From contig CAZWDU010000003.1 of NCBI GenBank assembly GCA_964632845.1, forward strand, positions 84,686 to 148,685: DNA of 64,000 bases, given 5' to 3'. This document shows, piece after piece, positions 1 through 64,000 of the stretch. Source of the DNA: an uncultured Candidatus Bathyarchaeia archaeon. Lineage in GTDB: Archaea; Thermoproteota; Bathyarchaeia; Bathyarchaeales; Bathycorpusculaceae. The translations under genes were made by a program, and so were the position numbers. Under the pieces are notes generated by a model, which saw nothing but the letters and a program-made list of their open reading frames with translations, had not been told where the DNA came from and ran no database searches. Position 1 is the first letter of the stretch. Each line of letters begins with the position of its first letter.

Positions 1-600
1 ACATCTGACTATGCGCTGTACTGGTTTGATTACTTGGCAGGCTACGATACAGTGTTTGTTGAGCTGGCTTGGAATCATAGCAGAGCTCAGAATATAGCAC
101 TATGCAGAGGAGCAGCTACTGCGCAGGGAAAAGATTGGGGTGCTATACTCACTTGGACTTATGATGAGCCGCCTTACTTGGCGAGTGGACCTGAAATTCT
201 CGGCGACATGCTTACAGCCTATGAAGCAGGAGCAAAATACGTCATCGTCTTCAACTACCCAACCTACCCAGAAGACAACCCGTATGGCATACTATCCGAG
301 GAGCATTTTTCTGCCATGCAACAATTCTGGACTTATATGCGCCAGTATCCGGAATATCATGGAAAAGAAAAAGCTCAAGCAGTTTTTGTTCTTCCAAAAG
401 ATTACGGATGGGGAATGCGGAACCCTCAGGACACCATTTGGGGCTTATGGCGTACAGATACCGCTTCACAGCAAATTTGGACGCAGCTTCAAAACAAGCT
501 CCAGCAACACGGCTCAAAACTAGATATCGTCTACGACGACTCAGCCTTCCCGCTTGCAGGGAAATATTCACAAGTTTACTATTGGAACCAAACAAGCTAA
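1..600 (+). CDS. C-terminal part of an uncharacterised protein (5' end lies outside the window)
   Basis: Frame 1 is open from nt 1 to the TAA at 598-600; track ORF 34..600 is its internal-Met version. It is W/Y-rich with no motif I can name. Confidence 0.5.
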   Translation, partial: TSDYALYWFDYLAGYDTVFVELAWNHSRAQNIALCRGAATAQGKDWGAILTWTYDEPPYLASGPEILGDMLTAYEAGAKYVIVFNYPTYPEDNPYGILSEEHFSAMQQFWTYMRQYPEYHGKEKAQAVFVLPKDYGWGMRNPQDTIWGLWRTDTASQQIWTQLQNKLQQHGSKLDIVYDDSAFPLAGKYSQVYYWNQTS

Positions 601-748
601 GAAGAGTTGCGTCAGATTCGGTTTCATTTGCTTTACATAATAGACTATTCTAGGGAAGGACAAAGGTCACAAGCACGGAGATTAAGAATCGTGACCGAAT
701 CAAACCTTTTTCTAGAGGCAACCCTTCACAAATTTAGAGGAAAAGTAA

Positions 749-1006
749 ATGCTCGAATCAGCGGCTAAACAAAAAGGAAAATTCTGGCCTCAAGTTCGAG
801 CTATGATTTGGGAAAAAGCTCAAGAGCTTTATCAGCTAGATGAGGCTAAAGGCATGACTAACGATTTTACAGGAATAACTGCTACCAAAGCTGAACTCAG
901 TGAAGGCGGATATTTCTACGAAGCAAAACTTATCGTACTCCGAGATTTATTTCTACAAAAGAAAAGGTCGTTCCAACTCATGGAAAAAGAAGCTGCAACA
1001 AAATAG
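749..1006 (+). CDS. hypothetical small protein (85 aa)
   Basis: Clean ORF with helical-looking sequence and no recognisable motif. Confidence 0.35.
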   Translation: MLESAAKQKGKFWPQVRAMIWEKAQELYQLDEAKGMTNDFTGITATKAELSEGGYFYEAKLIVLRDLFLQKKRSFQLMEKEAATK

Positions 1007-1060
1007 CTCAAGGTTAAGTTCTTAGAATCGAATGTTTGCACAATACGTGGGCTAACGAGT

Positions 1061-1396
1061 TCAAGGTCGCTTCTGCGGAATGTACTGAAGCGAAATTGAC
1101 AATCGACTATGGCTCAAGCTATCACGCAAGTCATGATTCATACCCGAATCCTCAAGTCCAACCGTCGCATGACCCACGCGTTTAACTTTCCAGTTCTCAA
1201 GGTTTCCGCGTACAATCTGCGGGTTGCTAGTCACAATGAAGAATGGCATCCGAGTTTGCCTAGTGTAGAGTTCAGCGATGAAATTCAGCAACCGCTTGCC
1301 GATGCCGACGCCTTGGTAATCAGGTAACACAACCAGGCGGCTTACTCGGAAGTATCGGCTGCACATGTGAACGTGGATTACAGCGATGAATGCCAC
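1061..1396 (-). CDS. GNAT N-acetyltransferase domain; the frame is open upstream to nt 1543, so it is probably the C-terminal half of an ABC-ATPase/GNAT fusion
   Basis: GNAT motif A 'RLVVLPDYQGVGIGKRLL'. The upstream in-frame sequence 'VELRVYRCGHSAWKIFRQYHYLNGSLAPHCRCYVAIYHGVPVAF' reads as the missing GNAT N-terminal strands and has no start codon. Confidence 0.7.
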   Translation of the reverse strand: MAFIAVIHVHMCSRYFRVSRLVVLPDYQGVGIGKRLLNFIAELYTRQTRMPFFIVTSNPQIVRGNLENWKVKRVGHATVGLEDSGMNHDLRDSLSHSRLSISLQYIPQKRP

Positions 1397-1452
1397 AGGT
1401 ACACCATGGTAAATCGCGACGTAGCATCGGCAATGTGGCGCAAGGGAACCGT

Positions 1453-2139
1453 TTAGATAGTGATATTGTCGAAAAATTTTCCAAGCGGAGTGGCCGCACC
1501 GATAAACTCTGAGTTCAACGGGCGGCCTGACTCTTTTTTTCGGTCAAACACCATCGTGTCCGTGCAGAAAACCCAGTCAGGCTCCAACCAATCCACAACA
1601 TCATAATGGCACGTTACCGCAATGAACCGTTTTCCCTTTTGGCGCCGGACAGCTTTGCCGATGGCGAACGCGGCAACTTTCGCAACTTCACGATCAACCA
1701 CACTGGTGAACTCATCGAAAACAATCAATTCCTTCCCAGAACAAAGTGCGCGGGCGACGTCGACCCGCATCTTCTCACCCTGACTCAAGCAATCATAGCT
1801 CTTGAGCCAGTCAGGCGGCGAAGCAAACCCCACACTGCACAGAATTCGCGTGATCTCAGCCGTCCCAAGCTCCTCGGGAAAATCATCCAAAACGCAAGAA
1901 TGCGTATACTCAAAGCCTTTCACGTAGGCGTCGGGGAAAAGCTGCTTGGCTATGCTGGTTTTGCCTGTTCCGCTCCTGCCGACGATGACTCCAACTTGCC
2001 AGTCAAAGTCTTCAAAGGACAACTCGCCTCGAAAGCATTTCTCCAGCTTAACATCTGAAAGTGTGTATGAACCGACTACGCTCTGAGCTCTGAAACTCTG
2101 GGGTTGGTTCCAGCTTTTTACAAATTCAAAACGCGGCAT
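1453..2139 (-). CDS. compact ABC-type ATPase (228 aa as an ORF)
   Basis: Walker A 'GRSGTGKTS', signature-like 'LSQGEKMR', Walker B 'LIVFDEFTSVVD' and H-loop 'VTCHYD'. Confidence 0.8.
   Translation of the reverse strand: MPRFEFVKSWNQPQSFRAQSVVGSYTLSDVKLEKCFRGELSFEDFDWQVGVIVGRSGTGKTSIAKQLFPDAYVKGFEYTHSCVLDDFPEELGTAEITRILCSVGFASPPDWLKSYDCLSQGEKMRVDVARALCSGKELIVFDEFTSVVDREVAKVAAFAIGKAVRRQKGKRFIAVTCHYDVVDWLEPDWVFCTDTMVFDRKKESGRPLNSEFIGAATPLGKFFDNITI
1534..1540 (-). other. A7 run (A_AAA_AAA in the ATPase frame); a -1 shift here joins the ATPase frame to the GNAT frame
   Basis: Minus strand reads GAC CGA AAA AAA GAG. The -1 frame continues AGA GTC AGG CCG ... into the GNAT ORF without a stop. Confidence 0.5.
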
Positions 2140-2681
2140 TTCAAACCCTCAGCCACAAACCGTTCAAACTTCGCTTTCTGGTCAGCCTCATCCTTACACT
2201 CTATTATCAGTTCGTAGGTTTCAGGAACCGCACCCATGCGCTCTACTGGACCGCCGAGGTCTTCAGGCAGCTTTTCTCCAATGGATTGCAGCAGTTTTTC
2301 AAGATTATCTTTCTCTCCAGCTTCAATGATTCGACCATACTCTTCAAGGTCTAAGGCGCGTTGATGCTTACCCTTCAGCTTGTTCATGACCTGCCTAAGC
2401 AAGCGCCTGTCAACTTCTGAGACGGGCAGGCGCAGAACTGGGGCGAAGAATTCACCGTGAGTTTTGCAGACCGCAGCACGTTGCTCTCCGTCAGCGAACA
2501 CTCCATCTTTGTTGGTGAGGATTGGGTAGGTCCAACCGTACTTCTGAAGACTAACCCAAACCTGCTCCTGCTGTTTCAAACTCATCTTGTTCGGATTCTG
2601 GCCGTCACTCTTGAGGAGGCGGATGTCCTCTATGAGGTTGACGAAAGCCTCTGGTACACGAATCTTAGTTTGTGATGACAT
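2118..2681 (-). CDS. ParB/Srx N-terminal-domain protein (about 187 aa from the internal ATG at 2681)
   Basis: 'DGQNPNKMSLKQQEQVWVSLQKYGWTYPILTNKDGVFADGEQRAAV' fits the ParB-NTD pattern (NPx..., GxxRxxA arginine patch). Its end overlaps the ATPase start by 22 nt. Confidence 0.65.
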   Translation of the reverse strand: MSSQTKIRVPEAFVNLIEDIRLLKSDGQNPNKMSLKQQEQVWVSLQKYGWTYPILTNKDGVFADGEQRAAVCKTHGEFFAPVLRLPVSEVDRRLLRQVMNKLKGKHQRALDLEEYGRIIEAGEKDNLEKLLQSIGEKLPEDLGGPVERMGAVPETYELIIECKDEADQKAKFERFVAEGLKCRVLNL

Positions 2682-2745
2682 ATCTTTCACCGGAAACCCT
2701 GAGAAAAATGAAAAAGTGGGAAAATATGGAGAACAAGGCAAGCTC

Positions 2746-3192
2746 CTAATGCGTACCCGAAACAACTAGAACGTTGCTGAAATCCGTAAAGCCCGTCACA
2801 TTCGTAGAAACAGTCAACGTGAACGTCGCCTGAACAACCTGCCCAGCCGACAACACTATTCCCTGTCTATCCCATGCCACAGCAAGATAGGAGCCTGCTA
2901 TTGACGGAGACCAACTTGAAACTGCCAAGCTCAACGTCACCGCAACATTCCCAGTGTTCTTAACGTACACACTCCGAGTCACAGAACTGTCAGGATCCAC
3001 TACGCCCCAATCAATGCTCGTAGCATTCACGGTACAAGCTGAATCCTGATAGACACCCAAGTTAACCGCGATAATATTGCCGTAGCTGCTTATCGACTGC
3101 GAACGGCTCAGTGACGCCACTGCTGTGTATGAAACGAGGACTGCCAAGCAAACCACGAACATGGCACCAGCTAACCTTTTTGATTCATTCAA
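2746..3192 (-). CDS. secreted or membrane-anchored beta-sandwich (Ig/CARDB-like) protein
   Basis: The N-terminus 'KRLAGAMFVVCLAVLVSY' is a signal or class-III-like anchor. 'SVYVKNTGNVAVTLSL' is typical of CARDB-type folds. TTG start with GGGGGTGA upstream. Confidence 0.55.
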   Translation of the reverse strand: MNESKRLAGAMFVVCLAVLVSYTAVASLSRSQSISSYGNIIAVNLGVYQDSACTVNATSIDWGVVDPDSSVTRSVYVKNTGNVAVTLSLAVSSWSPSIAGSYLAVAWDRQGIVLSAGQVVQATFTLTVSTNVTGFTDFSNVLVVSGTH

Positions 3193-3285
3193 ACTTACAA
3201 TTCACCCCCAACGAATAAACAAGAAATGAAAAACGCGATTACTACGAGGATCCTAAGCCTTTGGAATGCTCGCAGTAACCTTGAG

Positions 3286-3459
3286 CTAAGTTTTGGTGTT
3301 GACTCCTTCGCTCCAGAAGCCAACAATTGCAGCTGTCACAGTTCCAGCTAAAGCAGCCTCGGCAGGACGACCCAACGCCAGCAAATAACCGCTTATGCCA
3401 GACCCGACGGTGCCAGCTAAAACAACCAGTTTCTCTTTTGTTGCACTAACCTGAACCAA
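3286..3459 (-). CDS. possible 57-aa membrane protein (below the track cutoff)
   Basis: My translation is LVQVSATKEKLVVLAGTVGSGISGYLLALGRPAEAALAGTVTAAIVGFWSEGVNTKT, with a TTG start 8 nt after GGAGGTGA. It is Gly/Ala-rich and hydrophobic. Confidence 0.3.
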   Translation of the reverse strand: MVQVSATKEKLVVLAGTVGSGISGYLLALGRPAEAALAGTVTAAIVGFWSEGVNTKT

Positions 3460-3504
3460 ACATTTTCACCTCCCTTCCAAATTATTACGATCACCTAGAC
3501 GAGA

Positions 3505-4167
3505 CTAAGCAAAGGTGAACGTCAATCTCCATTCAATCGTCAAAGGAACGCTCGTGTTAACAACGAAAGCAGTGAAGTCACCGTCCGCAGCGCTCAAACG
3601 ACTAAACAAAGCCGTGCCAGCACCGTTGAAATCAGTCCAGCCGAAACCCTGCAAACCAGTCTGCAGATAGAGGAACAAGCCAAGTTCTGAAACCGTAATA
3701 GCAGTCAGCGATCCAGCGTTCCACGTCGCTGTCCAAGATACACGATAAGTTCCGCCGCCTGGAGAAGACGTGGCGCCAGCTTGAGAATCAGGACCTGTCC
3801 CAACAGGCGTAGTCAATCCAGTTGTGGTTCCCTGAGTAACGTTTCCGCCAGTTCCAAGCCGCATGTACGTATAGACTCTACCAGTCCACTCACGAGAGAA
3901 GAGATACTTGTAGCTTGAAGAGGCGTTCGTAGTAGAAGCAGATAAAGCATTGATCAAGTGGACTAAGCCCTGGTTGACGATGTGACCTTTGCTTGCGAAC
4001 TTGAGTTTGGCGCCTTCATAAACAAGAATTTCATCAGTTACTTTGACGACGTCGCCGAATGTGTTTCTGCGTTTGAAGACGTCTTTAATTTTCTGCCTTG
4101 AGAGGCAAAGCATACGCTTCAGGTTGTTGTATTCCGCAGTTGTTAGCGGTCTTCTTGGTAATTCCAT
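3505..4167 (-). CDS. putative tail fibre / receptor-binding protein
   Basis: It is the last large gene of the tail module. The middle is Gly/Thr-rich and the C-terminus is beta-rich. Confidence 0.45.
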   Translation of the reverse strand: MELPRRPLTTAEYNNLKRMLCLSRQKIKDVFKRRNTFGDVVKVTDEILVYEGAKLKFASKGHIVNQGLVHLINALSASTTNASSSYKYLFSREWTGRVYTYMRLGTGGNVTQGTTTGLTTPVGTGPDSQAGATSSPGGGTYRVSWTATWNAGSLTAITVSELGLFLYLQTGLQGFGWTDFNGAGTALFSRLSAADGDFTAFVVNTSVPLTIEWRLTFTFA

Positions 4168-4185
4168 TTTTGTTTTGCACCTCCA

Positions 4186-4437
4186 TTAAGAATTCGTAAT
4201 TGTCGTTGATTCTGAATAGATCGGGGCATCTTCGCCCACTTTTCCATCTGCCTGAAGCATGTCCTCCATCTCGCCGAAAGAATCATCAAACATCTTTGCT
4301 TCAGCCAAAACAAAAACTTCAGTCGGAACAGGATGATCGCCAATGCTTCCTCTTAGATAAGCGATGAACCCGCTCTCTTGCCCCATGTTCCAAGCATTCT
4401 CCCTTCCAACTTGTCCCCTAATGATTTCTACTGGCAT
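4186..4437 (-). CDS. hypothetical virion-module protein (83 aa)
   Basis: Sits tightly between the baseplate and fibre genes and is acidic. Confidence 0.4.
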   Translation of the reverse strand: MPVEIIRGQVGRENAWNMGQESGFIAYLRGSIGDHPVPTEVFVLAEAKMFDDSFGEMEDMLQADGKVGEDAPIYSESTTITNS

Positions 4438-4446
4438 TTTTCACCC

Positions 4447-6558
4447 TCACTCATTTGTAATCGTTAGCTCCTCGGAAAAATCTGGAAAATCTTCCCTCGC
4501 AATGTTCTCGTTCATGCTCTGAACGTGAGTCTCGGCATAGACGCAGACTTCCCCAACCTGTTTGGTTCCGCCGTGGTTCACGTAGAGAGATTCAGTCATG
4601 TTGAACTCAAGCTGGCGTCTCTCTTCCAAAAGTGAAGCTTGAGGCGCAGAATTACATTGAATCTCATCTTCGAAGCGAATCAGCTCGATTGGGTCGAAGA
4701 GGATGGCGTCTGAGAAAAGCGCTTGCTCCAAGCTCTGCAGGTACCCGTCTGCCAGGTTGATAGTTATGAAGCCGAATTCTTCTTCGGGCGGCGGTTCTTC
4801 CTCTTCGCCAGTTCCGCCACCCTGAGCGTTATTAAGCCCAGAATCCTTAGCTGATAGCGCCTCTTGAAAGGCCACTAAGGCGTCAGCGAGTTTGAATCCT
4901 CGGTTTTGAAAAAGAACAGCTGTCTTCACGCCTCTAGCTGAGAAGCTGAACTCAACACTTTTAACTTCGCCATTAAACTCGTTTAAGCCGACTTCTGTGT
5001 TGGTGATTGTCGCCATGCAGTAGAGTTCGATAGGCACGATGTTCTGGGTTGTTAAAGCGATTTCCTTAGTGAGTTCCTTGTACTTCTGAAGCAAGCCTTG
5101 AGCTTTGGCTTGAGTGGCTGCCTGAGAGGATAGGCTTGTGTCTTTGAAGGTTTTGTCACGACGCCAGTAACTGCTCCCACTGGTTGAATCGTGCGCTGTG
5201 TACTCGTAGGGTGCGCCAGAACTGGTTTTTCCAACTTGATGGACGTAGTTTACGACTTCGTCGATGTCCCTGTTGCTGATGTTGAATTGGTCAGTTTTGC
5301 TCTTGAACGGAATACTGCTTTGGCTTCGGGCAAGGCTGAACGGCATGAAGTAGACGGTTTTGTTGAAATCGACGCCCCAAACGAAAACACACGCGTCTGC
5401 AAGCTCCTTAATGATCTTAGAAACCGTTACAGCGTTGTACTCAGCTGAAGTGGGCAAATCCTCTGGGATGCCTTCCAGAACATTGTCATAAGAGAATACG
5501 CCGTCGAAGTAGGTTTTAATCAGGTCCTTAACTATGAAGCCACAAGTCTTGTTCGAGTACGTCTTGTTGTAGGCTTCTCGGAAGTCCAAGCGTTTAGCAT
5601 AGCCTTTCCCGCTCTCAATCTTCAGCCGTGAAGGCGGATAGGTTCTCTCGGGAGCTTCAATGTAGCCTCTGAAAAGTAGGTAGAGGATGGCTTCGGTTCC
5701 CGCTCTTATTTCAATCTCAGATTTGACGCTGAGCTCGTCGTACTTGTTGCCCTCGTTCTTTATGGTTAAAGAGGCCTGTGGATGGCTTCCGTCGCGGAGA
5801 GCAACTCTGAAATCTATCACGTCGTCAGTGATTACTCTCTTTTCCAATCCAGTAACGGAGCTCACGATTGCCTTGGCTTTTCGGGTCTGGTTTCCGAAAA
5901 CAAGCAATGTCTTTGCGTAGAACTCTATTGAATCTGAGGCGTTTGCCATCGCGCTGAAGGCACAGCGAAGCGTTCCTGAAAGGCTCGGGTCACACCAATC
6001 GCTAATTGACCAGACCGTCGAACCATCCGAAGCCAGCTTTATCGTGAGGACAACCTGCAGTTTTGACGTGTCAACCGAGTAAGGTGTGACTTCCATCTCA
6101 ATGATGTACTCGGTTCCAAGTGACCAGGAAACGGCGGAGGTGTTAATTTTAGGCGAGTAGTTCTGCGATAACACAAACTTGAATTTGTTATCAGCTGTAG
6201 TCCCGTAAACATCCGCAACCCACATGCCATAAACTTCGGTTCCAAGAAAGTGACCATCCCGAACGTCAGGCGAGAGAAGATAGAAGTAAAAGCCAAAATC
6301 AATAGGCTTCACCATTACACGAATCTTGAATGGCACTTTAAACTCGGCTCGACTCATCAGATTTAAGCTGCCCCAACCGCTCGAATCAACAGCAGCCGCA
6401 AACCGGCAACCGTTAACTGTCGGCTCAATCGTGCCATCGGTGAAATCCACGCTGGAATTCTCACGCGTGAGGAATGCAAACCATTTTCCTCTATCTGGCG
6501 GATAACCAGCCGTGCCAATGAATGAGTCTTTGAAGAGAACGTTCTTGTACTCACCCAT
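4447..6558 (-). CDS. large tail-tip / baseplate protein (Tal-like, 703 aa)
   Basis: Its size and position directly after the Dit-like gene and the TMP match the siphovirus order. Confidence 0.6.
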   Translation of the reverse strand: MGEYKNVLFKDSFIGTAGYPPDRGKWFAFLTRENSSVDFTDGTIEPTVNGCRFAAAVDSSGWGSLNLMSRAEFKVPFKIRVMVKPIDFGFYFYLLSPDVRDGHFLGTEVYGMWVADVYGTTADNKFKFVLSQNYSPKINTSAVSWSLGTEYIIEMEVTPYSVDTSKLQVVLTIKLASDGSTVWSISDWCDPSLSGTLRCAFSAMANASDSIEFYAKTLLVFGNQTRKAKAIVSSVTGLEKRVITDDVIDFRVALRDGSHPQASLTIKNEGNKYDELSVKSEIEIRAGTEAILYLLFRGYIEAPERTYPPSRLKIESGKGYAKRLDFREAYNKTYSNKTCGFIVKDLIKTYFDGVFSYDNVLEGIPEDLPTSAEYNAVTVSKIIKELADACVFVWGVDFNKTVYFMPFSLARSQSSIPFKSKTDQFNISNRDIDEVVNYVHQVGKTSSGAPYEYTAHDSTSGSSYWRRDKTFKDTSLSSQAATQAKAQGLLQKYKELTKEIALTTQNIVPIELYCMATITNTEVGLNEFNGEVKSVEFSFSARGVKTAVLFQNRGFKLADALVAFQEALSAKDSGLNNAQGGGTGEEEEPPPEEEFGFITINLADGYLQSLEQALFSDAILFDPIELIRFEDEIQCNSAPQASLLEERRQLEFNMTESLYVNHGGTKQVGEVCVYAETHVQSMNENIAREDFPDFSEELTITNE

Positions 6559-7367
6559 TACTCGAACCCTCCCACGTCGTCGACAGCGAAAAAGTAGCTC
6601 TGAGCCTGCGACTTTGTCACAGCCAGTTTTATCATGTCAACTTGTCCCCAGTCCAGGTCGCCAAAATTGGCGAATGAAGTCTTGGGAATGCGAAGCCCAA
6701 GCCATTTGTCGGATTCAGTCAACAAGGCTGAAAAATCATAGGTTGCCGTGTGAACGCCTTCAGTAACAGAGACAACAGCACTGGTAATCTCTGAAATGTT
6801 ATCCATCAACCACCCGAAGCTTACCCAGTCAAAATCCTCAAGGTCGATGGCGTCCAAGGGTTCATACGTCACGTTTACTTCTTCAGATGCTTCAGCGCTG
6901 TGACTAACTTTTAGACAACCTAAACCCTCGAACGGAGTTGGAGCGTCAGAAGCAATAGCGACAACGGCGCCTATTGTCGAACTAGACCAGTCAGCGATTC
7001 CGTCGCACGCATTAACTTGCTTGAATAAGCTTTCCTTCAGCGATAAGCCATATCGGAGGATTTCCACGCCAATCTTGACAAGCTTAACCTCTTTGACAAA
7101 AACAACCGTCTTCACGGCGTCAGAGTCCAGTTCTAAGCTGTTTCCAATGCACTTGAACCGTTGGAACTGTTTGAAATCATCGTATCTGCTGGTTCCTCGT
7201 AGTATTCCAGAAAGCTCTATCGTAGAGGCAAGCTCTCCAAGGTCCTGACTGCCTGAACCGCGAGCAGTTGGCAAGTCGATGTCTTCAAGCCTTTTTCTAT
7301 CCGAAAAGCTGAGTCCATTAACGATGCCGAGATTTAGATCGCCAAGCGTAACTGTCATTTTGGTCAC
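6558..7367 (-). CDS. distal tail protein (Dit-like)
   Basis: 269 aa, immediately downstream of the TMP, with a 4-nt overlap at its start and a 1-nt overlap at its end. Confidence 0.5.
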   Translation of the reverse strand: MTKMTVTLGDLNLGIVNGLSFSDRKRLEDIDLPTARGSGSQDLGELASTIELSGILRGTSRYDDFKQFQRFKCIGNSLELDSDAVKTVVFVKEVKLVKIGVEILRYGLSLKESLFKQVNACDGIADWSSSTIGAVVAIASDAPTPFEGLGCLKVSHSAEASEEVNVTYEPLDAIDLEDFDWVSFGWLMDNISEITSAVVSVTEGVHTATYDFSALLTESDKWLGLRIPKTSFANFGDLDWGQVDMIKLAVTKSQAQSYFFAVDDVGGFE

Positions 7368-8446
7368 CTCGGCACAAAGAACGTCTGAGCCTTCAAGTCC
7401 GAGCGCACAATTCGGCTTAGATGCTCGTAGGCAGCTTCAGCAAATTCCCGCGGATCCTGAGCATTACTTAAACTGCCCTCTGGGAAATTAAACGTAGGTG
7501 CCAAGACCAAAGTTTGAGAACCAGCATTCCCAGAAACTCTATCCAATGGAATAACAGCCTCAGCTCCAGCCTCACCAATCAAAGCGACTGTGGGCTTGGT
7601 GACTATGCCTCCTTCCGCCAGCCCGATGAGTCCCTTAATTCCAGCGATACCGGCTCCAACGGCAGCCAAAATCACAGGCACAGCTACACCAAGCGTCACC
7701 GTACCCTGAAACGCCATCCAAGCAACAGTCGCAGCAACAACCGCAGCGATTCCAACCATCAACGCAGAAGCAATACCACGCAAATTTTCAGGAAGAGCCT
7801 TCAACAATGCGTCTCCAGCTAAGAAACCTCCGATGAAGGCGCCTACGCCGAGCGCTGCAGTCTTCGCACTGATGCCAACGTTGTTAATCCTGCTTGAAAC
7901 ATTGCTTAGCATTCCAGTGACGTCGGGAAAATTCTTCCAAACACGACTTAAACTATCAACCATAGAAATGCTCGTGGGAATAACCTGCAATGCGCTTCGC
8001 ATCATAGCCTCGTTCATGTTTCCCTGAACAACTTCCGCTTTTTCAACAGCGAGTTGATAGCGATCCTGAGCCAGCTTCAGGTCGTCAGCTGCGGCTTTAG
8101 CCTGGTCACTATCGGCTCCATACTTTTCAACGGCAACGTTTAATCGCCTCTGAGCATCCTCGACGCTGTTTAGGCTGCTCTTGACTTGGAGGTTGGCTCG
8201 GTCAAGCGAAACCTGCATATCCTGAACACGGTCAACCGCATCATAGAGGCTGAAGGCGCTCGTGGCAAGGTTGTTAAAGCCTAACGCAAGGTCCTTAGTG
8301 CTGGCTTCGCTTTGTTTCTGAGCCTCAGAAACTCGTTTTCCAGCATCCTCGACTTCTTTAAGGCTACCGTTGATTTTGGTTCCAGCGTCCGCTATGGTTT
8401 TACTTGCCTCATCCGTAGCTTTCAGAAGTACATTGATTTCGCTCAT
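7364..8446 (-). CDS. tail tape measure protein
   Basis: The N-terminal half is coiled-coil, the middle is Gly/Ala-rich and hydrophobic, and the C-terminal motif 'GGIVTKPTVALIGEAGAEAVIPL' is typical of TMPs. Confidence 0.8.
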   Translation of the reverse strand: MSEINVLLKATDEASKTIADAGTKINGSLKEVEDAGKRVSEAQKQSEASTKDLALGFNNLATSAFSLYDAVDRVQDMQVSLDRANLQVKSSLNSVEDAQRRLNVAVEKYGADSDQAKAAADDLKLAQDRYQLAVEKAEVVQGNMNEAMMRSALQVIPTSISMVDSLSRVWKNFPDVTGMLSNVSSRINNVGISAKTAALGVGAFIGGFLAGDALLKALPENLRGIASALMVGIAAVVAATVAWMAFQGTVTLGVAVPVILAAVGAGIAGIKGLIGLAEGGIVTKPTVALIGEAGAEAVIPLDRVSGNAGSQTLVLAPTFNFPEGSLSNAQDPREFAEAAYEHLSRIVRSDLKAQTFFVPR

Positions 8447-8452
8447 AACAGT

Positions 8453-8979
8453 CTACTTCGTTTTAGACCATTCCAGCCAACCTGCCAAGAAGCTGAGCTG
8501 GAAAGGAGTTAGCCCAGCGATGTACTCCAGCGAGTAGCCATACTCGTGTGCTATCAAGCCGAAGAGCTGGGCGTCTTTATTGGCTGTAATCCACTCAGCT
8601 GTTGCTGTCGCAAAAAAAGCGGAAACCTCTTCGTCAACCGCTCAGTCAAAATCGCCTTAATATCAAAAGGCATAGCTTCAAAGTCTTCATACGTAAAATC
8701 TGGACTCGCTTTTTGGAGCATCGCATGTACAACACGGTAGGCTTGCTCTTCTTCGTCTTTGACTTCTGCGAGGTTTAACGCCTTGAACTCCCTGCTGGTC
8801 AAATAGCCATATCGGATTTCGCCAAGGTCCTTATCCATGAGCGTTTGAATCTGCTTTGCATTCTCGGCGATTGCTTTAGGGTCGAAGAGTCTCGCGTTCT
8901 TAGCATCGACTTCCTTCTGCTCTGTCTCGTGCTCTTCCAGCTTCTGCTTAAACTCCGCAACCTTGTGTTCTTCAGTCAT
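8453..8979 (-). CDS. predicted -1 frameshift product (gpGT-like) of the tail assembly chaperone
   Basis: After T_TTT_TTG the -1 frame reads ATATAEWITANKDAQLFGLIAHEYGYSLEYIAGLTPFQLSFLAGWLEWSKTK and stops at TAG 8453-8455, 7 nt before the TMP ATG. Confidence 0.65.
8554..8979 (-). CDS. tail assembly chaperone (gpG-like, 0-frame product)
   Basis: Acidic 141-aa ORF between the tail tube gene and the TMP, containing a slippery heptamer near its 3' end. Confidence 0.7.
   Translation of the reverse strand: MTEEHKVAEFKQKLEEHETEQKEVDAKNARLFDPKAIAENAKQIQTLMDKDLGEIRYGYLTSREFKALNLAEVKDEEEQAYRVVHAMLQKASPDFTYEDFEAMPFDIKAILTERLTKRFPLFLRQQQLSGLQPIKTPSSSA
8611..8617 (-). other. slippery heptamer T_TTT_TTG (X_XXY_YYZ) in the chaperone 0 frame
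   Basis: Minus strand reads CCG CTT TTT TTG CGA; the plus strand shows caaaaaaag at 8611-8619. Confidence 0.65.
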
Positions 8980-8985
8980 GGCTCA

Positions 8986-9387
8986 TCACGTCAGAGTTCC
9001 TGGCTGTAGGTCGTCGCCTTCGCCTTCCATAGACTGCATCACAACCCCAGTTTGCTTCTGGTCAAGTTTCCAGTTGGTGAAGACAACGTTTTTCACGGTG
9101 AGCTTAGGCTTGCCTGTTCCAGCGCCCGCAGGATCCAACTCGATGTCCACCGGGTCGCCTGTCAAAACGACCGTGGCATACGTATTATCGACGTACATGC
9201 TTTCCACTGAGACTTTGTAGCTCTGGTTGCCATCTTCGAGGATGGATGGTTTGTTGCTTCCTAAAGCGTAGTCTTTGACGAGTTCGACGCCGATGGATAC
9301 GGAGACGCCTTTTGCGTAGCCAATCGCCGTTCCAGCTTTCTTGACAACGCCATTTCTTCCAACTATTGGAGTACTCATTTTTTTCAA
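8986..9387 (-). CDS. major tail (tube) protein
   Basis: 133 aa, beta-rich, placed directly before the chaperone/TMP pair. Confidence 0.7.
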   Translation of the reverse strand: MKKMSTPIVGRNGVVKKAGTAIGYAKGVSVSIGVELVKDYALGSNKPSILEDGNQSYKVSVESMYVDNTYATVVLTGDPVDIELDPAGAGTGKPKLTVKNVVFTNWKLDQKQTGVVMQSMEGEGDDLQPGTLT

Positions 9388-9399
9388 CTCACGCTAAGT

Positions 9400-9843
9400 T
9401 TATGACTGTGAATGAAAGAGAAGCGCTTCGAAGCGAATTTCTCCCCCATAGAACAGTTTGTTTTCGAACTTGATTTCGCCCGGAGCAAAACTCGTAGGAA
9501 TAACGTCAACGACTTTTCCGCCCAAGGTCCTATCCGCTAGAACGGCATCGACGACGTCAGCCATGACGGTTATGATGTCTTGGAACCAATTCTTAGGCGC
9601 ATATTCGTTGATTATGAGAATCACGCTGAAGTTGACCTTGACTTCTAAGAGTTCTCCAAGCGTTCCCTGTGAGATTGGCGAAGGCAGAGCATTTACAACG
9701 GCTTTAGGCAACTGCCCATACGAGAACTGCTCGCCCAACAACACGGACTTAATGGAACTCTTCGTTTCAATGGCGGCTTTCACCGCGTCGAAGACTTCCT
9801 TGTATGAAGTGTAGAAACCCATTAGCTTAGTAACTCCAGCCAT
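9400..9843 (-). CDS. tail terminator / tail completion protein
   Basis: Assigned by position between the gp10-like gene and the tube gene. Confidence 0.45.
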   Translation of the reverse strand: MAGVTKLMGFYTSYKEVFDAVKAAIETKSSIKSVLLGEQFSYGQLPKAVVNALPSPISQGTLGELLEVKVNFSVILIINEYAPKNWFQDIITVMADVVDAVLADRTLGGKVVDVIPTSFAPGEIKFENKLFYGGEIRFEALLFHSQS

Positions 9844-10250
9844 AACTCGGCGAAGATTTCGTCAACTTTACTACGAGCATCCTCAACCGCATTTTGCATG
9901 AAGGGATTAGGTTGAGAGCCTGGATGATGTACAATAGGAGTGAAGACGGTTCTGCCATTGGCTTCAAACGCGAGAACCGAAGCGTTAACGGGTCTAATCT
10001 CATGCGGTCTAGTGCCTTTTACCACGTACATTGCATAAGGCGCCAAAGCCTGAATCGATGCTTCGCCATCACCAATTTCTTTAACGATTGAACCTGCAAG
10101 TTTGCCAGTCTTCCATGGAGCACGAAAAAACGCGGAAGCATGAGCGACGTCAGCGAGTTTCTCGATTAGCTTCTGCCGTAGTTCTTTGCTGAGCTTACTT
10201 GCAACTTCGTCGAATTCGAGTCCACTAGTGCTTATTTCAACCGAAAACAT
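9822..10250 (-). CDS. HK97 gp10-family head-tail joining protein
   Basis: 'WKTGKLAGSI...ALAPYAMYVVKGTRPH' matches the gp10-family pattern. Confidence 0.65.
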   Translation of the reverse strand: MFSVEISTSGLEFDEVASKLSKELRQKLIEKLADVAHASAFFRAPWKTGKLAGSIVKEIGDGEASIQALAPYAMYVVKGTRPHEIRPVNASVLAFEANGRTVFTPIVHHPGSQPNPFMQNAVEDARSKVDEIFAELWLELLS

Positions 10251-10253
10251 AGT

Positions 10254-10640
10254 TTAGCCTTCACTTGGATGCTGAGCAATTACTTCGCCTTCAAATTGGC
10301 TGAGACCTGCACACGTGAGCGTTTCTTTTTGGAGAATGTTCTTCACGTAAGCTGCAATCTTCGTTTGGTAGGCGTTGCGAAAGTTTATCGCTAAATCCTC
10401 TTTTTGTTCTTCAGGCTTCACGCGTCTAGACCTGAATAAGCTTGCAGCTAAATCGGCACAAGCATACCTTAGCAAGTCAGGGACAGAGGTTAAAGGCGTT
10501 TCAACATGCTTGTTCAAATCTGCATCCATGATTGCTTGAGCCTCAACGATGACATCTGCAAGTTCAGAGTCGAAGCTGACGTTGTCCTGCTCGATTTGCA
10601 GTCGTTGTTTCAAATCCTCTATTGAACAATAGTCGGTCAA
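10254..10640 (-). CDS. gp6-like head-tail connector / adaptor protein
   Basis: The N-terminus 'DYCSIEDLKQRLQIEQD..DSELADVIVEAQAIMD' is the typical adaptor signature. TTG start. Confidence 0.6.
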   Translation of the reverse strand: MTDYCSIEDLKQRLQIEQDNVSFDSELADVIVEAQAIMDADLNKHVETPLTSVPDLLRYACADLAASLFRSRRVKPEEQKEDLAINFRNAYQTKIAAYVKNILQKETLTCAGLSQFEGEVIAQHPSEG

Positions 10641-10719
10641 CTTGATGTTACCTACGCTGTTTTGAGGCTAAATCCAAAAAATGGGGAAAGAGAACGGTAC
10701 GTGAGAAAGTTCAGCGCTG

Positions 10720-11673
10720 TTATGCTGCGGGTGTGACGGTGCAAATGCTGTTGGCGATGCCGCCGTCCGCGCCGAAATCTTGGTGCGTGATGACACTGTT
10801 AAGCAACTTTAGAGGCTCGTAGTAAATCTCCGTTATAGGCTCAGATTGAGCTTCAGCAAGCACCGCAGATTCTCCTTTTGTGCCAACGATTGCGACAGCA
10901 GCAGTGGTGGCAGTTGAGAAATAGGGGTCAGCAAGCCAGTCTAACCCTAAAGCATTTGGTATTTTTCCACTGACAAGTGAGTCGGCGAGTGCTCCGTGGA
11001 ATTGAGAAACGTCATAGTCTGTGGTAAAAGCTGTCCACATGCTTGAAGGCGTGCACATGATAAAGTCGCTTCGGTGTCCATCGTCAGCGTTCAGCTTTAT
11101 GGCTGAGCCGATTTCCGCGAATGTCAGAATGCTTCCGCTCGCACAGGCTAGCGTGTTGCCTTTGTCTGTGATCATGTTGTCGACGACAATGTCGAGCATG
11201 GCTTTGCTTACTGCTTGTCCGCCCAATCTGCCGAATTGTTCAATGAACGGTATCGGAGACTGATTCAATAATAGGCTGCTGATGGGTGATGCGTCACCGT
11301 AGCTGGCTAAGGTGCAGGTGCGTTTTGCCACTGTTGGGTCAGTTGCCGTTACCGCGTTGCCTTCGGGGCTCCACGTCATATATCCTGCTTTGCTGATTAT
11401 CTGCGTCTCGACGGTTATTCCTGCGCCCCTTGCAACAGGAACCATCATGCAAACCGTTCTGGCGTCAACCCATGCGGTTAGCTCAAGCAATGCTCTTTGC
11501 TGAACCATCGTGGGCAACGCAACGTTTGACGTTGACGTGAGAAGCTCTTTAACAGTGAGTTTGGCAGCTTCGCTCTTGTTGAAAGTGTCAATGCTCTCTA
11601 GCAATGTTTTGCGTCGAGGATTCTTGTTCTCGTTTATTTTCTGAAGTAGCTCAATAAATTTTGCTTCATCCAA
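10720..11673 (-). CDS. major capsid protein (HK97-fold type)
   Basis: 317 aa, placed after the protease/scaffold gene, with a strong GGGAGG upstream of its TTG start. Confidence 0.75.
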   Translation of the reverse strand: MDEAKFIELLQKINENKNPRRKTLLESIDTFNKSEAAKLTVKELLTSTSNVALPTMVQQRALLELTAWVDARTVCMMVPVARGAGITVETQIISKAGYMTWSPEGNAVTATDPTVAKRTCTLASYGDASPISSLLLNQSPIPFIEQFGRLGGQAVSKAMLDIVVDNMITDKGNTLACASGSILTFAEIGSAIKLNADDGHRSDFIMCTPSSMWTAFTTDYDVSQFHGALADSLVSGKIPNALGLDWLADPYFSTATTAAVAIVGTKGESAVLAEAQSEPITEIYYEPLKLLNSVITHQDFGADGGIANSICTVTPAA

Positions 11674-11773
11674 ATCTTATTCCTCCCGATTGGAGTTTTA
11701 TTCTCTCGTTTGCACAACCCGCTATCAGGCGTGTGAAGCAGAGAGAACGCTTCCTAACGTGTAGGGAAAACAG

Positions 11774-12838
11774 TTAGTGGGATTTTTTCTCGATTGCCGT
11801 TAAGACTTCCATCGCTACGAGCCTGAAGGCTTCTTGCCTGCTGGCGCCCTCATCGCGTAGCTGATTGAAGCGTTTCCAGTAGCCTTCCCGAGATAAAACG
11901 TCGGGTTCCTGCTTCTGTATGCTCGTAGTATCAGCAGGCTTGTCTGCTTTCGCAGCGAGCTTCTGGTTCAAGTCGTCAATCTGTTTCCTTGAGTCGTCTA
12001 GTTGCTTGCGGAGGTCGCCAATCATGTTCATAACGTCAATTTCAGGTTTTGTGAATTCAGCCAGCTTAGTCTCCAACTTTGTGAGTCGTTCGCTGTTCTG
12101 GCACTCATGAGCCTTTCTTTCCTTCGGCGTTACTACTTGAGCTTTTGAACTGCAACCTTGGCAGCCGAGACACTCAAGAAGCTGTTCAAACGGCTGAATC
12201 CGTGTCACAGGCACTCCAGGCAAAACATCCTTCGTCAACCAAGCCAAACCGTCAAACTGAAGCCCGTTGCATTGACGACTGCCGTCAGCTCCAAGGGTGT
12301 CAGGCCGGACGCCGTGAGCTTCGATGCTTACGTGAATGATGCCCTTCGGATTAGTCTCTGCGTTGTCAAGCAGGTCGCAGAAGTTACCAGCACTGCACAC
12401 AAAATCCTTGGGCACACGAGCCAGTACTTCGCTTACGTTGTTCTCAAACTCTGCGTCAACAAGCTCAATTGCCGAAAGCATCTCTTCGGTGTGGTTAAGG
12501 TTGTTCGGCTTTCTCACCAGAGTTCTTGTTCCCGCAGCGAGTTCCTCAGCCGTGTACTTGTTAGCGTTCATGCTTGTCCAAGGAAAGAGTGCTTCAACTT
12601 TGTACCATTTCGCCGTCTCATCTTCTTTGACACGTTGAATGTGGCACTTTGTCCAGCTAAACGATTCCTTCGGTGGACTGCCATAAGGCAACGTTTCATC
12701 CAGCTTCAGGACAGAGAGCCAATGCTGATACTCTTTCTCGCCGTCAACGCCATAGCGTTTAATGAACGCTGAGAGGATTCTATCAAAATCTACATGACGA
12801 ATAGACATAACAAAGTCACTGTGAGAAAGGCAACTCAA
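11774..12838 (-). CDS. prohead protease fused to a scaffolding-like coiled coil
   Basis: Sits between the portal and MCP genes. It has 'LNHTEE' in the N-terminal domain and a C-terminal heptad-rich region 'LTKLETKLAEF...LRKQLDDSRKQIDDLNQKLAAK'. Confidence 0.5.
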   Translation of the reverse strand: MSCLSHSDFVMSIRHVDFDRILSAFIKRYGVDGEKEYQHWLSVLKLDETLPYGSPPKESFSWTKCHIQRVKEDETAKWYKVEALFPWTSMNANKYTAEELAAGTRTLVRKPNNLNHTEEMLSAIELVDAEFENNVSEVLARVPKDFVCSAGNFCDLLDNAETNPKGIIHVSIEAHGVRPDTLGADGSRQCNGLQFDGLAWLTKDVLPGVPVTRIQPFEQLLECLGCQGCSSKAQVVTPKERKAHECQNSERLTKLETKLAEFTKPEIDVMNMIGDLRKQLDDSRKQIDDLNQKLAAKADKPADTTSIQKQEPDVLSREGYWKRFNQLRDEGASRQEAFRLVAMEVLTAIEKKSH

Positions 12839-12871
12839 AGATGTGAAACTGATACTGCAAAACTACATCAG

Positions 12872-13672
12872 TTACTTGCGTTTCTTCAAATAGATCGCGG
12901 CAGCCGCCAAGAAAGGCGCCACCCATGTCGCAATTGCTACTCCCAACACAAATGGTGACAACTCAAGCTCTCGATTTGAGCGAGGTGCAAACTGTGGAAG
13001 GCTGGGAAAAGGGATATACAATAAGAGAATCCAAAAGAGAATCAAGACTAAAACCGTCAAAACTATGTCAGGAATCTTTTTCGAGAGTCTTACGGGAAAT
13101 AAAAACGGGACGCTTTTGCTGTAACTTTTAAAGCAGTCTCCGAGTTTCTTTGTCAAGCGCCATTCCTCGAACTTGGCAATAGCGATGTACCCAAAAGCTG
13201 ACAATAGCCAATAACTCATAACCTCGAACCTTGTGTTGCTCCAATACTGCCCCATGGTTGCTACCATGAAACTCAACCCAAAAGTAATCAAAATGATGCC
13301 TGTGAACTGAGGGTGCCTCATACGGGAATACAAGCCTGAATCGATGAGTTCATTGCCCTTACGACGGCTCAAAAGCAACTGTACCAGAGCAACCAACAGA
13401 ATCGCGACACCGACAAAGGCGATTAACCTGCCAACCCAGAACTCAACTGCAAAAAGCATTATGTAGACACTATGAATCAGCGTTGCTGTAAACTGTGGGT
13501 TGTCGGTTGAAACCATTTGCCAGATGTAAGGCAGTAGCGGAATCACCATAATTCCCGTGAATATCCCAACGCTAAATACCGTCTGCAACCCAAAGAGCAA
13601 GACGGTGGCAACAGATTCGAATAGATGTCGCGCTTTTTCGCTTACGTTGACGGCATTAATCCCCCATAGCAA
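12872..13672 (-). CDS. ICMT/PEMT-family integral-membrane methyltransferase
   Basis: Multi-TM protein with the C-terminal signature 'GLYSRMRHPQFTGIILITFG ... FEEWRLTKKLGDCFKSYSKSVPFLFP' (RHPxY/FxG ... EE..L...G..Y..Y). Confidence 0.7.
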   Translation of the reverse strand: MLWGINAVNVSEKARHLFESVATVLLFGLQTVFSVGIFTGIMVIPLLPYIWQMVSTDNPQFTATLIHSVYIMLFAVEFWVGRLIAFVGVAILLVALVQLLLSRRKGNELIDSGLYSRMRHPQFTGIILITFGLSFMVATMGQYWSNTRFEVMSYWLLSAFGYIAIAKFEEWRLTKKLGDCFKSYSKSVPFLFPVRLSKKIPDIVLTVLVLILFWILLLYIPFPSLPQFAPRSNRELELSPFVLGVAIATWVAPFLAAAAIYLKKRK

Positions 13673-13764
13673 ATTACCAGTGCCTCCATATAATTCTACA
13701 CATTAGAACATCCGTGTGCAGAAAAATTCTAAGGCAACAGCAGTCAAAAAAACCCTTGACCGTC

Positions 13765-15096
13765 TCAAGTTCCGGCTGCAACCAGATTATTCATAAAGGC
13801 GCCCTTCAAATCTTCAGGTGAGTAGCCGAGCTTCTTGCTGGCTGCCGCAGGACTGATGATGCCATGCTCAATCTCCCTGCATAGTTTCTCGCTTAGTCGG
13901 TACACATCTTCAGCTTTCAAGGGACGCCAAACCAACCGCGCCATCTCAGGCACACCGGCAACCTTGAATACGTTAGCCTGATAGAACCGCTTTAACCTAC
14001 GCTGGTCATCTCTGACTTCAGCCTCTAACAATCGCTCTTGATAGTCAGCTGTAGCCATCGTTGTGGTTCCACCGACACCGAGAGCAATTTCGGGTACGCC
14101 TAAGCCGCCGATAAGTTCGTTCTCGAAATGCTTCAGCACAGGCTCAATCATCTGGCGGCTGTTTCCGATGTTTTTGTAGACTTCCTCGATTTTCAGGATA
14201 GTGCCGTCATTGTAGATGTCGCTTCCGTCAGGTCGCGTCTCCAATTGGTTTTTAACTTTGTTGAAATCCGTTTCGCTTATGTCATGGTCAGCGTCGCCCA
14301 AATCAATCTGAAGCAAAGGATGAGCAAGACGACGTGCAAGCCATGGAAGCTTCTTCTCCATGTACAAAATCGCTTTAAGGCAGGGCAGAATGTTGCGGAG
14401 ACTGCTTGTTCCGAAGCGGTCCCATGGACGGCAGTTGAACTTGAGATGCCAGATTTCTTCAGGTGGGTACTCGACCTTTTTGCCGACGGCTTCGGTGTAA
14501 ACGTATTGCTCCAGCGTTTTCTTGTCTGAAGACAGCTTAATGCCCATGAGCATAGGGTTTAACGGGTCCCAGATGTCGCCGTTTTTGTGCCAGTACATGT
14601 TCCCGAAAATCTTCGCATAAAGCGAACCATCACGCAAATATTCTTCGTCAATGATGGCGAGAGATGCCTTCGCTTTGTCGCTGATTTGATTTTTGCCGCC
14701 GAGGTCTATGTCGTAACCGTTCTGCCAAATCATCGCGTGCTTAACCATTACTGCTCGGTTCACGTAGGGCACGAGGTCGAAAGCATCCTGATAATCCGCA
14801 TAATCGTTAAAGTCTTCGGGCACGGTTACGCCGCTGGAAGGCAAGTAGTTGACCTTAGCCATCTGCGACAGGTTCAACGTTTGAACGCTTTCACTAATCA
14901 GCTTGGCGCCTTGTAGGATTCCGCGAATGCTCGTAGTAGAAGCTGCGTTCTTCATCTCGGTTGAAGCGACAAGATAGTTCTGCGATTCGCTTGCACCGAA
15001 ACTGAGAAGGCACTTTCTAGTCTTTGGCTTAGAAAGCTCTGTTACTTTCTTCTCTAGGTCTCGAATGCGTTTTCCAGCGGTAAACGGATTAAACAT
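13765..15096 (-). CDS. portal protein
   Basis: 443 aa, downstream of the large terminase and upstream of the protease and MCP genes. Confidence 0.75.
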   Translation of the reverse strand: MFNPFTAGKRIRDLEKKVTELSKPKTRKCLLSFGASESQNYLVASTEMKNAASTTSIRGILQGAKLISESVQTLNLSQMAKVNYLPSSGVTVPEDFNDYADYQDAFDLVPYVNRAVMVKHAMIWQNGYDIDLGGKNQISDKAKASLAIIDEEYLRDGSLYAKIFGNMYWHKNGDIWDPLNPMLMGIKLSSDKKTLEQYVYTEAVGKKVEYPPEEIWHLKFNCRPWDRFGTSSLRNILPCLKAILYMEKKLPWLARRLAHPLLQIDLGDADHDISETDFNKVKNQLETRPDGSDIYNDGTILKIEEVYKNIGNSRQMIEPVLKHFENELIGGLGVPEIALGVGGTTTMATADYQERLLEAEVRDDQRRLKRFYQANVFKVAGVPEMARLVWRPLKAEDVYRLSEKLCREIEHGIISPAAASKKLGYSPEDLKGAFMNNLVAAGT

Positions 15097-15586
15097 GAAT
15101 GTTAAGCTCCCATCGACGCTTGTTCACGTTGTAGATCCAAACTGCAGACTTAATCAGAGATGCCACCTGAAGCATGTACGCTTGTCCCGCAGCAACCTGT
15201 TCAGGCGTGTTCTTAACCTTAAACCGTTTGGATTGATGCTCTATTGCCACGCAGTAGCCGACTCCGTAAGGCATCAATGGATAAGCTCTGCACAGCAACG
15301 GGCGGTCATTGTAAATCATGCAGCCAGAGTGCACGTTTAGGAAGGGACACTTTGCATCGCTGAACTGCCACGTCGTCACTTGTCCCGTCAAACTCTTCGT
15401 TAACGGAAAGAAATTAACCGTGACACCCAACCGCTTTGCCAACTGCTCAAGTCTAACCTTTTCTGAGCCTGTGATGGCAGCGCCGAATCGTTTCCCAAAT
15501 AGTTGCCGACAGCACTCGCCGCAAGCCTGACACCTGAATAGTGTTTGTATTTTTGGAATGTCTAAGCTGAAACTGCAGGGATTCAA
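15089..15586 (-). CDS. YkgJ-family CxxCxxCC cysteine-cluster protein
   Basis: 'RCQACGECCRQ' plus the distal 'CPFL..SGCMIYNDRPLLCRAYP'. Its end overlaps the portal start by 8 nt. Confidence 0.7.
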   Translation of the reverse strand: MNPCSFSLDIPKIQTLFRCQACGECCRQLFGKRFGAAITGSEKVRLEQLAKRLGVTVNFFPLTKSLTGQVTTWQFSDAKCPFLNVHSGCMIYNDRPLLCRAYPLMPYGVGYCVAIEHQSKRFKVKNTPEQVAAGQAYMLQVASLIKSAVWIYNVNKRRWELNIHV

Positions 15587-15588
15587 GG

Positions 15589-16917
15589 TTACTTCTCCAA
15601 ATCTCCAAAAGCTACCTTTCCGATACTACGACGTTGCCCAGAGAGCACCGCGAAAGCTCCACTGGCACTGTCTACTTGGTCGTCGTGTTCGCCTTCAGGG
15701 AAAACCTCAGCCTCATCCAAGAACGCGTTAATCCAATCTCCCCTTACGAGGAACACGTTTTTCCTTTCCGCACTAGCACTCAAAGGACCGGCACGTGTCA
15801 CTTTGTCGCCCGTGCTTCGTGTTCCATGATAGTTGAAGCCAACAAGAACTTCCCGAGCGTAGTGGTCGCTGGCGATTTTGCCGCTGGAACCGCCTTCTTC
15901 TTCCATCCAGACCTGAACAGCGCGTCCATCAACCTCAGCCGTTTGCCGAACACGGTCTTCAGTTTGCTTAGGCGAACCGCGAAAACGGCAGATGTCAAAG
16001 ATGAAGAGCTGGCCATCCTTCAACCCTGCAAGTGTTCCGCTTGTCCAGTCAGGGTCTTTGCCCTTCTCCACTTCAGTTGACGCTAAGTCCCAGAACCGAA
16101 CCTTCCGAATCCCAGCAGGAACATCAGACGGCTCGACAATGCGGTCTTCGAACCATTCGCGGCGAAACATCGTGCCCAACTGAGCATCCCAGCAACCCTC
16201 AAGAATCTGCTTCCGACGCACAGGATCCAACTGAAGAAGGCTCTGACGATAGGTTGCTTGGTCAAGCTCAGGATTGTCCTCAAGCCTTGCAGGAATGAAC
16301 GCTCGACCATGACGTTTGCCCTCGATAAGGAAACGCTGCTTCACCCAATTGTGTCCAAGTCCTCCGGGATTTGTGGCACACCGCATCCGCAACGGCACAG
16401 CCATCCCGACTGGACGGCGAAGACGGCTAAACAGGAACACGTACTGAAGCTCAAACCACTCAGTAACTTCGTCAACGCCAATGAATTGAAACTCTGCACT
16501 CCTATACCGCTGCTCATCTCCAACACTTTCGCAGTAGCCGAACACGAGTCTGGCGCCAGAGGGAAAATGCCACGTATGGTTCACTTGGTCCCAACGAGCT
16601 GCGGTCCCGTCTAACCATAGGTGCGAGAGGTCCATCAGCGCTTTCGGCAACGACAAGTCAGGATAGGTTCGCCTTAGGAGCAAAGCCGAGTAGCCAGGAA
16701 TGTTCACGTATTGCAACGCAGCAGAAAGCAAGGCAACGGTTTTGCCTCCGCCACCCGCTCCGCCATACATGCACTCAAGGACGTCGCAGAGTAAGAATTG
16801 AGCTTGAGGGGACCTGCCGTCACTTGTGATTAGCGGCTTCCACTTTATCCACTTGTTCTCCAGAACCGCCCGCCTGAACAACTCTCGTTGAAACGTCTCC
16901 TTTGAAGAGGAACTCAT
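15589..16917 (-). CDS. terminase large subunit
   Basis: Walker A 'GGAGGGGKT', 'LLLRRTYPDL', Walker B 'FIGVDEVTEW', and nuclease-domain Asp motifs 'FWDLAS' and 'HDDQVDSA'. I chose the ATG at 16917; the ORF is open to 16974. Confidence 0.9.
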   Translation of the reverse strand: MSSSSKETFQRELFRRAVLENKWIKWKPLITSDGRSPQAQFLLCDVLECMYGGAGGGGKTVALLSAALQYVNIPGYSALLLRRTYPDLSLPKALMDLSHLWLDGTAARWDQVNHTWHFPSGARLVFGYCESVGDEQRYRSAEFQFIGVDEVTEWFELQYVFLFSRLRRPVGMAVPLRMRCATNPGGLGHNWVKQRFLIEGKRHGRAFIPARLEDNPELDQATYRQSLLQLDPVRRKQILEGCWDAQLGTMFRREWFEDRIVEPSDVPAGIRKVRFWDLASTEVEKGKDPDWTSGTLAGLKDGQLFIFDICRFRGSPKQTEDRVRQTAEVDGRAVQVWMEEEGGSSGKIASDHYAREVLVGFNYHGTRSTGDKVTRAGPLSASAERKNVFLVRGDWINAFLDEAEVFPEGEHDDQVDSASGAFAVLSGQRRSIGKVAFGDLEK

Positions 16918-17470
16918 AACGTCTAAGAAGCTCAGTGGTTTCGGACAATTCGACGTTCTTCTGCACCTGTACAACGTTGTTGATTTTCACTTGAGGCTCC
17001 ATGTTCACTCTCGGAAGCAACCCGAGGCTCTGACGTAGCTCAACCTCAATCTTCACAACTGCTGCTAATGTGCGAGCTGCGCCAACCTTCGCATTGTCGT
17101 TATCGGCACCCTGCATAAGCCTAATCGCGTTTTCTCTCGCCAACTCCAGAAACTTCAGCACGTCTTTACCGTCATCCTGAGCGCTCCAGTTTGCCCAAAT
17201 GAATGGCTCCCACTTAGCTCGGCGGTCATAATCCCGACGTAGAGCAAACTCTGTCACTTTCTTATGGATGCCTTGGCTCTCGTAATTCTCAGTCAGTTGC
17301 TTGGCCAGAGCTCTCAAAGTCACGCTATTGACTGCACCACCGTAGTGCAAAAGCAAGAGGCGTTTGCGCCTATAGAACAGATCCAAATCCATCTGCACAA
17401 AGGGCTTATCCTTTGAGGGTATGGGCTGTTCTGGGACAGCGCTGTCCGAACTCTGTTCATTAGAACTCAT
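16820..17470 (-). CDS. putative terminase small subunit
   Basis: Assigned only by position immediately upstream of, and overlapping, TerL. Confidence 0.45.
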   Translation of the reverse strand: MSSNEQSSDSAVPEQPIPSKDKPFVQMDLDLFYRRKRLLLLHYGGAVNSVTLRALAKQLTENYESQGIHKKVTEFALRRDYDRRAKWEPFIWANWSAQDDGKDVLKFLELARENAIRLMQGADNDNAKVGAARTLAAVVKIEVELRQSLGLLPRVNMEPQVKINNVVQVQKNVELSETTELLRRYEFLFKGDVSTRVVQAGGSGEQVDKVEAANHK

Positions 17471-17472
17471 TT

Positions 17473-17583
17473 CTAAGTAGCCTTCTCGAATTCCTCAGCT
17501 TTAGCGCAAGCTAATCTTGCGTAGCAGTCTCTACAGTCGGTAATCTTTTGCTCGGTTGCGCCCCAGTAACAAGGAAGAGCCAT
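17473..17583 (-). CDS. possible 36-aa Cys-rich mini-protein
   Basis: My translation is MALPCYWGATEQKITDCRDCYARLACAKAEEFEKAT. Its stop lies 2 nt before the TerS ATG. Confidence 0.3.
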   Translation of the reverse strand: MALPCYWGATEQKITDCRDCYARLACAKAEEFEKAT

Positions 17584-17601
17584 AGCGTAGCCTCGTAGTA
17601 A

Positions 17602-17751
17602 CTAAGGTTGATTTTTCGCTGCGATTGTTTGCATAGTAGCTATTCGGTTTCTGATTGTTGCAAGTATGTCTTCGGCAACGATGTCCTGAAGCTCAACAGG
17701 CAATGAAACGATTGGCTTCAAGGCTAAGTCTAATTCTTTCTTAAAGTTCAA
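17602..17751 (-). CDS. possible 49-aa protein
   Basis: TTG start after AAGGAG; translation is (M)NFKKELDLALKPIVSLPVELQDIVAEDILATIRNRIATMQTIAAKNQP. Confidence 0.25.
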   Translation of the reverse strand: MNFKKELDLALKPIVSLPVELQDIVAEDILATIRNRIATMQTIAAKNQP

Positions 17752-17782
17752 ACAAACATCTCCTTTCAAATTAGCCGAGTCT

Positions 17783-18112
17783 TCAGTGGAACACGCCCAT
17801 CCCGATGGCCGTCAAAATTGACACCAGACTGCAGATAACGAAAACTAGAGTAGCCGTGATTTTCTGGTCAATCGCCTTCTGCCTTGACTCTAACGCAGCA
17901 ATCTGTTTCTGATGGATGTTGCACCGTTCATCAATGCCCTTCCGATATTCCATAAAAACGTCTGAGCGAAGAAACTCGGCTGCTGCAAGAGGCACGTCGT
18001 CTTCATGCTTCTTCAACAAGCTGAAATGCACCCTCTCCACGGCTATCACATAACACGAGACCTTTCTCAATTGTCTCGGGAACTGCACCCTTCTGCAACG
18101 CCTCACCACCAA
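17783..18112 (-). CDS. hypothetical protein with a C-terminal TM anchor (true start probably internal, near 18020)
   Basis: Coiled 'QKQIAALESRQKAIDQKI' followed by the TM segment 'TATLVFVICSLVSILTAIGMGVF'. Confidence 0.4.
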   Translation of the reverse strand: MVVRRCRRVQFPRQLRKVSCYVIAVERVHFSLLKKHEDDVPLAAAEFLRSDVFMEYRKGIDERCNIHQKQIAALESRQKAIDQKITATLVFVICSLVSILTAIGMGVFH

Positions 18113-18245
18113 AGCAGACTAGCAAATGCTCAACGACGTCGTCGCGGCTCAATTGGCTTACTGATTCGCTCCGCTGTCGATCCCAGAAAGCATTCTCACG
18201 AATGTAGACTCTAGCTAAGGCTGCTTGACTTCTTTTATGAACCAT
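18003..18245 (-). CDS. hypothetical protein (80 aa from the ATG at 18245)
   Basis: ORF beginning MVHKRSQAALARVYIREN... with no motif. Confidence 0.35.
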   Translation of the reverse strand: MVHKRSQAALARVYIRENAFWDRQRSESVSQLSRDDVVEHLLVCFGGEALQKGAVPETIEKGLVLCDSRGEGAFQLVEEA

Positions 18246-18371
18246 ACTAAAGCACTCTTCCTGCTTTTGCCTGCAGGTGGCGCGTTCCCCCGAAAACTCA
18301 CCACTAAAGTATGGAGAATCCCTTGACCATAAGAAATATTTAAGCACTTGACATAAGACCATCAAATAGAC

Positions 18372-19310
18372 TTAGGCAAACTCTCCGATTATCGATTGCA
18401 CAACAAGGAAGATGACATAAACAGTAACGAGCAGTGCTCCATCTTTTCTATCCAAAACGCCATCCCGAGACAAAGCGTAGACAAGCACTGCGGACACTAT
18501 CATAATTACGCCAGTTGAAAACGGAGAAAAAAGAAGAGCGGGCTTAATCGGCTGAATAAGAGTGATAATGCCTATAGTCAACATGGAATCTGCAAGAACG
18601 TTGCCCAAAATATTTCCCAATCCGAGATCGCCATGCTGCTTTTTGGACGCACGAAGAGCAAAAGCTAACTCAGGCAAGCACGTTCCAACTGCCACGACAG
18701 CTCCAACCAAAAACAACGGCAAACCAAGCGATAAACTCAACTCTTGCGAACTATCAGTAATAAGCGTCGCCCCTGCAAACAGAATTGCTAAACTAACCGC
18801 CAAAACCAAGAATTCAAAAACAAACCGAAGTTTCTGTCGTTTACCAGTCACTGCAGGTCCATCCCGTTTTGTCCTTAGCAAATTAAACCAGTAAAGCATG
18901 AATGCCAGCAACAAAATGACTCCGTCTATGCGTGAGATGTCGCCGTCAACGAACAATAAAACAGGAAGGACAACAGCCAAAAGAGACAGGCGAACGTTCT
19001 TTATTACAGAAGAATTAAGAGTCAGTTTTCCAGCAACCAACACTAAAACTCCGATAACTAAGGTTAAATCGGCAACGTTTGAGCCTAAGATAAGTCCGAA
19101 ACCAAGCGATGAGGTTCCTTCAACAGCCGACAGGACACCAATGGCCATTTCTGGAAGAACAGCGATTATGCCCGCGATCACAAAACTTGTGACAAATTCG
19201 GATAGACGAAAATATTTCGCCAAATTCAGAAGCCGTTTTATCGCTTCATCTGCGCTGAAGACTACGATAGCTAGTCCAACGCAGATTAGCAGGATAGGAA
19301 CTAAAACCAT
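18372..19310 (-). CDS. CaCA-family Na+/Ca2+ exchanger (YrbG / NCX_Mj-like)
   Basis: About 10 TM segments. Alpha-repeat signatures are 'AVLPEMAIG...GSNVADLTLVIG' and 'GTCLPELAFAL...GNILGNVLADSMLTIG'. 'ISRIDGVILL' matches the NCX_Mj layout. Confidence 0.8.
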   Translation of the reverse strand: MVLVPILLICVGLAIVVFSADEAIKRLLNLAKYFRLSEFVTSFVIAGIIAVLPEMAIGVLSAVEGTSSLGFGLILGSNVADLTLVIGVLVLVAGKLTLNSSVIKNVRLSLLAVVLPVLLFVDGDISRIDGVILLLAFMLYWFNLLRTKRDGPAVTGKRQKLRFVFEFLVLAVSLAILFAGATLITDSSQELSLSLGLPLFLVGAVVAVGTCLPELAFALRASKKQHGDLGLGNILGNVLADSMLTIGIITLIQPIKPALLFSPFSTGVIMIVSAVLVYALSRDGVLDRKDGALLVTVYVIFLVVQSIIGEFA

Positions 19311-19441
19311 TGTATATCAATGGGGAAAGGAAACCACTTTATTTAAACCTTTATTCCTTCTCGAAAAAGACTCAAGCTTCTTTTATGCTGAAGCCGATGA
19401 TGCGCGATATTACCCTAAAAGTTCCTTCTTTTCAAACAGAC

Positions 19442-19603
19442 TTATTGGTCGCTCCACAAGTCATTCTTTGCTCGGTTCAGCTTCTTGGCGATTCCGGCAA
19501 AATGCAGCACAAACCGCCCGAAACAGGTCCTGCAATAACCTGATTTGTTTCCTCGACTGATAGGGTCACCGCATTCACGGCATCGTCGAGGCTGCTTACC
19601 CAT
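19442..19603 (-). CDS. zinc-ribbon protein (53 aa from the ATG at 19603)
   Basis: 'CRECGDPISRGNKSGYCRTC' has two CxxC pairs. An ATGGGTAA overlap links it to the upstream gene's stop. Confidence 0.5.
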   Translation of the reverse strand: MGKQPRRCRECGDPISRGNKSGYCRTCFGRFVLHFAGIAKKLNRAKNDLWSDQ

Positions 19604-20051
19604 CGGTTCCGATCTCCTCTCTGGTTTTTCCCCAAATCTCAAACCCAAAATCCGTGAAAACCCACTTCTTACCATGCTTCTCAATCAAGTGCTTGCCGAA
19701 AACATCACCGCACTTGCGATTAACCCGGTTGACAATCCGAAGTATCTTATGTTTCTCAAGCTTGAACGACTTCAAATCTGAAGCTATCTTCTTGGCTAAA
19801 ACGCCGCTGCCTGACTCGTAAATGGTTGAGACAACAGCAAAATCCATATCACTTTCGCAGCAGACCTTCTCAATAAAAGGACGTTCAAAATGGAAGTACC
19901 AGCTTAAACCCTGGAAGAGAATCCGCTGCATCTGCTCAATACGCTCTAAGCGGGCTTCGATGCGGTTCATTCGCTGAATTTCATACTTGTGTTTACCAAC
20001 TTTTTCAGCCTGAGAACGCCTCTTGGGTACAGTTGATTCGCTATTTTCCAT
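19596..20051 (-). CDS. hypothetical protein, possibly a wHTH regulator
   Basis: ATG at 20051 (MENSEST...). It is basic, with 'LKSFKLEKHKILRIVNRVNRK' as a helix-like segment. Confidence 0.4.
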   Translation of the reverse strand: MENSESTVPKRRSQAEKVGKHKYEIQRMNRIEARLERIEQMQRILFQGLSWYFHFERPFIEKVCCESDMDFAVVSTIYESGSGVLAKKIASDLKSFKLEKHKILRIVNRVNRKCGDVFGKHLIEKHGKKWVFTDFGFEIWGKTREEIGTDG

Positions 20052-20296
20052 GCCCATCCATCCCAAACAGGAAAAACGCAACATCAACACGTTTAGAATT
20101 TAACAGTCGGCAACCTACACCTGTCACCTTCAAAACACTGCAACCTGAAAAAACCTCTAAAAGGCGCTGTTTCACGCAAAATACGTCTAAATTGAGCTTA
20201 TGTAGGGGCATGGAAAAACGCAGTTGGGCATGAACACTAACTGCCGAAAACAGGTTACTACGAGTGTAGTAAGTCTTAGAATCTTCGTAGTAAACG

Positions 20297-21424
20297 CTAA
20301 GAGACATAGCCTCTTCCTCCTTCGGCAATAATTTTTGGCGATTCATTTTCACCTTGAGGCTTGGCAGCATCTAAACCGAAGAGTTTACCGAGAGTATCGG
20401 CAAGGCGTTCATTGGCGGTAACTAATCGCTCAATCAACTGCGTTTTCTCAACGTTGTTTTTAACCAAGACCGCAACGTAAGAACAGAGAGAGTCAATCTT
20501 CAATTCTAAGCTTTCAAGAGTTAGAGGAAAATCAACTGCAGCTCTGCCAAGATTCTTTCCAGCGTCGTAAGCCACAGGAAAAGAAGCAGCAATAGCCGCA
20601 TGACGCTTATCCGCGTATTCCAAATGCGGACGCCCACTGAGAATGTCCTGCTTATCATGCGTAGGACTAGCATCTAACGCCCTGTCATCGTCAACCTCGA
20701 CGGTTCCAGCTTCAATCCAAGCATGACATTCTGGCCTGTAAACTCTAAACCGAGGCTTACGCAACGATTCACCAAAATCGCTTAGAAGCATCCCGAACCG
20801 TTCTTCCAAAACAAGCCGAACGCGTTCGACAACACGTGCAGCATCCATCTCCAACTCGTCTACATTGAAGCCCTTCATTTGCCCTGGATGAATAATTACT
20901 GTAGGCTCCACACCCAAATTCAAAACAACCCGCACAGTCCCTAATCGAACGCCGAGCTTAACCCAGTTCCGAGGCTCGCCGAGTTTACGCCAATCTAAAG
21001 CAGTTTGCTCTCTTCGAAGCACCTTAAACTTAACCGCATGATCTTCAAGCAGCACGGGCAATCGAACACGCTCGTCACTACCTGTGAGAAGTTTTGAACC
21101 GTAAGCCGTAAGCTCATAATACTTGACTATGCCGTCGACCTTTAGCCTTAAAGCCCCTGCCCTGAGGAACTTGTTTTTCCAATAAGTCACGTTGCTCTTG
21201 CAGCAACCAGCTACACGAACCGCCTCACTAGCGACGCCGTCAGCTCCAAGAACGCCGAGAATGTCTATTGCTTTCTGAGGTAATGGCTCTAAGAGTTCAA
21301 AACTGTCATTGAACTTTTGAACTGGTTCTTTTGAACTGGGTTCAATGAGTCGACGACGCTCAACCAAAAAAATCAGCTCCTCGCTCTGCTCCTCAACGCT
21401 TCTTTCCGAGTGGGGCACGAGCAA
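20297..21424 (-). CDS. HTH-domain protein, candidate replication or regulatory protein (375 aa)
   Basis: N-terminal 'AIDILGVLGADGVASEAVRVAGCCKSNVTYWKNKFLRAG' is HTH-like. It is the first gene of the train. I see no P-loop and no R..HxxR..Y recombinase pattern. Confidence 0.45.
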   Translation of the reverse strand: MLVPHSERSVEEQSEELIFLVERRRLIEPSSKEPVQKFNDSFELLEPLPQKAIDILGVLGADGVASEAVRVAGCCKSNVTYWKNKFLRAGALRLKVDGIVKYYELTAYGSKLLTGSDERVRLPVLLEDHAVKFKVLRREQTALDWRKLGEPRNWVKLGVRLGTVRVVLNLGVEPTVIIHPGQMKGFNVDELEMDAARVVERVRLVLEERFGMLLSDFGESLRKPRFRVYRPECHAWIEAGTVEVDDDRALDASPTHDKQDILSGRPHLEYADKRHAAIAASFPVAYDAGKNLGRAAVDFPLTLESLELKIDSLCSYVAVLVKNNVEKTQLIERLVTANERLADTLGKLFGLDAAKPQGENESPKIIAEGGRGYVS

Positions 21425-21680
21425 AAGAGACTAGGATCTGAAAAGCCAAAACATTCCAAATCGTCAGACCGGCACTTCCGACCTAAAGATCCCTCAAACA
21501 GTTTAGGACCTGCAAACTCACAGGAACCGCTGGGCACCACTTCAGAATTGACAGGCTCTGGAAACTTGTAGTTCTCCAGTAACTTGGAGCCCATCACGAG
21601 CTACCTCCAAAAAACCGACTAAAAATGCTAGAAAAAAGAAAAAGGGGAAAATAAAGAACAGTATAAAGGCGCGTGTGGAG

Positions 21681-21757
21681 TGGCGCCGCCGAAAGGACTT
21701 GAACCTTTGACCGACTGGTTAACAGCCAGCCGCTCTACCTGGCTGAGCTACGGCGGC
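21681..21757 (-). tRNA. tRNA-Asn (GTT), CCA encoded
   Basis: GCCGCCGTAGCTCAGCCAGGTAGAGCGGCTGGCTGTTAACCAGTCGGTCAAAGGTTCAAGTCCTTTCGGCGGCGCCA, with a 7-bp acceptor stem, anticodon loop CTGTTAA and T-loop GGTTCAAGTCC. Confidence 0.9.
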
Positions 21758-21811
21758 ACACCAAGTGCTTATGCCAGTCTGAGCTCCACAAAAGTATTTA
21801 AATTTAGCCAT

Positions 21812-23407
21812 TCACCGCAACATGTTAACTTCTACTTGTCGCGTTTTGTATTTGGCGATTCCCGCGAAAATCTTGTAAAACTCTCTTAAGAAGCGCACGT
21901 ACCATTTACCCGCAAAAGACAAATTAATGAGGTCATCCAACCAGTAAAAATCGTGCTCCGCACACTTAAACAACAACTGCTTATGCAACTCGTTCATCTC
22001 CGCCTTTCTGAACCAATCCTCGCGGTTCAGCCTGCCTAACGGAACAAAAAACAAAGGTACAATCAAGCTTCGACAACCCTTAAGATCATCCACTAACTCC
22101 ATCGTCTTCAACAAATCCGCCTCCCGCTCTTCAGGAAGCCCCACAATTAACGTGCACGCCGGAACCATCATGTTATCATGCATAATGCCCATCCCAGCCT
22201 TAACCACTTCAGCCCACTCTTCAGCCTTAAACGGATGCGCCTTGGCAGGCATAATCCGCTTAGCTACAGCAGGCGAACCAGTCTCAATGCCAACCTCAGC
22301 ACCCCACCAGGCCTGCTTTTCCCGAATAATCTCAGAAAGCCGCGAAAAAAGCCGCGGATTTGATGCAACCGCAGCAAGCGAACAATGACTCCAACTAATG
22401 CTATCACAGTTTTTCATAACCAACTCATGCAGCCGTATCAACTTCGCCTCATTAGGCATAGTATTCCGCGAACCATAAAGCATCACATCCTCCGCATGAA
22501 GACAACACATATTCACACCACCAGCACGGTTAACACGCATCTCTCGCAGTATCTTCGCGTAAGGATACCACCGTAATGGTCTCAAAGTTACATTACAAAA
22601 CTCACAACCCCTGCAACAACCACGTCCAATCTCAACCAACCCATTAATCGAAGGACCCATAATATCTGGTATATCTCCCACATCAGGCACTTCTTTAACA
22701 CTGGCTTCATAATATCGCGGCACATTTTCGCCATTCAAAACAGCCCTGAAAACTTTGCCAACAATATTCTCTGCCTCGCCCTCAACCACACAATCTATCC
22801 CATTGTTCTCAACAAACTCTGGCCTGTAACGAAACTGCCAAGTGCCAGGACCACCGACAACAATCTTCGCACCCTTCTTTTTTGCAGCTTTAACTGTCTG
22901 ACTACTAAGCAAAGCCTGAAAATACTTTGCCAAGTAAGGCTCCTTCTTCAATATAGCCGCGAGAGTACTTGAAGCTGGACCCAGCCCAAACGGGTCCATA
23001 ACGTAAATACCTATGACCTTGGCGTTATCAGCATACGCTCCCAAGTGATCTGGACTAACCGTGGCGACGCTGAACCCTTCCCTCAAAAGCTGAGCCTCAA
23101 CCTTACGCAAACCATAAGGCGCCGCAAACGGAACACCCCTGCGCGTTCTAATCGGCGGAAAAAACAGAAAACTAAACGCCCACTCAGGAATAAAATTCGG
23201 AGGCGCACAAGTTCCAAAACCTATAAACTCGTTATCATGATAGTTACTCATCAATGTCCTGTCACAGGTTAAAAGCACTTCAGCCCGCTTCGTTGTCCTA
23301 GCCTCCTTGTTTTTTAAATGACAAAACCTGTTTTTCTTATGAGGTTTAAACTGCGATATAACTTTATTGTTGTTGCAACGCTGCCGCAGAAAGTCGTTAA
23401 CACCCAA
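21812..23407 (-). CDS. radical SAM protein with an N-terminal B12-binding-like Rossmann domain
   Basis: 'GRGCCRGCEFCNV' is the CxxxCxxC cluster. 'KIVVGGPGTWQF...VVEGEAE' lies upstream of it. Confidence 0.75.
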   Translation of the reverse strand: MGVNDFLRQRCNNNKVISQFKPHKKNRFCHLKNKEARTTKRAEVLLTCDRTLMSNYHDNEFIGFGTCAPPNFIPEWAFSFLFFPPIRTRRGVPFAAPYGLRKVEAQLLREGFSVATVSPDHLGAYADNAKVIGIYVMDPFGLGPASSTLAAILKKEPYLAKYFQALLSSQTVKAAKKKGAKIVVGGPGTWQFRYRPEFVENNGIDCVVEGEAENIVGKVFRAVLNGENVPRYYEASVKEVPDVGDIPDIMGPSINGLVEIGRGCCRGCEFCNVTLRPLRWYPYAKILREMRVNRAGGVNMCCLHAEDVMLYGSRNTMPNEAKLIRLHELVMKNCDSISWSHCSLAAVASNPRLFSRLSEIIREKQAWWGAEVGIETGSPAVAKRIMPAKAHPFKAEEWAEVVKAGMGIMHDNMMVPACTLIVGLPEEREADLLKTMELVDDLKGCRSLIVPLFFVPLGRLNREDWFRKAEMNELHKQLLFKCAEHDFYWLDDLINLSFAGKWYVRFLREFYKIFAGIAKYKTRQVEVNMLR

Positions 23408-23497
23408 GCGTTTCTCTGTTTTCGCTGCTTCAGCGCGTGCTGCAGCAAGTTAAGTGGGTTTTCTAGAAAAATGTATATCAAGGTATTCCTCCTATTA

Positions 23498-24091
23498 ATG
23501 AGGAAACCATTATGGGGAGTAAAGGGATTAGTGAAGAAGCTATTAGAGGTTAGGTGGCACGGCAGAGGCGGTCAGGGGTCATGGACAGCAAGCGAGTTGC
23601 TTGCGCGGACAGCGTTGTACGAAAACAAGTATATTCAGTCTTTTCCAGAGTTTGGTCCTGAAAGAATGGGTGCACCAGTGACTGCTTTCACGCGGATAAG
23701 CACTGAGCCTATTAGGATACACTGCGCGGTTTACGAGCCAGACGTAGTGGTTGTTTTGGACCCTACGTTGCTGAAGACTGTTCCTGTGGCGTCTGGCATC
23801 GGAGAAGAAGGCGTTTTCGTGGTTAATTCTGCTGATGAACCTGCCAAGGTTCGAGAGAGCCTCAAAACGAAGAAGGGAAAGCTTTGGGTCATACCTGCGA
23901 CGCAGATTGCGCTGCGAGTTTTGGGGATGCCGATAACGAACACGGCTATGCTTGGAACCGTTGCCCGAGCCACGAACATAGTTAAGTTAGAGAGTATCGA
24001 GAAAACAGTTAAGGAACGTTTCCGATTGGATTTGGCGGAGAAAAACTTCGCTGTTATAAAAGAAGCTTATCAGGAGGCAAAACAAGAATGA
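23498..24091 (+). CDS. porG: pyruvate/2-oxoacid:ferredoxin oxidoreductase gamma subunit
   Basis: 'EVRWHGRGGQGSWTASELLA' is the gamma signature. The start is uncertain (ATG 23498 or GTG 23531). Confidence 0.85.
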   Translation: MRKPLWGVKGLVKKLLEVRWHGRGGQGSWTASELLARTALYENKYIQSFPEFGPERMGAPVTAFTRISTEPIRIHCAVYEPDVVVVLDPTLLKTVPVASGIGEEGVFVVNSADEPAKVRESLKTKKGKLWVIPATQIALRVLGMPITNTAMLGTVARATNIVKLESIEKTVKERFRLDLAEKNFAVIKEAYQEAKQE

Positions 24092-24369
24092 CCAGCGAAA
24101 AAGGTTGGAATGAAATTGCAGCTGCAGGCGTGTGCCCGAAGTCAAGCGTTGAGTTCTTAACGGGTGATTGGAAAACGTACATGCCTATACGCGACTTGGA
24201 AAAATGCACTCGCTGCTTGCTGTGCGTGATCTTTTGCCCTGACGGAGCCATACGGTGGCATCCTGAAAAGGGGGACATCAGCTTTGATTACACGTACTGC
24301 AAGGGCTGCGGAATATGCGCCAACGAATGCCCGACTAAGGCGATAACGATGAAACTGGAGCAGGAGTGA
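24088..24369 (+). CDS. porD: 2-oxoacid:ferredoxin oxidoreductase delta subunit (2x[4Fe-4S])
   Basis: 'CTRCLLCVIFCPDGA' and 'CKGCGICANECPTKA'. Confidence 0.9.
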   Translation: MTSEKGWNEIAAAGVCPKSSVEFLTGDWKTYMPIRDLEKCTRCLLCVIFCPDGAIRWHPEKGDISFDYTYCKGCGICANECPTKAITMKLEQE

Positions 24370-24377
24370 ATAATGGC

Positions 24378-25610
24378 ATGACAAGTGTTCATAAACAGAA
24401 AATGACTGCGATGAACGGCGATGAGGCAGTTGCCTACGCGGTTAAGCAATCAGACGTTGACGTGGTTGCTGCTTACCCGATAACGCCGCAAACGATTATC
24501 GTTGAGAAGTTCAGTGAGTATGTGGCTAACGGTGAAACCCAGACAGCGTTCGTATGTGTAGAGTCTGAGCACAGTGCGTTAGCTGCGTCTTTAGCTGCTT
24601 CTGCCACAGGTGCCAGAACTTTCACGGCTACGGCTTCAGCGGGTCTAGCTCTGATGCACGAGATGCTTTTTGTGACTTCAGGTTGTCGTGCGCCGGTGGT
24701 GATGGCTATAGCTAACAGAGCTTTGTCTGCGCCGATTAATATTCACTGTGACCATTCTGATAGCATGGCGGAGAGGGACAGCAGTTGGATACAGATGTAT
24801 GCGGAGAACGCTCAGGAAGCTTATGATTCAGTGATTCAGGCCTTTCGTATAGCTGAGGATTTGAAGGTGCTTTTGCCTGCTATGGTGGGTTTGGACGGTT
24901 TCACTTTGAGTCATTCGTTGGAAAACGTGAATGTGCTTCCAGATGATGTTGTGAAAAAGTTCGTTGGGGCTCGTCAGGTGCCTTTGGTGAAGGCACATGA
25001 AGGAAAAGATGTACCGTTTAAGCTTGACCCTGAGAATCCCATGACTATGGGTCCGATTGTTTTTCCAGATTACTATTTTGAGTTTAAGCGGCAGCAGGAG
25101 GAAGCTATGAAGAATGCTCTTGGCGTTATTCAGCAGGTGAACAAGGAGTTTGCTGAGATAAGCGGCAGAAGCTACGGGAACGGTCTTGTTGACGCTTACT
25201 GTCTTGAAGACGCTGAAATTGCGGCGATATGTTTAGGTTCAACTGCGGGCACGATGAAAACGATTGTGGATGAGCTTAGGCGGGAAGGCGTTAAAGCTGG
25301 GCTTTTAAGGCTGCGCACGTTCAGGCCTTTGCCTGTCGAAGAGATTCGAAGTGCTCTTGCGGGCGTGAAAGCTGTAGCTGTAATGGATAGGAGCATGAGT
25401 TTCGGCGGGAACGGTGGTGCAGTTTGCCATGAGGTCCGCCACTTGTTTTACGATGGGGCAGCGCACCCGTACATTGTGAACTACATTTACGGCTTAGGTG
25501 GAAGAGATTCAAGCCCGAAGGAACTGCGTAGGGTCTACGAAGACTTGCAGGGCACAGTGAAGGCTAAGCGTGTTGAGAAGCCAATACAATATGTGGGGTT
25601 AAGAGAGTAA
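24378..25610 (+). CDS. porA: 2-oxoacid:ferredoxin oxidoreductase alpha subunit
   Basis: 'MNGDEAVAYAVKQSDVDVVAAYPITPQT' is a typical alpha N-terminus. The ATG at 24378 lies 11 nt after GGAG. Confidence 0.9.
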   Translation: MTSVHKQKMTAMNGDEAVAYAVKQSDVDVVAAYPITPQTIIVEKFSEYVANGETQTAFVCVESEHSALAASLAASATGARTFTATASAGLALMHEMLFVTSGCRAPVVMAIANRALSAPINIHCDHSDSMAERDSSWIQMYAENAQEAYDSVIQAFRIAEDLKVLLPAMVGLDGFTLSHSLENVNVLPDDVVKKFVGARQVPLVKAHEGKDVPFKLDPENPMTMGPIVFPDYYFEFKRQQEEAMKNALGVIQQVNKEFAEISGRSYGNGLVDAYCLEDAEIAAICLGSTAGTMKTIVDELRREGVKAGLLRLRTFRPLPVEEIRSALAGVKAVAVMDRSMSFGGNGGAVCHEVRHLFYDGAAHPYIVNYIYGLGGRDSSPKELRRVYEDLQGTVKAKRVEKPIQYVGLRE

Positions 25611-25627
25611 AGGCGGAATGAAAAAGA

Positions 25628-26590
25628 ATGACTGAAGAATGGAAATTCACTACAAAAGACATTGCTGAAAAACCAGACTTGTTCCTTTCAGGGCACAGGG
25701 CTTGCGCAGGCTGTGGACCAGCAACCGTGCTTAGGCTGATAATGAAAGCCACGAGAGGACCGACAATAGTGACTGAAGCTACTGGCTGCATGGAAGTGGT
25801 TTCGTCGATTTACCCGTACACTGCTTGGGCTACGTCGTGGTTGCACACGGCTTTCGAAACTGCGGCTGCGAATGCTTCGGGCATCGAAGCTGCTTTGAAG
25901 ATAATGAAGAAGAAGGGCAAATTGAAAAATGAGCACGTTGACGTTATTGCGATTGCTGGCGACGGCGGAACCTACGATATAGGCATACAAGCGTTATCAG
26001 GCGCTGTTGAACGTGGGCATGATTTCATGTTTGTGCTGTATGATAACGAGGCTTACATGAACACGGGAATTCAGAGAAGCGGTGGAACACCGCACGGTGC
26101 AGCTACAACAACATCACCAGCAGGAGCAGTGATTCCTGGAAAACTGGAGTATAAGAAGCCTATTGCGGAGATTATGGTGGCGCATGAAATGCCCTACGTG
26201 GCTACTGCTTCGCCGTATTACTGGCGTGATTTGGTTGCGAAAGCTAGAAAAGGCTTAGAAGTTGATGGCCCAGCTTTTCTGCACGTGTTTGCACCTTGTC
26301 CACGTGGTTGGCGAAGCAACCCAGCTAAGTCTATTGAGTACACGAAGTTGGCGGTGGAGACGTGCGTGTTTCCCTTGTGGGAGTCAGTTAACGGGAAGTG
26401 TCAGTTGTCTACGCCTAGCAAGCTTATTGCGTTGACTCCGCAGAAGAAGAAGCCTGTAAGTGATTACTTGCAGGGACAAGGACGGTTTAGGCACATGTTT
26501 AAGCCGCAGAACAAGAAGCTGCTTGACGAAGTGCAGCACATTACTGATGAGCGGTGGCAGCGCTTGCTCAAAAAATGTCAAGCACCATAA
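25628..26590 (+). CDS. porB: 2-oxoacid:ferredoxin oxidoreductase beta subunit (TPP-binding)
   Basis: 'GHRACAGCG' and 'IAGDGGTYDIGIQALS...YDNEAYMNTG'. Confidence 0.9.
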   Translation: MTEEWKFTTKDIAEKPDLFLSGHRACAGCGPATVLRLIMKATRGPTIVTEATGCMEVVSSIYPYTAWATSWLHTAFETAAANASGIEAALKIMKKKGKLKNEHVDVIAIAGDGGTYDIGIQALSGAVERGHDFMFVLYDNEAYMNTGIQRSGGTPHGAATTTSPAGAVIPGKLEYKKPIAEIMVAHEMPYVATASPYYWRDLVAKARKGLEVDGPAFLHVFAPCPRGWRSNPAKSIEYTKLAVETCVFPLWESVNGKCQLSTPSKLIALTPQKKKPVSDYLQGQGRFRHMFKPQNKKLLDEVQHITDERWQRLLKKCQAP

Positions 26591-26798
26591 ACCTTCTTTT
26601 CTTTAGTTTTCCGTATTGTGTGCACTATCACGTGTAGAAATCGAGTCCCTTTCATACAAAGTGTGTCCTCTGCTTCTGAATACGCAGAAACTAATAGCAC
26701 GTGATACCCAGAATATTCTATCGTTTTCAGCTGCAGGTGTATGTTAAGGGTTCAGCCTACAGGTTTGCGTGACTGGGGAAAATGTAGAGCTGTTGCGT

Positions 26799-27035
26799 TT
26801 AGTGCTTGGTCAGTACGATGTAAAGGATGTTGTTTCCGCGGAGCAGCACGTTTCCGTAGTTCGTGAGCAACTGCTCGTCTCTGCATTCTGTTGCGCCTTC
26901 AAGCAGAATGTTCATGTGCCCATCACATTTTATCATGTTTCCCTTATACTCGCAGCCATTTTTGAGGACTACTTCGATGTTTCCATGGAGTTGTTTAATG
27001 AGGACGTTTAAAGGTTTTTTACTTGGTTCCATCAT
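26799..27035 (-). CDS. Sm-like (LSm / SmAP) protein, second copy
   Basis: Sm1 'IEVVLKNGCEYKGNMIKCDGHMNILLEGA' and Sm2 'YGNVLLRGNNILYI'. Confidence 0.75.
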   Translation of the reverse strand: MMEPSKKPLNVLIKQLHGNIEVVLKNGCEYKGNMIKCDGHMNILLEGATECRDEQLLTNYGNVLLRGNNILYIVLTKH

Positions 27036-27335
27036 AGCACCGTATTCCATTAGAGTCGATACATGCACATATGCACAACCCATCACATATAAAAGTTTTA
27101 TGAAAGAATTGTCGAGAACCTCTTGGTTGCCTCAAGCTCATGCTGAAAAAATGCCTTCTCGCCTACTCTTTGGAATTGTGAACACAGCCTGCAAAAATTA
27201 TTTCACTTGCCTCTTTCAGCGTTTTCCTAAACTGCAAGACCAGCACGTGAAAAAATATAATCCATTTATAAGAAGCTCAGCCCTTTGTGAGCATAACATC
27301 CAAAACCAATTGTGCGCGTAGGAGAAAAACGGAAG

Positions 27336-27644
27336 ATGCATTTAGAAGAAATGAAAAAAGAAATCGAAACACTAGTCATCGAAAAAGGTTTCTACAACAA
27401 ACCAGAAGATATCCCAAAAAAGTTGCTGTTCGCCTTCATAGAGCTCGGCGAAGCTAGCGACTCATGGAAAAAAGGCGCGTCAGAAGAAAAAATAGCTGAA
27501 GAACTCATAGACGTAATATTCTACATTCTAGACGCAAGCCGCTTAGCATGCCCCACCGTGGACATGGATGCCATATTCAAGAAGAAACTAGAAAAAAACC
27601 ACAACAGACCTTACCAGTACGGCGAAGGACACCGAAACAAATAA
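27336..27644 (+). CDS. MazG-like nucleotide pyrophosphohydrolase
   Basis: 'FAFIELGEASDSW...AEELIDVIFYILD' is the EExxE/D helix pattern. Confidence 0.65.
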   Translation: MHLEEMKKEIETLVIEKGFYNKPEDIPKKLLFAFIELGEASDSWKKGASEEKIAEELIDVIFYILDASRLACPTVDMDAIFKKKLEKNHNRPYQYGEGHRNK

Positions 27645-27680
27645 CTGTATTTCAACGCCTTTCACATTCTGGGACGCAAA

Positions 27681-28148
27681 GTGAACTTTGAATATCCTGC
27701 GGCGCTACGTTTTCAATGCACAAAATGCGGAATATGCTGCGGCGACACACAAGAGAAAATAAGGCATATTCTTCTCTTAAGTGCAGAGGCGGAACAAATC
27801 GCCACGGTAACTTCGCAGCCAATCAACGAGTTCGCAGTGCAAGTTGACGGTAAAGCACCCTACGGTTACGAGATGAAAAAGACATTGGAAAACGGAAAAT
27901 GCGTCTTTCTATCCCAAAACCGCTGCACCATCTATCCGCTAAGACCATTAATCTGCAGGTTCTACCCGTTTGAGCTTAAAATGGCAGCGAACAAAACATA
28001 CCGGTTTCGCTGCACGGACGAGTGCCCAAGCATAGGCAAAGGCAAAGTGCTGGGCAAAAACTATTTTGAAGAGCTTTTTCAGCTAGCACGCGTTAAAACG
28101 CAAGCGCAACGCAAACCCAAAGAGAAAACACACCGCAGAGTGGTTTAG
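27681..28148 (+). CDS. YkgJ-family CxxCxxCC cysteine-cluster protein (host copy)
   Basis: 'QCTKCGICCGD' and 'CVFLSQNRCTIYPLRPLICRFYP'. GTG start. Confidence 0.7.
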   Translation: MNFEYPAALRFQCTKCGICCGDTQEKIRHILLLSAEAEQIATVTSQPINEFAVQVDGKAPYGYEMKKTLENGKCVFLSQNRCTIYPLRPLICRFYPFELKMAANKTYRFRCTDECPSIGKGKVLGKNYFEELFQLARVKTQAQRKPKEKTHRRVV

Positions 28149-28417
28149 TTGTTTGTTTTGGGCTGACTGGACAAAAGGAGCCGTTTTTGTGTGTATTTAT
28201 AACCGCATGCGCATTCAAAACCCAGTACCTTGCCGTTTTTGCACGTTACGCAGCGCCACTTGTGCCCAGTGCAGTTAGTGCTTTGTTTGTGTAGTTTCCA
28301 TAGAACTTTCGCGTCGTTAACCGTGATGGGTGCATCGCGTTTTGCGGATGTTATGTACCAGATTAAGTAGCCTGCGAAGAATGCCCATGTGCTTAGTGTG
28401 ATTGTGGTTAGCATCAT
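28145..28417 (-). CDS. small membrane-anchored Cys-rich protein
   Basis: N-terminal TM segment followed by 'CTGHKWRCVTCKNGKVLGFECACG'. Confidence 0.45.
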   Translation of the reverse strand: MMLTTITLSTWAFFAGYLIWYITSAKRDAPITVNDAKVLWKLHKQSTNCTGHKWRCVTCKNGKVLGFECACGYKYTQKRLLLSSQPKTNN

Positions 28418-28551
28418 GTTTGTTTCTCCTTGTGTATTTGTGTTCTACACTAATACAATATGTCCAGAGTGTGACATATTCCAAAAAATGGAGAAGCCGC
28501 ACCACGCGATATAAGCATTATCGCATATTCCGAACCGAAACCAAAAACAAA

Positions 28552-29031
28552 CTACAACTGCTGCAACACATCAGCCTTCTCCAAAATGCCTCCGCAATAA
28601 TGGCACTTCAGCAACAAAGGCTCCTCAACCTCCACGTAAAACTTCGCCACTGCAGGCTCATCACTGTTGCTCACGCAAGCAGGATTCACACATTTAACCA
28701 AGCCTTCAATAACCCGCGGCAACTTAACCTCCAACTTCTCCACCACACAATAATCGCGAATGATATTGATGGTAGCATGAGGCGCCACCAACGCTATGCG
28801 ATTAACCTCCCGTGCATTCAACGCGCGCCCCTCAACCTTTACAACATCTTTCACTCCAAAACGCTTACTAGGCACATTAACCGCAATAGTCATCACGCGT
28901 CCCTCACGCCCAGTAATCCCCAACATCTTCACCACGTCCAACGCATATCCGCCGCTTATATGGTCAATAACGGTGCCATTTCGAATCTTCGAGACCCGCA
29001 GCTCCCTGTCGCTCAACTCAGACTCCACCAC
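28552..29031 (-). CDS. pyrI: aspartate carbamoyltransferase regulatory subunit
   Basis: 'LRVSKIRNGTVIDHI' plus the C-terminal zinc domain 'CVNPACVSN...LLLKCHYCGG'. Confidence 0.9.
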   Translation of the reverse strand: MVESELSDRELRVSKIRNGTVIDHISGGYALDVVKMLGITGREGRVMTIAVNVPSKRFGVKDVVKVEGRALNAREVNRIALVAPHATINIIRDYCVVEKLEVKLPRVIEGLVKCVNPACVSNSDEPAVAKFYVEVEEPLLLKCHYCGGILEKADVLQQL

Positions 29032-29147
29032 ACAAACACTGTACGTGCTACTAATACATAAAAATTTACAGCTTCACCCGAAACAACAACAAAAAAACAA
29101 AAAAATAATAATACGACGAATGCATAGGGTAGCAGCAGTCTACGCGT

Positions 29148-29231
29148 GCGGGATTGCCCTAGCCTGGTAGGGGGCAGGCCTGCTAAGTCTGTGGTCGAAA
29201 GGCCGCGTGGGTTCAAATCCCACATCCCGCG
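29148..29231 (+). tRNA. tRNA-Ser (GCT), class II with a long variable arm
   Basis: Acceptor GCGGGAT/ATCCCGC, anticodon stem CAGGC/GTCTG with loop CTGCTAA, variable arm GGTC-GAAA-GGCC, T-arm GTGGGTTCAAATCCCAC. No CCA is encoded. Confidence 0.85.
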
Positions 29232-29325
29232 CTTTTACTTCTCTCTATCCATGCTTATCCTGAATGTGAATTGCCTCTTCATAAGACTTAGTTTCTTGTT
29301 TGCATTAAATAATTCATAGACAAGA

Positions 29326-29475
29326 ATGAAACAATTCAAAGACAACAAATTGCGCATGACTGAAGCTTTTAGAGAGAAAATCTTGATGTATGCAGTGAAA
29401 AGGGATATAGTATCTGAAGTTGTAGAGGAAGCTTTAGTACCGCACACTAAGACTAAACCGCAGAATCTGCAGTAA
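29326..29475 (+). CDS. possible 49-aa ribbon-helix-helix-like protein
   Basis: MKQFKDNKLRMTEAFREKILMYAVKRDIVSEVVEEALVPHTKTKPQNLQ has a strand-helix-helix pattern. It competes with the antisense track ORF 29235..29447. Confidence 0.3.
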   Translation: MKQFKDNKLRMTEAFREKILMYAVKRDIVSEVVEEALVPHTKTKPQNLQ

Positions 29476-29634
29476 AAAACTAAAGCTTCATGAGTTTACT
29501 TCTCTTGTAGTGCTTAGCTCTGCCTTTCACTACGGTACTTTATATAAACAGAATCTTTCAGGCGGCTAACTGAACGTTAATGAAGAAGCAGAAAGCCAAC
29601 ACAAATATAACCGCTGCATCAACCAAATAACCGG

Positions 29635-30549
29635 GTGTTTGCCTGCCAGAAGCACGAAAAGAATGGTGAAGCATTGTTGAAGGGAAAAACTTTTTCTTTG
29701 CCTGATGGGCGTCAACTTGGCTACTGCATTGTCGGCGAAGGCAAACCCGTGCTCTACTTCCACGGCACTGCAAGCAGCCGCCTAGAAATTCTACTTTTAG
29801 AAAAGTTTGCGTTTGCCAACAGATTGCAGATAATCGGCGTTGATCGACCTGGCTTTGGATTATCAACTTTTGCGCCTAGGAAAAACCTCAGCGATTTTGC
29901 TTACGACGTTGATTTGCTGGTTGAGCACTTGCGGCTTGACCAAGTTGCAGTTCTCGGCTGGTCTGGAGGCGGCGTTTTCGCGCTTGCTTATGTGGCGCTT
30001 TTCCCAGAACGCGTAAGCAAGGCAGTGGTTGTTGGTGCACCAGCGTTACCCTTTGATGTGGCAACTGCACACAACAGTTCTCTTGCTCGTTTCGCCATGA
30101 AAATCCCATTCCTCGGCATGTTAGCTTTGAGAAACATGAAAGCACAGGTGTTGAAGGCTAACGCGAACATCGACAAATTCTCGGCATCCAAAGACGCGGA
30201 AAAAACGCTTAAAGGTTGGTCCAGAGAGGATGTGAAGTTCTTTTCTAATAAGGCACGGGTGACTTTGTTGTATACGTCGATGGCTGAGGCTTTTCGACAG
30301 GGCAACCAAGGCGTCAAGGCTGTGCTGCAAGAGCATACGCTTTTCATGAAACCGTGGGATGTACCTTTAACGCGGGTCCCTTGTGGCAAAGTGTTTATTT
30401 GGCAAGGTACTGAGGATAAAACTTGCCGCGTTGATAACGCGTTTAGACTTGCCCGAGAAGTCTCAAATGCACATGTGCAGATTTTTAAGGGAAAAGGACA
30501 CTTCGTCATGTTTGATAACTTGAAAAAGCTGGGTGAACTCTTCAGTTGA
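29635..30549 (+). CDS. alpha/beta-fold hydrolase
   Basis: 'VLYFHGTASSR' is the oxyanion region, 'VLGWSGGG' is the GxSxG nucleophile elbow, and there is a C-terminal 'GKGHF'. Confidence 0.8.
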   Translation: MFACQKHEKNGEALLKGKTFSLPDGRQLGYCIVGEGKPVLYFHGTASSRLEILLLEKFAFANRLQIIGVDRPGFGLSTFAPRKNLSDFAYDVDLLVEHLRLDQVAVLGWSGGGVFALAYVALFPERVSKAVVVGAPALPFDVATAHNSSLARFAMKIPFLGMLALRNMKAQVLKANANIDKFSASKDAEKTLKGWSREDVKFFSNKARVTLLYTSMAEAFRQGNQGVKAVLQEHTLFMKPWDVPLTRVPCGKVFIWQGTEDKTCRVDNAFRLAREVSNAHVQIFKGKGHFVMFDNLKKLGELFS

Positions 30550-31391
30550 CAGCAAGATTTTTCTGTTTGCCGTTGGGGGTTAACGGAGGGGACACGCCGA
30601 AAACCCCCAACGTTTCTAGCTACGGCAGTTGGCTGTACCTGTGAGTGGTTGTTTTGTGCACATACCCGTGAGCTTTAACGTTGCTTGCGCTTGAAGGTTG
30701 CGCGTGATTCGGTTTACAGTTGGATAATCCATCCATGTATATAAGGTTTTTGCGTATATACAATAGTGACTATATTGTTGAACATATGTCCATAGAATTT
30801 CTGTGCTGAATTTTGGCGTGGGTTAACGTTGCATAGAGCTTTGCCAAAAAAAGAGGCATTGTAAAAAAAGGAGGTTGAGGGAAAGAGTCAGTTTTCGGGA
30901 TGTTGCTTTAGAAAAACGTTGAGAGCAAAGCGCTCATTGGTATCCCCGTAAGCGTGAAATGCTGCTGAACAGCCTCTCTTTACAGCAATGAGTTTTTGTG
31001 ATTTTCGAGGCTTTGAGATACTGGGACTTTGGCTCTTTCCCTCACTATAATAATAGGCAAAAAATTATATAAGTTTATAGTTTCTTCCCGGAACCTATGC
31101 TATGATTTGTTTGTTGCGTTTTAAGAGACTCTATCGCTTTTTTTGCAGCGTCATTGCAGCCGAGAGTACCAATGCTTTAAGTGGTTTTGTTAGTGAGTCT
31201 TGAATGTGAAAGTGAAGCAGTGATTCTTGTTTAGTGGTTAAGTTTTATGCGCAGAATAGTTAGGTCATGTGCCGATAAAACAACGTAGCACCATGCGCAC
31301 ACAATCATCTAAGACACACCGCACAATTTCGCGAACGCAAAACCGTAAACTCTATATTTCTTAATGAAACCTCTTTTTCAATAGTCTCAGC

Positions 31392-31469
31392 GGGCCCGTA
31401 GCTCAGTCAGGTCAGAGCGGCGGACTCTTAATCCGTAGGCCGCGGGTTCAATTCCCGTCGGGCCCGCCA
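31392..31469 (+). tRNA. tRNA-Lys (CTT), CCA encoded
   Basis: GGGCCCGTAGCTCAGTCAGGTCAGAGCGGCGGACTCTTAATCCGTAGGCCGCGGGTTCAATTCCCGTCGGGCCCGCCA, with anticodon loop CTCTTAA. Confidence 0.9.
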
Positions 31470-31580
31470 CAAACAGGAAGGGCACTCGCGCAGCAAACCG
31501 GCATTGAAGTCGTACTGCTTATTTATTAAAGCAAATAACCAGTAATAGAATGACGTAATGAAGGAGCGAGATTAAAACAA

Positions 31581-32348
31581 ATGAAACAGGTACTTATAAC
31601 GCCCGTTGCGGGAAAACGTTTAATCGCCAAAGCACTCGCAACGCACAGCACAGTTCTAAACGCGTTGAAGTCTGGAACAGTTGTTATCCTCGCAGGTACC
31701 ACAAACGGTTACGTAGCCGAAGAAATCTTCAAGGCAATAGACATTCCGAATGATTTTTCTCGGAAGCATTTTTTCCGCGGCATTATCGTGCCGCCTGGCA
31801 GAAAAGTAACTTCTGAAGGACGTGTGGCTGATGAAAGTAAGTTTCCCGGTGACGTGATAATAACGAAGGGCACATGGCGAAAAGGCGAAACAATATCGGA
31901 TGTAGTTGATGAGCTTAAAGAAGGCGATGTTATCCTGAAAGGCGCGAACGCGTTAGATTTACAAAGAAAGCAGGCAGCCATTCTTATCGGGCATTCTAAA
32001 GCGGGAACAATAGCCGTATCTCTGCAGGCTGTTATGGGACGTCGTGTCCGCCTAATCATGCCCGTTGGGCTAGAGAAACGTGTATGCAGCGATTTGTATG
32101 CGCTGGCGGCGAGAGTGAACGCGCCTGGCGCGAAAGGCTACCGGCTGTTTCCTGTTCCAGGTCAAGTATTCACCGAGATTGATGCTATAAACCTCTTAAC
32201 TGGTGCCACTGCGGAGTTGGTTGCAGCTGGCGGTTTTTGCGGCGCTGAAGGCAGTTGCCTGCTTGCTGTTAGTGGTACAGAAGAGCAGGAGGAAGCTGCT
32301 GAGAAGCTTGTGGCGACTGTTGCGTCAGAACCCGCATTTGATTTCTAA
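31581..32348 (+). CDS. conserved-looking uncharacterised soluble protein (255 aa)
   Basis: Clean ORF with alternating beta/alpha character. I cannot name a family. Confidence 0.55.
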
Positions 32349-32435
32349 GGGCAATAGGTGCGTGGGTGTTGAAGTTGGGTGCCGCTTGCGTCTTGGTGTG
32401 TGTTTTCTGGGTGTTGTGAGGAGCGCAAAAAAAGG

Positions 32436-32469
32436 ATAGTGTTACTGAACGTGCAAACAGTAACACTAT
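32436..32469. promoter_or_regulatory. perfect 12-bp-arm palindrome ATAGTGTTACTG-N10-CAGTAACACTAT; candidate operator (or terminator)
   Basis: Read directly from the sequence. It lies 88 nt after the upstream stop and 168 nt before the nikR ATG. The half-site GTAACACTA recurs at 33523 and 33544. Confidence 0.5.
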
Positions 32470-32636
32470 ACTGCAGATACGCAGCGCTCACCTAAAAAGC
32501 TTGCGGTTCAATTTTCAATTGTCAACATCGACTACAAAATAATCCACAACGCATAGACACTGCTGTAGTTGCAGTCGTTCGCGCTATCAGTGAAAAAGCT
32601 TTTAGGCAAACCCGTTACATTCTAACGTGGATTCCA

Positions 32637-33047
32637 ATGACTAAAATAACACGCGTAGGCGTAACATTCCCCCCAGAACTCCTCAATGACTTCGACGAAA
32701 TAATCGGCAAAATGGGTTATGAAAGCCGCTCTAAAGCCATCCAAGACGCAGTCAGGCTTTTCGTTTCAGAAAAAAAATGGCTCCGACAAGGAGAAAACAC
32801 TAATCAAACGGGCATCATACTGATGGTTTATGACCACGACGCCAGAGGCTTAGAAACCAACCTGACCGATGCACAGCACCACCATTCCACATTGATATTC
32901 TCAACGTTACACATTCACATCAGCGAACGCGACTGCCTTGAAGCGATAGCGGTGAAAGGCAAAGCCTCAGAAATCCGAAGGCTAAGCGATGAACTTGCAA
33001 CGAAGAAAGGCGTCAAAATTCTCAAAACAGTAATCGCAACAGTCTAA
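32637..33047 (+). CDS. nikR: nickel-responsive regulator NikR
   Basis: RHH N-terminus 'RVGVTFPPELLNDFDEII...YESRSKAIQDAVR' and a C-terminal metal-binding domain with 'HHH...HIH...C'. Confidence 0.8.
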   Translation: MTKITRVGVTFPPELLNDFDEIIGKMGYESRSKAIQDAVRLFVSEKKWLRQGENTNQTGIILMVYDHDARGLETNLTDAQHHHSTLIFSTLHIHISERDCLEAIAVKGKASEIRRLSDELATKKGVKILKTVIATV

Positions 33048-33127
33048 CTCATCCAATAGTACGCTTAATAGTGAAAAACGAGAAAAATGGCGGATTTAAG
33101 CCGCCTTTAATTGTGCAATTTTTTCGG

Positions 33128-33505
33128 TTACTTCCGTGTTGTCATTGGTTTGCTGAGTGGACTTAGCTGGTCTGTGACTGCAAGTTTTCTTGTCATCAGT
33201 GTGGATACTGCAAGCAGGCCCATCCAAGAAAGGGATATAGCTAAAGTCATTGAGCCGCCGATGCTGGCGATCTCAGACAGCATCACTGCTGTGTCTGCAG
33301 GTGAAGACATGGCAGTTAGGTATGGTGCCCACGCAGTTATTTCGCCGTGAAAGACGTGTTCGGCAGCGAGTATAACTACTCCGCCCCATAGCATTGAATT
33401 CAGCACGCTTAGTTTTAGTTTGTGTGTGAGGTCGCTGTGTCTGGTTAGTAGTTGTATGATTGTTGTTACTATTGCAAGTGCCATTGGTGCTAGGAAACAT
33501 GCCAT
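33128..33505 (-). CDS. small 3-4 TM membrane protein (125 aa)
   Basis: Hydrophobic, with 'MLWGGVVILAAEHVFHGEI'. It is a paralogue-like partner of 33583..33882. Confidence 0.55.
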   Translation of the reverse strand: MACFLAPMALAIVTTIIQLLTRHSDLTHKLKLSVLNSMLWGGVVILAAEHVFHGEITAWAPYLTAMSSPADTAVMLSEIASIGGSMTLAISLSWMGLLAVSTLMTRKLAVTDQLSPLSKPMTTRK

Positions 33506-33522
33506 TTCATTTTTGCCTCCAA

Positions 33523-33553
33523 GGTAACACTAAATTTAAATATGGTAACACTA
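33523..33553. promoter_or_regulatory. direct repeat GGTAACACTA-N11-GGTAACACTA bracketing the AT-rich box AATTTAAATAT in a divergent promoter
   Basis: Read directly. The repeats start 21 bp apart. Two further GTAACGG copies lie at 33564 and 33573. Confidence 0.5.
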
Positions 33554-33582
33554 GCTAATAAGCGTAACGGAGGTAACGGGAT

Positions 33583-33882
33583 ATGTGGCTGATAATATTT
33601 GCATTCGCTGCGACAATCTCTACTGCAATATGGTATACTCAAGCTGAGAACGACAAATACCTGTTAAAGTTTCTTAGCGCAATATTCTGGGGTACAACAA
33701 TAATGGTGCTTGTTGACCACGTGGTGCCCTTCATAATGGAAGGCGGCGGAGAATTCTTTGAAGTGTCAGCTGAAGCAACGGTTCTCAGCGGCATTATGCT
33801 TGTTGTGGGGCTCGCAGTGTGGGAGGGCGCGCTGTTATTTAAGGACCCTAAAGGCGTGATATTTAAAAGAAAACGTGCATAA
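33583..33882 (+). CDS. small 3-TM membrane protein (99 aa)
   Basis: 'AIFWGTTIMVLVDHVVPFIMEG' parallels the motif in the divergent neighbour. Confidence 0.55.
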   Translation: MWLIIFAFAATISTAIWYTQAENDKYLLKFLSAIFWGTTIMVLVDHVVPFIMEGGGEFFEVSAEATVLSGIMLVVGLAVWEGALLFKDPKGVIFKRKRA

Positions 33883-34081
33883 CGCGTCCGCACTCAACGC
33901 AACCTCAAATCATTTTTTTCTCCCTTTTTCTTGCACCCTGCCGCTACAGTTAACCCTGTTTTTTGCTGATTTGGCAGTTGTTTCAGCGAAATATGTGCAT
34001 GGACAGAATAGGCGTTGCGTGTGTAAAGCTTAAATAAGCAAGTAATACTATTTCTTAAAATCGTATTACTGTGGTGCTGAC

Positions 34082-34321
34082 ATGACTGAAAACAACATGT
34101 GGTTCGAAGGCACACAACTAAAAGAAAGAGAACTGACAAAAATCTTCGAAAACATCAAAGACGAACTTGCTCTAATAACTGCAAGCGTAAAATTCAATTT
34201 CACAACACGAAAAACCAGCGAAAAAGACCTCAAAGTTGTACTCGCATACATCGACGACACCACAAAACTTGTCGACCTGCTGAAGTCCCGCTTAAGCCTT
34301 TTGTCTGAAGCCACAAGCTAA
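34082..34321 (+). CDS. hypothetical helical protein (79 aa)
   Basis: The ORF has plausible composition, but antisense ORFs overlap it. Confidence 0.35.
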   Translation: MTENNMWFEGTQLKERELTKIFENIKDELALITASVKFNFTTRKTSEKDLKVVLAYIDDTTKLVDLLKSRLSLLSEATS

Positions 34322-34338
34322 AAAAACACACGACAAAT

Positions 34339-35127
34339 TCATGACGTTTTTCTGAATTTGGCAACGCGATTGGCAATTAGCGTAGCCATCGCACCTGCCG
34401 CTACGCCACCGTCAATGTTAACAACAGCCAAGCCTAACGAGCATGACTGCAACATAGCCATAAGCGTGCCCAAGCCTTTCTCTCCGAAACCATAACTATT
34501 CGAGGTTGGCACTGCAATTACGGGAACATCAACCATGCCTGCCACCACCGAGGCTAATGCACCTTCTCTGCCTGCAACCACTATGACAACATCAACGTCA
34601 TTAATGATTAAGTCTTTTAAGGGTTGCATGAGCCTATGAATCCCAGCTACACCTAAATCATACGCGGCAAAAACTGTGCAGCCCATCTCCTCAGCGATTA
34701 CTTTTGCTTCTTCCGCCACAGGGATATCCGATGTCCCCGCAGTTAAAAGCCCAATCTTTCCGCCACTAGCTCTAATAACAAAATCGTTCTTTTTTATGAC
34801 AACCATTTTGGCTTTACCGTAAACTTGCAACGCCGCGTCTTTCGGCGCAGCTTTTTTGATTGCGTGCATCTGCTTCGCGTCGCATCTGCTTACTATAACC
34901 CTGCCTTTCTCCGCCAGCATCCGAAGCGATATGCCTACAAGGTCAACTGTTGATTTCCCCTCAGCGAGAACTATTTCAGGTATGCCCTTCCTGCACTCGC
35001 GGTTAGCGTCAATTCTCGCCATGTTCCCCACTTCCGCCACCGCCAGCGGCTTCACTAACTTTTCCGCTTCAGCAACCGTTATCTCGTTTTTCGCAAGCTT
35101 CTCAAGAATTTCATTCAAACTGTACAT
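34339..35127 (-). CDS. larB: nickel-pincer cofactor biosynthesis protein LarB (PurE-like carboxylase/hydrolase)
   Basis: 'GLLTAGTSDIPVAEEAKVIAEEMG' and 'VVAGREGALASVVAGMVDVPVIAVPTS'. Confidence 0.85.
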   Translation of the reverse strand: MYSLNEILEKLAKNEITVAEAEKLVKPLAVAEVGNMARIDANRECRKGIPEIVLAEGKSTVDLVGISLRMLAEKGRVIVSRCDAKQMHAIKKAAPKDAALQVYGKAKMVVIKKNDFVIRASGGKIGLLTAGTSDIPVAEEAKVIAEEMGCTVFAAYDLGVAGIHRLMQPLKDLIINDVDVVIVVAGREGALASVVAGMVDVPVIAVPTSNSYGFGEKGLGTLMAMLQSCSLGLAVVNIDGGVAAGAMATLIANRVAKFRKTS

Positions 35128-35208
35128 GTGTCGCTTCACTTTCTGAGAGACCACAAGCAATATATCATTTATGCTTGCTCTTTCATATCAACTTATCACG
35201 TGGGAATA

Positions 35209-36459
35209 ATGTCAGAAATCAATAAAATGCTTATCATTGACTGCCAAATAGCTGGAATTGCCGGCGACATGTTCCTAGGCGCGTTAATAGATATAGGCGC
35301 CGATGTCAACAAGGTTGTTTCCGCTATAAAATCTCTGGAAAAACCTGTTTACGGCTACAAAAACGTCAAAATCGACATTCAACAAGTTCTACGGAAAGAG
35401 TTCAAAGCCACTAAAATCGACGTCACAGCTGAAAGCACCTCCAGAAAAAACGGCAGTGAACTCGTAGAAATCGTTGAAGAAAACGCAAAGAACCTGAAGC
35501 TTTCCAGTAAAGCACAGCAGTTCGCCTCAAACACCATTCGCACCTTAGTGTATTCCGAGATGAAACTTCACAACAAATCTTCATCTAATGTTCACCTTCA
35601 TGAAGTAAGCCTTGTGGACACCCCAGCAGAAATCATCGGTGCTGCCGTTGCCATGGAAGACCTTGGGCTATTCTATGCCAAAATATATGCAACGCCTGCT
35701 TCGGTTGGCGGTGGCTTATTCAAGTTTTCACACGGCGCAGTATCCAGCCCTGCACCTGCAACTTTGGAGATTTTTAGGTCAAAGAATTTTCCGATAAAAG
35801 GCGGACCTGCCGAGTCAGAGCTGACTACGCCAACAGGAGCAGCCATTCTAGTTAACTTGACAAGTGAAGTAAGCCGTTTTTATCCTGAAATGACCCCGCT
35901 AAAGGCAGGCTACGGCGCAGGAAACAAGGATTTCGAGGAAATGCCAAATGTCCTGCGTCTTACAATAGGCGAGCCCTTAGAAAACTGGTTGCTAAAAGAT
36001 GAAATCGCAATTCTAGAAACAAACGTTGACGACGTAACAGGAGAAATCATCGGCAATACACTGGGCAAACTGCTACGCGAAGGCGCCAAAGACGTAAGCA
36101 TCATCCCCATGTTTACAAAAAAGAACCGCCCCGGCCAAATTCTCAAAATAGTAGCCGACCGAAAAGACGTCAAACATCTTTCGCGAATAATTCTCGAAGA
36201 AACAGGCACGCTTGGCGTCAGAGTGTACCCATGCGAGAGGCACATCATCAATCGTGAAGTAATCTCCGTAGACGTGCTCATCGACAACGTGAAAGCTCGC
36301 GTAAAAGTTAAAATCGCCAAAGACAAACACGGCAAAATCATCCGCACCAAGCCTGAATACGAAGACGCTAAACGCTTAGCGGATAAAACAGGCAAACCCC
36401 TAAGAGAAATCAACGACATAATCATCACAAAAGCCAAAACGGTTTTCTCGAAAAGGTAA
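35209..36459 (+). CDS. larC: nickel insertion protein LarC (DUF111 family)
   Basis: 'MLIIDCQIAGIAGDMFLGALIDIGAD' is the hallmark N-terminus. Confidence 0.85.
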   Translation: MSEINKMLIIDCQIAGIAGDMFLGALIDIGADVNKVVSAIKSLEKPVYGYKNVKIDIQQVLRKEFKATKIDVTAESTSRKNGSELVEIVEENAKNLKLSSKAQQFASNTIRTLVYSEMKLHNKSSSNVHLHEVSLVDTPAEIIGAAVAMEDLGLFYAKIYATPASVGGGLFKFSHGAVSSPAPATLEIFRSKNFPIKGGPAESELTTPTGAAILVNLTSEVSRFYPEMTPLKAGYGAGNKDFEEMPNVLRLTIGEPLENWLLKDEIAILETNVDDVTGEIIGNTLGKLLREGAKDVSIIPMFTKKNRPGQILKIVADRKDVKHLSRIILEETGTLGVRVYPCERHIINREVISVDVLIDNVKARVKVKIAKDKHGKIIRTKPEYEDAKRLADKTGKPLREINDIIITKAKTVFSKR

Positions 36460-36464
36460 ACAGC

Positions 36465-37295
36465 ATGAAAACCCTCACCGAGAAATACGAAACGCTGAAG
36501 CGCTTCATCAAAGACACAGGCAAAGACGGTGTAGTAATTGCTTTTTCCGGCGGCGTAGACAGCGTAACCTTAGCTGCGGTCAGCCACAGAGTTTTAGGCG
36601 ACAGGGCAGTTGCTGTCACGGCTGAATCTCCAACGTACACGCCTGAAGAGCTGGAAGAAGCAAAAAAAGCCGCCGTGGAAATCGGCGTCAAGTTAATCGT
36701 TGTGGAAACAGACGAGTTGTCAGATGAAAATTTCAGCAGGAACCCTGAAAACCGATGCTACTACTGCAAAAAAGCGTTGCTGGCACGCTTGAAAAAAGTT
36801 GCAGAGGAACTGGGGTTTAAAACTGTTTTTGAGGGCACAAACTTCAGCGATTTAACCATGCACAGACCTGGCTTCCAAGCGGTTAAGGAAGCTGAAAACG
36901 TGTACAGCCCGTGGGTTGAAGCAGAATTCACCAAAGAGGAAATTCGCGCAGTAGCCAAGAAGTTGGGTTTATCTGTTCATGGCAAGCCGCCTTTGGCGTG
37001 TTTAGCTTCAAGAATACCTTACCATGAAAGAATTACAGCTGAGAAGTTGAATCGTATCTGCAAAGCAGAGCAAATAATAAGGAAAATAGCGGGCGTTAGA
37101 CAACTTCGAGTCAGAGACCATAACGGCTTAGCACGAATAGAAATCGGAAAAGATGAGCGAGTGCTTCTTTGCGACATTGAGGTTCTGGATAGAATAGCTG
37201 GCGAGTTGAAACGGCTTGGCTTCAAATATGTGACAGCTGACTTGGAAGGGTACCGAACGGGAAGCATGCTTCTAACACTAGACGCTAAAAAGTAA
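36465..37295 (+). CDS. larE: ATP-dependent sacrificial sulfur transferase LarE (PP-loop)
   Basis: PP-loop 'IAFSGGVDS', plus 'CYYCK'. Confidence 0.85.
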   Translation: MKTLTEKYETLKRFIKDTGKDGVVIAFSGGVDSVTLAAVSHRVLGDRAVAVTAESPTYTPEELEEAKKAAVEIGVKLIVVETDELSDENFSRNPENRCYYCKKALLARLKKVAEELGFKTVFEGTNFSDLTMHRPGFQAVKEAENVYSPWVEAEFTKEEIRAVAKKLGLSVHGKPPLACLASRIPYHERITAEKLNRICKAEQIIRKIAGVRQLRVRDHNGLARIEIGKDERVLLCDIEVLDRIAGELKRLGFKYVTADLEGYRTGSMLLTLDAKK

Positions 37296-37329
37296 ATTTT
37301 GCTTTACCGTGCAAGCTAAACACGCATAG

Positions 37330-37815
37330 TCATTGCGCATTATGAGGCGTTAATACGTGACCTTCGCGGTCTATCTCGCCTCTGCGGATTCTCGTAGTGG
37401 ATATGGGCGTGCAGTTTTCAGAGGGCACCATGACCACGGTGACCACCTCAAGCTGCTGCAACCCTGCGTCGCGCCTTTTCTCGTTAATCCTAAGCGCCAC
37501 TGGCTTCGTCTCTTCACTTACAACTAACGCTTCGATACAGCTCACACGCAAAGTTGTGCCAAAAGGGTCATCTAAAGGAACAATCTCCGCTCTTTCTGAG
37601 ACGCCTAGATCGTTCAGAAACGCTTTCAGTTCTTTCAGTCTCTCCGCGTAAGGCGCAGTCACGTGCGGCTTGCCCATCTTCGCTACGAACGCGTCAGAGC
37701 ATAAACCGATGGCAACGAGTTCGCCGATTTCGAATGCTGTCATAAGCAAGACACGGTGTCCTCTGTGAAACTCGTCGAATGTTCCGCCAACCGCCACTTT
37801 CTTAAACTTTTTCAT
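37330..37815 (-). CDS. coaD: archaeal phosphopantetheine adenylyltransferase
   Basis: 'VAVGGTFDEFHRGHRVLL' is the (T/H)xGH nucleotidyltransferase motif. Confidence 0.8.
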   Translation of the reverse strand: MKKFKKVAVGGTFDEFHRGHRVLLMTAFEIGELVAIGLCSDAFVAKMGKPHVTAPYAERLKELKAFLNDLGVSERAEIVPLDDPFGTTLRVSCIEALVVSEETKPVALRINEKRRDAGLQQLEVVTVVMVPSENCTPISTTRIRRGEIDREGHVLTPHNAQ

Positions 37816-38749
37816 GCTCCACCAGCCTGGCGCCTTGCAAGTCAATTTTGGCGATGAATATGTTCTCGTTTGGTAATAACTGCTTAAAAGCTTCTGCTAT
37901 GCGCTCAGCGTTTTCTTCATGGGCTACTGCGTGAACTGCTTCGCCAACCATGTTCTGCGCTGCTCCAACAGCGCCAGCCTTCTCCGCCAACCGCACCAGT
38001 TGCTTGACGCGTTCTGTTGCGAAGCCTGCTTTCTCAGCGAAGTTCCAGCAACAAGCAAGAAAATTTTCTAATGTGGGCTCAGCCAAGATGGCTTCCAATG
38101 TTTTCTTTCCGTAACGGTTAACCTCGTGCCGCTTCTCCGCTGAAGAAAGCACTTGTGTAGTGGGTGTAGGTCCGAAGACGCCTGCGACAATCACGTAGTC
38201 TGGGCTTAAAGGAATGCGGTCAATGACGCTGATGCCTGGTGCGCCAGGCTCAACGGTGAGAATACAGCCGCCAATCATTAATGGACCAACTGTGCCTAAG
38301 CCTGTTTTGCATTTAACCTCGGCAACGTGTGCGATTTTGCCGATTTGGTTGAAAGTCAGTGGTAACTCCAAGGCTTTTGAGAGCGCTAAGCCCGCGGTTA
38401 ATGCGCCGCCTGCGCTTGTGCCGAAGCCAGCGCCTATTGGAACTTCAACTTTGTGTGTGGCAACGATGTCGTAGGCGCTGTCCACCTTGTTCAGCAGCAT
38501 TTGTAGGGCGGTTCGTGTGGTTTCTGCTTCTGGCGCGGGTTTTCCGTTTATGTAAACGCTGATGCGGGTGGTTGTTGCTTTTGAGGCGGAAACGGTGGTT
38601 GAGACGCCTTTTTGAAGCCCGAAACCGCCGCCTCTTGAGCCAACATGCGCTAAATCCAGAATGGGGTTGCCGTCGGTTGTTGTATCGCAGATTTCGAAGA
38701 AGCTTGAAATTCCCGCTGGTGAAAAGGCTTTTGCAGCTTGTTTTGGCAA
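37802..38749 (-). CDS. archaeal pantoate kinase (GHMP kinase superfamily)
   Basis: 'VEVPIGAGFGTSAGGALTAGLALS' is GHMP motif II. It is operon-linked to the PPAT gene. Confidence 0.7.
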   Translation of the reverse strand: MPKQAAKAFSPAGISSFFEICDTTTDGNPILDLAHVGSRGGGFGLQKGVSTTVSASKATTTRISVYINGKPAPEAETTRTALQMLLNKVDSAYDIVATHKVEVPIGAGFGTSAGGALTAGLALSKALELPLTFNQIGKIAHVAEVKCKTGLGTVGPLMIGGCILTVEPGAPGISVIDRIPLSPDYVIVAGVFGPTPTTQVLSSAEKRHEVNRYGKKTLEAILAEPTLENFLACCWNFAEKAGFATERVKQLVRLAEKAGAVGAAQNMVGEAVHAVAHEENAERIAEAFKQLLPNENIFIAKIDLQGARLVEHEKV

Positions 38750-39514
38750 TTACGTCGCCTTTTTCTCGGTTTTCTGTGTAACTCTAAGGGACGGAAAAGC
38801 CCTGTAACACACTTTAAGGACGGGAGGGCAAATCAGGAGCACAAATGGGATTTCCGTGGCGACTGTCCACACGAACACCAGAGGAACAAAGGAAGATTGT
38901 AGGGGTTGCTTGAAGTAGCCGTTTGGAGAGAAGAACAGGTTACTGTAAATCCACACTGTAAGCGCCACTATTGTAGCGCCTACGCTTTGCCCAACTAAGG
39001 TGCCGATGCTGAAATTTGCCCATTCTTTTCTGAAGGCGAACAACACCGCAACTGCGAGTATGCTTGCGACGACAACTATTGTTAGAATGGCAATTAAATC
39101 TGCACTTGGCAATCCCGTGAAGAGCAGAGTTTCGCTTGGCAGCAGAAGCGTGGGCAACAGTAGACCAACAATTATGATCATGCTTCCTATGACCACGCTT
39201 AGGCTCAGTTTTTTGCGGCTGAAATTCGCACGTGACATGTAGCCGAGCAAAAAGCACATGGCAAAATTGCTTGTGACTCCAGCGCATAGGCTGAGTAAGG
39301 GGTCTCCGTGGTACATGACGTCTCGTATGAATATGCCTATGGCTGCTCCTGTTCCGCCTACCCAAGGTCCGAACAAGACGGCGAAAATGCAGGGTATTAC
39401 GACGGCGGGCCAAAATGCTACTCCGCCTAAGCTGAGGCCGAAGCTTGTTAAAATTCCTACTACTGCATACAGGGCGGCGCAGATGCCTATCATTGCAACT
39501 TCTAATGACCGCAT
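38750..39514 (-). CDS. integral membrane protein, ECF S-component / QueT-like
   Basis: About 6 TM segments with 'AALYAVVGILTSF...AFWPAVVIPCIFAVLFGPWVGG'. No gap separates it from the pantoate kinase gene. Confidence 0.5.
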   Translation of the reverse strand: MRSLEVAMIGICAALYAVVGILTSFGLSLGGVAFWPAVVIPCIFAVLFGPWVGGTGAAIGIFIRDVMYHGDPLLSLCAGVTSNFAMCFLLGYMSRANFSRKKLSLSVVIGSMIIIVGLLLPTLLLPSETLLFTGLPSADLIAILTIVVVASILAVAVLFAFRKEWANFSIGTLVGQSVGATIVALTVWIYSNLFFSPNGYFKQPLQSSFVPLVFVWTVATEIPFVLLICPPVLKVCYRAFPSLRVTQKTEKKAT

Positions 39515-39727
39515 TTCACGTTTGCTCCATTTAACTTTGCTAAGCCTCTTTTCAACGAGGCTTGCGTAAATAAAACTTCCCTATAAACTGTTTAAACACG
39601 TTTAAACTTTGGTCATGGTAACGGCCATGCTTGTGCTTGGCGAGCACAAAGGTTTTAATGCAATTCGCGTTCACTGGTTTATAATTCTGCGTCTTCACAG
39701 AAAACGTCCTTCGGATGGTGAAAGCTC

Positions 39728-40678
39728 ATGACAGCCACAGCGTCTGCTCCTGTAACAGGATCAAGGTTTTCCCGAGTGGACGTGTTGCTGATTCTCATGA
39801 GTTTCGTTTGGGGTATAAACTTTTCCTTTGTGAAGGGTGCGCTGATAGATTTCTCGCCTTTAAGCTTTAACGCGCTTCGTTTTGGCACTTCATCAGTGAT
39901 TTTGCTATGCTTATTGTGGTTTCGTGAACGCAATTTGCGCATCAGTCGGAAGGATGTAGGCTATTTTGTTATGCTGGGGTTGATTGGGAACACGGCGTAT
40001 CAACTGTTCTTCATTCACGGCATTGCGCTTACCACGGCAACTAACTCTTCGCTGATTATAGCTACAACGCCCATTTTCATAGTCATTTTTGGTTCTGCCT
40101 TGCGCGTGGAGAAGGTAACCAGCCGAATCGTGCAGGGTGTGATTTTGTCTTTCGTTGGCATAGTCATGATCATTTTAGGTTCAGGAAAAAACTTGAGCTT
40201 CACAGACCAGAGTTGGATGGGCGACTTGTTAACCATAGCGAACCCTATCTGCTGGGGTCTTTACACCGTGCTTTCGAAGCCCTTGTTAAAGGAGTATTCA
40301 CCGCTTAAACTGACGACAATAACCATGGCTATAGGCACCGTGCCCATACTCCTTGTTTCGGCACCAGCGTTAAGCACGGAGAACTGGGATGCAATTTCAA
40401 CCAATTCTTGGTTGGGCTTGGCGTTTTCCGCTGTTTTCGCCATAGCCATAGGCTACGTGGTATGGTACACGGGCGTGAACCGCATTGGCACTTCAAGAAC
40501 CGCGCTTTACGAGAACCTCGTAACTGTTTTCGCTGTGGCTTCAGCGTGGATCATGTTATCGGAAAGCATAACTGCCATCCAAATAGTCGGTACCGCTCTC
40601 GTTTTCGTCAGCTTGTACGTGGCGAGAAGGAACAACAAGAAAACGCAGGATAACGGGAAAAAACCTCTAAATACGTGA
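39728..40678 (+). CDS. EamA/DMT-family transporter
   Basis: Ten TM segments in two repeats, with 'LIWGINFSFVKGAL' and 'ICWGLYTVLSKPLL'. Confidence 0.8.
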   Translation: MTATASAPVTGSRFSRVDVLLILMSFVWGINFSFVKGALIDFSPLSFNALRFGTSSVILLCLLWFRERNLRISRKDVGYFVMLGLIGNTAYQLFFIHGIALTTATNSSLIIATTPIFIVIFGSALRVEKVTSRIVQGVILSFVGIVMIILGSGKNLSFTDQSWMGDLLTIANPICWGLYTVLSKPLLKEYSPLKLTTITMAIGTVPILLVSAPALSTENWDAISTNSWLGLAFSAVFAIAIGYVVWYTGVNRIGTSRTALYENLVTVFAVASAWIMLSESITAIQIVGTALVFVSLYVARRNNKKTQDNGKKPLNT

Positions 40679-40713
40679 ACGCCAAAGATTAAGCCTGAAT
40701 AGGCTGGGATGTT

Positions 40714-40989
40714 ATGAAAATTTTGCTTGACGAAATGTACGCGGGATTAAAGGAGTACTTTGAGACGTTAGGTTACGAAGTGCTTACGGCGCAGAAAGCG
40801 GGTTTGCAAGGTGCAAAAGACAGGGCTGTCGTGGAGTACGCGGGCAAGCATGGTTTGGTTCTGGTTACGCAGGACCAGAAGCCTGCGGAGTTGGCGGAGC
40901 TTACAGGCGTCAAGTGCGTACTAATTTCTAACGGGATGATTGCTAAAATCGCGGATGCGAAAATAAAAGAGAAATACGTTGAAGCTTAA
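40714..40989 (+). CDS. PIN-like (DUF5615-type) small protein
   Basis: 'MKILLDEMY...GAKDRAVVEYAGKHGLVLVTQDQ' fits the pattern. Confidence 0.5.
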   Translation: MKILLDEMYAGLKEYFETLGYEVLTAQKAGLQGAKDRAVVEYAGKHGLVLVTQDQKPAELAELTGVKCVLISNGMIAKIADAKIKEKYVEA

Positions 40990-42059
40990 GCGAGGGTTTT
41001 CTGTTTTTCGCCCTTAACGAAACTTGAAACGCGCACGCCTATAAGTCTGATTTTTCGGTCACGGCGCAAATAAAACTGAAGTAAATCTTTTGCGGTTTTC
41101 TTTAAATCCTGCATGCGGCTAGTCATAAACGGCAAGGTTTTGCTGCGTGTGTGGGTTTCAAAGTTATCGTAGCGCACTTTAATGGTGACTGTTTTAAAGA
41201 AAAGATGCTGGGCTAAAGCTTCTCGGCAGACTTCTTCTGAAAGAGCGTTCAACGCTTTAAGTACTGTGTCCGCGTCATCAGTGTCTTCTTCAAAAGTGGT
41301 TTCGTGGCTTATGCTTTTCACTTCTGTTCTCTCTTCTACTTTGCTTCGGTCGATGCCGCGCGCCATCAAATGCATCTGCGTGCCCATCATGCCAAAAGTC
41401 TCAGTTAACACTGTAGGGTCATAGCGTGCCAAGTCGCCGATGGTGTTTATGCCTAGCGTTTTGAGTTTTTCCTCGGTTTTGCGTCCAACCCACAGGAGCC
41501 TGCGCACGGGTAGGGGCGCCAGAAACTGCTCCACTTCGCCGTCTTTAACGATGGTTAAGCCATCGGGCTTCTGGTAGTCGCTAGCTACTTTTGCCGCCAG
41601 CTTGTTCGGACCTACACCGATTGAACAGGTGAGCTGCTCTTTCTCGCGTATTTCCTGTTTTATCTGCTTAGCCAAAGCCTCAGCTTCAGCGTAGCTTTTG
41701 ACTTTGGCGGTTACATCTAAGAAAGCCTCGTCTATGCCCCATTGTTCGAATTTGTCCGCGTATTTTCTTGCTATTGCCATTATTTCGTTGGAGACTTTGA
41801 TGTAGAGCGGGTAGTTCGGCGGTAGGTAAACGGCTTCTGGGCAGAGTTCCCAAGCGCGGGATATGGGTATGCCTGATTTGACGCCGAGTTTGCGGGCTTC
41901 GTAGTTGCTTGTGCTGACTACGCCTCTGCCTTTGCCCTGCTTCGGGTCAGCGCCAACCACAACAGGCGTACCCTTGTACTCTGGATGCTCGCGCTCTTCG
42001 ACTGCCGTGTAAAAATGATCCATATCCAAATGGAAGATTACGCGTTTCTTTTCACTCAT
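40986..42059 (-). CDS. dinB: Y-family DNA polymerase IV (Dpo4/Dbh type)
   Basis: 'VIFHLDMDHFYTAVEE', 'SIDEAFLDV'-like 'GIDEAFLDVT', and 'CSIGVGPNKLAAKVAS'. Confidence 0.9.
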   Translation of the reverse strand: MSEKKRVIFHLDMDHFYTAVEEREHPEYKGTPVVVGADPKQGKGRGVVSTSNYEARKLGVKSGIPISRAWELCPEAVYLPPNYPLYIKVSNEIMAIARKYADKFEQWGIDEAFLDVTAKVKSYAEAEALAKQIKQEIREKEQLTCSIGVGPNKLAAKVASDYQKPDGLTIVKDGEVEQFLAPLPVRRLLWVGRKTEEKLKTLGINTIGDLARYDPTVLTETFGMMGTQMHLMARGIDRSKVEERTEVKSISHETTFEEDTDDADTVLKALNALSEEVCREALAQHLFFKTVTIKVRYDNFETHTRSKTLPFMTSRMQDLKKTAKDLLQFYLRRDRKIRLIGVRVSSFVKGEKQKTLA

Positions 42060-42218
42060 GCCTGTTCTCTAGAGTTTTTAGAGAGTTTGTGGTTTAAAAG
42101 CTATCGAGACGCGGCCAGATTCAGTGTTTTTCGAGAATGTGTTGGTTTCTGCTGGGGAAAGTTTTTATTAGCGTTTAAGGCTTACTGTTGAACCGTTAGA
42201 ACAAGAAGATGAGCCACT

Positions 42219-42926
42219 ATGGTACTACAAAAAGGCGATTTCATATTAATCGAGTACACAGCCAAGGTAAAGGAAACAAACGAAGTTTTCGACACCACAA
42301 ACGAGGAAACAGCCAAAAAAGAACACCTTCACAAAGAAGGCGAAATCTACGAGCCCAAGCTCATAGTAGTTGGCGAAGGTTGGGTGCTGAAAACTCTCGA
42401 CGAGAGCTTCACGACTATGGAGCCCAACAAAGCGGCAACTGTGGAAATTTCACCTGACAAAGCCTTCGGAGCCAGAGACCCAGAAAAAATTAAACGTGTT
42501 CCACTGAAACAGCTGCTTGCAAAAGATATAAACCCCGCAATCGGAATGCGCATCGAGTATGGCGGAAAAAACGCTACTATACGCTCAATCGGCGCGGGTA
42601 GAGTGCTTCTGGATTTTAATCCGCCGTTAGCGGGAAAAACCCTTGTCTACGATGTCAGCGTGCAGAAAAAGCTTGAAACGAACGAGGAAAAAATTGCTGC
42701 TCTCATCCACCGCAGAGTCCCAATTGCTGAAGCAGAAAAATTCAAGCTTGTCCTTAAAGAAAACGCTTTGACGGTGGACATGCCTGAAGAAGCTTTCTAT
42801 TTGGAAGGAGTCCAAGTTGCGAAAAGAGGCATTTTCGTCGACGTGCAAAAGTTCTTTCCCGACATAACAGCAGTTAATTTCGTTGAAACCTACAAGGTTG
42901 AACCCAAACCCGAAACTAAAGCCTAA
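42219..42926 (+). CDS. FKBP-type peptidyl-prolyl isomerase (long archaeal type)
   Basis: 'KGDFILIEYTAKV..NEVFDTT' and 'GAGRVLLDFNPPLAGKTLVYDV'. Confidence 0.8.
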   Translation: MVLQKGDFILIEYTAKVKETNEVFDTTNEETAKKEHLHKEGEIYEPKLIVVGEGWVLKTLDESFTTMEPNKAATVEISPDKAFGARDPEKIKRVPLKQLLAKDINPAIGMRIEYGGKNATIRSIGAGRVLLDFNPPLAGKTLVYDVSVQKKLETNEEKIAALIHRRVPIAEAEKFKLVLKENALTVDMPEEAFYLEGVQVAKRGIFVDVQKFFPDITAVNFVETYKVEPKPETKA

Positions 42927-43981
42927 CCGATTACTTCTGTTATCCGTGCAACTTTCTCGCAAGCCTCATGATTCAACTTTAGCTTATGCAGAATCGTGTA
43001 CCTTTCAGGTCTCACGGTCGCCGCCATTTCTAAAGCTTTAACCGCATCCTCATCGGTAACACCTAACTCGCAGGCGGTAGTAGGTGCACCTATCTGCTTC
43101 AGTGTATCCCTGATTTGCTGCCAATTCGCGTTGTGCAGATACGCGGTTAACATGGAGCCAACACCGCATTGTTCACCGTGCATAGCATGATGGCAATTAA
43201 TCATGTCAAGTGCGTGGCTGAACAAGTGCTCCGAACCGCTGCATGGGCGACTGCTTCCCGCAATGCTCATGGCAACGCCACAGCTTACCAAAGCTTCAAG
43301 AAGCACGCGCAAGCCTTCATCATTATCAGGCTGAATAAGCTCAGCATTCTGTATAACCAGCTTAGTGCTCATCAAAGCCAAGCTAGCAGCGTATTCGCCG
43401 TAATACTCATTTTTTTCAGCGTGCGCCAACTGCCAATCTTTCACCGCGGTGAACTTTGCAATTACGTCGCCGCAACCGCTTATGACTGAGCGCCAAGGCG
43501 CTTGCGCTATTACGTCGGTATCTGCAATAATGGCTAAGGGTGCTTGCGCCATAACCGAGTAAGGCTTGTCTAATCCTTTAACAGACGCCAGCGGGCTTGC
43601 GATTCCGTCATGAGAAAGCGTGGTGGGAACGCTGATGAACGGTACGTCTTGGCATGCAGAACTCAGTTTTGCAGCGTCTATCTTGGTTCCGCCGCCAACT
43701 GCAAAAAGCACTTGTGGCTTTGAAGAGTTGATTCGCTCTTCAATGGCGGATATGTCCTTAGCGCATGCAGTTTCAACAAGAAGTGTATCCACTGCCATGC
43801 CTGTTGGCTCAAGTAAAGCCCGAACTGTTTTCCCTGCAACCTCGTAGCTTTTTGCGCCTGCGATTATCAGCGCTGAATCGCTGAGGTTTAGCCTTTGCAT
43901 GACCTCGGGAACGCGCGTTAATGTTCCTTTCCCAACGATGACTTCTCTCGGAAGCTGCATGTAATGGTAGGGTGAAGTCAA
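42923..43981 (-). CDS. egsA: sn-glycerol-1-phosphate dehydrogenase
   Basis: 'FAVGGGTKIDAAK' and 'PFISVPTTLSHDGIASPLASV', with a His cluster 'HLFSHALD...HGEQCG'. Confidence 0.85.
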   Translation of the reverse strand: MTSPYHYMQLPREVIVGKGTLTRVPEVMQRLNLSDSALIIAGAKSYEVAGKTVRALLEPTGMAVDTLLVETACAKDISAIEERINSSKPQVLFAVGGGTKIDAAKLSSACQDVPFISVPTTLSHDGIASPLASVKGLDKPYSVMAQAPLAIIADTDVIAQAPWRSVISGCGDVIAKFTAVKDWQLAHAEKNEYYGEYAASLALMSTKLVIQNAELIQPDNDEGLRVLLEALVSCGVAMSIAGSSRPCSGSEHLFSHALDMINCHHAMHGEQCGVGSMLTAYLHNANWQQIRDTLKQIGAPTTACELGVTDEDAVKALEMAATVRPERYTILHKLKLNHEACEKVARITEVIG

Positions 43982-44320
43982 ATCTAATCACTGCTGATTT
44001 GTAATGATAAAATAATTGCAGAAGGTTTAAACTTTTTGAATTCGGCGCACGCTCTACTGCTCTGAGACAGCTACCCCCTCCCCTTTAAATATGTTGAAAC
44101 AGAATAATGGTCAAGTTTTTTGATGGAATATCTTTTTTCTGCATCAGCGGCACTGAAGGTCATGTAAACTGAGTTAATTAAAAATATGGCAAACTATGAA
44201 AATCTGTGTCTGCGCCCAATTACCGAACGCGTAACCATACATCAGATTTGACGCATAATCACCCATAAGCCTTATCAGCGACATGCATCATGGTGCGGTA
44301 ATTTACGAGGCACTTGGAAT

Positions 44321-45292
44321 ATGGGAAACCTGACGGTTGCGGTTCTCGGCGCATCAAACTACGCCAGTAGTTTAGGCAAAAAAGGCACATCTACAGACAT
44401 CACGCTGTACAACCTGAAGAAAGGCGAAGGCACAGTAACTTTCATAGAACCCACACGCTACCCTGAACGCTTAGCACCCTTGTTCTTCGCGTGCTCTACA
44501 GCCAAAAAAGCCATAGTTGCCATAGACGAATTAAACGCCACTTTAGGCGAATCACTTGTGATGCTGCAGTGCTGCGGCGTAGACAGCGGTTACTTCGTCC
44601 TCCGCAACTACATCCCACGCGAAAAAGTTGAATCACTCGTGAAAGGCACTGTTCTGGAAAAATACGAGTTCGCAGACGATAATCCCGCCACGTTAAACGA
44701 GGCGCTTTTAGCTGAGGCTGCGCAAGCGAAGCCTAAAACAGCTCTGGACGGCGGAACTCCTTCAGGAACAGTTCCCGTGGACCACGCTTTCAACGTAAAA
44801 GGCGTTGGAACCGTAATCCTAGGCATAGTTGCAAACGGCATAATCCAGAAACACGCCACGCTGAATGTGCTGCCGGGAACAAAGACAACCCAGATTCGCT
44901 CCATTCAAAAACATGATGACGAGTTTGACTTCGCATACGAAGGCGACAGAGTGGGACTAGCGCTAAAAAACGTCGAAGTAGAAGACGTTGACCGAGGCAC
45001 AGTGCTGACAAACGACCCAACAGTTAAAACCTCCAAAAAACTTGAAACACACGCTTCTCTGACCAAGTACTGGCAAACGCCCATAAAAGCAGGCATGGTA
45101 CTGCACGCAGGGCATCAGACGCAATTCCTCAACTGCAAAGTTGAAGCAGTCAGCGATGAGGGAGACTGGCGCAAACCAACACTGACGCTGGCTTTAGAAA
45201 AAGAACTTGTTTACCGTTCTGGCGATGCGGCTGTTTTGATGTATCTGGAAGGCGGAAAACTCCGCGTTGCAGGAACCGTGGAACTGCCATGA
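44321..45292 (+). CDS. EF-Tu/EF1A-like protein with a degenerate G domain
   Basis: Domain II signature 'VDHAFNVKGVGTVILGIVANG...GDRVGLALKNV'. The N-terminus 'VLGASNYASSLGKKGT' lacks GxxxxGK[ST]. Confidence 0.65.
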   Translation: MGNLTVAVLGASNYASSLGKKGTSTDITLYNLKKGEGTVTFIEPTRYPERLAPLFFACSTAKKAIVAIDELNATLGESLVMLQCCGVDSGYFVLRNYIPREKVESLVKGTVLEKYEFADDNPATLNEALLAEAAQAKPKTALDGGTPSGTVPVDHAFNVKGVGTVILGIVANGIIQKHATLNVLPGTKTTQIRSIQKHDDEFDFAYEGDRVGLALKNVEVEDVDRGTVLTNDPTVKTSKKLETHASLTKYWQTPIKAGMVLHAGHQTQFLNCKVEAVSDEGDWRKPTLTLALEKELVYRSGDAAVLMYLEGGKLRVAGTVELP

Positions 45293-45431
45293 GCGCTTAG
45301 CCGAAACTTGACGGATTGAAGCCGCAAGGGACATGAAGTGAAAAATTGCTTGCGGAATACAGTTGGCTTTTGTGTAGCATATTGCTGTGTCACAATTCTT
45401 ATATACGCATAGACGCTACACTATCGGTTTC

Positions 45432-46187
45432 ATGCTGGAAACTGCCAACAAAAAACACGGCAAAGGACTAACTTGGAGACAACCGCTTGTCTGCGTAATC
45501 TCAACAGCCATCTGCACAGTACTTGCGATTTGGGCGGTTGTTGAAGCGCCAGTTTCCACTCCAGTTCCAGGCGTTTCTGGACTTTACATTGCAGCCGCGG
45601 TTTACGTGCCTGTGGCGCTGTGGTTCGGAGCATGGGGCTGTGTGGCGGGTTACCTCAGTTGCCTGTTTATGGGTTTTTACCTTGGAATGCCATTAGAGTT
45701 TTTGCTGGTTTGGTCTCTGGCAGATTTCTTCGAGGGTTTCGTTCCGTTAATCATTTACAGAAAACTCAAAATCAAACCTACTGTCCAGCTTAAGCACTCC
45801 AAAGTAACTTATGGGCTTACCGCCGTTCTTCTGGTAAACGTGGTTGTGTCTGCTTTCGCTTTGGTTAACAGTCTAAGCGAAGTTTTCATCGCCACTTTTA
45901 TTGTAGGCCTTGTAGTTTTGATTGGTCAAGCAGTTATTGAAGACCGGAAAACATGGTTAACTTGGTTGATTGTGGGTGTTTTGCTGGCTAGTTTCGTTTC
46001 AGGGGTCTTTGGAGTGGGCGCAATGCTGGCGTTCGGCAACATCTCCGCAGAAGCGTTTCAAACTGTTTTCTTTGGGTGGGTCTTCGGCGACATAATAGTG
46101 CTGTCAACCATCGGCACAGCGTTAACGGTTGTGCTTACGCCTTACATTCAGAAAACGCGTGTTTACGTGCGGGGTTTCTTCTCTTAA
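45432..46187 (+). CDS. integral membrane protein (ECF S-component / QueT-like)
   Basis: About 6 TM segments, with 'AAAVYVPVALWFGAWGCVAGYLSCLFMG'. Confidence 0.5.
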   Translation: MLETANKKHGKGLTWRQPLVCVISTAICTVLAIWAVVEAPVSTPVPGVSGLYIAAAVYVPVALWFGAWGCVAGYLSCLFMGFYLGMPLEFLLVWSLADFFEGFVPLIIYRKLKIKPTVQLKHSKVTYGLTAVLLVNVVVSAFALVNSLSEVFIATFIVGLVVLIGQAVIEDRKTWLTWLIVGVLLASFVSGVFGVGAMLAFGNISAEAFQTVFFGWVFGDIIVLSTIGTALTVVLTPYIQKTRVYVRGFFS

Positions 46188-46831
46188 GGGCTTTTTTGCT
46201 GTGTGGCGCTAGTTTTTTCTCCGTTTTGGAACATGTACACGTTGCCCATGAACGATAATGCGTTATTGTCGTAAACAAGTGCTGAGCGTTCAGGTATTGC
46301 GTATATTTTTTCTTCTTTGGATAGTTTTTTCAGTTCAGTGTCTTCTGAAGGTTTGTAGTGAGTTTTGATTGCGAATTCCACCAGTCTAAGCCCATTGATT
46401 ATCTTGGTTGTTTGCTTGTTTTTGTCGGTGAGTATGCCTTGTTTGGAAAGGGCTAATGCGCCTGCGCTTCTGCCCACAATTACATGGTTATAATCGTGTA
46501 GCAAAAGGTCGATGTGCTTGTTTTTTAGGCGTTCAAGTAAAACGGTTGTAAGTCCACCTGTTAAGTATATTAAGTCAGCGTTCGCGGCTTTCGTGGCGAT
46601 TTCTTCAGGCGACTCATGGTACTCCGCGAAGTCAACAGCATCTGCACCGAGGCTTCTGAAGTAATCAAACAGCCGTTTTCTGCGTGTGTATGTTTTGTCG
46701 AATGATGCTCTTGCCCAAGGGAAAACGAGGACTGTTGGTGTTCCGCCTGCGGCTTCGAATGCGTTCGCGTTGATGTTTTGTGCGTTTCTTTTGAAGGTGT
46801 TTTCGCCGCCTAGAAGGTACAGTTTCGCCAT
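46184..46831 (-). CDS. peptidase S51 (dipeptidase E-like) family protein
   Basis: 'LIYLTGGLTTVLLERLK' and 'VIVGRSAGALAL' (nucleophile Ser context). Confidence 0.65.
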   Translation of the reverse strand: MAKLYLLGGENTFKRNAQNINANAFEAAGGTPTVLVFPWARASFDKTYTRRKRLFDYFRSLGADAVDFAEYHESPEEIATKAANADLIYLTGGLTTVLLERLKNKHIDLLLHDYNHVIVGRSAGALALSKQGILTDKNKQTTKIINGLRLVEFAIKTHYKPSEDTELKKLSKEEKIYAIPERSALVYDNNALSFMGNVYMFQNGEKTSATQQKSP

Positions 46832-46932
46832 GTATCCCATAGTGTGTTTTCGCGGCTTTAAGGCATGTGCATGTTTAGCCAGCAAAATAATGCTTATTAG
46901 CCATTGCTCAGTGCTGTAGTGGGTGATGCAGC

Positions 46933-47157
46933 ATGTCTTTGGAAGGGTTTGCGGAGTATAAACGTAGAGAATTCTGCAACGACGTGAAATGCCCAGTGCA
47001 GATGGAGTTGAACGCTTTGAAGGATAAGCCTGATGAGTATGAGCGTGTTCGGCAAACGTGCAGTACCGCGTGCAAGTATACTACGTGGCAGTTTCACCAT
47101 TGGCTTATGGAAAAAGGTTATTTAATCCTAAGGCGAAAGGGTTCCGAGGAGACGTAG
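46933..47157 (+). CDS. hypothetical small Cys-containing protein (74 aa)
   Basis: ORF only, with 'FCNDVKCPV...CSTAC'. Confidence 0.35.
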   Translation: MSLEGFAEYKRREFCNDVKCPVQMELNALKDKPDEYERVRQTCSTACKYTTWQFHHWLMEKGYLILRRKGSEET

Positions 47158-47161
47158 AAAT

Positions 47162-47959
47162 ATGGAATGGGGAATGAAAAACCGTTTAGCCCGATTAATA
47201 CAGCCTGACGGCAAAGCACTTTTCCTGCCCGTAGACCACGGGTACTTCCAAGGACCAACACGCATGCTTGAAAAACCAGGCGAAACCATCAAGCCAATAG
47301 TCCAGTACGCAGACGCCGTGATGCTAACGCGCGGCGTACTCAGGAACTGCGTTGACCCAGCAATCTCGAAGCCGATAATACTTAGAGTGTCAGGCGCAGT
47401 AACCGTTGTGGGCGAAGATTTGGCTAACGAAAGCGTGGTCACTTCGATTCGTGAAATTCTCAGGTTGAACGCTTCAGCTGTGTCCATGTCCGTGTTCGTG
47501 GGCACAAAATACGAGAACAAGAGCCTAAGCAACTTGGCCAAGCTCGTGGACGCATGTGAGGATTATGGTGTGCCTGTTATGGCTGTCACGGCGGTTGGTA
47601 AAGAACTGGAAAAGCGCGAAGCGCGGTATCTTGCGTTGTGCTGTCGTGTAGCCGCTGAAATAGGTGCCAGAGTGGTGAAAACGTATTATTGCGCGGAGAA
47701 GTTTGAGAAAGTTGTGGACGGCTGTCCAGTTCCAGTGGTAATTGCTGGCGGACCTAAGGCGGATACGCAGCGTGAAGTGTTTGACTTCGTTTATGATGGT
47801 ATGCAGAAGGGTGCTATTGGCGTGAACTTGGGTAGGAACATTTGGCAGACTGAGCATCCAGTAGCTGTGATTCGGTCTATACGTGAGATAATTCATGATG
47901 GTTACACGCCTAAAGAAGCTGAAGACTTGTTTGAGCAAATTAAAGCTGGAAAAGCATAG
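47162..47959 (+). CDS. class I aldolase of the DhnA/FbaB (DeoC/LacD) family
   Basis: 'LFLPVDHGYFQGP', 'VVKTYY' (Schiff-base Lys region) and 'VVIAGGPK'. Confidence 0.75.
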   Translation: MEWGMKNRLARLIQPDGKALFLPVDHGYFQGPTRMLEKPGETIKPIVQYADAVMLTRGVLRNCVDPAISKPIILRVSGAVTVVGEDLANESVVTSIREILRLNASAVSMSVFVGTKYENKSLSNLAKLVDACEDYGVPVMAVTAVGKELEKREARYLALCCRVAAEIGARVVKTYYCAEKFEKVVDGCPVPVVIAGGPKADTQREVFDFVYDGMQKGAIGVNLGRNIWQTEHPVAVIRSIREIIHDGYTPKEAEDLFEQIKAGKA

Positions 47960-47990
47960 GCGCGTTTACGCCTAATTTTCTGGTGAACGT

Positions 47991-49019
47991 ATGCTTGCAG
48001 CCGTATACTACAATAACAAAGACGTGAGAATCCAAGAGATGCCTATGCCGGAAATCGCTGAGGATGAACTGCTGCTTAAGGTCATGGCATGCGGTGTATG
48101 CGGCAGTGACGTGATAGAGGGGTATAGGGTTCCGAAAGCGCCGAGAGTTTTAGGTCATGAAGCAACAGGCGTAATAGAGAAGGTTGGCGGAAAAGTTAAG
48201 CGGTATCGTGTTGGTGACAGGGTTTTTGTTTCGCATCATGTACCCTGCAACGAGTGCCGCTACTGTGTGAGTGGGCATCATACTGCTTGTGAAACGTTAC
48301 ATACGACAAATTATTATCCAGGTGGTTTTGCGCAGTATATTCGTGTGCCGCGGATTAATGTTGAGCGTGGCGTGTACAAGCTGCCTGCGGATATGTCTTT
48401 TGAGGAAGGCACGTTTATTGAGCCTTTGGCGTGCGCTGTTCGAGGACAAAGGCTTGCAGGAATCCGCGAAGAGGATACGTTGTTGATTATTGGCAGTGGC
48501 ATTTCAGGGTTGCTTCATGTGCAACTGGCGAAGTTCAAAGGCGTAAAGAGAATTGTTGCTGCAGATATCAACGCTTACCGTTTGGGTATGGCTGAGAAGT
48601 TTGGTGCGCATTACGCGGTAAATGCGAAGGAGAATGTACCGCAAAAGCTGAAAGAGCTTAACGATGGGCGATTAGCTGATAAGGTGATTGTGTGTACTGG
48701 GGCAACTCAAGCGGCCTTAGCGGCGTTGGAGTGCGTAGACAAAGGCGGGTTAATCTTGTTTTTTGCTGTGCCTGATCCTACAGTGAAGCTTCCTGTGCCG
48801 ATAACGGAGTTTTGGCGGAATGAGGTGACGATGAAAACTTCTTATGGTGCAGCGCCGAACGATTTGGAGGAGTCTTTGGAGATTTTGGCAGGCAAAAACG
48901 TGAACGTTAAGGACATGATAACACATAGGCTGGGTTTGCGGCAGGCTGCGGAAGGCTTCAGGTTGATGGCTGAAGCTGGAGCTTCTTTGAAAGTGATTCT
49001 TGAGCCTAATAAGGTTTAA
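47991..49019 (+). CDS. zinc-dependent medium-chain alcohol/threonine dehydrogenase
   Basis: 'CGVCGSD', 'GHEATGVIEKVG', 'CNECRYCVSGHHTAC' and Rossmann 'IIGSGISG'. Confidence 0.85.
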   Translation: MLAAVYYNNKDVRIQEMPMPEIAEDELLLKVMACGVCGSDVIEGYRVPKAPRVLGHEATGVIEKVGGKVKRYRVGDRVFVSHHVPCNECRYCVSGHHTACETLHTTNYYPGGFAQYIRVPRINVERGVYKLPADMSFEEGTFIEPLACAVRGQRLAGIREEDTLLIIGSGISGLLHVQLAKFKGVKRIVAADINAYRLGMAEKFGAHYAVNAKENVPQKLKELNDGRLADKVIVCTGATQAALAALECVDKGGLILFFAVPDPTVKLPVPITEFWRNEVTMKTSYGAAPNDLEESLEILAGKNVNVKDMITHRLGLRQAAEGFRLMAEAGASLKVILEPNKV

Positions 49020-49258
49020 CTGCAGGGAAGCGAGAAAGAACGAAGCCATCGTTTGGGTTGCTGTGTTCTCTGCATTTTGGAAGCTATCGCGTGGAAAAAC
49101 TCGTATCCCCTCTTTATATAGGCTGGCATTAGTTGCTCTGGAAAGGCTATAGCCGCTTATATAAAAGGCTGAAGCTATACCTTGCAGACAGTTCGACACT
49201 GCGGAAGGCAACGTTAAGGTTATTACGCAGAAGTTTCAAGAATTAGCGGTGTATTAGA

Positions 49259-49334
49259 AGCCCGGTGGTGTAGTGGCCAAGCATAGGGGCCTCTGGAGCC
49301 CTCGACGAGAGTTCGAATCTCTCCCGGGCTACCA
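49259..49334 (+). tRNA. tRNA-Gln (CTG), CCA encoded
   Basis: AGCCCGGTGGTGTAGTGGCCAAGCATAGGGGCCTCTGGAGCCCTCGACGAGAGTTCGAATCTCTCCCGGGCTACCA, with anticodon loop CTCTGGA. Confidence 0.85.
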
Positions 49335-49385
49335 ATATGCTTTTTTATTGTGGCGCAGTTGCTGTAGATTAAGTGAAGTGTGTTT

Positions 49386-49502
49386 ATGGCGGATTTGAAG
49401 GGCTGCCCATTCGGGCAAGACATAACCAACGACTGCAAAAACTGCGACTACGGCGACACAAACCATTTTGACGCAGCAACTGGCAAGTGCGTTAAACGCT
49501 GA
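49386..49502 (+). CDS. possible 38-aa Cys-rich mini-protein
   Basis: MADLKGCPFGQDITNDCKNCDYGDTNHFDAATGKCVKR. The antisense 82-aa track ORF runs into the tRNA. Confidence 0.25.
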   Translation: MADLKGCPFGQDITNDCKNCDYGDTNHFDAATGKCVKR

Positions 49503-49674
49503 CCAAATGTGAACGAAAGCGCCCTTTCTGTTGCCCCTTTTTGTTTCAGCTAATGTTGTTTTGTTCAGAATTTTCAAACCGCAATATTAATAAACTCCAC
49601 AGAGCGAATACATGGTGCTACTTCCTAGCGATGGACTTCTCACCGAATCCAAGTTTTAGGGAGACAGAATTAAA

Positions 49675-50313
49675 ATGGCACAGAATAATGCAATTAATCA
49701 GCTAGTACTCAAAGGAACAACAACAATAGGTGTCGTATGCAAAAACGGCGTCATACTAGCCTCAGACACACGCGTAACCATGGGCTTCTACGTGGCACAT
49801 AAATTCGGGAAAAAAGTCTACAAGATAGATGACCACTTAGGCATGACCATAGCGGGAACAGTTGCCGACGCACAACGCGTAGTCGACATCCTCACCGCCA
49901 ACGCGCAACTCTACAAAATCAACATGAACAGGCCTATGCCCGTGAAATCCGCGGCAAGACTCATCGCTAACCTCCTGTTTTCCAACAGGTACGTACCGTT
50001 AGCAACCCAAGTCCTCATAGGCGGTGTAGACGAAACAGGTCCTCACGTGTTCAATTTAGACCCATTCGGAAGCTTAAACGAAGAGAAATCCGTTGCCACA
50101 GGTTCAGGCTCACCCATAGCGTACGGCGTACTTGAAGACAAGTACCAAGAAGGCATGCTTGTCGAGGAGTTACTGCCGATTGTTATTAGAGCGGTTAACG
50201 CGGCTATGAAGCGCGACGTTGCAAGCGGAAACAACTACAACGTCACGGTTATTGATTCGGCTGGCTACCGCGAATTAACCGCTGATGAGAAGAGCCAACT
50301 TCTGGCGCGATAA
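49675..50313 (+). CDS. psmB: proteasome beta subunit
   Basis: Propeptide followed by 'G|TTTIGVVCKNGVILASDTR'. Confidence 0.9.
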   Translation: MAQNNAINQLVLKGTTTIGVVCKNGVILASDTRVTMGFYVAHKFGKKVYKIDDHLGMTIAGTVADAQRVVDILTANAQLYKINMNRPMPVKSAARLIANLLFSNRYVPLATQVLIGGVDETGPHVFNLDPFGSLNEEKSVATGSGSPIAYGVLEDKYQEGMLVEELLPIVIRAVNAAMKRDVASGNNYNVTVIDSAGYRELTADEKSQLLAR

Positions 50314-50328
50314 AGGGAAGTAAAAATC

Positions 50329-52248
50329 GTGGCGCGTAATTCAGACAAAGACAAAATAGAAATAAGCCAATATATACTCCAGCACGTTCCGATAGAAGCG
50401 GAAGTAACCCGCATCGAATATGAAGGCCCCATGCTTTCTGTCTACGCTAAAAAACCTGAAGTTCTAGTTGACCAAAGCAGCATAGTGGCGGAAATCGTAG
50501 GCGTAATCCGCAAACGCATAGTCATACGCCCCGACCCCTCAGTCAGGCTTCAAGAGACAGAAGCAGAAAAAATCACGCGTGAACTTATATCGCCAGAAGC
50601 AGAGATAACGGACATAAATTTTGACCCCAGCCTCGGCGAAATAATAATCGAAACCAAAAAACCCGGCTTAGCTATCGGCAGAAACGGCACAGTTTTGCAG
50701 GAAATCATAAAGAAAACCAAGTGGCGCCCTCACGTCCTGAGAAGCCCACCACTGCGTTCAAAAATGGTCACGCACATGCGGCATTATCTTCATTCAGAAA
50801 GCAAAGAACGCGAAAGGATACTGCGCACGATAGGTGAAAGGATTTTCAGACCAAAAACCTACGAGGTCGGCGACGTACGCATGACCGTGCTTGGAGGCGC
50901 CCAAGAAGTAGGCCGCTCCGCGTTCCTAATCAAAACACGCGAAAGCAGCGTATTATTAGACTGCGGCATCAACCCTGGCTCACAGAGAGCATTTGAAACT
51001 TTCCCACGGTTCGATTCCCCCGAGTTCCAAATAGACTCGTTGGACGCGGTAGTCATAAGCCACGCGCATCTTGACCACTGCGGCTTAGTGCCCTTCCTCT
51101 ACAAGTACGGGTATGACGGACCTGTTTACTGTTCAGCACCTACTTCAAATTTAATGACACTACTTCAGTTGGACTACTTGGACGTGGCAAGCAAGCAGGG
51201 AGCAACACCCCACTATGACCAGAAAGACGTCCGCGAATGCGTCTTGCACACTATTCCCTTACGGTTCGGCGTAGTGACCGATATTGCACCAGACATTCGG
51301 TTAACCCTGCATAACTCGGGGCACATACTAGGCGCTGCCATGTCACATTTGCATATAGGCGAAGGCATGCACAACATAGTTTACACGGGAGACTACAAGT
51401 TTTCCAGAACCATGCTGCTGGAAGCTGCTGCAGCAGAGTTCCCAAGGGTTGAAACCGTGATCACCGAAAGCACCTATGGCGGAGCAGACGATATCATGCC
51501 TTCCAGAGTTGAAGCGGAGGAACGGTTAACCCAAGTCATAAATTCAACTTTAGAGCGAAAGGGCAAAGTGCTTATCCCAGTGCCAGCGGTAGGCAGAGCG
51601 CAGGAAATCATGCTCATCATCGACGGCTACATGAAACGCGGAATGATGAAAGAGGCACCCGTGTTCATTGAAGGCATGATTTCAGAGGCAACAGCCATTC
51701 ACACCGCGTATCCCGAGTATTTGGGCAGAGAAGTTCGCCACAGCATCCTCCACGAAGAGGTTAACCCGTTCCAGTCAGACTACTTCACAATCGTGGAGCA
51801 CCCCAGCGTACGGCAGAGCATAATCGAGGGAGAACCATGCATCGTTCTGGCAACTTCCGGCATGCTTGAAGGCGGACCTGTAATAGAATATTTCAAGAGT
51901 TGGGCTGACAACGAGAAAAACACAATAATTTTCGTCAGCTACCAAATTGAAGGAACCATGGGCAAACGCGTGCAGAAAGGCATAAACGAAGTTACAATGC
52001 TGGACACAGAAGGCAAAATGGCAGTAGTGCAGGTCAAACTGCAAGTGGAATCCATCGAAGGTTTCTCAGGGCACTCAGACAGGCGGCAACTAGTCAGCTA
52101 TTTGACGCATCTTAAACCCACGCCTGAAAGAATCTTCGTATGCCATGGAGAAAAATCGAAAATCGCGAACCTAGCTAACTTCGTAGATAAAAAAGCAGGC
52201 ATCAACACTATTGTTCCGGGAATTCTAGAGACGTTTAGGCTGCTGTAG
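50329..52248 (+). CDS. fttA: aCPSF1/FttA: KH domains plus a beta-CASP metallo-beta-lactamase ribonuclease
   Basis: 'VISHAHLDHCG', N-terminal KH region 'GLAIGRNG', 639 aa. GTG start. Confidence 0.9.
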   Translation: MARNSDKDKIEISQYILQHVPIEAEVTRIEYEGPMLSVYAKKPEVLVDQSSIVAEIVGVIRKRIVIRPDPSVRLQETEAEKITRELISPEAEITDINFDPSLGEIIIETKKPGLAIGRNGTVLQEIIKKTKWRPHVLRSPPLRSKMVTHMRHYLHSESKERERILRTIGERIFRPKTYEVGDVRMTVLGGAQEVGRSAFLIKTRESSVLLDCGINPGSQRAFETFPRFDSPEFQIDSLDAVVISHAHLDHCGLVPFLYKYGYDGPVYCSAPTSNLMTLLQLDYLDVASKQGATPHYDQKDVRECVLHTIPLRFGVVTDIAPDIRLTLHNSGHILGAAMSHLHIGEGMHNIVYTGDYKFSRTMLLEAAAAEFPRVETVITESTYGGADDIMPSRVEAEERLTQVINSTLERKGKVLIPVPAVGRAQEIMLIIDGYMKRGMMKEAPVFIEGMISEATAIHTAYPEYLGREVRHSILHEEVNPFQSDYFTIVEHPSVRQSIIEGEPCIVLATSGMLEGGPVIEYFKSWADNEKNTIIFVSYQIEGTMGKRVQKGINEVTMLDTEGKMAVVQVKLQVESIEGFSGHSDRRQLVSYLTHLKPTPERIFVCHGEKSKIANLANFVDKKAGINTIVPGILETFRLL

Positions 52249-52606
52249 GCAAAGGCTCGTTTGAAACAGGCGTTTTTTCTCGCCAAATTCGTATGTTCGG
52301 AGGACAGATTACCACTCGTTCTTCACCTAGGCGGGCGATATCTCCGCTGATGGATTCAGCGAACTCGTACAACTCGTTTACCGCGTGTTTTACGTCCTCA
52401 ATGCTTTTGCTCGCGAGCGGCGTTATACGCAGAATTAGGATGTTGCCGTTTTTCACTTCTTGCTTTATAGCTTCTAAATCTGATAAGTCGCGGAGCGGCA
52501 TAGCCTTCAGGTAAGTTTTGCTTGTCGTTTCCTTTTCCTCAGGAGAAGGCGCTACTGTGTTTTCGTTTCCTTTCCTCGTTTTGCGGAACACTCCAAGAGT
52601 CGGCAA
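52235..52606 (-). CDS. sepF: cell division protein SepF (archaeal)
   Basis: 'LSDLEAIKQEVKNGNILILRITPL...DIARLGEERVVICPPNIRI'. Confidence 0.7.
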   Translation of the reverse strand: MPTLGVFRKTRKGNENTVAPSPEEKETTSKTYLKAMPLRDLSDLEAIKQEVKNGNILILRITPLASKSIEDVKHAVNELYEFAESISGDIARLGEERVVICPPNIRIWREKTPVSNEPLPTAA

Positions 52607-52781
52607 GTTTCTCCTCTCGTCTTATCTATGTAGTATGTTTCAGCAGTTAAGCGTTTCCCAATTTCAAGTCCCAATTCTATTAGCTAATATGAATTAAATT
52701 AGTAAATAGCTTATGAATCGGTGATATTTATTGTAACCGCACGCTCTTTCTCGACGGAATAGCGTTGCTAAACAAAAGAAA

Positions 52782-53285
52782 CTAATCGGCAAGCACTTTG
52801 GCAAAATTCCAAATCTTATCGCTAACAAAATGCAGCGTCTTAACAACTGCGCCTTTCTTGATGGCTCTCGCAGTTTGCGAATCGTAGAGGCTTGTGCCTA
52901 AAGCCAACGCTTTTCCATGCGTTTCATCAACAACAACTACCAAGTCGCCATTGCCGAATTCTCCCTCAATCCGCCGAATACCCGGAGCCATCACATCAGC
53001 ACCTTTGCATACGTAAGGAACCGCGCCCATGTCCACCACGACTTTAGGTGCGTGTGCAGAAAATTCCCTGAAGAACAGCGTCGGCAAAACAGTTTCTTCA
53101 ACTTTAAAAAACAAAGGTTTGCCGTTAACAAGAATCAGTTGACCGAAATCTGCTTCAACGCTTTCAACGTTTGCTTTTGAACCCAGAATGTCTTCTACAT
53201 TGATTGTTAGCTTTTCGGAAACCTTACTTAAGAGCAGTTTTCCTTCTTTAAGTTTCAACGAGTATCTTCTGTGCTTGTGAGACAT
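52782..53285 (-). CDS. PUA-domain RNA-binding protein
   Basis: 'CKGADVMAPGIRRIEGEFGNGDLVVVVDETHGKALALG'. Confidence 0.7.
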   Translation of the reverse strand: MSHKHRRYSLKLKEGKLLLSKVSEKLTINVEDILGSKANVESVEADFGQLILVNGKPLFFKVEETVLPTLFFREFSAHAPKVVVDMGAVPYVCKGADVMAPGIRRIEGEFGNGDLVVVVDETHGKALALGTSLYDSQTARAIKKGAVVKTLHFVSDKIWNFAKVLAD

Positions 53286-53515
53286 AGCACAACTCTCAAG
53301 TGTTAATGTCTATACAATCGACAACAATGAAGCAATATTTACTTTTCCATCGCCCTTGGTGAGTTATGAATGAAAACAAGCAAATACTTTTTTGCAATGC
53401 AATAGAGACTGCGCCATTCAGGCTTTAACAGCAAGCGAAAATACGTATTGCTTAGATAGGTTTAAATGGGATAAGTTTAAGTATAGAGGAGCATAAGGCA
53501 TACGAGGGTTCAATA

Positions 53516-53743
53516 ATGAGCGAAATGACAACCGAAATTCTTGAACAGAACCTAGGCAAAATCGTACTCGTGAGACTAAAAGGCGGAAAGAGCTTGCGAG
53601 GAAGGCTAAAGGGCTTCGACCAGCACCTGAACCTTGTTCTGGAAGAAACAGAAGACACCACAAACGTTGAGAACATGCGGAAACTAGGCTTGATTATCGT
53701 CCGTGGAGACAACGTAATTCTTATTTCGCCACCGCCTAGGTGA
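53516..53743 (+). CDS. Sm-like protein (SmAP1)
   Basis: 'VLVRLKGGKSLRGRLKGFDQHLNLVLEE...IVRGDNVILIS'. Confidence 0.9.
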   Translation: MSEMTTEILEQNLGKIVLVRLKGGKSLRGRLKGFDQHLNLVLEETEDTTNVENMRKLGLIIVRGDNVILISPPPR

Positions 53744-53749
53744 CAATTC

Positions 53750-53938
53750 TTGGGAAAAGGGACACCATCATTCGGCAAGCACCAAGGCAAAACCGTTCAC
53801 ATTCATTGCAGGAGATGCGGAAGACGCGCATATCACGTCCGCAAGAAAAGATGCGCGGCGTGCGGCTATGGAGAAACCGCAACCATCAGAAATTACAGTT
53901 GGCAAAGAAAGACCCTTCAAAGAGCAAGAGTCGTTTAG
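53750..53938 (+). CDS. rpl37e: 50S ribosomal protein L37e
   Basis: 'GKGTPSFGKHQGKTVHIHCRRCGRRAYHVRKKRCAACGYG'. Confidence 0.9.
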   Translation: MGKGTPSFGKHQGKTVHIHCRRCGRRAYHVRKKRCAACGYGETATIRNYSWQRKTLQRARVV

Positions 53939-54182
53939 ACGCCAACTCGCCTGATTAGTTTTCTAAATCTTCGTTTCTTGATGTCAATAAATATATTTTA
54001 AGTCAGAGACATTCTGACGTTAAAACCGATTCCAACTCTGGAACAAGCAGTATTGCCGTCGTGATTGCGATTAAAAAGTCAGAATCAAACAAAACCACCT
54101 GTACTAGGGTGTATTCTCTTAAGACAGGCGTAACAAACGTTAGCAGCAACGGCGTTATAATTAAACGAGAGAAAAAGTGGTT

Positions 54183-54794
54183 TTAGTCTGTTGGACTGTA
54201 ATAGCCTTTATCGACCTTGACGAAGATCAATGGTCCTTTGCTTTGAGCCATGTCCCGTGCTCGCCTCAAAGCGTTATTTACGGTGAATAGGACGCGTTCT
54301 TTGTCTTTGAGGTATTGAGTTCGTTTTCCACCTAACTCCATTTTCAACAGGTTTTCTGAGAGAATTTCAGTACCGCAGATTTCTCCGTTCTTAACGAGGG
54401 TCGCCGCTACAATTTCCCGCAGTTCTTGTTTGCACTCAATTTTTTGCCACAATGGTTCAGCGTTGGTAATTGTTTTCGAGGCTTTAGCCCATTTGTTGGC
54501 GTTTTGGTCGCCTATAAGGAGCTTAACGCGCTCTTTCCATTTTTTAAGCCACATGCCAGTCCAAACAGCTAGAAACTCTTCCAATTCCTCAGGGTTTTCC
54601 TTGAAAAGCTGCTCCAACCGCTCTACCAGTTCACATTGGTTTGCTGTGCTCCCAATAAGGTTCCAGTGGTACTTAAGATAATTCGTGATGTCTTCGCACG
54701 CTACCTGAAGGATTTTGTGGTCAGAACCTGTTATGTCAAGGTTCGAGTCTGCATCTTGAAGCTTTTCCATTAACATTACTTCTAGGAAGTTCAT
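54183..54794 (-). CDS. hypothetical protein (203 aa)
   Basis: Clean helical ORF with no motif recognised. Confidence 0.5.
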   Translation of the reverse strand: MNFLEVMLMEKLQDADSNLDITGSDHKILQVACEDITNYLKYHWNLIGSTANQCELVERLEQLFKENPEELEEFLAVWTGMWLKKWKERVKLLIGDQNANKWAKASKTITNAEPLWQKIECKQELREIVAATLVKNGEICGTEILSENLLKMELGGKRTQYLKDKERVLFTVNNALRRARDMAQSKGPLIFVKVDKGYYSPTD

Positions 54795-54922
54795 TCAATC
54801 TCCGCTCTGAAGCCTTCTCCACTTCACTTACTGTTATGGAAGGTTTATTAAACTTACTTTTAGTGTGCCTTTATAATTGGTTTAGGCAAGTTTCAGCAAT
54901 ATTCCGTTACTGGGAATATGAT

Positions 54923-55579
54923 TTAGCTGATGCAGTTCGGAAGGTGAGTAACATTTTCTAAAATTAAGTCGGGATTTAACTTGGCAAGTTCAGGTTTTGT
55001 GTAAAGACCTGAAAGGACGGCTACGGTTTTGGCGCCTGCCGCTTTGCCTGCGGTGATATCGATAACGCTGTCGCCTACAATGAGGCACTCAGCAATTTGT
55101 ACATCTATGACCTTAAGCGCCTTTATGAAGGCTTCAGGCGAAGGCTTCGGTTTGTACGTGTCCTGCGTGGTTGCAATGTGACTGAAGTATTGTGCCAAAC
55201 CAAATTGCTGCAGTTCCTTCGCGACGGTACCGTTGGGGACATTGCGCATTGTGACTAGCGCGAGCTTGGCTTTTTGTTGAAGAACTTCAAGGGTAGCGTG
55301 AATGTTGGATATGGGTTTAGTCTTAACCTTTGTGATGGCGTAAAAACTTTTTAGGTATGCGTCGAGAAAGCGTGGTGTGTTGGTGTGTGTAAGGTCGTCT
55401 ATTGGCAGTCTCTGCTCTAACCGTTTTGGAATTGTCAACGCTGTTTGTAGTGTGGGTTGTTCTAAACCTATTGCTTGAAAGGCAATTTGTGCCGCTTCTA
55501 CATAAGCGTCTCGTGAGTCTACTATGGTGCCATCTAAATCAAAGAGAATGGCTTTGGCGTTCAGTTTCGCTGTACTCAT
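54923..55579 (-). CDS. HAD-superfamily phosphatase
   Basis: Motif I 'ILFDLDGTIVDS', motif II 'LVTMR', motif IV 'VGDSVIDITAG'. Confidence 0.8.
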   Translation of the reverse strand: MSTAKLNAKAILFDLDGTIVDSRDAYVEAAQIAFQAIGLEQPTLQTALTIPKRLEQRLPIDDLTHTNTPRFLDAYLKSFYAITKVKTKPISNIHATLEVLQQKAKLALVTMRNVPNGTVAKELQQFGLAQYFSHIATTQDTYKPKPSPEAFIKALKVIDVQIAECLIVGDSVIDITAGKAAGAKTVAVLSGLYTKPELAKLNPDLILENVTHLPNCIS

Positions 55580-55884
55580 GTCGGGTATTTCCGTATTTGG
55601 CTTTGTTAAGGTGTTTTTTCTTTCTTTAAACTTTTTTGCTTCATCCTTGAAAATACTGATGAAATTCGCGTTATCTTCAACAAAACTCGAACTAAGCTAG
55701 AATTGTTTCACGCGTATCCCGTTTACACCATGCTTAGCTGCTTCAGCCAAGCTTCAATAATCTTTTACAAGAACATGTTTAATCTTGATGAGCGAATGGG
55801 AAATTTCTATTCGAAAACAATGGAAAATTATTTATCTACCATCATAAGAAACCATGTACACGGAGTATTACGGAGGAAAATTAG

Positions 55885-56055
55885 ATGTCTAAATGTCCAA
55901 AATGTGGAACAGACGTTTCAAAGCCAAAGAAAGCTTGGAAAATGGCTGGACGCCCAGACAAAATGGGAAAACGCATGCAACTGGAAATCGGGCTTTTTGA
56001 ATGCCCCAAATGCAAAGCTACTTTCCGCGAAGTGCTGAGCAAAAAGAAAATCTAA
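55885..56055 (+). CDS. 56-aa zinc-ribbon protein (below the track cutoff)
   Basis: MSKCPKCGTDVSKPKKAWKMAGRPDKMGKRMQLEIGLFECPKCKATFREVLSKKKI. GGAGG lies 8 nt upstream and there are two CPKC knuckles. Confidence 0.55.
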   Translation: MSKCPKCGTDVSKPKKAWKMAGRPDKMGKRMQLEIGLFECPKCKATFREVLSKKKI

Positions 56056-56208
56056 GCAAGCACATAATGACCTTAATCAACGCTAAAGCTAACAGTCACG
56101 ATTATCCTTTCATCTCCTCATTTTTCCTTTTTTTGAAAACGGTAAGTTTTAAAACATAGACTGCTTAATGAACAGGAATACCTTCGCAAGTCAACAGAAG
56201 GCAACAAT

Positions 56209-56874
56209 TTGACGGCGACTTTCAAAAAACTTTGGAAAAATGAATACATTCAGACCGCCCTAATCATCGGCGTAATCGTGTTAATAGTCCTTGGGTTCTG
56301 GTTCAGCATACAATCAGTGTTGGGCACACAATACCCCGCGTTGGCAGTGATAACGGGCAGCATGTGTATTCCACAAGACGCACAATGCGACGGCCAAAGT
56401 CATCCTTTCGCACGAACACTGCACATCGGAGACCTAATAATCATTCAAGGCGTGAATCCAGAAGACCTCAACGCAGATTATCCGAACAGCGACATAATTG
56501 TTTTTCACAAGCCAACAGATCCTGATGATCTTATTGTGCATAGAATAGCAGCTAAAGGTGTAGGTGAAGATGGCATAATATATTTCTACACAAAAGGGGA
56601 TGGAAACCCCACCAATAAATGGCCCGATCCAATTCAGCCTGCGGAGTATGATTCGTGGGGAAAAGTTCCCGAGAATTTGGTTGTTGGCAAAGTCATCATG
56701 CGCATTCCGTGGGTGGGGCACATCATCCTTTTCATGCACAATTCGGTGGGCTTGCCCATAGTCATAGCACTCATGGTTATATTATTATTAATAGAATTTG
56801 TTCTGCCCCTGTTTAGAAAAAAAGCGCCAGTCGCTGAATCTGAACCACTGAAAGAACCACAACAGCAAGCATAG
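56209..56874 (+). CDS. signal peptidase I (archaeal/eukaryal S26B type)
   Basis: N-terminal TM segment, 'VITGSMCIP' (catalytic Ser), 'GDLIIIQG', 'IVHRIAAK' (His). TTG start. Confidence 0.75.
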   Translation: MTATFKKLWKNEYIQTALIIGVIVLIVLGFWFSIQSVLGTQYPALAVITGSMCIPQDAQCDGQSHPFARTLHIGDLIIIQGVNPEDLNADYPNSDIIVFHKPTDPDDLIVHRIAAKGVGEDGIIYFYTKGDGNPTNKWPDPIQPAEYDSWGKVPENLVVGKVIMRIPWVGHIILFMHNSVGLPIVIALMVILLLIEFVLPLFRKKAPVAESEPLKEPQQQA

Positions 56875-56942
56875 ATGTATTTATAAATAGAGCCACTTAT
56901 AGAAAAGGTATTTAAGCTCACATAAGGAGAGAAGGAAAATTC

Positions 56943-57503
56943 ATGCCGCAAGTTAAAGCTGTGATAAACATTGAAAACGTCGTCGCTTCTGCAACACTGA
57001 ATCAGAAAGTTGACTTGAACGCCGTGGTAAAAGGTTACCCAGGCGTGGAATACCGTCCAGAACAGTTTCCTGGTCTCGTATTCAGGTTGAAAAGACCGAA
57101 AACTGCGACTTTGATTTTTAACTCTGGAAAAATGGTGTGCACGGGCGCAAAGTCTGAAAAAGAAGCGCGTAGAGCCGTAATGAAAGTTGTCAAGGAATTG
57201 AAAAAGGGCGGAATAATAATAATCAGTAAGCCCGATTTAAAAATTCAGAACATCGTCGCCTCAGCAAGTCTAGGCGGCATGATTGATTTGGAAAAAGCAG
57301 CGTTCACTCTTGGAAAAACAATGTATGAACCGGAACAGTTTCCAGGCTTGATTTACAGAATGGACGAGCCGAAAGTTGTGATTCTACTGTTTGCAAGCGG
57401 AAAACTTGTTTGCACTGGAGCCAAAAAAGAGCAAGACGTTTACACCGCAGTGCAAAAACTACATGTGCTGCTGGAAGAGAAGAGCTTAATCTTCTATGAT
57501 TAA
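56943..57503 (+). CDS. tbp: TATA-box binding protein
   Basis: Two repeats, 'IENVVASA...YRPEQFPGLVFRL...FNSGKMVCTGAKS' and 'IQNIVASA...YEPEQFPGLIYRM...FASGKLVCTGAK'. Confidence 0.95.
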   Translation: MPQVKAVINIENVVASATLNQKVDLNAVVKGYPGVEYRPEQFPGLVFRLKRPKTATLIFNSGKMVCTGAKSEKEARRAVMKVVKELKKGGIIIISKPDLKIQNIVASASLGGMIDLEKAAFTLGKTMYEPEQFPGLIYRMDEPKVVILLFASGKLVCTGAKKEQDVYTAVQKLHVLLEEKSLIFYD

Positions 57504-57514
57504 TGCTCTTCAGC

Positions 57515-58144
57515 CTATTTTTTTATTTGTTTAAGAATGGTCTTCAGGTTTTCTTTGTCTATGGCGCCTATCTCGTACAGTGCGTTAGCTACTCCGCTGA
57601 TTTTGAGCAATGCGTGAAGTTGAATTCCGCTTTTTGCAAGTTTTTCTTTCCCGCCTTCTTCCCTGTCCAAAAGCGCAACTGCCTCCGTCACTATGCCGCC
57701 TTCAGCGGTTACGGCTTCTGCCGCTTTCTTCAGGGTTAGTCCTGTGGTAATTAAGTCATCAACAAGTAAAACGCGGTCGCCTGAAACAAGGATGCCTTCC
57801 ACTCTTCTTTGCCGTCCATGCAACCGAACGCCTTTGCGCACGTACAGAAAAGGCTTTTTGAGGTTGTAAGCAATTTGGGAAGCGAAAGGTATGCCAGCAA
57901 TTGGGACGCCTGCTACGCGGTCAAAGTTTTTGAGTGCTATTTGGCTGGTTATTGCTTCGCCGTAGAAATCACAAATTTGTCTGAAAGCATCTGGAAAGCT
58001 GGGCACTATTCTCAGGTCTATGTAGTAAGGGCTTACTTTTCCGCTTGTAAGCTTAAAAAGTCCGAACTTTAAAGCATCTATCTTGTGCAGAATCTTTGCA
58101 ACTTCAACTTTTTGTGTTTCCCTGTCCTTCTGCAAAATTTTCAC
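57515..58144 (-). CDS. pyrE: orotate phosphoribosyltransferase
   Basis: PRPP motif 'RVLLVDDLITTGLT', with 'GKVSPYYIDLR'. Confidence 0.85.
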   Translation of the reverse strand: MKILQKDRETQKVEVAKILHKIDALKFGLFKLTSGKVSPYYIDLRIVPSFPDAFRQICDFYGEAITSQIALKNFDRVAGVPIAGIPFASQIAYNLKKPFLYVRKGVRLHGRQRRVEGILVSGDRVLLVDDLITTGLTLKKAAEAVTAEGGIVTEAVALLDREEGGKEKLAKSGIQLHALLKISGVANALYEIGAIDKENLKTILKQIKK

Positions 58145-58830
58145 TTCCTTTTCGAAACTTGGTAAATATTATTCAGCTCGGGAATTAAACAAGCAGTTCT
58201 CGGCAGTTCCTTTTTCAAGAGTTCAGCAAACTTGTTTTGGCTTGCAACCGAGTTGGTATGATAAGGAACAGCGACCTGTGGCTTTGTTAATCTTGCAATT
58301 TCGAAGCCTGTTTCTGGCGAAGCGCTTGGCGCTATGCCTACAGTACAGAAGACCACATCAAATTTTTCTCTTTCACCGATAGCGGCTAACTCGGGAAACG
58401 GCAAACTGTCGGCTGTGTGAAAAACTTTGACGCCGTCTTCACTGGTGATTATGAAAGTAACTGGCGACGCTGCGGTATGGTTACATTTTTCCGCCTTCAC
58501 GGAAACTTCACCTATTTTAGTTGCAGCGCTCGGGCGAATTTCCTGCAGTTTTTCGGGTGGAATCGTAGGCTGCAGGCTGCGTGTAGAAGCTGGGTCAGAT
58601 ATGATAGTGCAGTCTGTGGCTTTTTGGATTTTTGCTATTAAACGTTGGTCTAGATGGTCATAGTGTTCATGCGTTATTAGAATGGCATCTACATCAGGCA
58701 GGTTGCGCGCTTTTACATCCACAGGGTCTACGACAAGCGTTTTTGAAGGCGTTTTTATCAGTACTCCAGCGTAATGGTTAAACCACACGAACAAAATTGC
58801 GTTTTTTTCAGGAGTAGCTTCAATTGGCAT
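58141..58830 (-). CDS. MBL-fold metallo-hydrolase
   Basis: 'ILITHEHYDHLD'. Confidence 0.8.
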   Translation of the reverse strand: MPIEATPEKNAILFVWFNHYAGVLIKTPSKTLVVDPVDVKARNLPDVDAILITHEHYDHLDQRLIAKIQKATDCTIISDPASTRSLQPTIPPEKLQEIRPSAATKIGEVSVKAEKCNHTAASPVTFIITSEDGVKVFHTADSLPFPELAAIGEREKFDVVFCTVGIAPSASPETGFEIARLTKPQVAVPYHTNSVASQNKFAELLKKELPRTACLIPELNNIYQVSKRK

Positions 58831-58983
58831 AATTCGGTTCCTCGCCTGATAGTATTATTGTTTGCTTTGTTTTAAAGGAGTTGTGCTTGTGGGCTATTGC
58901 ACTACGGCAAACTATAGCTCTTTCTATAGTATAGAGGCTGAAATTTAGAGCGACTTCGTTATAGAATTACTGTTGGATACGGG

Positions 58984-59844
58984 TTAGTTTTGGCATTTTG
59001 GGCAATAGTAGATTTGTCCGCCGCCTAAACTGAGACGCTGCACTCTGGCGCCGCAGGTTGGGCAATCGGTGTCTTTCATGTTTGGACCCATAGCAGGCGT
59101 GTAACTACCTTGCTTGCCGTAAAGGTCAACGAACTGGTTTTTGCCGCCTGTTTGAATTCGTTCTTGAACCAGAAGCTTTATTGCGTTGTAAAGAGCGGCT
59201 TTTTCATCATTACTCAGGCTGGATGCTTTGCGCTTGGGATGAATTTTTGCGCGGTAGATTATGTCTTGGAAGGCACTGTTACTTAAGCCCACTAAAACGG
59301 CGGCTTTACCAACGAGCGCCGATTTGATATTCACGTTTTTTTCAGCCAAATCAGTTAGGAACTGCTCTAAAGTGAACTCTTTCGCGTCTAGTGGCGAGGT
59401 GACTTGGGAGAAGTCGCGCCTATACAGATAATTCTTTTCCAAATCCGCTTCAATTACGGCTTGTATGCATCCTAAACCAGTTAAACTAACTGTTAAGGCT
59501 GTGCTGTCTTGAAAACTGAGCTTGAGGTGAAATTTTGAGGGAACTGTATTTTCGTTTTTGTGAAAAAGGATTATGCCGCCGTACTCAGGTGCAAGAACCA
59601 AGTTCCAAGCGTTACTGAACTTAACCATAATAACGTTTCCTCGTGAAACAACAGAAACCACTTTTTCGCCAACTAAGCTGTCAAACGCTGAGGCATCCTT
59701 GTTAACGCAGCCGATTTTCTGGAGGTTTTGACAATTCTGCAAGTCGCAAGCTTGAACTATTTTGCCAATCAGCACTTCACTCATTTGTGTAGCAAGAATG
59801 TGAGCTTCTGGGAGTTCAACACTCATAAGGTAACCATCACTCAT
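58984..59844 (-). CDS. Fpg/Nei-family DNA glycosylase with an atypical N-terminus
   Basis: 'VELPEAHIL' resembles PELPEV. There is an H2TH region and a C-terminal zinc finger 'CPTCGARVQRLSLGGGQIYYCPKC'. Confidence 0.7.
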   Translation of the reverse strand: MSDGYLMSVELPEAHILATQMSEVLIGKIVQACDLQNCQNLQKIGCVNKDASAFDSLVGEKVVSVVSRGNVIMVKFSNAWNLVLAPEYGGIILFHKNENTVPSKFHLKLSFQDSTALTVSLTGLGCIQAVIEADLEKNYLYRRDFSQVTSPLDAKEFTLEQFLTDLAEKNVNIKSALVGKAAVLVGLSNSAFQDIIYRAKIHPKRKASSLSNDEKAALYNAIKLLVQERIQTGGKNQFVDLYGKQGSYTPAMGPNMKDTDCPTCGARVQRLSLGGGQIYYCPKCQN

Positions 59845-59979
59845 AAAAAGTAATCCAGCACCACTTAATCTTTACTCATGCATGATACGCTAACTTGTTT
59901 CATCCTTACACTGTATCGAGTCTGCCAAAAACCTTATTAGCAAAACGGTATAAACCCCATGTTCAAGGGAGAGTTTCAC

Positions 59980-60312
59980 ATGGTTTATTGTTCAAAATGT
60001 GGCACTCAAAACGAGGACACAGCAGAATACTGCGTGAAATGTGGGGCAAACCTGCAGACAGGAACCTACGCGGCGCGCAGGTACGAACGCAGAAAAGCTG
60101 AACAAGAATGCTTCGGGCTTCCTCACGGCGGCGCAATTGTAGGCTTATCAATTGGCGTAATCATCCTGCTCTGGGGCGTCTTCACGCTAGCCCAGCAAAT
60201 AGGATTAGTCGAAGAGTCGCCAAGCCTCTGGTTCATAATCCTGATAGTTTTTGGCGTTATACTGATTGCTGGCGCAATCTACGGGATAACCCGCACCAAA
60301 CCCGCCCAGTAA
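59980..60312 (+). CDS. zinc-ribbon membrane protein
   Basis: 'MVYCSKCGTQNEDTAEYCVKCG' followed by two TM helices. Confidence 0.65.
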   Translation: MVYCSKCGTQNEDTAEYCVKCGANLQTGTYAARRYERRKAEQECFGLPHGGAIVGLSIGVIILLWGVFTLAQQIGLVEESPSLWFIILIVFGVILIAGAIYGITRTKPAQ

Positions 60313-60321
60313 ACCGCGACA

Positions 60322-61065
60322 TCACGCAATCAGCTCAGCGCTGCAGGAAACTACGGAACACCGCGCACAAATTCGCCTGTGCTCCCATTGAGACAGCGAC
60401 ATCTTCGTTGCCAACCACAACAGGCTTAACGCAACAAAGAAAAAGTCAAGTGAAAAACTGCCAGCGGCTTCTTCCACACCAGCAACAATCAGAAAGGAAC
60501 CTAAAGCCAGGAGAACACCCGCGAAAAACCGTGTAAACCCGTTTTGAAACCGCACGGGCACAACAGGATACAACAACCCAGCCATAACGCCAGCAACGCC
60601 GACTAACACAGGCACAAACGGCTTTTCGCCAACGTGCAAGTTTCCAAAGAAAAACAAGCCAGTGCACACGATAACGATAACTGCGCCCCCCAGAAGTCCC
60701 GAACAAGTAGCACAGAACGCTCTCTTGCCAACGTGCATGACGTGCGTGGAATAAGGCTTGCAAGGGGCATGGTGCCCACGCAGAACCCGCCCGCGCGCTC
60801 CACTGAAGCTATGCATAGTCGTGCCCCGCCTTTTCAAGCCAACAATTCCCGCGCATGACTCAGGATAGAGAACAGCGAAGATGCCTAAAACGCATATAAC
60901 GTCCAAGGCTACGCCAACCGCGGGCTTCCGCAGCGCGGAATCGTCTTGAAACTTGGGCGAGGTAACGACAAACACGAGAGACAGGGCCAGCCCAAAGAAT
61001 GACACAGCAATTAGAAAAATCAGGGTTAGGCTGGCGAATTTGCTGTTAAGTGCCGTCATTTTCAC
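60322..61065 (-). CDS. polytopic membrane protein with a Cys motif (DUF2085-like)
   Basis: 'GKRAFCATCSGLLGG' and a C-terminal 'CARCSVVSC', with about 6 TM segments. Confidence 0.5.
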   Translation of the reverse strand: MKMTALNSKFASLTLIFLIAVSFFGLALSLVFVVTSPKFQDDSALRKPAVGVALDVICVLGIFAVLYPESCAGIVGLKRRGTTMHSFSGARGRVLRGHHAPCKPYSTHVMHVGKRAFCATCSGLLGGAVIVIVCTGLFFFGNLHVGEKPFVPVLVGVAGVMAGLLYPVVPVRFQNGFTRFFAGVLLALGSFLIVAGVEEAAGSFSLDFFFVALSLLWLATKMSLSQWEHRRICARCSVVSCSAELIA

Positions 61066-61072
61066 ATCAAAC

Positions 61073-62500
61073 TCAAACTATACTCCTCAACTGTCGCAAG
61101 ACGTTTTGACGCGCCATATAACGGTAAACGCGCCGTTTCACGCTGTTCTTTGAGAAAACTCCTTGGATTCGCCTGTTCCAAGAACCGAAAAAACCGCGGT
61201 AGCACTTGTAAAGCTCATGCTGCACCTGCTCCCGCGTTAAAGCCCCGGTCGGCATCGTAGCATGCACCATGTCGTAGTTAGCCCAGTTCCAATCCTCAAT
61301 CCAGCCCTTGCGCTTCGCCTCCTCGAAAAGCTCAGTGCCTGGAAACGGCGTCAAAATCATGAAAATAGCAATGTCAGGGTCAACGTGATTAACAAACTGC
61401 CTGAGGCTGGCTATTGATTCTGCTGTGTCACCGCGCTCGCCGATTATGCATGTTGCTTGAGAAAAAATGCTGTTCTGCCGCAGCAACTTCACAGCTGCTT
61501 CCGCATACTCAGGCTTTGAATCTTTGCGGAAATTATTCAAAGTGTTTTTGCTGTGGCTTTCAACGCCAAGCAGTAGCCAATTGATGCCTGCTTTACTCAT
61601 CTTTGCCACAAGCTGCGGATTCGCTGCTACATCATCACAGCGAGCCTGCATAAAACACGTTATATCCCTTGAAAAATCACGCTTAATTAACTCATCACAA
61701 AGCGCGTCCATGCGTTGACCTACGCCAAAGTTGTCATCAGTCAACCACAACAGCCTACTGCCATAATTGTTGTAGAGGAACTCCATTTCGTCGGCTACGC
61801 GCTTCACAGACTTATGCCTCCAAGTGCCCTGCCAATGCTTCCACTGCGAACAAAAAGTGCAGCGATGCGGGCAGCCTCGTGATGCTTCAACCACGCCGTA
61901 GCGTGCTTTGGAGCCAGCCATCATCGTGAAATGGTACCTGTGTGCGTACTCTTCAACGAAATGGTACGCGGGAAACGGCAACTGGTTCAAGTCTCCAATC
62001 AACGGGCGCGGGGGATTATGCAGAATTTTCTGGTGATGTCTAAAAGAAATGCCACGTATGCTTGAGAAAACGGATTTGTCACGCACTGCTTTAACCAACT
62101 CCGCCAAGGTTTCTTCGCCTTCTCCGCGGACAATCACGTCGATTTCAGGGTACGTCTCAAGGCTTTCCTGCGCCAAAGCCGAAAAATGCTGTCCGCCAGC
62201 AACAGTTAACGCCTCAGGCTTCAGTTTCTTGGCAGTTTCCAATGTCCGAGCGGTCACGTAAACGTTGCATGTCGCAAAACCGCTTGACGCCACTACATCA
62301 GGATTAAATGCTTCAATACGCTTCGCTAAGCCTTTCCAGTCCAGAAGCATGGCTTGGCAGTCTAAAACCTCGATTTCCGCATCCGCGATTTTGCTTTCCA
62401 GATAAGCTGCAAGCTGAAGAAGGCCATACGGGGGCGGAAGATACTCGCCCATAACAAACCAGTAATCTTTCGGCGGTTCAACAAACAGGACTTTCACCAA
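61073..62500 (-). CDS. B12-binding-domain radical SAM protein
   Basis: N-terminal 'VKVLFVEPP...' Rossmann domain and 'ASRGCPHRCTFCSQ' (CxxxCxxC). Confidence 0.85.
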   Translation of the reverse strand: MVKVLFVEPPKDYWFVMGEYLPPPYGLLQLAAYLESKIADAEIEVLDCQAMLLDWKGLAKRIEAFNPDVVASSGFATCNVYVTARTLETAKKLKPEALTVAGGQHFSALAQESLETYPEIDVIVRGEGEETLAELVKAVRDKSVFSSIRGISFRHHQKILHNPPRPLIGDLNQLPFPAYHFVEEYAHRYHFTMMAGSKARYGVVEASRGCPHRCTFCSQWKHWQGTWRHKSVKRVADEMEFLYNNYGSRLLWLTDDNFGVGQRMDALCDELIKRDFSRDITCFMQARCDDVAANPQLVAKMSKAGINWLLLGVESHSKNTLNNFRKDSKPEYAEAAVKLLRQNSIFSQATCIIGERGDTAESIASLRQFVNHVDPDIAIFMILTPFPGTELFEEAKRKGWIEDWNWANYDMVHATMPTGALTREQVQHELYKCYRGFFGSWNRRIQGVFSKNSVKRRVYRYMARQNVLRQLRSIV

Positions 62501-62594
62501 GCCAGTTCACTCCAACAGTTACCGTACAATCGCCATGCTGCACCTTGTGTTGTCTTTGTGGTTTTTAGTTTAAATATGCTTTTACGTTACACGC

Positions 62595-63716
62595 TTAGCT
62601 TAAGCTGTCGTAATAGGCTGAGCCTTTAGTTGATAGTATTTCCAGAATTATCTGCTCCGTCTTCTCTCCGACACCGCTGATGGTTCGCAGTTTGCTCTTC
62701 AAGGCTGACAACGGCGTATCCAACTTGGAAATGGCGTACGCAGCGTAGCCGAAGGAAGAGCGTTTTCCTTCTAACTGCAAGAAGTAATCCAACTGCTCCA
62801 GCATCACAACGACTAAGTCGTTTTCCCATAAAATATCCCTGTAAAGCGTCGGCGGCATACGCCTACGCAGCCCAAGCATCTTGGCGGTTTGGTTGAAAAC
62901 CGAGTTCAGCGGAGCGCAATAAGCGTCTGTTGCGTGGCCCCACTCGTTCGCTGGGTAAATTTCCTCGTACTTCGCCACAAGTTCAGGATGCTTCTCGCTG
63001 AGTACAGGATAGAAATGGTCTTTTTGCCTTCCAGTCTTAAGCGTCATGCCGCCGAAAACCACGAAGTCCACACCAACATCCCGCGCTTTCCGCAGCGTTT
63101 CAGATATCATTTCAGGCGTGTCAGTTATGAACGGAATCACAGGAAGAAGAAACATGCCGCACGCAATGCCTTCCTTCTTGAACTTGGCAATTGTTTTTAG
63201 CCGTTCGCTTGGAGAAGGCACATTCGGCTCAAAAACTGCGCTGACCGCGTCATCTGCTGACGAGAAGCTGAAGCTTACGATAGCCCTGTTCTGCTGGTTA
63301 ATTCGCTTAATAATGTCTAAGTCGCGTTCGACAAGCGTAGATTTGGTTAGTATATGCACGGGCCACCTGTACTCGCAAAGGAGCTGCAGGGTTCGGCGCG
63401 TCAGTTGATACTGCACTTCTGCGGGTTGGTAGCTGTCGCCGACTCCGCCGCCTATCATAACATAACCTGGTTTCAGTTTTACGCGTCTGCCAATCGGTTT
63501 CAGTTCTCTGCGCAGCACTTCAACAGCGTTTATTTTCACTGCCACGTTTTCGCCAAAGACGCCGTCAACACGATAGCGTTCCGAACGCCCATCACAGTAC
63601 ACGCAACTGTGGGTGCAGCCTCTGTAGAGGTTCATGCCGTAACGTGAAACGAACCATGAATCAATCTTGCCGCGTTTAAGCAGTATCGACTTTGCCTTGA
63701 TTTCTTGTAGTGTCAC
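62595..63716 (-). CDS. radical SAM protein of the SplB/'DNA repair photolyase' group (COG1533-like) with a C-terminal HhH-like tail
   Basis: 'YRGCTHSCVYCDG', with C-terminal 'ISGVGEKTEQIILE'. Confidence 0.75.
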   Translation of the reverse strand: MTLQEIKAKSILLKRGKIDSWFVSRYGMNLYRGCTHSCVYCDGRSERYRVDGVFGENVAVKINAVEVLRRELKPIGRRVKLKPGYVMIGGGVGDSYQPAEVQYQLTRRTLQLLCEYRWPVHILTKSTLVERDLDIIKRINQQNRAIVSFSFSSADDAVSAVFEPNVPSPSERLKTIAKFKKEGIACGMFLLPVIPFITDTPEMISETLRKARDVGVDFVVFGGMTLKTGRQKDHFYPVLSEKHPELVAKYEEIYPANEWGHATDAYCAPLNSVFNQTAKMLGLRRRMPPTLYRDILWENDLVVVMLEQLDYFLQLEGKRSSFGYAAYAISKLDTPLSALKSKLRTISGVGEKTEQIILEILSTKGSAYYDSLS

Positions 63717-64000
63717 CTTCGCGTGTACACCTTCTGCTTGTACTTGTACTCGTTAACGCGTAAAATATCCATCACTCTAGCGGGCTCTGTCTTCACGAGG
63801 TTTCTGCATGCCCTGTAAGCTATCCAGTAAGAGTTGCGGTCGCCACTTTCAACAAGCTCCCTTGCCAAGTCAAAAACTAGTTCAGGAAGATGCCTTGCCA
63901 AATCGCTCAAGTTGTTCCCCACCGAAGCCCGCGGATACACGGAGCTTTCCCTGAATAGGAGTCTCAGAATGGACAGCGAATACTCTGGGTGCTTGTAGAA
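63713..64000 (-). CDS. HEAT-repeat DNA alkylation repair (AlkD-like) protein, C-terminal part (5' end outside the window)
   Basis: The frame is open to nt 64000, with '...SVGNNLSDLARHLPELVFDLAREL...NSYWIAYRACRNL'. It overlaps the radical SAM gene by 4 nt. Confidence 0.55.
   Translation of the reverse strand, partial: FYKHPEYSLSILRLLFRESSVYPRASVGNNLSDLARHLPELVFDLARELVESGDRNSYWIAYRACRNLVKTEPARVMDILRVNEYKYKQKVYTRR

Follow-up and report, generated by a model that had tools for sequence, protein, structure and literature searches.

In the 64-kb window (the whole stretch of DNA analysed), a gene train occupies the minus strand from 1061 to 21597, as a sequence-only reading of the same DNA had described; its 31 ORFs cover 96% of that span. 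The element delimited here (~749-21680) has ~31 genes, is 96% coding and lies nearly all on one strand. Its features are listed from the tRNA end; L numbers denote the loci and contigs fetched for comparison.

21681..21757, minus strand: host tRNA-Asn(GTT), called by ARAGORN and Rfam; attL side
21598..21680, minus strand: flank directly after the tRNA, part of the element; TTTATA (TATA-like) motif, then a T-rich tract
21373..21597, minus strand: small early ORF (the first), 74 aa; counterparts of 56-77% identity precede the wHTH gene in L228, L232, L234, L120 and L233
20297..21424, minus strand: early protein, 375 aa; winged helix-turn-helix (wHTH), ferredoxin-like domain and long C-terminal helix
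19442..20370, minus strand: three small early genes (109 aa, 164 aa and an 80-aa CxxC...CxxC zinc ribbon)
18372..19310, minus strand: CaCA (Na+/Ca2+ exchanger family) membrane transporter; Pfam Na_Ca_ex 3e-37
17602..18365, minus strand: three small conserved genes (120 aa, 109 aa with a C-terminal transmembrane helix, 55 aa)
16820..17470, minus strand: candidate small terminase subunit (TerS), 216 aa, by position only
15589..16974, minus strand: large terminase subunit (TerL); phrog_979 4e-97; Pfam Terminase_6N and 6C, both above cut-offs
15089..15586, minus strand: YkgJ-type CxxCxxCC metal-binding protein; PF03692 9e-10
13765..15096, minus strand: portal protein; phrog_9232 7e-16
12872..13672, minus strand: multi-pass membrane protein, ICMT/PEMT methyltransferase-like; weak matches only
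11774..12838, minus strand: candidate prohead protease-scaffold fusion between portal and MCP; C-terminal coiled coil
10720..11673, minus strand: major capsid protein (MCP), HK97 fold by AF2 and Foldseek
9400..10640, minus strand: head-tail joining genes; PF05135 6e-7, phrog_195, phrog_5 5e-13
10254-10640, minus strand: gp6-like adaptor, within the joining genes
9822-10250, minus strand: gp10/Neck1-like protein, likewise; relatives match PF04883
9400-9843, minus strand: 147-aa protein, likewise; by position only
8986..9387, minus strand: tail tube protein; PF18906 3e-5 (just under cut-off), phrog_290 2e-6
8450..8979, minus strand: tail assembly chaperone with G/GT-type -1 frameshift site
7364..8446, minus strand: tape measure protein (TMP), 360 aa; several PHROG tape-measure families, 1e-7 to 1e-6
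3505..7367, minus strand: distal tail proteins of 269, 703, 83 and 220 aa
2746..3459, minus strand: 148-aa secreted Ig-like-domain protein and 57-aa putative ORF
2118..2765, minus strand: ParB-like (ParB/Srx nuclease-fold) protein; phrog_620 1e-9, phrog_498 3e-11
1061..2139, minus strand: ABC-type ATPase and GNAT acetyltransferase; phrog_11143
749..1006, plus strand: 85-aa ORF, leftmost gene callable as viral; a 57%-identical homologue adjoins ParB in viral contig L153

The element encodes head-tail morphogenesis in full, from TerL, portal and the HK97-fold capsid protein through the adaptor and the gp10-like protein to the tube, chaperone, tape measure and distal tail proteins. TerL was found to be 46% identical across 92% of its length to the TerL of the Methanothermobacter viruses psiM100 and psiM2 (E 1e-106). 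Considering that psiM2 is a pac-type virus, this relationship suggests that packaging probably proceeds by a headful mechanism. The candidate TerS had no match in family searches; homologues of 29-39% identity directly precede TerL in L130, L135, L142, L148 and L157. The YkgJ-type protein is a conserved member of the head module, with homologues in L002, L003, L004, L098, L106, L115, L116 and L212, and its gene sits between TerL and portal in L003, L004 and L212. The portal protein scored 23.5 bits against Pfam Phage_portal, under the cut-off of 39.1; homologues at 45-52% identity occur in ~30 relatives, and an identical portal sequence was found in an independent sequencing run. The product of 11774-12838 has no supporting Pfam or PDB sequence match and is a candidate for a prohead protease fused to a scaffold, in which His116 and Ser171 are invariant across 16 homologues. 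The 147-aa protein may be a tail-completion or terminator protein.

The MCP had no profile match and no detectable match among 50,697 deposited phage and virus records. Its AF2 model (pLDDT 84.7, pTM 0.81) adopts the HK97 fold; the top Foldseek match in the PDB was the HFTV1 capsid (E 5e-12), and the HK97 and GTA capsids were also matched. TM-scores against BFVD reached 0.80, and the MCP of Halogranum tailed virus 1 was matched at E 2e-14. Many of the homologue clusters (n=64) bear PF25209 Phage_capsid_4, and the closest relative is 58% identical, one 98% fragment aside. The fold or family proposed from the sequence alone for MCP, portal and TerL was thus confirmed, and profile matches bore out the labels YkgJ, CaCA, gp6-like, gp10-like, tube, TMP, ParB, ABC and GNAT. 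Nearly all of the earlier labels held in this way; TerS, protease/scaffold, 'terminator', Dit and fibre follow gene position only.

The tail tube protein has 86-92% identity in L125, L222 and L223. In the chaperone gene, the slippery sequence T_TTT_TTG at 8612-8618 is the predicted frameshift site; the -1 frame opens at this heptamer and ends at 8453, just ahead of the TMP start at 8446. The TMP family matches fall on a conserved C-terminal motif, 'GEAGAEAVIPL'. At 1.5 Å per tape-measure residue, a rule taken from the verdandivirus paper, the tail is predicted to be short (~54 nm). The distal tail region matched phrog_1887 (2e-8, on the Tal-like 703-aa protein) and phrog_5417 (9e-7); by position, the 269-aa protein would be Dit and the 220-aa protein fibre-like. 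Distal tail gene order is the same in L221-L224, with 60-89% identity (29-78% for the 83-aa protein) and dN/dS of 0.05-0.13. There is no tail sheath in the particle-building set, which has every part needed for a capsid of the HK97 fold and a short, non-contractile tail of the siphovirus type.

The 375-aa early protein is probably a regulator. Its AF2 model has a pLDDT of 80; PDB matches are limited to the wHTH domain (ArsR/Sso10a/AspA types), and as a whole chain it comes closest to an Lrp/AsnC-type protein (E 2e-3). No family match was found in Pfam, PHROG, NCBIfam or PADLOC, and each of the >185 homologues comes from a Bathyarchaeia-type contig. The small early genes at 19442-20370 have 66-88% identity in L119 and 74-76% in L228; homologues of the 164-aa protein occur in ~20 viral contigs and in most relatives. 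The small genes at 17602-18365 have 77-90% identity in L228, and the 120-aa protein precedes the packaging genes in >12 relatives.

Between these two groups, the CaCA exchanger appears from sequence comparison to be host-derived cargo in a variable virus slot. Its closest relatives are ordinary host genes, and homologues at 67-80% identity were found in ordinary host neighbourhoods. CaCA genes also occur within the sister viruses L119 (65%) and L222 (31%); the slot is instead occupied by a 433-aa secreted protein in L228 and by 353-aa and 1017-aa secreted proteins in L134. The methyltransferase label at 12872-13672 was only weakly supported (ICMT 0.003, PEMT 0.004), and a match of 4e-6 to the NCBIfam isoprenylcysteine methyltransferase model is far under the cut-off. 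The fetched loci contain a single relative, a host gene in L070 (24% identity), and the gene of the element appears to be host-derived cargo unique to this element.

Beyond the tail genes, the 148-aa secreted protein has an N-terminal signal or transmembrane segment, a weak DUF7507 match (2e-4) and a 50%-identical homologue within virus L222. The ParB-like gene lies directly upstream of ABC-GNAT in most of the closer viral contigs with ABC-GNAT. The ABC and GNAT halves both match phrog_11143 (profile 357 positions; 2e-56 and 7e-16). Their junction carries a conserved -1 slippery run, A_AAA_AAA, at 1534-1540, and in the window and 7/7 relatives examined this A-run is where the GNAT frame opens, 85-103 nt ahead of the ABC stop. 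In L221 the two form one fused ORF. ABC-GNAT is therefore predicted to be made as a fused product of ~359 aa by -1 frameshifting.

Homologues of the radical-SAM protein beside the tRNA-Asn, 62-86% identical, were found in 80 loci, almost all of them labelled Bathyarchaeia; the host is, by sequence, a Bathyarchaeia archaeon. The order radical-SAM gene, then tRNA-Asn was kept in all seven orthologous loci scanned for tRNAs. None of these viral genes was present at this locus in any of the 80 other Bathyarchaeia genomes, including the closest at 81-86% identity, so the element was inserted here and is not part of a fixed, non-mobile locus. Together with the hallmark genes, this upholds the earlier claim of a tailed-virus genome integrated in an archaeal chromosome. 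We consider it very likely that a provirus of ~21 kb sits directly 3' of the tRNA-Asn gene.

The extent first proposed, 1061-21600, captured the gene train, but the element is longer, including the plus-strand ORF at 749-1006 on the left and reaching the 3' end of the tRNA-Asn at 21681 on the right. The provirus starts at or within that 3' end. The flank type of 21598-21680 recurs after tRNA-Asn in L228 and after tRNA-Arg in L119 and L126, and was not found after the window's three other tRNAs or in many orthologous loci. Other element types bear other post-tRNA flank types; the flank is specific to the element type and thus belongs to the element, probably, to judge from its motifs, as the early promoter region. 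Because 749-1006 is the leftmost viral gene, the left boundary lies between 601 and 748, resolved only to ~150 nt. The flanking gene at 34-600 has an intact C-terminus, and its homologues lie downstream of tRNA-Asn in L020 and L070, 2.8-7 kb past the tRNA. In L221 this gene is placed between two ABC-GNAT copies; given that placement, it could itself be part of a variable island.

Dozens of relatives are already present in IMG/VR. The nearest are uncultured contigs, e.g., UViG_3300045735_000089, 3300035198_000290 and 3300044580_000536, together with the JGI contig Ga0315268_10038742, which has the same tRNA-Asn junction. Their tail genes are 71-92% and their early genes 74-90% identical to those of the element. 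However, none retrieved spans all of its modules, and the element differs from them in its head/packaging module and its own cargo genes (CaCA, ICMT-like). Sequence comparison thus showed the genome to be a mosaic, in which a psiM2-like TerL with a YkgJ/portal/capsid head module is combined with an early cassette and a tail module common to other uncultured Bathyarchaeia viruses. Relative to related viruses the genes are intact and under strong purifying selection (dN/dS 0.03-0.13).

An alternative reading is that at least two unrelated insertions lie here: a tRNA-proximal island (21600-19400), a host CaCA gene, a separate virus remnant and a leftover ParB-ABC-GNAT. Besides the host affinity of CaCA, wHTH homologues also occur in non-viral islands (L120/L121, beside AbiEi and CRISPR-Cas, and L233), most relatives have ParB-ABC-GNAT upstream of TerS instead of after the tail genes, and a T-rich tract of the post-tRNA type stands between the tail genes and ParB. 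The match of that tract is not significant (E 0.18), however, and it resembles an archaeal terminator, while the sister viruses L221 and L223 also have an ABC-GNAT-type gene after the tail genes, making the distal position a lineage trait. Furthermore, the order wHTH, 164 aa, variable cargo, 120 aa, packaging genes is kept in relatives, the 164-aa and 120-aa genes flanking the cargo in >10 viral contigs; L228 repeats the window's order exactly after tRNA-Asn at 74-90% identity, with other cargo replacing CaCA. This argues for one element, not two, and a composite is improbable. L228, an independent metagenome contig, also has the same tRNA-Asn/virus junction and is near-identical across it. 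Although the source is an uncultured genome, an assembly chimera of a free viral genome with host DNA is hardly credible, as the element is bordered by host sequence on either side and its GC content is similar to that of the flanks.

A domesticated, vertically inherited particle-producing element resembling a gene transfer agent, with structural genes kept for host use, would account for the missing integrase, att sites and replication genes as well as for the intact ORFs, preserved recoding sites and low dN/dS. The related L221 element abuts a 60%-identity homologue of the same flanking gene and has no integrase or tRNA fragment either, and the MCP fold matches a GTA capsid, as would that of every HK97-type capsid. 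We regard this explanation as very improbable, since the element is missing from 80/80 orthologous loci, carries a full early/regulatory cassette and morons, and has relatives at four or more tRNA genes with the heavy module shuffling and cargo turnover typical of active viruses. The distal module of L221 is wholly different, which does not fit simple vertical descent.

For the integrated virus, Pfam, PHROG, NCBIfam and PADLOC scans of its ORFs detected no integrase, and the rest of the 64-kb window has none either; a profile of the local tyrosine-integrase family gave nothing at E <= 10, and the L079-type integrase is absent from all close relatives examined. We found neither a second att copy or tRNA-Asn-end repeat nor a recognisable replication gene, and the left junction shows no terminal repeats, direct or inverted. 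Relatives with the same early genes directly follow tRNA-Asn, tRNA-Arg of two kinds (TCT in L119, TCG in L126) or tRNA-Gln (L134 and L164), and L232 is placed after the 3' end of another tRNA, suggesting that integration is directed by tRNA genes. With early cassette and flank alike after at least four different tRNAs, the virus would have entered the 3' end of tRNA-Asn by site-specific recombination. In L010, L011 and L030, other elements are flanked by att repeats that duplicate the last 32-50 nt of the window's tRNA-Asn, and L010 has a wHTH gene after tRNA-Asn, a C-terminal tyrosine integrase fragment and a 51-nt repeat of the tRNA end. By analogy with L010, the recombinase may have been a tyrosine integrase at the distal end, later lost along with attR. 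Such a loss would leave a provirus possibly building particles and probably unable to self-excise. Since both integrase and second att copy are missing, the element may be unable to excise alone; we give an even chance to its being grounded or defective for excision, consider it somewhat less likely that it is still inducible via an integrase in trans or an unrecognised recombinase, and leave a small remainder to other outcomes.

Among deposited virus genomes, psiM2 and psiM100 (Methanobavirales) have the TerL closest to that of the element. Both are small archaeal siphovirus-type genomes (26 and 31 kb), and psiM100 is a provirus, as is the element. However, they infect another host class and no module besides the terminase was seen in common, so that the relationship, as far as sequence indicates, is confined to the terminase. 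The element was first taken as very small for its class; it has precedents in archaeal proviruses of 10.0-62.7 kb and in the verdandiviruses of Asgard archaea, whose complete genomes of 19.5-20.6 kb encode an HK97-fold MCP, a siphovirus-type tail with a short tape measure, small-gene arrays with HTH and zinc-finger regulators, and no replication genes. The element resembles verdandiviruses in all these respects, genome size included, but is integrated, whereas a lytic lifestyle is predicted for them and their assemblies are circular contigs. They also have a capsid-stabilisation gene upstream of MCP that the element lacks; in the sister viruses L119 and L222 this position is occupied by a decoration gene. 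No sequence relationship to verdandiviruses was seen in the search of deposited records, a collection not established to include them.

The view that such viruses are sparsely described is outdated, as Fuxiviridae, Kunpengviridae and eight tailed proviruses (BATPV) of Bathyarchaeia have been published, together with hundreds of archaeal proviruses. These three groups share the host class and virus class of the element. Fuxivirus, at 32 kb, is likewise small and encodes many zinc-finger and wHTH proteins, and Kunpengvirus and the BATPV proviruses integrate; Kunpengvirus, however, encodes an integrase, PolB and MCM, all three of which the element lacks. Because its MCP has no match among the deposited records, which are not established to include those accessions, the element probably represents a family-level lineage apart from Fuxiviridae, Kunpengviridae and BATPV. 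It adds a new member to a group of viruses previously catalogued from metagenomes.

Homologues of the radical-SAM gene that borders the element on its right were found, with 62–86% identity, in 80 loci, almost all of them labelled Bathyarchaeia. As in the window, this gene is followed by a tRNA-Asn(GTT) in each of the seven loci that were searched for tRNAs, and viral genes downstream of the tRNA-Asn were found in none of the 80 orthologous loci. Homologues of the left-flanking gene (positions 34–600), whose C-terminus is intact, were found beyond the tRNA-Asn in the same relative orientation, 2.8 kb away in locus L020 and 7 kb away in locus L070. Therefore, the ~21 kb between the tRNA and this gene is inserted DNA. 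The conserved host locus is thus polymorphic for presence and absence, with 80 loci lacking the virus and other mobile elements at the same site. This contradicts a fixed, non-mobile locus, the alternative named in the sequence-only reading. It also speaks against a gene transfer agent or domesticated provirus, for which a fixed, vertically inherited locus would be expected, and the relatives of the element are found at different tRNA genes.

Other mobile elements occupy the same tRNA-Asn in loci L010, L046, L066, L070 and L079. A tyrosine integrase lies directly after the tRNA in L079, L070 and L046, and repeats of 32–51 nt of the tRNA 3' end were found in L010, L011 and L030. In Bathyarchaeia, this tRNA-Asn(GTT) behind the radical-SAM gene is a mobile-element hot spot, i.e., a recurrent integration site (L010, L011, L030, L046, L066, L070, L075 and L079). 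It serves two or more types of element that are unrelated to each other; beside the tRNA, one has a 478-aa tyrosine integrase and the other a wHTH gene.

The single-strand gene train was confirmed, with 31 consecutive minus-strand ORFs at 1061–21597 and 96% coding density. The remaining intergenic gaps are short, and two of the larger ones are recoding regions. The proposed gene list was compared with Pfam, PHROGs, NCBIfam and PADLOC, which gave the following assignments.

Genes of the element assigned by profile matches
15589–16974, minus strand: TerL (phrog_979, 4e-97; Pfam Terminase_6N and 6C above cut-offs)
15089–15586, minus strand: YkgJ-type CxxCxxCC metal-binding protein (family match, 9e-10)
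portal (phrog_9232, 7e-16; Pfam Phage_portal under cut-off, 23.5 versus 39.1 bits)
gp6-like adaptor (PF05135, 6e-7)
gp10/Neck1-like protein (phrog_5, 5e-13)
703-aa tail protein (phrog_1887, 2e-8)
ParB-like protein, ABC ATPase and GNAT (profile matches)
CaCA exchanger (family match, 3e-37)

The labels TerL, YkgJ, portal, gp6, gp10, tube, TMP, ParB, ABC, GNAT and CaCA of the sequence-only reading are therefore backed by profiles, while TerS, protease/scaffold, "terminator", Dit and fibre are labels by position. No replication protein was recognised in the element.

The MCP gave no profile match. An AlphaFold model built from 34 homologues (pLDDT 84.7, pTM 0.81) was compared with the PDB by Foldseek, and the best match was the capsid protein of Haloferax tailed virus 1 (HFTV1; E 5e-12), followed by HK97 (E 1e-10). 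Against BFVD, TM-scores reached 0.80, and Halogranum tailed virus 1 was among the matches. The predicted structure clearly has the HK97 fold. TerL carries the ATPase and nuclease domains expected of a Caudoviricetes large terminase in Pfam and PHROG searches. Neither portal nor TerL matched any PDB sequence. The proposed identities of these three proteins held, by the structure model for the MCP and by profile families for the portal and terminase. With an HK97-fold MCP, TerL and portal all present, the element belongs to Caudoviricetes (realm Duplodnaviria).

The 354-aa protein upstream of the MCP (11774–12838) has a C-terminal coiled coil, and His116 and Ser171 are invariant in its 16 homologues. 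Neither Pfam searches with the 16 homologues nor a PDB sequence-profile search supported its protease/scaffold role. Homologues of the YkgJ-type protein recur in the head modules of L002, L003, L004, L098, L106, L115, L116 and L212, and the gene lies between TerL and portal wherever both neighbours are present in the sequence (L003, L004 and L212).

The tail genes are arranged in the order of tube, chaperone with a -1 frameshift site, tape measure and distal tail proteins. The tube matches PF18906 and phrog_290, and the 360-aa tape measure, which has the C-terminal motif GEAGAEAVIPL, matches PHROG tape-measure families. The chaperone contains a slippery site, T_TTT_TTG, at 8612–8618 on the minus strand, where the -1 frame opens; this frame stops at 8453, just ahead of the tape-measure start at 8446. 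A -1 frameshift in the chaperone gene immediately before the tape measure is the canonical G/GT arrangement. No ORF of the element matched a sheath family in Pfam or PHROG. The tail module is siphovirus-type, and a 360-aa tape measure predicts a tail length of ~54 nm by the rule of 1.5 Å per residue quoted in the verdandivirus paper.

A second slippery run, A_AAA_AAA, was found at 1534–1540 on the minus strand inside 1061–2139, where a -1 shift leads from the frame of the ABC ATPase into that of GNAT. All seven relatives examined share with the window a GNAT frame that opens at such a run (A7–A9), 85–103 nt before the ABC stop codon. Gene decay could also split two such domains, but the frame offset and the A-run are kept in all eight sequences, so decay was rejected. 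The predicted ABC-GNAT fusion of ~359 aa is close to the profile length of 357 of phrog_11143, a family of unknown function, and in the relative L221 both domains are in one fused ORF. Together, the conserved A-run, the fused length and the L221 fusion argue that the apparent split is recoding, by ribosomal or transcriptional slippage.

Because CaCA homologues with 67–80% identity are ordinary chromosomal genes, lying beside a DNA ligase, KARI or class-I aminoacyl-tRNA synthetase gene, we considered whether the region is a composite. More than 10 IMG/VR contigs share the order of wHTH protein, 164-aa protein, a variable stretch and 120-aa protein, followed by the packaging genes; the variable stretch in L134 consists of two large secreted proteins. 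The JGI contig Ga0315268_10038742 (L228) has the same order after its tRNA-Asn as the window, i.e., 74 aa, wHTH, 109 aa, 164 aa, Zn ribbon, cargo, 120 aa, 109 aa and 55 aa. Its shared early genes are 74–90% identical to those of the window, and its cargo is a 433-aa secreted protein instead of CaCA. The conserved order with a variable slot therefore identifies CaCA as cargo, carried at a defined place within one virus genome. The sister viruses L119 (65% identity) and L222 (31%) also contain CaCA genes. IMG/VR yielded no close relatives of CaCA. An ICMT-like membrane protein, encoded between portal and protease, has its sole relative among the fetched loci in a host gene of L070, and it appears to be a second cargo gene. 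Pairwise dN/dS values of tail, early and CaCA genes against L221, L222 and L119 were 0.03–0.13 (dS 0.6–1.9), and therefore these genes have been kept functional.

Most of the closer IMG/VR contigs with an ABC homologue also contain the ParB/ABC-GNAT trio, usually just upstream of TerS/TerL, whereas in the window it follows the tail genes, where L221 and L223 have an equivalent form. This difference in position fits a recombinant origin, in which an early/tail backbone of the L119/L221/L222 lineage was joined to a head/packaging module of the type found in L004/L096/L106.

Several features of the relatives were also observed. The contigs L119 (1–11788) and L222 (1–13286) form a sister lineage with 66–88% identity to the window in the early cassette and 76–92% in the tail genes. 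Their head module differs, with a protease-scaffold, a decoration protein, another MCP and a 400–420-aa portal-like protein, and the lineage also has CaCA on the opposite strand, a 622-aa DUF4365 protein and four 21-nt iterons (L119, 2765–2861). No TerL was seen in these two stretches. A capsid-only satellite was considered for L119 and rejected, since the same head module runs into a tail module in L222. In L221 (7745–14909), the tail genes are followed by a 539-aa TerL-like gene and a 485-aa fused ABC-GNAT gene; the next gene is a homologue of gene 34–600, and then comes a second, 5'-truncated ABC-GNAT gene, ~80% identical to the first by eye. The duplication around this homologue suggests repeated insertions at the locus. 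In L007 (3936–5930), the TerL frame is in three pieces (278, 210 and 152 aa) with Terminase_6N on the first and 6C on the last, and it may be interrupted by an intein or an inserted gene. Elsewhere in the window, positions 53000–60000 have a lower GC content (0.42–0.45) than most of the rest (0.46–0.51).

The right end of the element abuts the tRNA, which is followed by a 13-nt spacer, a TTTATA motif and a T-rich tract. The same flank is found in L228 (tRNA-Asn), L119 (tRNA-Arg TCT) and L126 (tRNA-Arg TCG). It is missing behind the three other tRNAs of the window and from many orthologous loci, and loci with other element types show other flank types. Therefore, the flank belongs to the element, and it probably contains the early promoter. 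We also considered that the conserved "TTTATACTG" after the tRNA is the native host trailer, with insertion ~50 nt downstream, and rejected this because L119 and L126 have the same flank after a tRNA-Arg and other elements come with other flanks. Relatives with the same early genes were found after tRNA-Asn, two kinds of tRNA-Arg, tRNA-Gln and one further tRNA. Such a range of targets is characteristic of an integrase that inserts DNA into the 3' ends of tRNAs and whose specificity can be exchanged.

The left boundary was narrowed to 601–748. This interval adjoins an 85-aa plus-strand ORF, of which the viral contig L153 contains a homologue. No tRNA-Asn fragment or other terminal repeat was found near 600–1100, although the same approach finds the 51-nt repeat of L010 as a positive control. 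The att search used direct repeats with 9–11 nt seeds, blastn-short with the tRNA and flank, and k-mer direct and inverted repeats between the junction zones, and it returned low-complexity T/A-rich matches only. One of these, a 25-nt T-rich match between 21630–21653 and 2702–2726, was rejected as an att pair because of its E-value of 0.18 and terminator-like composition; it would also exclude ParB-ABC-GNAT, though sister viruses have an ABC-GNAT-type gene in that position. No integrase was found among the element ORFs with Pfam and PHROG, or among subsets with NCBIfam and PADLOC. The tyrosine integrase of the L079 type was not detected by tblastn or HMM in the whole 64-kb window, and IMG/VR scans with it retrieved no close relative of the element.

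The absence of recognisable integration machinery is the only real puzzle of the element. The most economical reading would be that a distal integrase and attR have been lost. L221, with tail genes 71–89% identical to those of the window, ends against a 60%-identical homologue of gene 34–600, likewise without a tRNA fragment. A complete scar can be seen in L010, where the tRNA-Asn is followed by a wHTH gene (80% identity to its counterpart in virus L134), a C-terminal fragment of a tyrosine integrase and a 51-nt copy of the tRNA end, and the flank after this copy differs from that behind the intact tRNA. The L010 island (3762–8573) measures 4.7 kb within the 51-nt repeats, otherwise contains flavodoxin, DsrE-like protein and ABC transporter genes, and looks like a heavily eroded provirus.

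Another explanation would be that these viruses of Bathyarchaeia integrate beside tRNAs without a conventional integrase, and that the 375-aa wHTH protein (20297–21424) is a new site-specific recombinase or targeting factor. It comes from the position of the gene as the first large one after the tRNA, from the invariant residues E127, D128, H179, H267 and E269 in the family alignment and a nearly invariant C-terminal Y373, and from the lack of any known catalytic family or annotated domain for the protein. If true, it would account for both the window and L221 having neither an integrase nor an att duplication. The model of the protein (pLDDT 80) shows only a winged helix-turn-helix and a ferredoxin-like beta-alpha domain, with a long helix at the C-terminus, which counts against an integrase. 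PDB matches are confined to wHTH proteins of the ArsR/Sso10a/AspA type, with a weak whole-chain resemblance to Lrp/AsnC regulators, and the conserved C-terminal motif G..YV[SR] lies on a disordered tail. Homologues with 88% identity are found at different tRNAs and others away from tRNAs, which also speaks against an integrase. More than 185 homologues, up to 90% identical, are mostly on chromosomal contigs; some are in virus genomes, and others are in small islands beside AbiEi, Holliday-junction-nuclease-like genes and CRISPR-Cas. L120 and L121 are such non-viral islands, with the homologue next to AbiEi and CRISPR-Cas. On the predicted structure, we read the 375-aa protein as a putative early regulator. 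A catalytic role, suggested by its fixed position, invariant acidic and His residues and C-terminal motif, is barely open, and integration by a new recombinase or targeting factor seems to us very improbable.

Among deposited virus genomes, the closest TerL is that of psiM100/psiM2, viruses of Methanothermobacter (46% identity, E 1e-106); the top matches listed were psiM100/psiM2 and Gordonia phages. In the comparison with these psiM2-like viruses (Methanobavirales), the MCP of the element had no tblastn match in deposited virus (GenBank phage) records. In both size and content, the element has its best analogue in the verdandiviruses of Asgard archaea, with genomes of 19.5–20.6 kb, a short tape measure and no replication genes, but they are not integrated, in contrast to the element. 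Its nearest relatives are IMG/VR and JGI contigs. Virus families of Bathyarchaeia have already been described, namely Fuxiviridae (32 kb; exemplar genome PP467601) and Kunpengviridae (with integrase, PolB and MCM; PP467599), as have eight tailed Bathyarchaeia proviruses. Reported archaeal proviruses range from 10.0 to 62.7 kb, and a 2026 survey lists 770 of them. The reading of the region as an inserted tailed virus stands in substance, while the rarity claimed for it is overstated. The element is probably distinct at the family level from described viruses, its MCP having no match in the deposited records searched, but it belongs to a known kind.

In sediments, Bathyarchaeia rank with the most abundant archaea, and they are uncultured, so that each well-delimited provirus extends a still small picture of their viruses. 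The element leaves current concepts unchanged. It provides a near-complete gene map of a ~21-kb siphovirus-type lineage and ties scattered IMG/VR fragments to a host class and an integration site. It also points to module exchange between lineages, with a psiM2-like terminase and head module on a shared early/tail backbone, and documents host-derived membrane cargo, the CaCA exchanger and the ICMT-like protein, which we place in a defined variable slot. The useful outputs are therefore a host-anchored map of a widespread uncultured virus group, the tRNA-Asn hot spot, the cargo and two conserved frameshift sites.

Follow-up and report, generated by a model that had tools for sequence, protein, structure and literature searches.

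Probable programmed −1 frameshifting at the junction between an ABC-type ATPase and a GNAT acetyltransferase domain in a Bathyarchaeia virus module

The genome of an uncultured Candidatus Bathyarchaeia archaeon contains a virus gene module in which an ABC-type ATPase gene is followed by a GNAT acetyltransferase frame with no start codon at its beginning, raising the question as to whether the two are expressed as one protein, as two, or as the ATPase alone. The window, by which we mean the whole stretch of DNA analysed, is 64,000 nt in length (GCA_964632845.1 CAZWDU010000003.1:84686-148685), and all features of the module lie on its minus strand. The ATPase ORF (1453..2139, 228 aa, identified by Pfam ABC_tran) extends from an ATG at 2139 to a TAA stop at 1453..1455, and the GNAT frame is open from 1543 to its own stop at 1063-1061. 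The two overlap and are joined solely via a −1 shift at the sequence A_AAA_AAA (1540-1534). The first-pass annotation had placed the ATPase stop at 1453, the opening of the GNAT frame at 1543 and the A run at 1534-1540, and all of these positions are correct, on the minus strand. The run is exactly seven residues long and is read in the 0 frame as CGA AAA AAA GAG, a reading that makes it a canonical X_XXY_YYZ slippery heptamer. A TGA codon (1544..1546), one codon 5′ of the heptamer, closes the GNAT frame on its 5′ side, and the 0-frame TAA lies 78 nt past the heptamer, within the Leu-Asn codons of a conserved HYLN motif encoded in the −1 frame. The N-terminal GNAT strands had been described as encoded without a start codon, and indeed the first ATG, GTG or TTG in that frame is a GTG at 1396, 49 codons in. 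The final 26 residues of the 228-aa ATPase come from the overlap region, and the 0-frame tail of this ATPase-only product reads ESGRPLNSEFIGAATPLGK.

A −1 slip at the heptamer would generate a trans-frame CDS, join(2139..1534, 1534..1061), whose product has the 359 residues that the first-pass annotation had estimated and reads ...MVFDRKK-RVRPPVELRVYRCG...W..FRQYHYLN across the junction. The −1-frame part (1061..1534, 157 aa) comprises a linker and the GNAT domain, and is recognized by its Pfam and PHROG matches, its pN/pS values and its alignment to homologues; VRPPVELR is an example of the peptides that it encodes. Upstream of the ATPase gene is a ParB/Srx-like gene (2118..2681, 187 aa, ATG at 2681, stop at 2118; PHROG profile matches), the end of which overlaps the ATPase start by 22 nt, an overlap that had also been pointed out previously. 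The module had been placed at the extreme end of a provirus, and it does terminate a head-tail virus block (TerL at 15589-16974, portal at 13765-15096 and a tail protein at 4447-6558), but direct repeats that might mark att sites, sought from 500 to 22500, yielded nothing convincing, and no integrase was identified by Pfam or PHROGs.

The trans-frame product matches Pfam ABC_tran (4.8e-08), Acetyltransf_1 (3.2e-09) and Acetyltransf_7 (6.8e-09). Its upstream part is an ABC-type ATPase in both motifs and fold: Walker A (GRSGTGKTS), the signature (LSQGEK), Walker B with its catalytic Glu (LIVFDE) and the H-loop (CHY) can all be read from the sequence, the motif columns are invariant in the homologue alignment, and an AF2 model of the trans-frame product (mean pLDDT 82) has ABC nucleotide-binding domains as its top Foldseek matches at E ~1e-7. 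Its downstream part has a GNAT fold and the acetyl-CoA-binding motif A (Q/R-x-x-G-x-G/A), present here as YQGVGIGKRLL; in the YQGVGIG segment of the alignment the Q and two of the G residues never vary, and the third G is almost invariant. A GNAT profile searched against the PDB matched generic GNATs, together with NAT10 at E ~0.01, which is of no help in substrate assignment. The trans-frame product also matches phrog_11143 at 1.8e-93, with residues 31-356 aligned to profile positions 27-351 of 357, and full-length membership of this family holds solely for the trans-frame product. The suggestion that an ATPase fused to a predicted acetyltransferase is a recognized architecture agrees with the naming of several homologues by JGI as 'ABC-type ATPase with predicted acetyltransferase domain'; in the literature on COG2401 and on phage modules of ParB, ABC and acetyltransferase genes we found neither this module nor a frameshift within it described.

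One account of the junction is that it is an artifact or a recent casualty, with a sequencing or assembly indel or a fresh pseudogenization leaving the ATPase alone, or nothing, functional. Homopolymers are prone to error, and some of the loci from metagenome-assembled genomes (MAGs) do have extra indels and truncated GNAT frames. However, among 158 loci fetched from Bathyarchaeia MAGs and IMG/VR contigs the same out-of-frame arrangement is kept in 86, and in those 86 the 0-frame stop is exactly 78 nt past the heptamer. When the ATPase and GNAT halves were searched separately by tblastn against the 158 loci, 90 of them proved to have the GNAT in the −1 frame, with its start at the final A of the run, and these include nearly every locus whose ATPase identity is 64% or more. 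The GNAT frame is full-length and open in 74 loci and truncated in a dozen, two of these by contig ends; the others may reflect either sequencing errors or real decay. A separate metagenome scan yielded 108 distinct JGI contigs, all carrying the hairpin described below, of which 96 have A7 followed by G and none is simply in frame. (An exact-sequence look-up of P0006, the closest homologue, found no contig.) In total A7 recurs in ~180 distinct, diverged sequences from several independent projects, and the recurrence of the arrangement in 86 loci and ~100 metagenome contigs far exceeds chance. The first-pass annotation had listed an assembly indel among its options, and this is contradicted by the presence of A7 across independent assemblies and in 96 of the 108 contigs.

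Codon and pN/pS statistics, calculated for 73 distinct frameshifted sequences, speak against recent decay as well. Synonymous sites are saturated in both halves (pS ~0.8; 0.78 in the GNAT), yet the GNAT frame is open and constrained, with pN at 0.15 in the ATPase half, 0.27 in the GNAT half and a GNAT dN/dS of ~0.14, and these values indicate that the GNAT frame is under purifying selection. Within the overlap region synonymous variation is halved (pS 0.405). Both Lys codons of the heptamer are AAA in 73 of 73 sequences, in an identical register throughout, and junction columns A10-A16 and G17 are invariant across all 73; in each of the 54 A7 loci the heptamer is preceded by an Arg codon that ends in A (CGA or AGA), and the neighboring codons vary synonymously as usual. 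On this comparison the heptamer is conserved beyond any amino-acid need across diverged homologues, which a pseudogene would not explain. The idea of a fresh pseudogene thus conflicts with saturated pS in an open and constrained frame, and we consider the probability of either error or pseudogenization to be negligible.

A second possibility is that two polypeptides are made and no frameshift occurs, the GNAT being translated by internal initiation at GTG 1396 or by re-initiation coupled to the 0-frame stop. A two-gene annotation is indeed used in the distant phages Thomasclavelia TR-TP1 (gp98/gp97) and Enterococcus 9184 (ORF025/024), but in both of these the region encoding the conserved HYL motif precedes the annotated start and lies in the −1 frame. 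At the Bathyarchaeia locus GTG 1396 is the sole candidate start found in the window for the GNAT, and the 49 codons 5′ of it are conserved as protein and correspond by homology to the linker and the first strand and helix in fused in-frame orthologues; conservation of this upstream GNAT region had been singled out as a point to check. The trans-frame product as a whole aligns without a gap to single-frame fused orthologues such as P0004 (...DKKKRTRPPIKLEIHEC...). Since a stop closes the −1 frame just one codon before the heptamer, and no start follows for 49 codons, the sequence indicates that the frame is entered at the heptamer, and that the downstream frame would be a selected polypeptide continuous with the upstream one. 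Close homologues did not prove to be separate genes with their own starts, and comparison of orthologues for a conserved slip site shows the A7 heptamer to be the norm, with single-frame fused orthologues also present. Because independent initiation additionally leaves the invariant heptamer and the hairpin without an explanation, we regard it as highly improbable.

Immediately downstream of the heptamer is a predicted stimulatory hairpin (1488..1533), the core of which is a G+C stem formed by 1527-1519 paired with 1501-1499 and 1497-1492, with one bulged U, beginning 6 nt past the heptamer; beneath this core a weaker stem is formed between 1533-1530 and 1491-1488. The minimum free energy of the minus-strand segment 1455-1540 is −27.7 kcal/mol (z = −4.2), and none of 200 shuffled sequences is as stable. 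Every one of the 54 A7 loci has a G+C-rich hairpin 6-7 nt downstream (mean −19.8 kcal/mol, z −3.1), whereas no structure is seen there in the 16 A9 loci devoid of the motif (mean −7.1 kcal/mol, z +0.3). Synonymous positions in both hairpin arms are nearly invariant. By pair counting on the minimum free energy structure the core-stem pairs never vary within the A7 clade, and it is because of this invariance that there is no covariation support for the pairing; the outer stem covaries weakly. RNAalifold applied to all 73 junction sequences returned no consensus structure, because the A9 lineages are without the hairpin, and positions 900-2900 have no Rfam match at E ≤ 1. A sigma-70 promoter and terminator scan is uninformative for an archaeon. 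In principle, the inverted repeat might be conserved as a site in the DNA itself, or through dual coding. A role as a ParB-binding or packaging site was considered and is thought less likely, since the ParB-like gene occurs in both A7 and A9 lineages and the repeat tracks A7 only.

The hairpin and the A7/A9 split bear directly on whether it is the ribosome or the RNA polymerase that slips. If the archaeal polymerase were to add one A while transcribing the T7 template, the resulting A8 mRNA would encode the fusion, and the same protein would result. The A9 sister lineages without downstream structure are in keeping with such a process, as 9-base A/T runs are of the classic length for transcriptional slippage (PMC5009743), and natural in-frame A8 and A10 alleles suggest that the run is labile in length. 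Against this, the run in the window is only A7, precisely the heptamer in frame, and the classical minimum, established in bacteria, is nine A/T residues; the hairpin is always present downstream, where it could affect a ribosome but not a polymerase that has yet to transcribe it; and the codon register is identical in 54 of 54 A7 loci, which is relevant solely for tRNA re-pairing. We therefore view polymerase slippage at the A7 site as possible but unlikely. The same in-frame alleles raise the further prospect of DNA-level phase variation, in which a contingency tract toggles between ATPase-only (A7) and fused (A8) alleles. One in-frame variant (P0001/L159) has A8 and another (L093) has A10 and is nested among L085-L092; P0003 and P0041 are in frame through indels nearby, and P0004 falls beside the frameshifted L069-L072. 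There are thus a few natural in-frame variants nested among frameshifted relatives, and some DNA-level switching therefore occurs. Nonetheless, ~95% of the A7-clade consensus sequences are out of frame, where free toggling would be expected to give mixed states, a tract of seven is short for a contingency locus, and the association with the hairpin would be left unexplained; phase variation as the principal explanation is very unlikely.

We favor the interpretation that programmed −1 frameshifting, most likely ribosomal, yields ATPase-only and ATPase-GNAT isoforms, and we assign this a probability of roughly 0.7. The first-pass annotation had offered recoding as one of its options, and it is the one strongly supported by the comparative data, namely the invariant heptamer, the saturated pS, the constrained GNAT and the conserved junction. 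By this mechanism a single gene of a Bathyarchaeia head-tail virus or provirus would give rise to two proteins. Standard decoding would produce the 228-aa ABC-type ATPase, and some ribosomes would slip one base back on A_AAA_AAA (1540-1534), after which reading of the −1 frame would generate an ATPase-GNAT fusion of 359 aa with the same architecture as the single-frame phrog_11143 orthologues of many phages. The hairpin 6 nt downstream presumably stimulates the slip by pausing the ribosome over the heptamer, and the hairpin-less A9 relatives may use RNA-polymerase slippage or unstimulated slipping instead. The level at which slipping occurs (ribosome or RNA polymerase), its efficiency and its purpose are what we infer, unlike the anatomy, the conservation, the selection, the homology and the A7-hairpin association. 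As to purpose, our guess would be the setting of a fixed ratio of short to long subunits in a dimeric ABC ATPase.

What the module does must be judged from its components and its company. The ParB-like protein matches the PHROGs phrog_498 (2e-11) and phrog_620, 'ParB-like partition protein' (8.5e-10), and the motifs QNPNK and DGEQRAAV are visible (compare Box I, NPR-like, and Box II, G-x-x-R-x-x-A); it has no match in Pfam, NCBIfam or the PDB by sequence search. Co-occurrence of ParB in the neighborhoods of homologues, which the first-pass annotation proposed as a check, is common: in 115 of 159 loci the gene next to the ATPase on its upstream side is a homologue of the ParB-like gene, and the same overlap is typical. 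An atypical partition or maintenance role, which had been suggested on the basis of ParB plus an ATPase, finds no support. No ParA partner was seen, the ATPase partner being the ABC-GNAT and not a ParA/Walker-type partition ATPase, no helix-turn-helix family is matched in the module by Pfam or PHROG, and phages that have been described as lytic, among them Leptospira LE3 and LE4, carry the module too, its usual place being just upstream of the terminase genes. PADLOC gives weak, partial matches to mad3 (1.6e-09, over 75 residues that include the ABC signature and Walker B) and to MTase_II (1.7e-06, on the ParB-like domain). Because these matches are at the level of motifs only, we reject a defense-system reading, and the superinfection-exclusion or defense role put forward earlier is likewise without support. 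ASCH proteins encoded by Streptococcus and Oenococcus phages have no tblastn counterpart in the Bathyarchaeia loci. Phage gene neighborhoods point weakly to nucleic-acid modification, and it may be, at low confidence, that the ParB-like partner and the ATPase-GNAT together constitute an ATP-dependent acyltransferase acting on nucleic acid around the time of packaging.

The out-of-frame junction extends to bacterial viruses. The GNAT is likewise in the −1 frame in many phages of Firmicutes, S. pyogenes 315.4/phiNIH1.1 and Lactococcus P335 among them, and the slippery sequences of such Firmicutes-type phages are T-runs (T_TTT_TTT, T_TTT_TTC, GGTTTTTC), A_AAA_AAG, G_GGA_AAT or A9. A broader and more tentative proposal, which we consider possible but unlikely, joins these threads: recoding would be family-wide and repeatedly re-invented, it would serve a subunit ratio and an acyl modification, and an A9/A7 switch would have occurred. 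If true, recoding at the ATPase|GNAT junction would be common to bacterial and archaeal virus modules and not a quirk of one clade, the shift would fix the ratio of ATPase-only to ATPase-GNAT subunits within the ABC dimer, and the dimer and its ParB-like partner would perform ATP-dependent nucleic-acid acylation with a Mom- or TmcA-like logic, possibly as a new viral DNA modification. The Bathyarchaeia virus site would then bear the trace of an evolutionary change between two mechanisms, transcriptional slippage (A9) and ribosomal frameshifting stimulated by a hairpin (A7).

The locus has more immediate implications as well. It adds a comparatively well-supported case to the very few instances of recoding known in archaea, with comparative support that is unusually deep (~180 sequences), and the A7 loci with a hairpin and the A9 loci without one provide a natural experiment in which run length is traded against a stimulatory structure. 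In thousands of database entries for the ATPase-GNAT family, the annotated product appears to be a 221-228-aa 'ABC transporter ATP-binding protein' whose acetyltransferase half has been overlooked or cut short, and these annotations need correcting. Bathyarchaeia are hard to grow. The junction is also out of frame in isolated, culturable Firmicutes phages, so that both the recoding and the function of phrog_11143, a widespread ParB-linked phage module, could be tested at the bench.

Several known systems resemble parts of this arrangement. TmcA/NAT10 also couples an NTPase to a GNAT, and TmcA (2zpa) is the sole two-domain Foldseek match, but the TM-score is only 0.29, the ATPase here is ABC-type and not helicase-type, and a tRNA-binding domain is absent. 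Phage ParB-like proteins can activate DNA base-modifying enzymes on dsDNA, as for 5mYOX with ParB (PMC13229309), and the comparison of the module with either TmcA or such ParB-activated enzymes is one of analogy only. Similar in composition are phrog_11143 proteins such as Gordonia Axumite gp2, Rhodococcus Jace gp86, Burkholderia phiE255 gp29 and that of Leptospira LE3, most of which also have a ParB-like gene upstream; these phage members are encoded in a single frame, whereas a −1 shift is needed here.

Similar in mechanism are the IS3-family orfAB transposases and the poly-A Mg-chelatase genes, where two ORFs are joined through −1 slipping on A_AAA_AAG or A_AAA_AAA. They differ in gene family and biology, and the Mg-chelatase cassettes were assayed in E. 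coli only, where the −1 shift is ~10% with A7, ~40% with A9 and 63% with A11 (PMC3711429). The dnaX gene (tau/gamma) likewise gives rise to a short and a long ATPase-containing isoform, and E. coli dnaX uses a heptamer (A_AAA_AAG) with stimulatory signals whereas Thermus thermophilus dnaX has slippage at a 9-base run (PMC5009743), a contrast that parallels A7 with a hairpin versus A9 here. The proteins are unrelated, and whereas frameshifting in dnaX yields the shorter protein, here it would yield the longer one. An archaeal precedent is fucA1, the alpha-L-fucosidase gene of Saccharolobus solfataricus, for which a 2021 review gives the sole report of −1 programmed frameshifting among the cellular genes of archaea, other archaeal cases having been reported or suggested in haloarchaeal tailed viruses and Mg-chelatase (PMC8211752). 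In both there is an A-rich heptamer (A_AAA_AAT in fucA1) where two ORFs briefly overlap, along with a putative stem-loop beside it and single-frame full-length orthologues in other species. However, fucA1 encodes a cellular enzyme and the gene described here is a virus accessory gene; the review reports no conservation of the slippery sequence in full-length fucA1 homologues, whereas ~180 diverged sequences keep the site here; and the short ORF of fucA1 is an 81-aa N-terminal fragment, whereas both products of the Bathyarchaeia virus gene would hold a complete domain.

The locus lies on the minus strand, where a ParB-like ORF (ATG 2681 to stop 2118) overlaps by 22 nt a 228-aa ATPase ORF that runs from ATG 2139 to the TAA at 1455-1453. 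The GNAT acetyltransferase frame is open from 1543 to a stop at 1063-1061, with a TGA (1546-1544) directly 5′ of it and its first ATG, GTG or TTG a GTG at 1396; within the overlap of the two frames is an A7 run (1540-1534) that forms the slippery heptamer A_AAA_AAA, read in the ATPase frame as CGA AAA AAA GAG. Rechecking of coordinates, frames and run bore out the first-pass annotation of this locus in every detail. The 359-aa product of a -1 slip carries Pfam ABC_tran and Acetyltransf_1/7/10 domains, matches the phage ATPase-GNAT family phrog_11143 from end to end (1.8e-93), and is modeled confidently by AlphaFold as two domains (pLDDT 82, pTM 0.75). A small plus-strand ORF (749-1006, 85 aa) without a family match is convergent with the GNAT gene, facing its end; it is perhaps part of the element, because another locus, L069, has a counterpart (43% identity) at the corresponding place and in matching orientation.

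As a protein query the fused sequence gave 7342 matches at E ≤ 0.001. Nearly all close matches (65-83% identity) are 'ATPase-only' proteins of 221-228 aa from Bathyarchaeia MAGs and metagenomes, with a common type of tail (...RKKE.GRPLNS.FIGAA...ITI) that is the GNAT N-terminus read in the ATPase (0) frame; the remoter matches (47-56% identity) are single-frame fusions of 350-375 aa. We fetched 158 loci, 80 on GTDB genome contigs (almost all Bathyarchaeia, often several per MAG) and 78 on IMG/VR contigs, and placed the two halves separately. GNAT lies in the -1 frame and begins at the run's final A in 90/158 loci, and in frame with the ATPase in 60/158, the remoter ones. The 0-frame stop falls exactly 78 nt beyond the run in 86 loci, 74 of which have the full GNAT open in the -1 frame. 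Orthologues thus include both arrangements that the first-pass annotation had proposed to look for, single-frame fusions among remote relatives and a conserved slip site among close ones. Searched separately with the motif of the downstream hairpin, JGI metagenomes yielded 108 distinct contigs, none with a simple in-frame junction: 96 carry A7-G, in about five the run is longer but total length and frame are the same, and about three have a damaged site. Because the split arrangement recurs across several independent sequencing projects, an assembly indel, one of the three explanations first offered, is ruled out.

Single Bathyarchaeia MAGs hold up to six diverged copies of the module, at 72-80% identity to the window ATPase (six in MFD02416.bin.1.348: L021, L056, L064, L065, L066 and L072), and others have two to four loci, so that these genomes apparently harbor numerous related proviruses or elements derived from viruses. 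In four metagenome contigs (L172, L183, L256, L258) unrelated sequence, and not the 3′ end of the ATPase, leads into the hairpin and the start of GNAT; such contigs are perhaps recombinants or variants with GNAT alone.

The second explanation, a fresh pseudogene, is refuted by the pattern of selection. Synonymous differences among 73 distinct frameshifted sequences have reached saturation (median pS 0.82 in the ATPase half, 0.78 in the GNAT half), and pN is 0.15 and 0.27 respectively, with a GNAT dN/dS of ∼0.14. Low pN at saturated pS indicates that GNAT has stayed functional through long divergence with the frameshift retained. Both heptamer lysine codons are AAA in 73/73 sequences and the preceding arginine codon ends in A (CGA or AGA) in 54/54; codons for Val, Thr, Leu and Asp close by have normal synonymous entropy. 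In the nucleotide alignment columns A10-A16 and G17 are invariant, and the -1 frame is shut one codon 5′ of the heptamer. The 49 codons between heptamer and first possible start encode a conserved stretch of protein in the -1 frame (RPPVEL.VYRCG...W..FRQYHYLN), which aligns without gaps to in-frame orthologues, for example the fused protein P0004 (...DKKKRTRPPIKLEIHECSRSLWSIFRQYHYLN).

Six nucleotides after the heptamer the window contains GGCCGCCCG...CGGUGCGGCC, predicted to fold into a bulged G+C stem with a weaker capping helix (-27.7 kcal/mol, z = -4.2; 0/200 shuffles equally stable). Synonymous positions in both arms are almost frozen (CCC 55/60, GTT 55/57, CGG 56/64, TGC 71/72, GGC 57/57), and pS in the overlap, 0.405, is half that of the flanks. 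The core pairs are invariant inside the clade, so that the core stem offers no covariation, the outer helix alone has a few double changes, and RNAalifold predicted no structure on the full set. The hairpin is present in 54/54 A7 sequences (mean -19.8 kcal/mol, z -3.1), whereas the 16 A9 sequences without the motif have no structure (mean -7.1, z +0.3); this association is the strongest argument that would tie the hairpin to frameshifting. A rough NJ tree has basal A9 lineages and a crown of A7 lineages with the hairpin, with an A9 pair (L037/L081) nested in the crown and in-frame P0004 beside an A9 group. The loci compared with the A7 clade in alignment A1 were L069-L072, L085-L092, L037/L081, L057 and L076. 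In-frame A10 or A8 alleles (L093, P0004, P0001/L159) are nested among frameshifted ones, and together with the hairpin/A9 split this suggests evolutionary switching between mechanisms, with probably some length changes at the DNA level.

The finding is real, and recoding, the third of the explanations, is well supported by the conserved heptamer, the constrained GNAT, the gap-free junction and the hairpin association. Ribosomal -1 frameshifting is recognized by an in-register heptamer followed, after a 6-nt spacer, by a stable hairpin. We favor such a mechanism in the window, with a probability of roughly 0.7: ribosomes would slip -1 at A_AAA_AAA, stimulated by the hairpin. The main rival is slippage of the polymerase during transcription, for which nine-base runs are the classic substrate, as in Thermus dnaX (PMC5009743), and sister lineages do carry A9; a downstream hairpin, however, is powerless on a polymerase that has yet to transcribe it, and we consider slippage unlikely in the window, while it is perhaps the main route in A9 lineages. 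In published cassette tests frameshifting was ∼10% with A7 alone and ∼40% with A9 (PMC3711429). Ribosomal frameshifting or slippage would have the same outcome, ATPase-only and ATPase-GNAT isoforms.

The same junction occurs in Firmicutes phages, where the GenBank pair is labeled 'ABC transporter' and 'hypothetical protein' and every match listed aligns in two or three pieces. Each phage inspected has GNAT in the -1 frame and the 0-frame stop inside the same HYL-motif codons: S. pyogenes prophage 315.4 (L280 3001-4070), Lactococcus P335 Orf24/25 (L281 3001-4055), and further isolated phages (L282, L283, L285). In an IMG/VR sample related to the S. pyogenes version (L290-L368), 47/60 distinct loci need a -1 shift and 13/60 are in frame with an A10 run. 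Candidate slip sites, at inferred positions, are GGTTTTTC in Streptococcus and Lactococcus phages, T_TTT_TTT or T_TTT_TTC in many contigs, A_AAA_AAG in Enterococcus phage 9184, G_GGA_AAT in loci L097/L102, A_AAG_GGC in Oenococcus Vinitor-27, and A9-A10 runs. The overlap has canonical heptamers at about six times their density in the ATPase body (16.1 versus 2.7 per kb), and the predicted trans-frame products align without gaps to fused orthologues. This looks like overlooked, recurrent recoding in culturable phages.

In the window the module ends a head-tail virus gene block that includes TerL (15589-16974), portal (13765-15096) and a tail protein (4447-6558). Its usual place in related viruses is just 5′ of small-terminase-like and TerL genes, and the pair of ParB-like gene and ATPase-GNAT precedes terminase in the GenBank phages Gordonia Axumite (genes 1-4), Leptospira LE3, S. 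pyogenes 315.4, S. mitis MismyG and Lactococcus P335. Co-occurrence with ParB is conserved, a ParB-like gene lying directly upstream and overlapping the ATPase start in 115/159 loci, distant phages included. Apart from the module, the virus-like block (1061-17470, ∼16.5 kb) consists solely of genes for packaging, head and tail, with no integrase recognized by Pfam or PHROGs; beyond it, in 17470-21757, are a Na+/Ca2+ exchanger gene (18372-19310) and a tRNA-Asn (21681-21757), and ORFs at 18003-18365, 19596-20090 and 20297-21424 have relatives near the module in other loci.

The partition role first proposed is not supported, because no ParA or HTH accompanies the module and it occurs in phages described as lytic; nor is any known defense system, since PADLOC gave only motif-level matches. 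Neighbors in phages include ASCH-domain proteins, an annotated 'tRNA-methyltransferase', a formyltransferase (PF00551; Burkholderia phiE255 gp30, in a block after the tail-fiber genes) and an aspartate decarboxylase (Jace gp87); module-adjoining genes lie at L280 4131-4508, L283 2617-2985, L282 3639-4031, L287 4080-4694, L289 4077-4502 and L286 1805-2452. A hint of nucleic-acid or nucleotide modification comes from this neighborhood. In recent work ParB-fold proteins frequently occur as fusions with ASCH, methyltransferase or acetyltransferase domains (PMC12704722), and on dsDNA a ParB-like protein of a phage can switch on an enzyme that modifies DNA bases (PMC13229309). The sole two-domain structural match, a weak one, is TmcA, an ATPase-GNAT cytidine acetyltransferase (TM 0.29). 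Taken together these observations make an ATP-dependent nucleic-acid acyltransferase a plausible but tentative suggestion for the module.

We found no description of recoding at the ATPase|GNAT junction in the literature searched, including a 2016 recoding review, and within the limits of that literature this is a new, unusually well-conserved case of a known type of mechanism, in a domain of life with few known cases and in a virus gene family that is widespread. Among the known systems, E. coli dnaX has a heptamer with stimulatory signals, in contrast to the run of Thermus dnaX (PMC5009743).

What the first reader, a model, noticed from the sequence alone, without database searches (positions are those of the whole stretch)
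8453..8979. Classical gpG/gpGT-type -1 programmed frameshift in the tail chaperone
The heptamer T_TTT_TTG (8611-8617, minus strand) lies near the 3' end of the ORF between the tube gene and the TMP, and it is in the correct 0-frame phase (CCG CTT TTT TTG CGA). The -1 frame then stays open for 55 codons of protein-like sequence (ATATAEWITANKDAQLFGLIAHEYGYSLEYIAGLTPFQLSFLAGWLEWSKTK). It ends 7 nt before the TMP start codon. This is exactly the geometry conserved in bacterial siphophages. It supports both the tail-module annotation and conservation of this recoding mechanism on archaeal ribosomes.
Basis: partly seen in the sequence, partly recalled or inferred. Interest (0 to 1): 0.65.

Follow-up and report, generated by a model that had tools for sequence, protein, structure and literature searches.

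The report
Tail chaperone frameshift in archaeal provirus
A provirus in a Bathyarchaeia (archaeal) genome makes its tail-assembly chaperone in two versions by a programmed -1 ribosomal slip at T_TTT_TTG, the trick long known from phages lambda and P2 and already predicted for haloarchaeal viruses; it is real and strongly conserved but of a known kind.

Summary
On the minus strand, ORF 8979..8554 (141 aa, "G") lies between a tube-like gene and a tape-measure-like gene. It contains T_TTT_TTG (8617..8611) in X_XXY_YYZ phase. The -1 frame opens only 10 codons upstream and runs 52 codons past the slip site to TAG 8455..8453, 6 nt before the next ATG.

Comparative evidence decides the case. In 84 distinct related loci (T peptide down to 29% pairwise identity), T is always in the -1 frame and an in-phase canonical heptamer is always present: T_TTT_TTN in 82, A_AAT_TTA in one, C_CCT_TTA in one. 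The first heptamer base covaries with the next two. T has dN/dS of about 0.18 in the -1 frame against 1.1-1.9 in the other frames. It has no usable start codon and is never annotated as a protein.

No stimulatory RNA structure is conserved. G/GT matches no known chaperone family by sequence, and fold matches are only suggestive. The host is archaeal (Bathyarchaeia).

Verdict: a well-supported new member of the G/GT frameshift class, using the same heptamer as phage P2 E/E+E'. A second conserved recoding candidate, a poly-A site joining an ATPase to a GNAT domain, was found at 1540..1534.

The parts
8554..8979 (-). G: 0-frame tail assembly chaperone ORF (141 aa, ATG 8979, TGA 8556..8554)
   Evidence: It has 40 homologues of about 140 aa, none with a Pfam domain. 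The AF2 model of the core has pLDDT 81 and pTM 0.71. Fold hits are weak, but the named ones are almost all tail assembly chaperones.
8611..8617 (-). Slippery heptamer T_TTT_TTG in X_XXY_YYZ phase (0-frame codons CTT TTT TTG)
   Evidence: An in-phase heptamer sits at the homologous position in 84 of 84 distinct loci: TTTTTTG 31, TTTTTTA 26, TTTTTTT 16, TTTTTTC 9, AAATTTA 1, CCCTTTA 1. Conservation is far beyond codon usage. It is the same heptamer as in P2 E/E+E' (PMC3091744).
8453..8611 (-). T: -1 frame extension (52 aa plus TAG 8455..8453), reached only by slipping. The -1 frame is open from 8641.
   Evidence: dN/dS is 0.19 in the -1 frame (0.18 in the T-only part) against 1.1-1.9 in the other frames. 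There is no start codon before or near the slip site in 78 of 84 loci. No counterpart exists among 5.8 billion predicted proteins. The consensus is wi..n..AQ.iG.IAHEYGY.L.yi..LtpfQ..FL..W..w.
8453..8979 (-). GT: predicted 175-aa frameshift fusion (...RFPLFL|ATATAEW...)
   Evidence: The AF2 model is all-alpha in the T part and of low confidence there.
8986..9387 (-). Upstream neighbour: tail tube-like protein (133 aa)
   Evidence: PF18906 Phage_tube_2 at 2.7e-5 and 24.4 bits, below the cut-off of 27, plus phrog_290. The homologue in L009 scores 30.7 bits, above the cut-off.
7364..8446 (-). Downstream neighbour: tape measure-like protein (360 aa); its ATG lies 6 nt after the T stop
   Evidence: PHROG tape-measure hits at 1e-7 to 1e-3. 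It shares N- and C-terminal motifs with the gene at the same position in L002, which matches PF10145 at 96.5 bits. In L004, L005, L006, L009, L010 and L013 the T stop overlaps this gene's ATG.

Best explanation
This is a programmed -1 ribosomal frameshift in the tail assembly chaperone gene of a siphovirus-like provirus of a Bathyarchaeia archaeon.

Most ribosomes translate G (141 aa) to its 0-frame stop. A minority slip while tRNA-Phe occupies UUU in the P site and tRNA-Leu occupies UUG in the A site. Both tRNAs re-pair one base back on U_UUU_UUG. Those ribosomes then read 52 further codons in the -1 frame, giving a 175-aa GT fusion that ends just before the tape measure gene.

By analogy with lambda gpG/gpGT and P2 E/E+E', the shared G part would coat the tape measure protein. 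The T part would recruit the tube protein, and the slip frequency would set a fixed G:GT ratio.

Shown here: the sequence anatomy, its conservation, covariation within the heptamer, selection on T, the absence of any independent start for T, the synteny, and the archaeal host.

Inferred: that ribosomes actually slip, how often they do, and what G and T bind.
For: 1. Anatomy. The heptamer is in phase, and the -1 frame opens only 10 codons upstream and closes 6 nt before the next gene.

2. Conservation. T was detected in 113 of 116 sources, which collapse to 84 distinct overlap zones from independent metagenomes. T is in the -1 frame in all of them. An in-phase X_XXY_YYZ heptamer sits at the homologous place in 84 of 84.

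3. Covariation diagnostic of tandem tRNA slippage.
   - The codon before the run ends in T in 82 of 82 T-type sites, across six amino acids: GGT 31, AGT 16, CGT 13, AAT 10, GAT 7, CTT 5.
   - In these same genes GGT is only 13% of Gly codons and CGT only 12% of Arg codons.
   - In the two loci where XXY changed, X1 changed with it: CTA AAT TTA in L060 and GGC CCT TTA in L074.
   - TTT is 48% of Phe codons in the G bodies but is used in 82 of 82 P-site codons.

4. Selection. dN/dS of T is 0.19 in the -1 frame against 1.1 and 1.5 in the other two frames. In the overlap segment the -1 frame gives 0.34 and G's own frame about 1.0.

5. No independent expression. 78 of 84 loci have no ATG, GTG or TTG from the opening of the -1 frame to 8 codons past the slip. 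Among 22 loci inspected in detail, four have no start codon anywhere in T. T alone has no homologue among 5.8 billion predicted proteins, so it is never called as a gene and never fused in-frame.

6. Coupling geometry. The T stop overlaps the ATG of the tape measure gene in six of the relatives inspected.

7. Synteny tube - G/T - tape measure, within a module that also has a portal and a large terminase (phrog_979, 4e-97).

8. Precedent. P2 E/E+E' uses the identical TTTTTTG and has no downstream hairpin (PMC3091744). -1 frameshifting has been demonstrated in an archaeon for fucA1 (PMC1616953, PMC8211752).
Against: - There is no direct evidence for the GT protein: no proteomics and no reporter assay.
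- No stimulatory element was found. Single-sequence folds downstream of the site have z-scores between -1 and +1, and RNAalifold predicts no pairs. Efficiency is therefore probably low and cannot be estimated.
- G/GT has no hit in Pfam, PHROGs or PDB sequences.
- Fold matches to tail assembly chaperones never reach E <= 0.001 (best 0.018). Nothing was found in the PDB fold library.
- The site is a homopolymer (T7 in the window), so polymerase slippage cannot be excluded for this particular locus from sequence alone.
Confidence: 0.85

Rival explanations
1. Transcriptional slippage. RNA polymerase stutters on the T run, a fraction of mRNAs gain one U, and GT is then made by standard translation of those edited transcripts.
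For: The slip site is a homopolymer: T7 in the window and T6 or T7 in 82 of 84 loci. The same virus group has a second junction at poly-A runs of 7-9, which looks more like a polymerase-slippage site. The protein outcome would be almost identical.
Against: - The run is only six Ts in 61 of 84 loci. By general knowledge this is below the 8-9 nt typical of efficient slippage sites.
- Two loci have only three Ts yet keep a canonical, in-phase X_XXY_YYZ (A_AAT_TTA and C_CCT_TTA). That pattern is required for tandem tRNA re-pairing and is irrelevant to polymerase stuttering.
- When there is an extra T, it falls on either side of a core that stays fixed in phase.
Confidence: 0.07
2. T is a separate small protein made by its own internal initiation or by re-initiation. 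The overlap with G is ordinary gene packing.
For: Overlapping genes in the -1 frame are common in this window. Some T ORFs contain TTG or GTG codons.
Against: - No start codon lies before or near the slip site in 78 of 84 loci, and those present lie at least 18 codons into the conserved peptide.
- Among 22 loci inspected in detail, four T ORFs have no start codon at all.
- Peptide conservation begins right at the slip site.
- No gene caller ever produced a T protein in 5.8 billion sequences.
- This model does not explain the heptamer conservation and X1 covariation.
Confidence: 0.03
3. Artefact or decay: a homopolymer sequencing or assembly error, or a frameshift mutation in a dead provirus, has split what is really one G-T gene.
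For: The window comes from a metagenome-type contig, and homopolymers are error-prone. Some relatives are clearly decayed: L056/L057 have a truncated G.
Against: The same -1 arrangement, with a 0-frame stop 5-32 codons downstream, occurs in 84 distinct loci from many independent samples and assemblers. No in-frame G-T fusion was found anywhere.
Confidence: 0.01
4. The recoding is real, but the gene is not a tail assembly chaperone. G/GT would have another role, such as a scaffold or tail completion protein.
For: There is no sequence match to any Phage_TAC family or PHROG. Fold matches are below significance.
Against: The gene sits invariantly between the tube and tape measure genes. Its size and two-product architecture match the class. 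Named fold hits are almost all tail assembly chaperones, and one is a protein of the archaeal siphovirus Drs3 at probability 0.99. By general knowledge (Xu, Hendrix and Duda 2004), the class is defined by position and frameshift rather than by sequence.
Confidence: 0.04

Closest known systems
Bacteriophage P2 E / E+E' tail chaperone frameshift (Christie et al. 2002, as summarised in PMC3091744)
   Same: The slippery heptamer TTTTTTG is identical. Both shift by -1, and both have an extension with no start codon of its own. Both lie between the major tail gene and the tape measure gene. Neither has a downstream hairpin (PMC3091744).
   Different: P2 is a bacterial myovirus. E is 91 aa and E+E' is 142 aa, against 141 and 175 aa here. 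No sequence similarity was detected. The host here is an archaeon, and the product has not been demonstrated.
Bacteriophage lambda gpG / gpGT (Levin, Hendrix and Casjens 1993; Xu, Hendrix and Duda 2004, 2013, 2014; summarised in PMC5009743)
   Same: Siphovirus-type gene order tube - G/T - tape measure. G is about 140 aa, the slip is near the 3' end of G, and the T extension ends at the tape measure gene. The presumed logic is a fixed G:GT ratio.
   Different: Lambda uses G_GGA_AAG, whereas this family uses T_TTT_TTN. There is no detectable sequence homology. Here the 0-frame tail after the slip is long (18 codons) and evolves without constraint.
Predicted G/GT frameshifts of haloarchaeal siphoviruses (HVTV-1, HCTV-1/2/5, Hardycor1; PMC5009743, PMC7911831, PMC8211752)
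   Same: These are archaeal tailed viruses with a -1 frameshift in the chaperone gene pair upstream of the tape measure gene. As here, the evidence is from sequence only.
   Different: The hosts are Halobacteria and the heptamers are G_GGA_AAC/G/T and A_AAA_AAC. Here the host is Bathyarchaeia (Thermoproteota) and the heptamer is U-rich. The support here is much broader: 84 loci, heptamer covariation and dN/dS. The two Bathyarchaeia virus surveys checked do not mention a frameshift.
Saccharolobus (Sulfolobus) solfataricus fucA1 -1 frameshift (PMC1616953)
   Same: It is a -1 frameshift on archaeal ribosomes at a homopolymer-type heptamer (A_AAA_AAT).
   Different: It is a cellular gene whose frameshift restores a full-length enzyme rather than setting a ratio of two products. 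It has been verified experimentally, whereas this case has not.

Membership tests
G/GT-type tail assembly chaperone with programmed -1 frameshift (Xu, Hendrix and Duda 2004 class) | The gene pair lies between the major tail (tube) gene and the tape measure gene | tested here: met
   Window order on the minus strand: tube-like 9387..8986, G/T 8979..8453, tape-measure-like 8446..7364. The same order is seen in the relatives whose flanks were fetched. There the tube homologue passes the PF18906 cut-off (L009) and the downstream gene matches PF10145 at 96.5 bits (L002).
G/GT-type tail assembly chaperone with programmed -1 frameshift (Xu, Hendrix and Duda 2004 class) | A second ORF overlaps the 3' end of the first in the -1 frame and has no initiation codon of its own | tested here: met
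   T is in the -1 frame in all 113 loci where it was detected. There is no start codon near the slip site in 78 of 84 distinct loci. T is never called as a protein.
G/GT-type tail assembly chaperone with programmed -1 frameshift (Xu, Hendrix and Duda 2004 class) | A canonical slippery heptamer X_XXY_YYZ lies in phase within the overlap | tested here: met
   T_TTT_TTG at 8617..8611. The feature is present in 84 of 84 distinct loci, and X1 covaries with X2X3 in the two loci that lack the T run.
G/GT-type tail assembly chaperone with programmed -1 frameshift (Xu, Hendrix and Duda 2004 class) | The extension is a real coding sequence, conserved and under purifying selection | tested here: met
   dN/dS is 0.19 in the -1 frame against 1.1-1.5 in the other frames. 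The motif AQ..G.IAHEYGY.L.YI..LTPFQ..FL..W is conserved down to 29% pairwise identity.
G/GT-type tail assembly chaperone with programmed -1 frameshift (Xu, Hendrix and Duda 2004 class) | Two proteins, G and GT, are made from one start in a fixed ratio | not testable with these tools
   This needs proteomics or a reporter assay on archaeal ribosomes.
G/GT-type tail assembly chaperone with programmed -1 frameshift (Xu, Hendrix and Duda 2004 class) | G binds the tape measure protein, T binds the tube protein, and neither is in the virion | not testable with these tools
Described tail assembly chaperone protein families (Pfam Phage_TAC_*, PHROG tail chaperone families, solved structures) | Significant sequence similarity to a curated family | tested here: not met
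   Pfam, PHROGs and a PDB profile search gave no family for G or GT. Homologues carry no Pfam domain.
Described tail assembly chaperone protein families (Pfam Phage_TAC_*, PHROG tail chaperone families, solved structures) | Fold similarity to known tail assembly chaperones | tested here: inconclusive
   The G-core model has pLDDT 81. The best BFVD hit has E = 0.018, and TM-scores normalised to the query reach 0.62. Named hits are almost all tail assembly chaperones, plus Drs3 V5T690 at probability 0.99, but none reaches E <= 0.001. The PDB fold search found nothing.
Transcriptional slippage sites | A long homopolymer (typically 8-9 or more, by general knowledge), with no requirement for codon phase | tested here: not met
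   The run is T6 in 61 of 84 loci and T7 in 21. It is only T3 in L060 and L074, which nonetheless keep an in-phase X_XXY_YYZ.

The most novel reading that the evidence does not exclude
This group of Bathyarchaeia tailed viruses may rely on two separate, conserved homopolymer recoding sites. One is the U_UUU_UUN chaperone frameshift, in a chaperone family with no detectable similarity to any described one. The other appears undescribed in the literature searched: a poly-A (A7-A9) -1 junction that fuses an ABC-type ATPase to a GNAT acetyltransferase domain (window 2139..~1064, site 1540..1534). That protein is a single ORF in many bacterial phages but is also split by -1 in Streptococcus and Oenococcus phages. 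If both sites are programmed, these viruses would be a natural system for comparing ribosomal and polymerase slippage in an uncultivated archaeal lineage.
Probability: 0.4. Interest if true: 0.6.

Novelty: new member of a known kind. Interest (0 to 1): 0.35.

Why it matters
The finding confirms that the tail chaperone frameshift, one of the most conserved recoding events in tailed phages, extends to viruses of Bathyarchaeia. This is an abundant, almost uncultivated archaeal class whose virus surveys do not mention it.

It has practical use for annotation. The roughly 100-nt "empty" gap after the chaperone gene in these viruses is coding, and the G/T pair marks the tube and tape measure genes even where profile searches fail.

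It supplies comparative evidence for tandem-slippage -1 frameshifting in Archaea: 84 loci with natural heptamer variants and X1 covariation. Only one archaeal case, fucA1, has been shown experimentally.

It does not change how the mechanism is understood.

Tried and rejected
- **Family searches for G and GT.** Pfam, PHROGs and a PDB sequence-profile search gave no family.
- **Fold searches.** The full GT model gave nothing in the PDB. BFVD gave only sub-threshold hits for both the full model and the G core.
- **T alone against the protein collection.** No hits. This is informative as a negative result.
- **Downstream stimulatory RNA.** Single-sequence folding gave z-scores from -1 to +1. RNAalifold gave zero pairs. 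I reject a conserved hairpin or pseudoknot.
- **Upstream Shine-Dalgarno-like stimulator.** GAGG lies 9-12 nt upstream in the window but is not conserved among relatives (read). I reject it.
- **Structure prediction with GT fusions from other loci.** I used the window fusion plus database G homologues instead, so the T part had no alignment depth and low confidence.
- **Host naming by cluster look-up.** No names were returned. The aCPSF1 search resolved it.
- **"Integrase" next to tRNA-Asn.** The 375-aa ORF 21424..20297 has no Pfam or NCBIfam hit, so I make no integrase claim.
- **Significance from the single sequence.** The background scan shows the geometry alone is not rare, so I do not rest the case on it.
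- **Literature search for the ATPase-GNAT recoding.** Nothing found.

Full report
**1. The observation**

On the minus strand, ORF 8979..8554 encodes a 141-aa protein, here called G. Its 0-frame codons around 8619..8608 are CTT TTT TTG CGA. T_TTT_TTG (8617..8611) is therefore an X_XXY_YYZ heptamer in the correct phase.

The 0 frame runs 18 more codons to TGA 8556..8554. The -1 frame is closed at 8644..8642 and so opens only 10 codons before the slip point. After the slip it encodes 52 residues (ATATAEW...SKTK) up to TAG 8455..8453. The next ATG, at 8446, follows after a 6-nt spacer.

Everything else is as described.

A background scan shows that the geometry alone is not rare in one sequence. 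The window has about 100 in-phase heptamers in 104 ORFs of at least 100 aa, and four of them sit near an ORF end with a long -1 continuation. The case has to rest on comparative evidence.

**2. Context**

The neighbours form a tailed-virus morphogenesis module on the same strand:
- large terminase 16974..15589 (phrog_979, 4e-97);
- portal 15096..13765;
- a tube-like protein 9387..8986 (PF18906, 24.4 bits, just under the cut-off);
- G/T;
- a 360-aa ORF 8446..7364 with PHROG tape-measure hits;
- distal tail proteins.

In relatives, the tube homologue passes the Pfam threshold (L009, 30.7 bits). The gene after G/T in L002 is a clear tape measure protein (PF10145, 96.5 bits). The window's 360-aa protein shares its N-terminal motif and its C-terminal "GG.V..PT.ALIGE" motif.

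The rest of the window is archaeal chromosome: aCPSF1 at 901 bits and an archaeal-type PorA. The closest named aCPSF1, at 95% identity, is from a Candidatus Bathyarchaeota MAG. The closest genome hit for G is a Bathyarchaeia MAG.

**3. Conservation**

G has 40 database homologues of about 140 aa. All cover only the G part of a GT query, and none has a Pfam domain. In the contigs fetched for these homologues with a called downstream gene, an uncalled gap of about 100 nt follows G.

I collected loci from genomes, IMG/VR and metagenomes. I then ran a frame-agnostic pipeline that locates T by tblastn and asks which frame holds the upstream ORF. The results were:
- T was found in 113 of 116 sources. 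The other three are cut by contig ends.
- These collapse to 84 distinct, untruncated overlap zones.
- T is in the -1 frame relative to a long upstream ORF in all of them.
- No in-frame G-T fusion exists.
- Every locus has an in-phase X_XXY_YYZ heptamer at the homologous position: TTTTTTG 31, TTTTTTA 26, TTTTTTT 16, TTTTTTC 9, A_AAT_TTA 1 (L060) and C_CCT_TTA 1 (L074).
- The 0-frame tail after the heptamer is 5-32 codons long (median 18).
- The -1 extension is 48-108 aa long (median 57).

**4. Nucleotide-level constraint**

The codon preceding the run ends in T in all 82 T-type sites, although it encodes six different amino acids: GGT 31, AGT 16, CGT 13, AAT 10, GAT 7 and CTT 5. In the bodies of the same genes, GGT is only 13% of Gly codons, CGT 12% of Arg and AGT 19% of Ser. 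TTT is 48% of Phe codons, yet the P-site codon is TTT in 82 of 82.

In the two loci where the XXY codon is not TTT, the preceding base changed with it: CTA AAT TTA and GGC CCT TTA. So X1 = X2 = X3 is maintained with three different bases. That is the signature expected if two tRNAs must re-pair one base back. Neither protein constraint nor codon bias explains it.

**5. Selection on T**

In a 12-locus codon alignment, the extension has dN/dS of 0.19 in the -1 frame (0.18 in the T-only part). The same DNA read in the other two frames gives 1.1 and 1.5.

In the segment that overlaps G's tail, the -1 frame gives 0.34 and G's own frame about 1.0. T is therefore a real, constrained peptide. The last 18 residues of G look unconstrained.

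The T consensus across the 84 loci is wi..n..AQ.iG.IAHEYGY.L.yi..LtpfQ..FL..W..w. Pairwise identity goes down to 29%.

**6. T cannot be expressed on its own**

- 78 of 84 loci have no ATG, GTG or TTG from the opening of the -1 frame to 8 codons past the slip site.
- Among the 22 loci inspected in detail, four have no start codon anywhere in T.
- The T ORF has no counterpart among 5.8 billion predicted proteins.
- In L004, L005, L006, L009, L010 and L013 the T stop overlaps the ATG of the tape measure gene.

**7. Mechanism**

No stimulatory RNA element is conserved. Folds of the 60 nt downstream of the site have z-scores between -1 and +1. RNAalifold predicts no pairs, and the six Ts are the only invariant bases at the start of the alignment.

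This matches phage P2 E/E+E', which uses the identical TTTTTTG and lacks a hairpin (PMC3091744). It suggests low-efficiency slippage driven by the heptamer alone.

Transcriptional slippage is the main rival because the site is a homopolymer. However, the run is only T6 in 61 of 84 loci. L060 and L074 have only T3 and still keep an in-phase canonical heptamer. I put ribosomal -1 frameshifting at about 0.85 and transcriptional slippage at about 0.07.

**8. Protein identity**

G and GT match no Pfam, PHROG or PDB sequence family.

An AF2 model of the G core (pLDDT 81, pTM 0.71) shows a beta-hairpin packed on helices. Foldseek against viral models gives no hit at E <= 0.001; the best is 0.018. Named hits are almost all tail assembly chaperones, and a protein of the archaeal siphovirus Drs3 scores probability 0.99. 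The PDB fold search is empty.

Membership of the G/GT class therefore rests on position and recoding architecture, which is how the class is defined. It does not rest on homology to a described chaperone family.

**9. Comparison with what is known**

- G/GT frameshifting is classical in lambda and P2.
- It has been predicted in haloarchaeal siphoviruses with G_GGA_AAN or A_AAA_AAC heptamers (PMC5009743, PMC7911831, PMC8211752).
- The only experimentally shown archaeal -1 frameshift is fucA1 (PMC1616953, PMC8211752).
- Two surveys of Bathyarchaeia viruses and proviruses do not mention a frameshift.
- The large archaeal Caudoviricetes survey (PMC8651126) uses the word "frameshift" only once, in a reference title about cobalt chelatase.

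This is a new, very well supported member of a known kind.

**10. Side finding**

In the same provirus, the ABC-type ATPase ORF 2139..1453 carries an in-phase A_AAA_AAA at 1540..1534. The -1 frame opens one codon upstream and encodes a GNAT acetyltransferase domain ending near 1064.

In 32 of 34 IMG/VR relatives the GNAT part is likewise in the -1 frame, across a poly-A run of 7-9. One relative with A10 is in-frame, and one is +1 across a T9 run.

In many bacterial phages the homologue is a single ORF. In Streptococcus and Oenococcus phages it is again split by -1.

This looks like a second conserved recoding site, arising by polymerase or ribosomal slippage. A literature search found no description of it.

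Noticed in passing
window 1064-2139 (minus strand); site 1534-1540; relatives L118-L151, L116, L117: A second recoding candidate. The ABC-type ATPase ORF 2139..1453 has an in-phase A_AAA_AAA 26 codons before its stop, and the -1 frame continues into a GNAT acetyltransferase domain (PF00583, 3e-9). In 32 of 34 IMG/VR relatives the GNAT part is also in the -1 frame across a poly-A run of 7-9. One relative with A10 is in-frame, and one is +1 across a T9 run. The homologue is a single ORF in many bacterial phages but is split by -1 in Streptococcus and Oenococcus phages. The cause could be transcriptional slippage or a -1 frameshift. No description was found in the literature searched.
   Followed up: partly
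window 8554-8610 (minus strand) and homologous segments of L001-L013: The last 18 residues of G, encoded after the heptamer in the 0 frame, evolve with dN/dS of about 1.0, while the overlapping -1 frame is constrained (0.34). The C-terminal tail of G therefore looks like a by-product of the T coding sequence rather than a functional segment.
   Followed up: yes
L008 (JAWBPJ010000142, MAG labelled Candidatus Thorarchaeota); L056/L057: L008 has an intact G/T pair at the end of a contig. It is followed by unrelated genes on the opposite strand (a penicillin amidase) instead of a tape measure gene, and the bin is labelled as an Asgard archaeon. This could be a remnant, a misassembly or a mis-binned contig. 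L056/L057 carry a G truncated to 33 codons with T running on for 108 codons, which looks like a decayed copy.
   Followed up: no
window 17000-21800: The provirus boundary is unclear. The 375-aa ORF 21424..20297 next to tRNA-Asn (21681-21757) has no Pfam or NCBIfam hit, so it is not a recognisable integrase. A Na/Ca exchanger gene (19310..18372, PF01699) lies between the terminase region and the tRNA. The element may end near 17.5-18.3 kb and may run off the left end of the window.
   Followed up: no
window 7364-8446; L002 4541-6676; L004 658-2199; L007 4550-6037; L013 4533-5606: Among relatives that share the same G/T, the tape measure gene ranges from 357 to 711 aa. At about 0.15 nm per residue (general knowledge), that implies roughly a two-fold range in tail length. 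The window's 360 aa would give a short tail of about 54 nm.
   Followed up: no
window 19596-20090 (minus strand), heptamer at 19632: An in-phase G_GGA_AAA lies 9 codons before the stop of a 164-aa ORF, with a 49-aa continuation in the -1 frame. It is probably an ordinary gene overlap. It was not examined.
   Followed up: no
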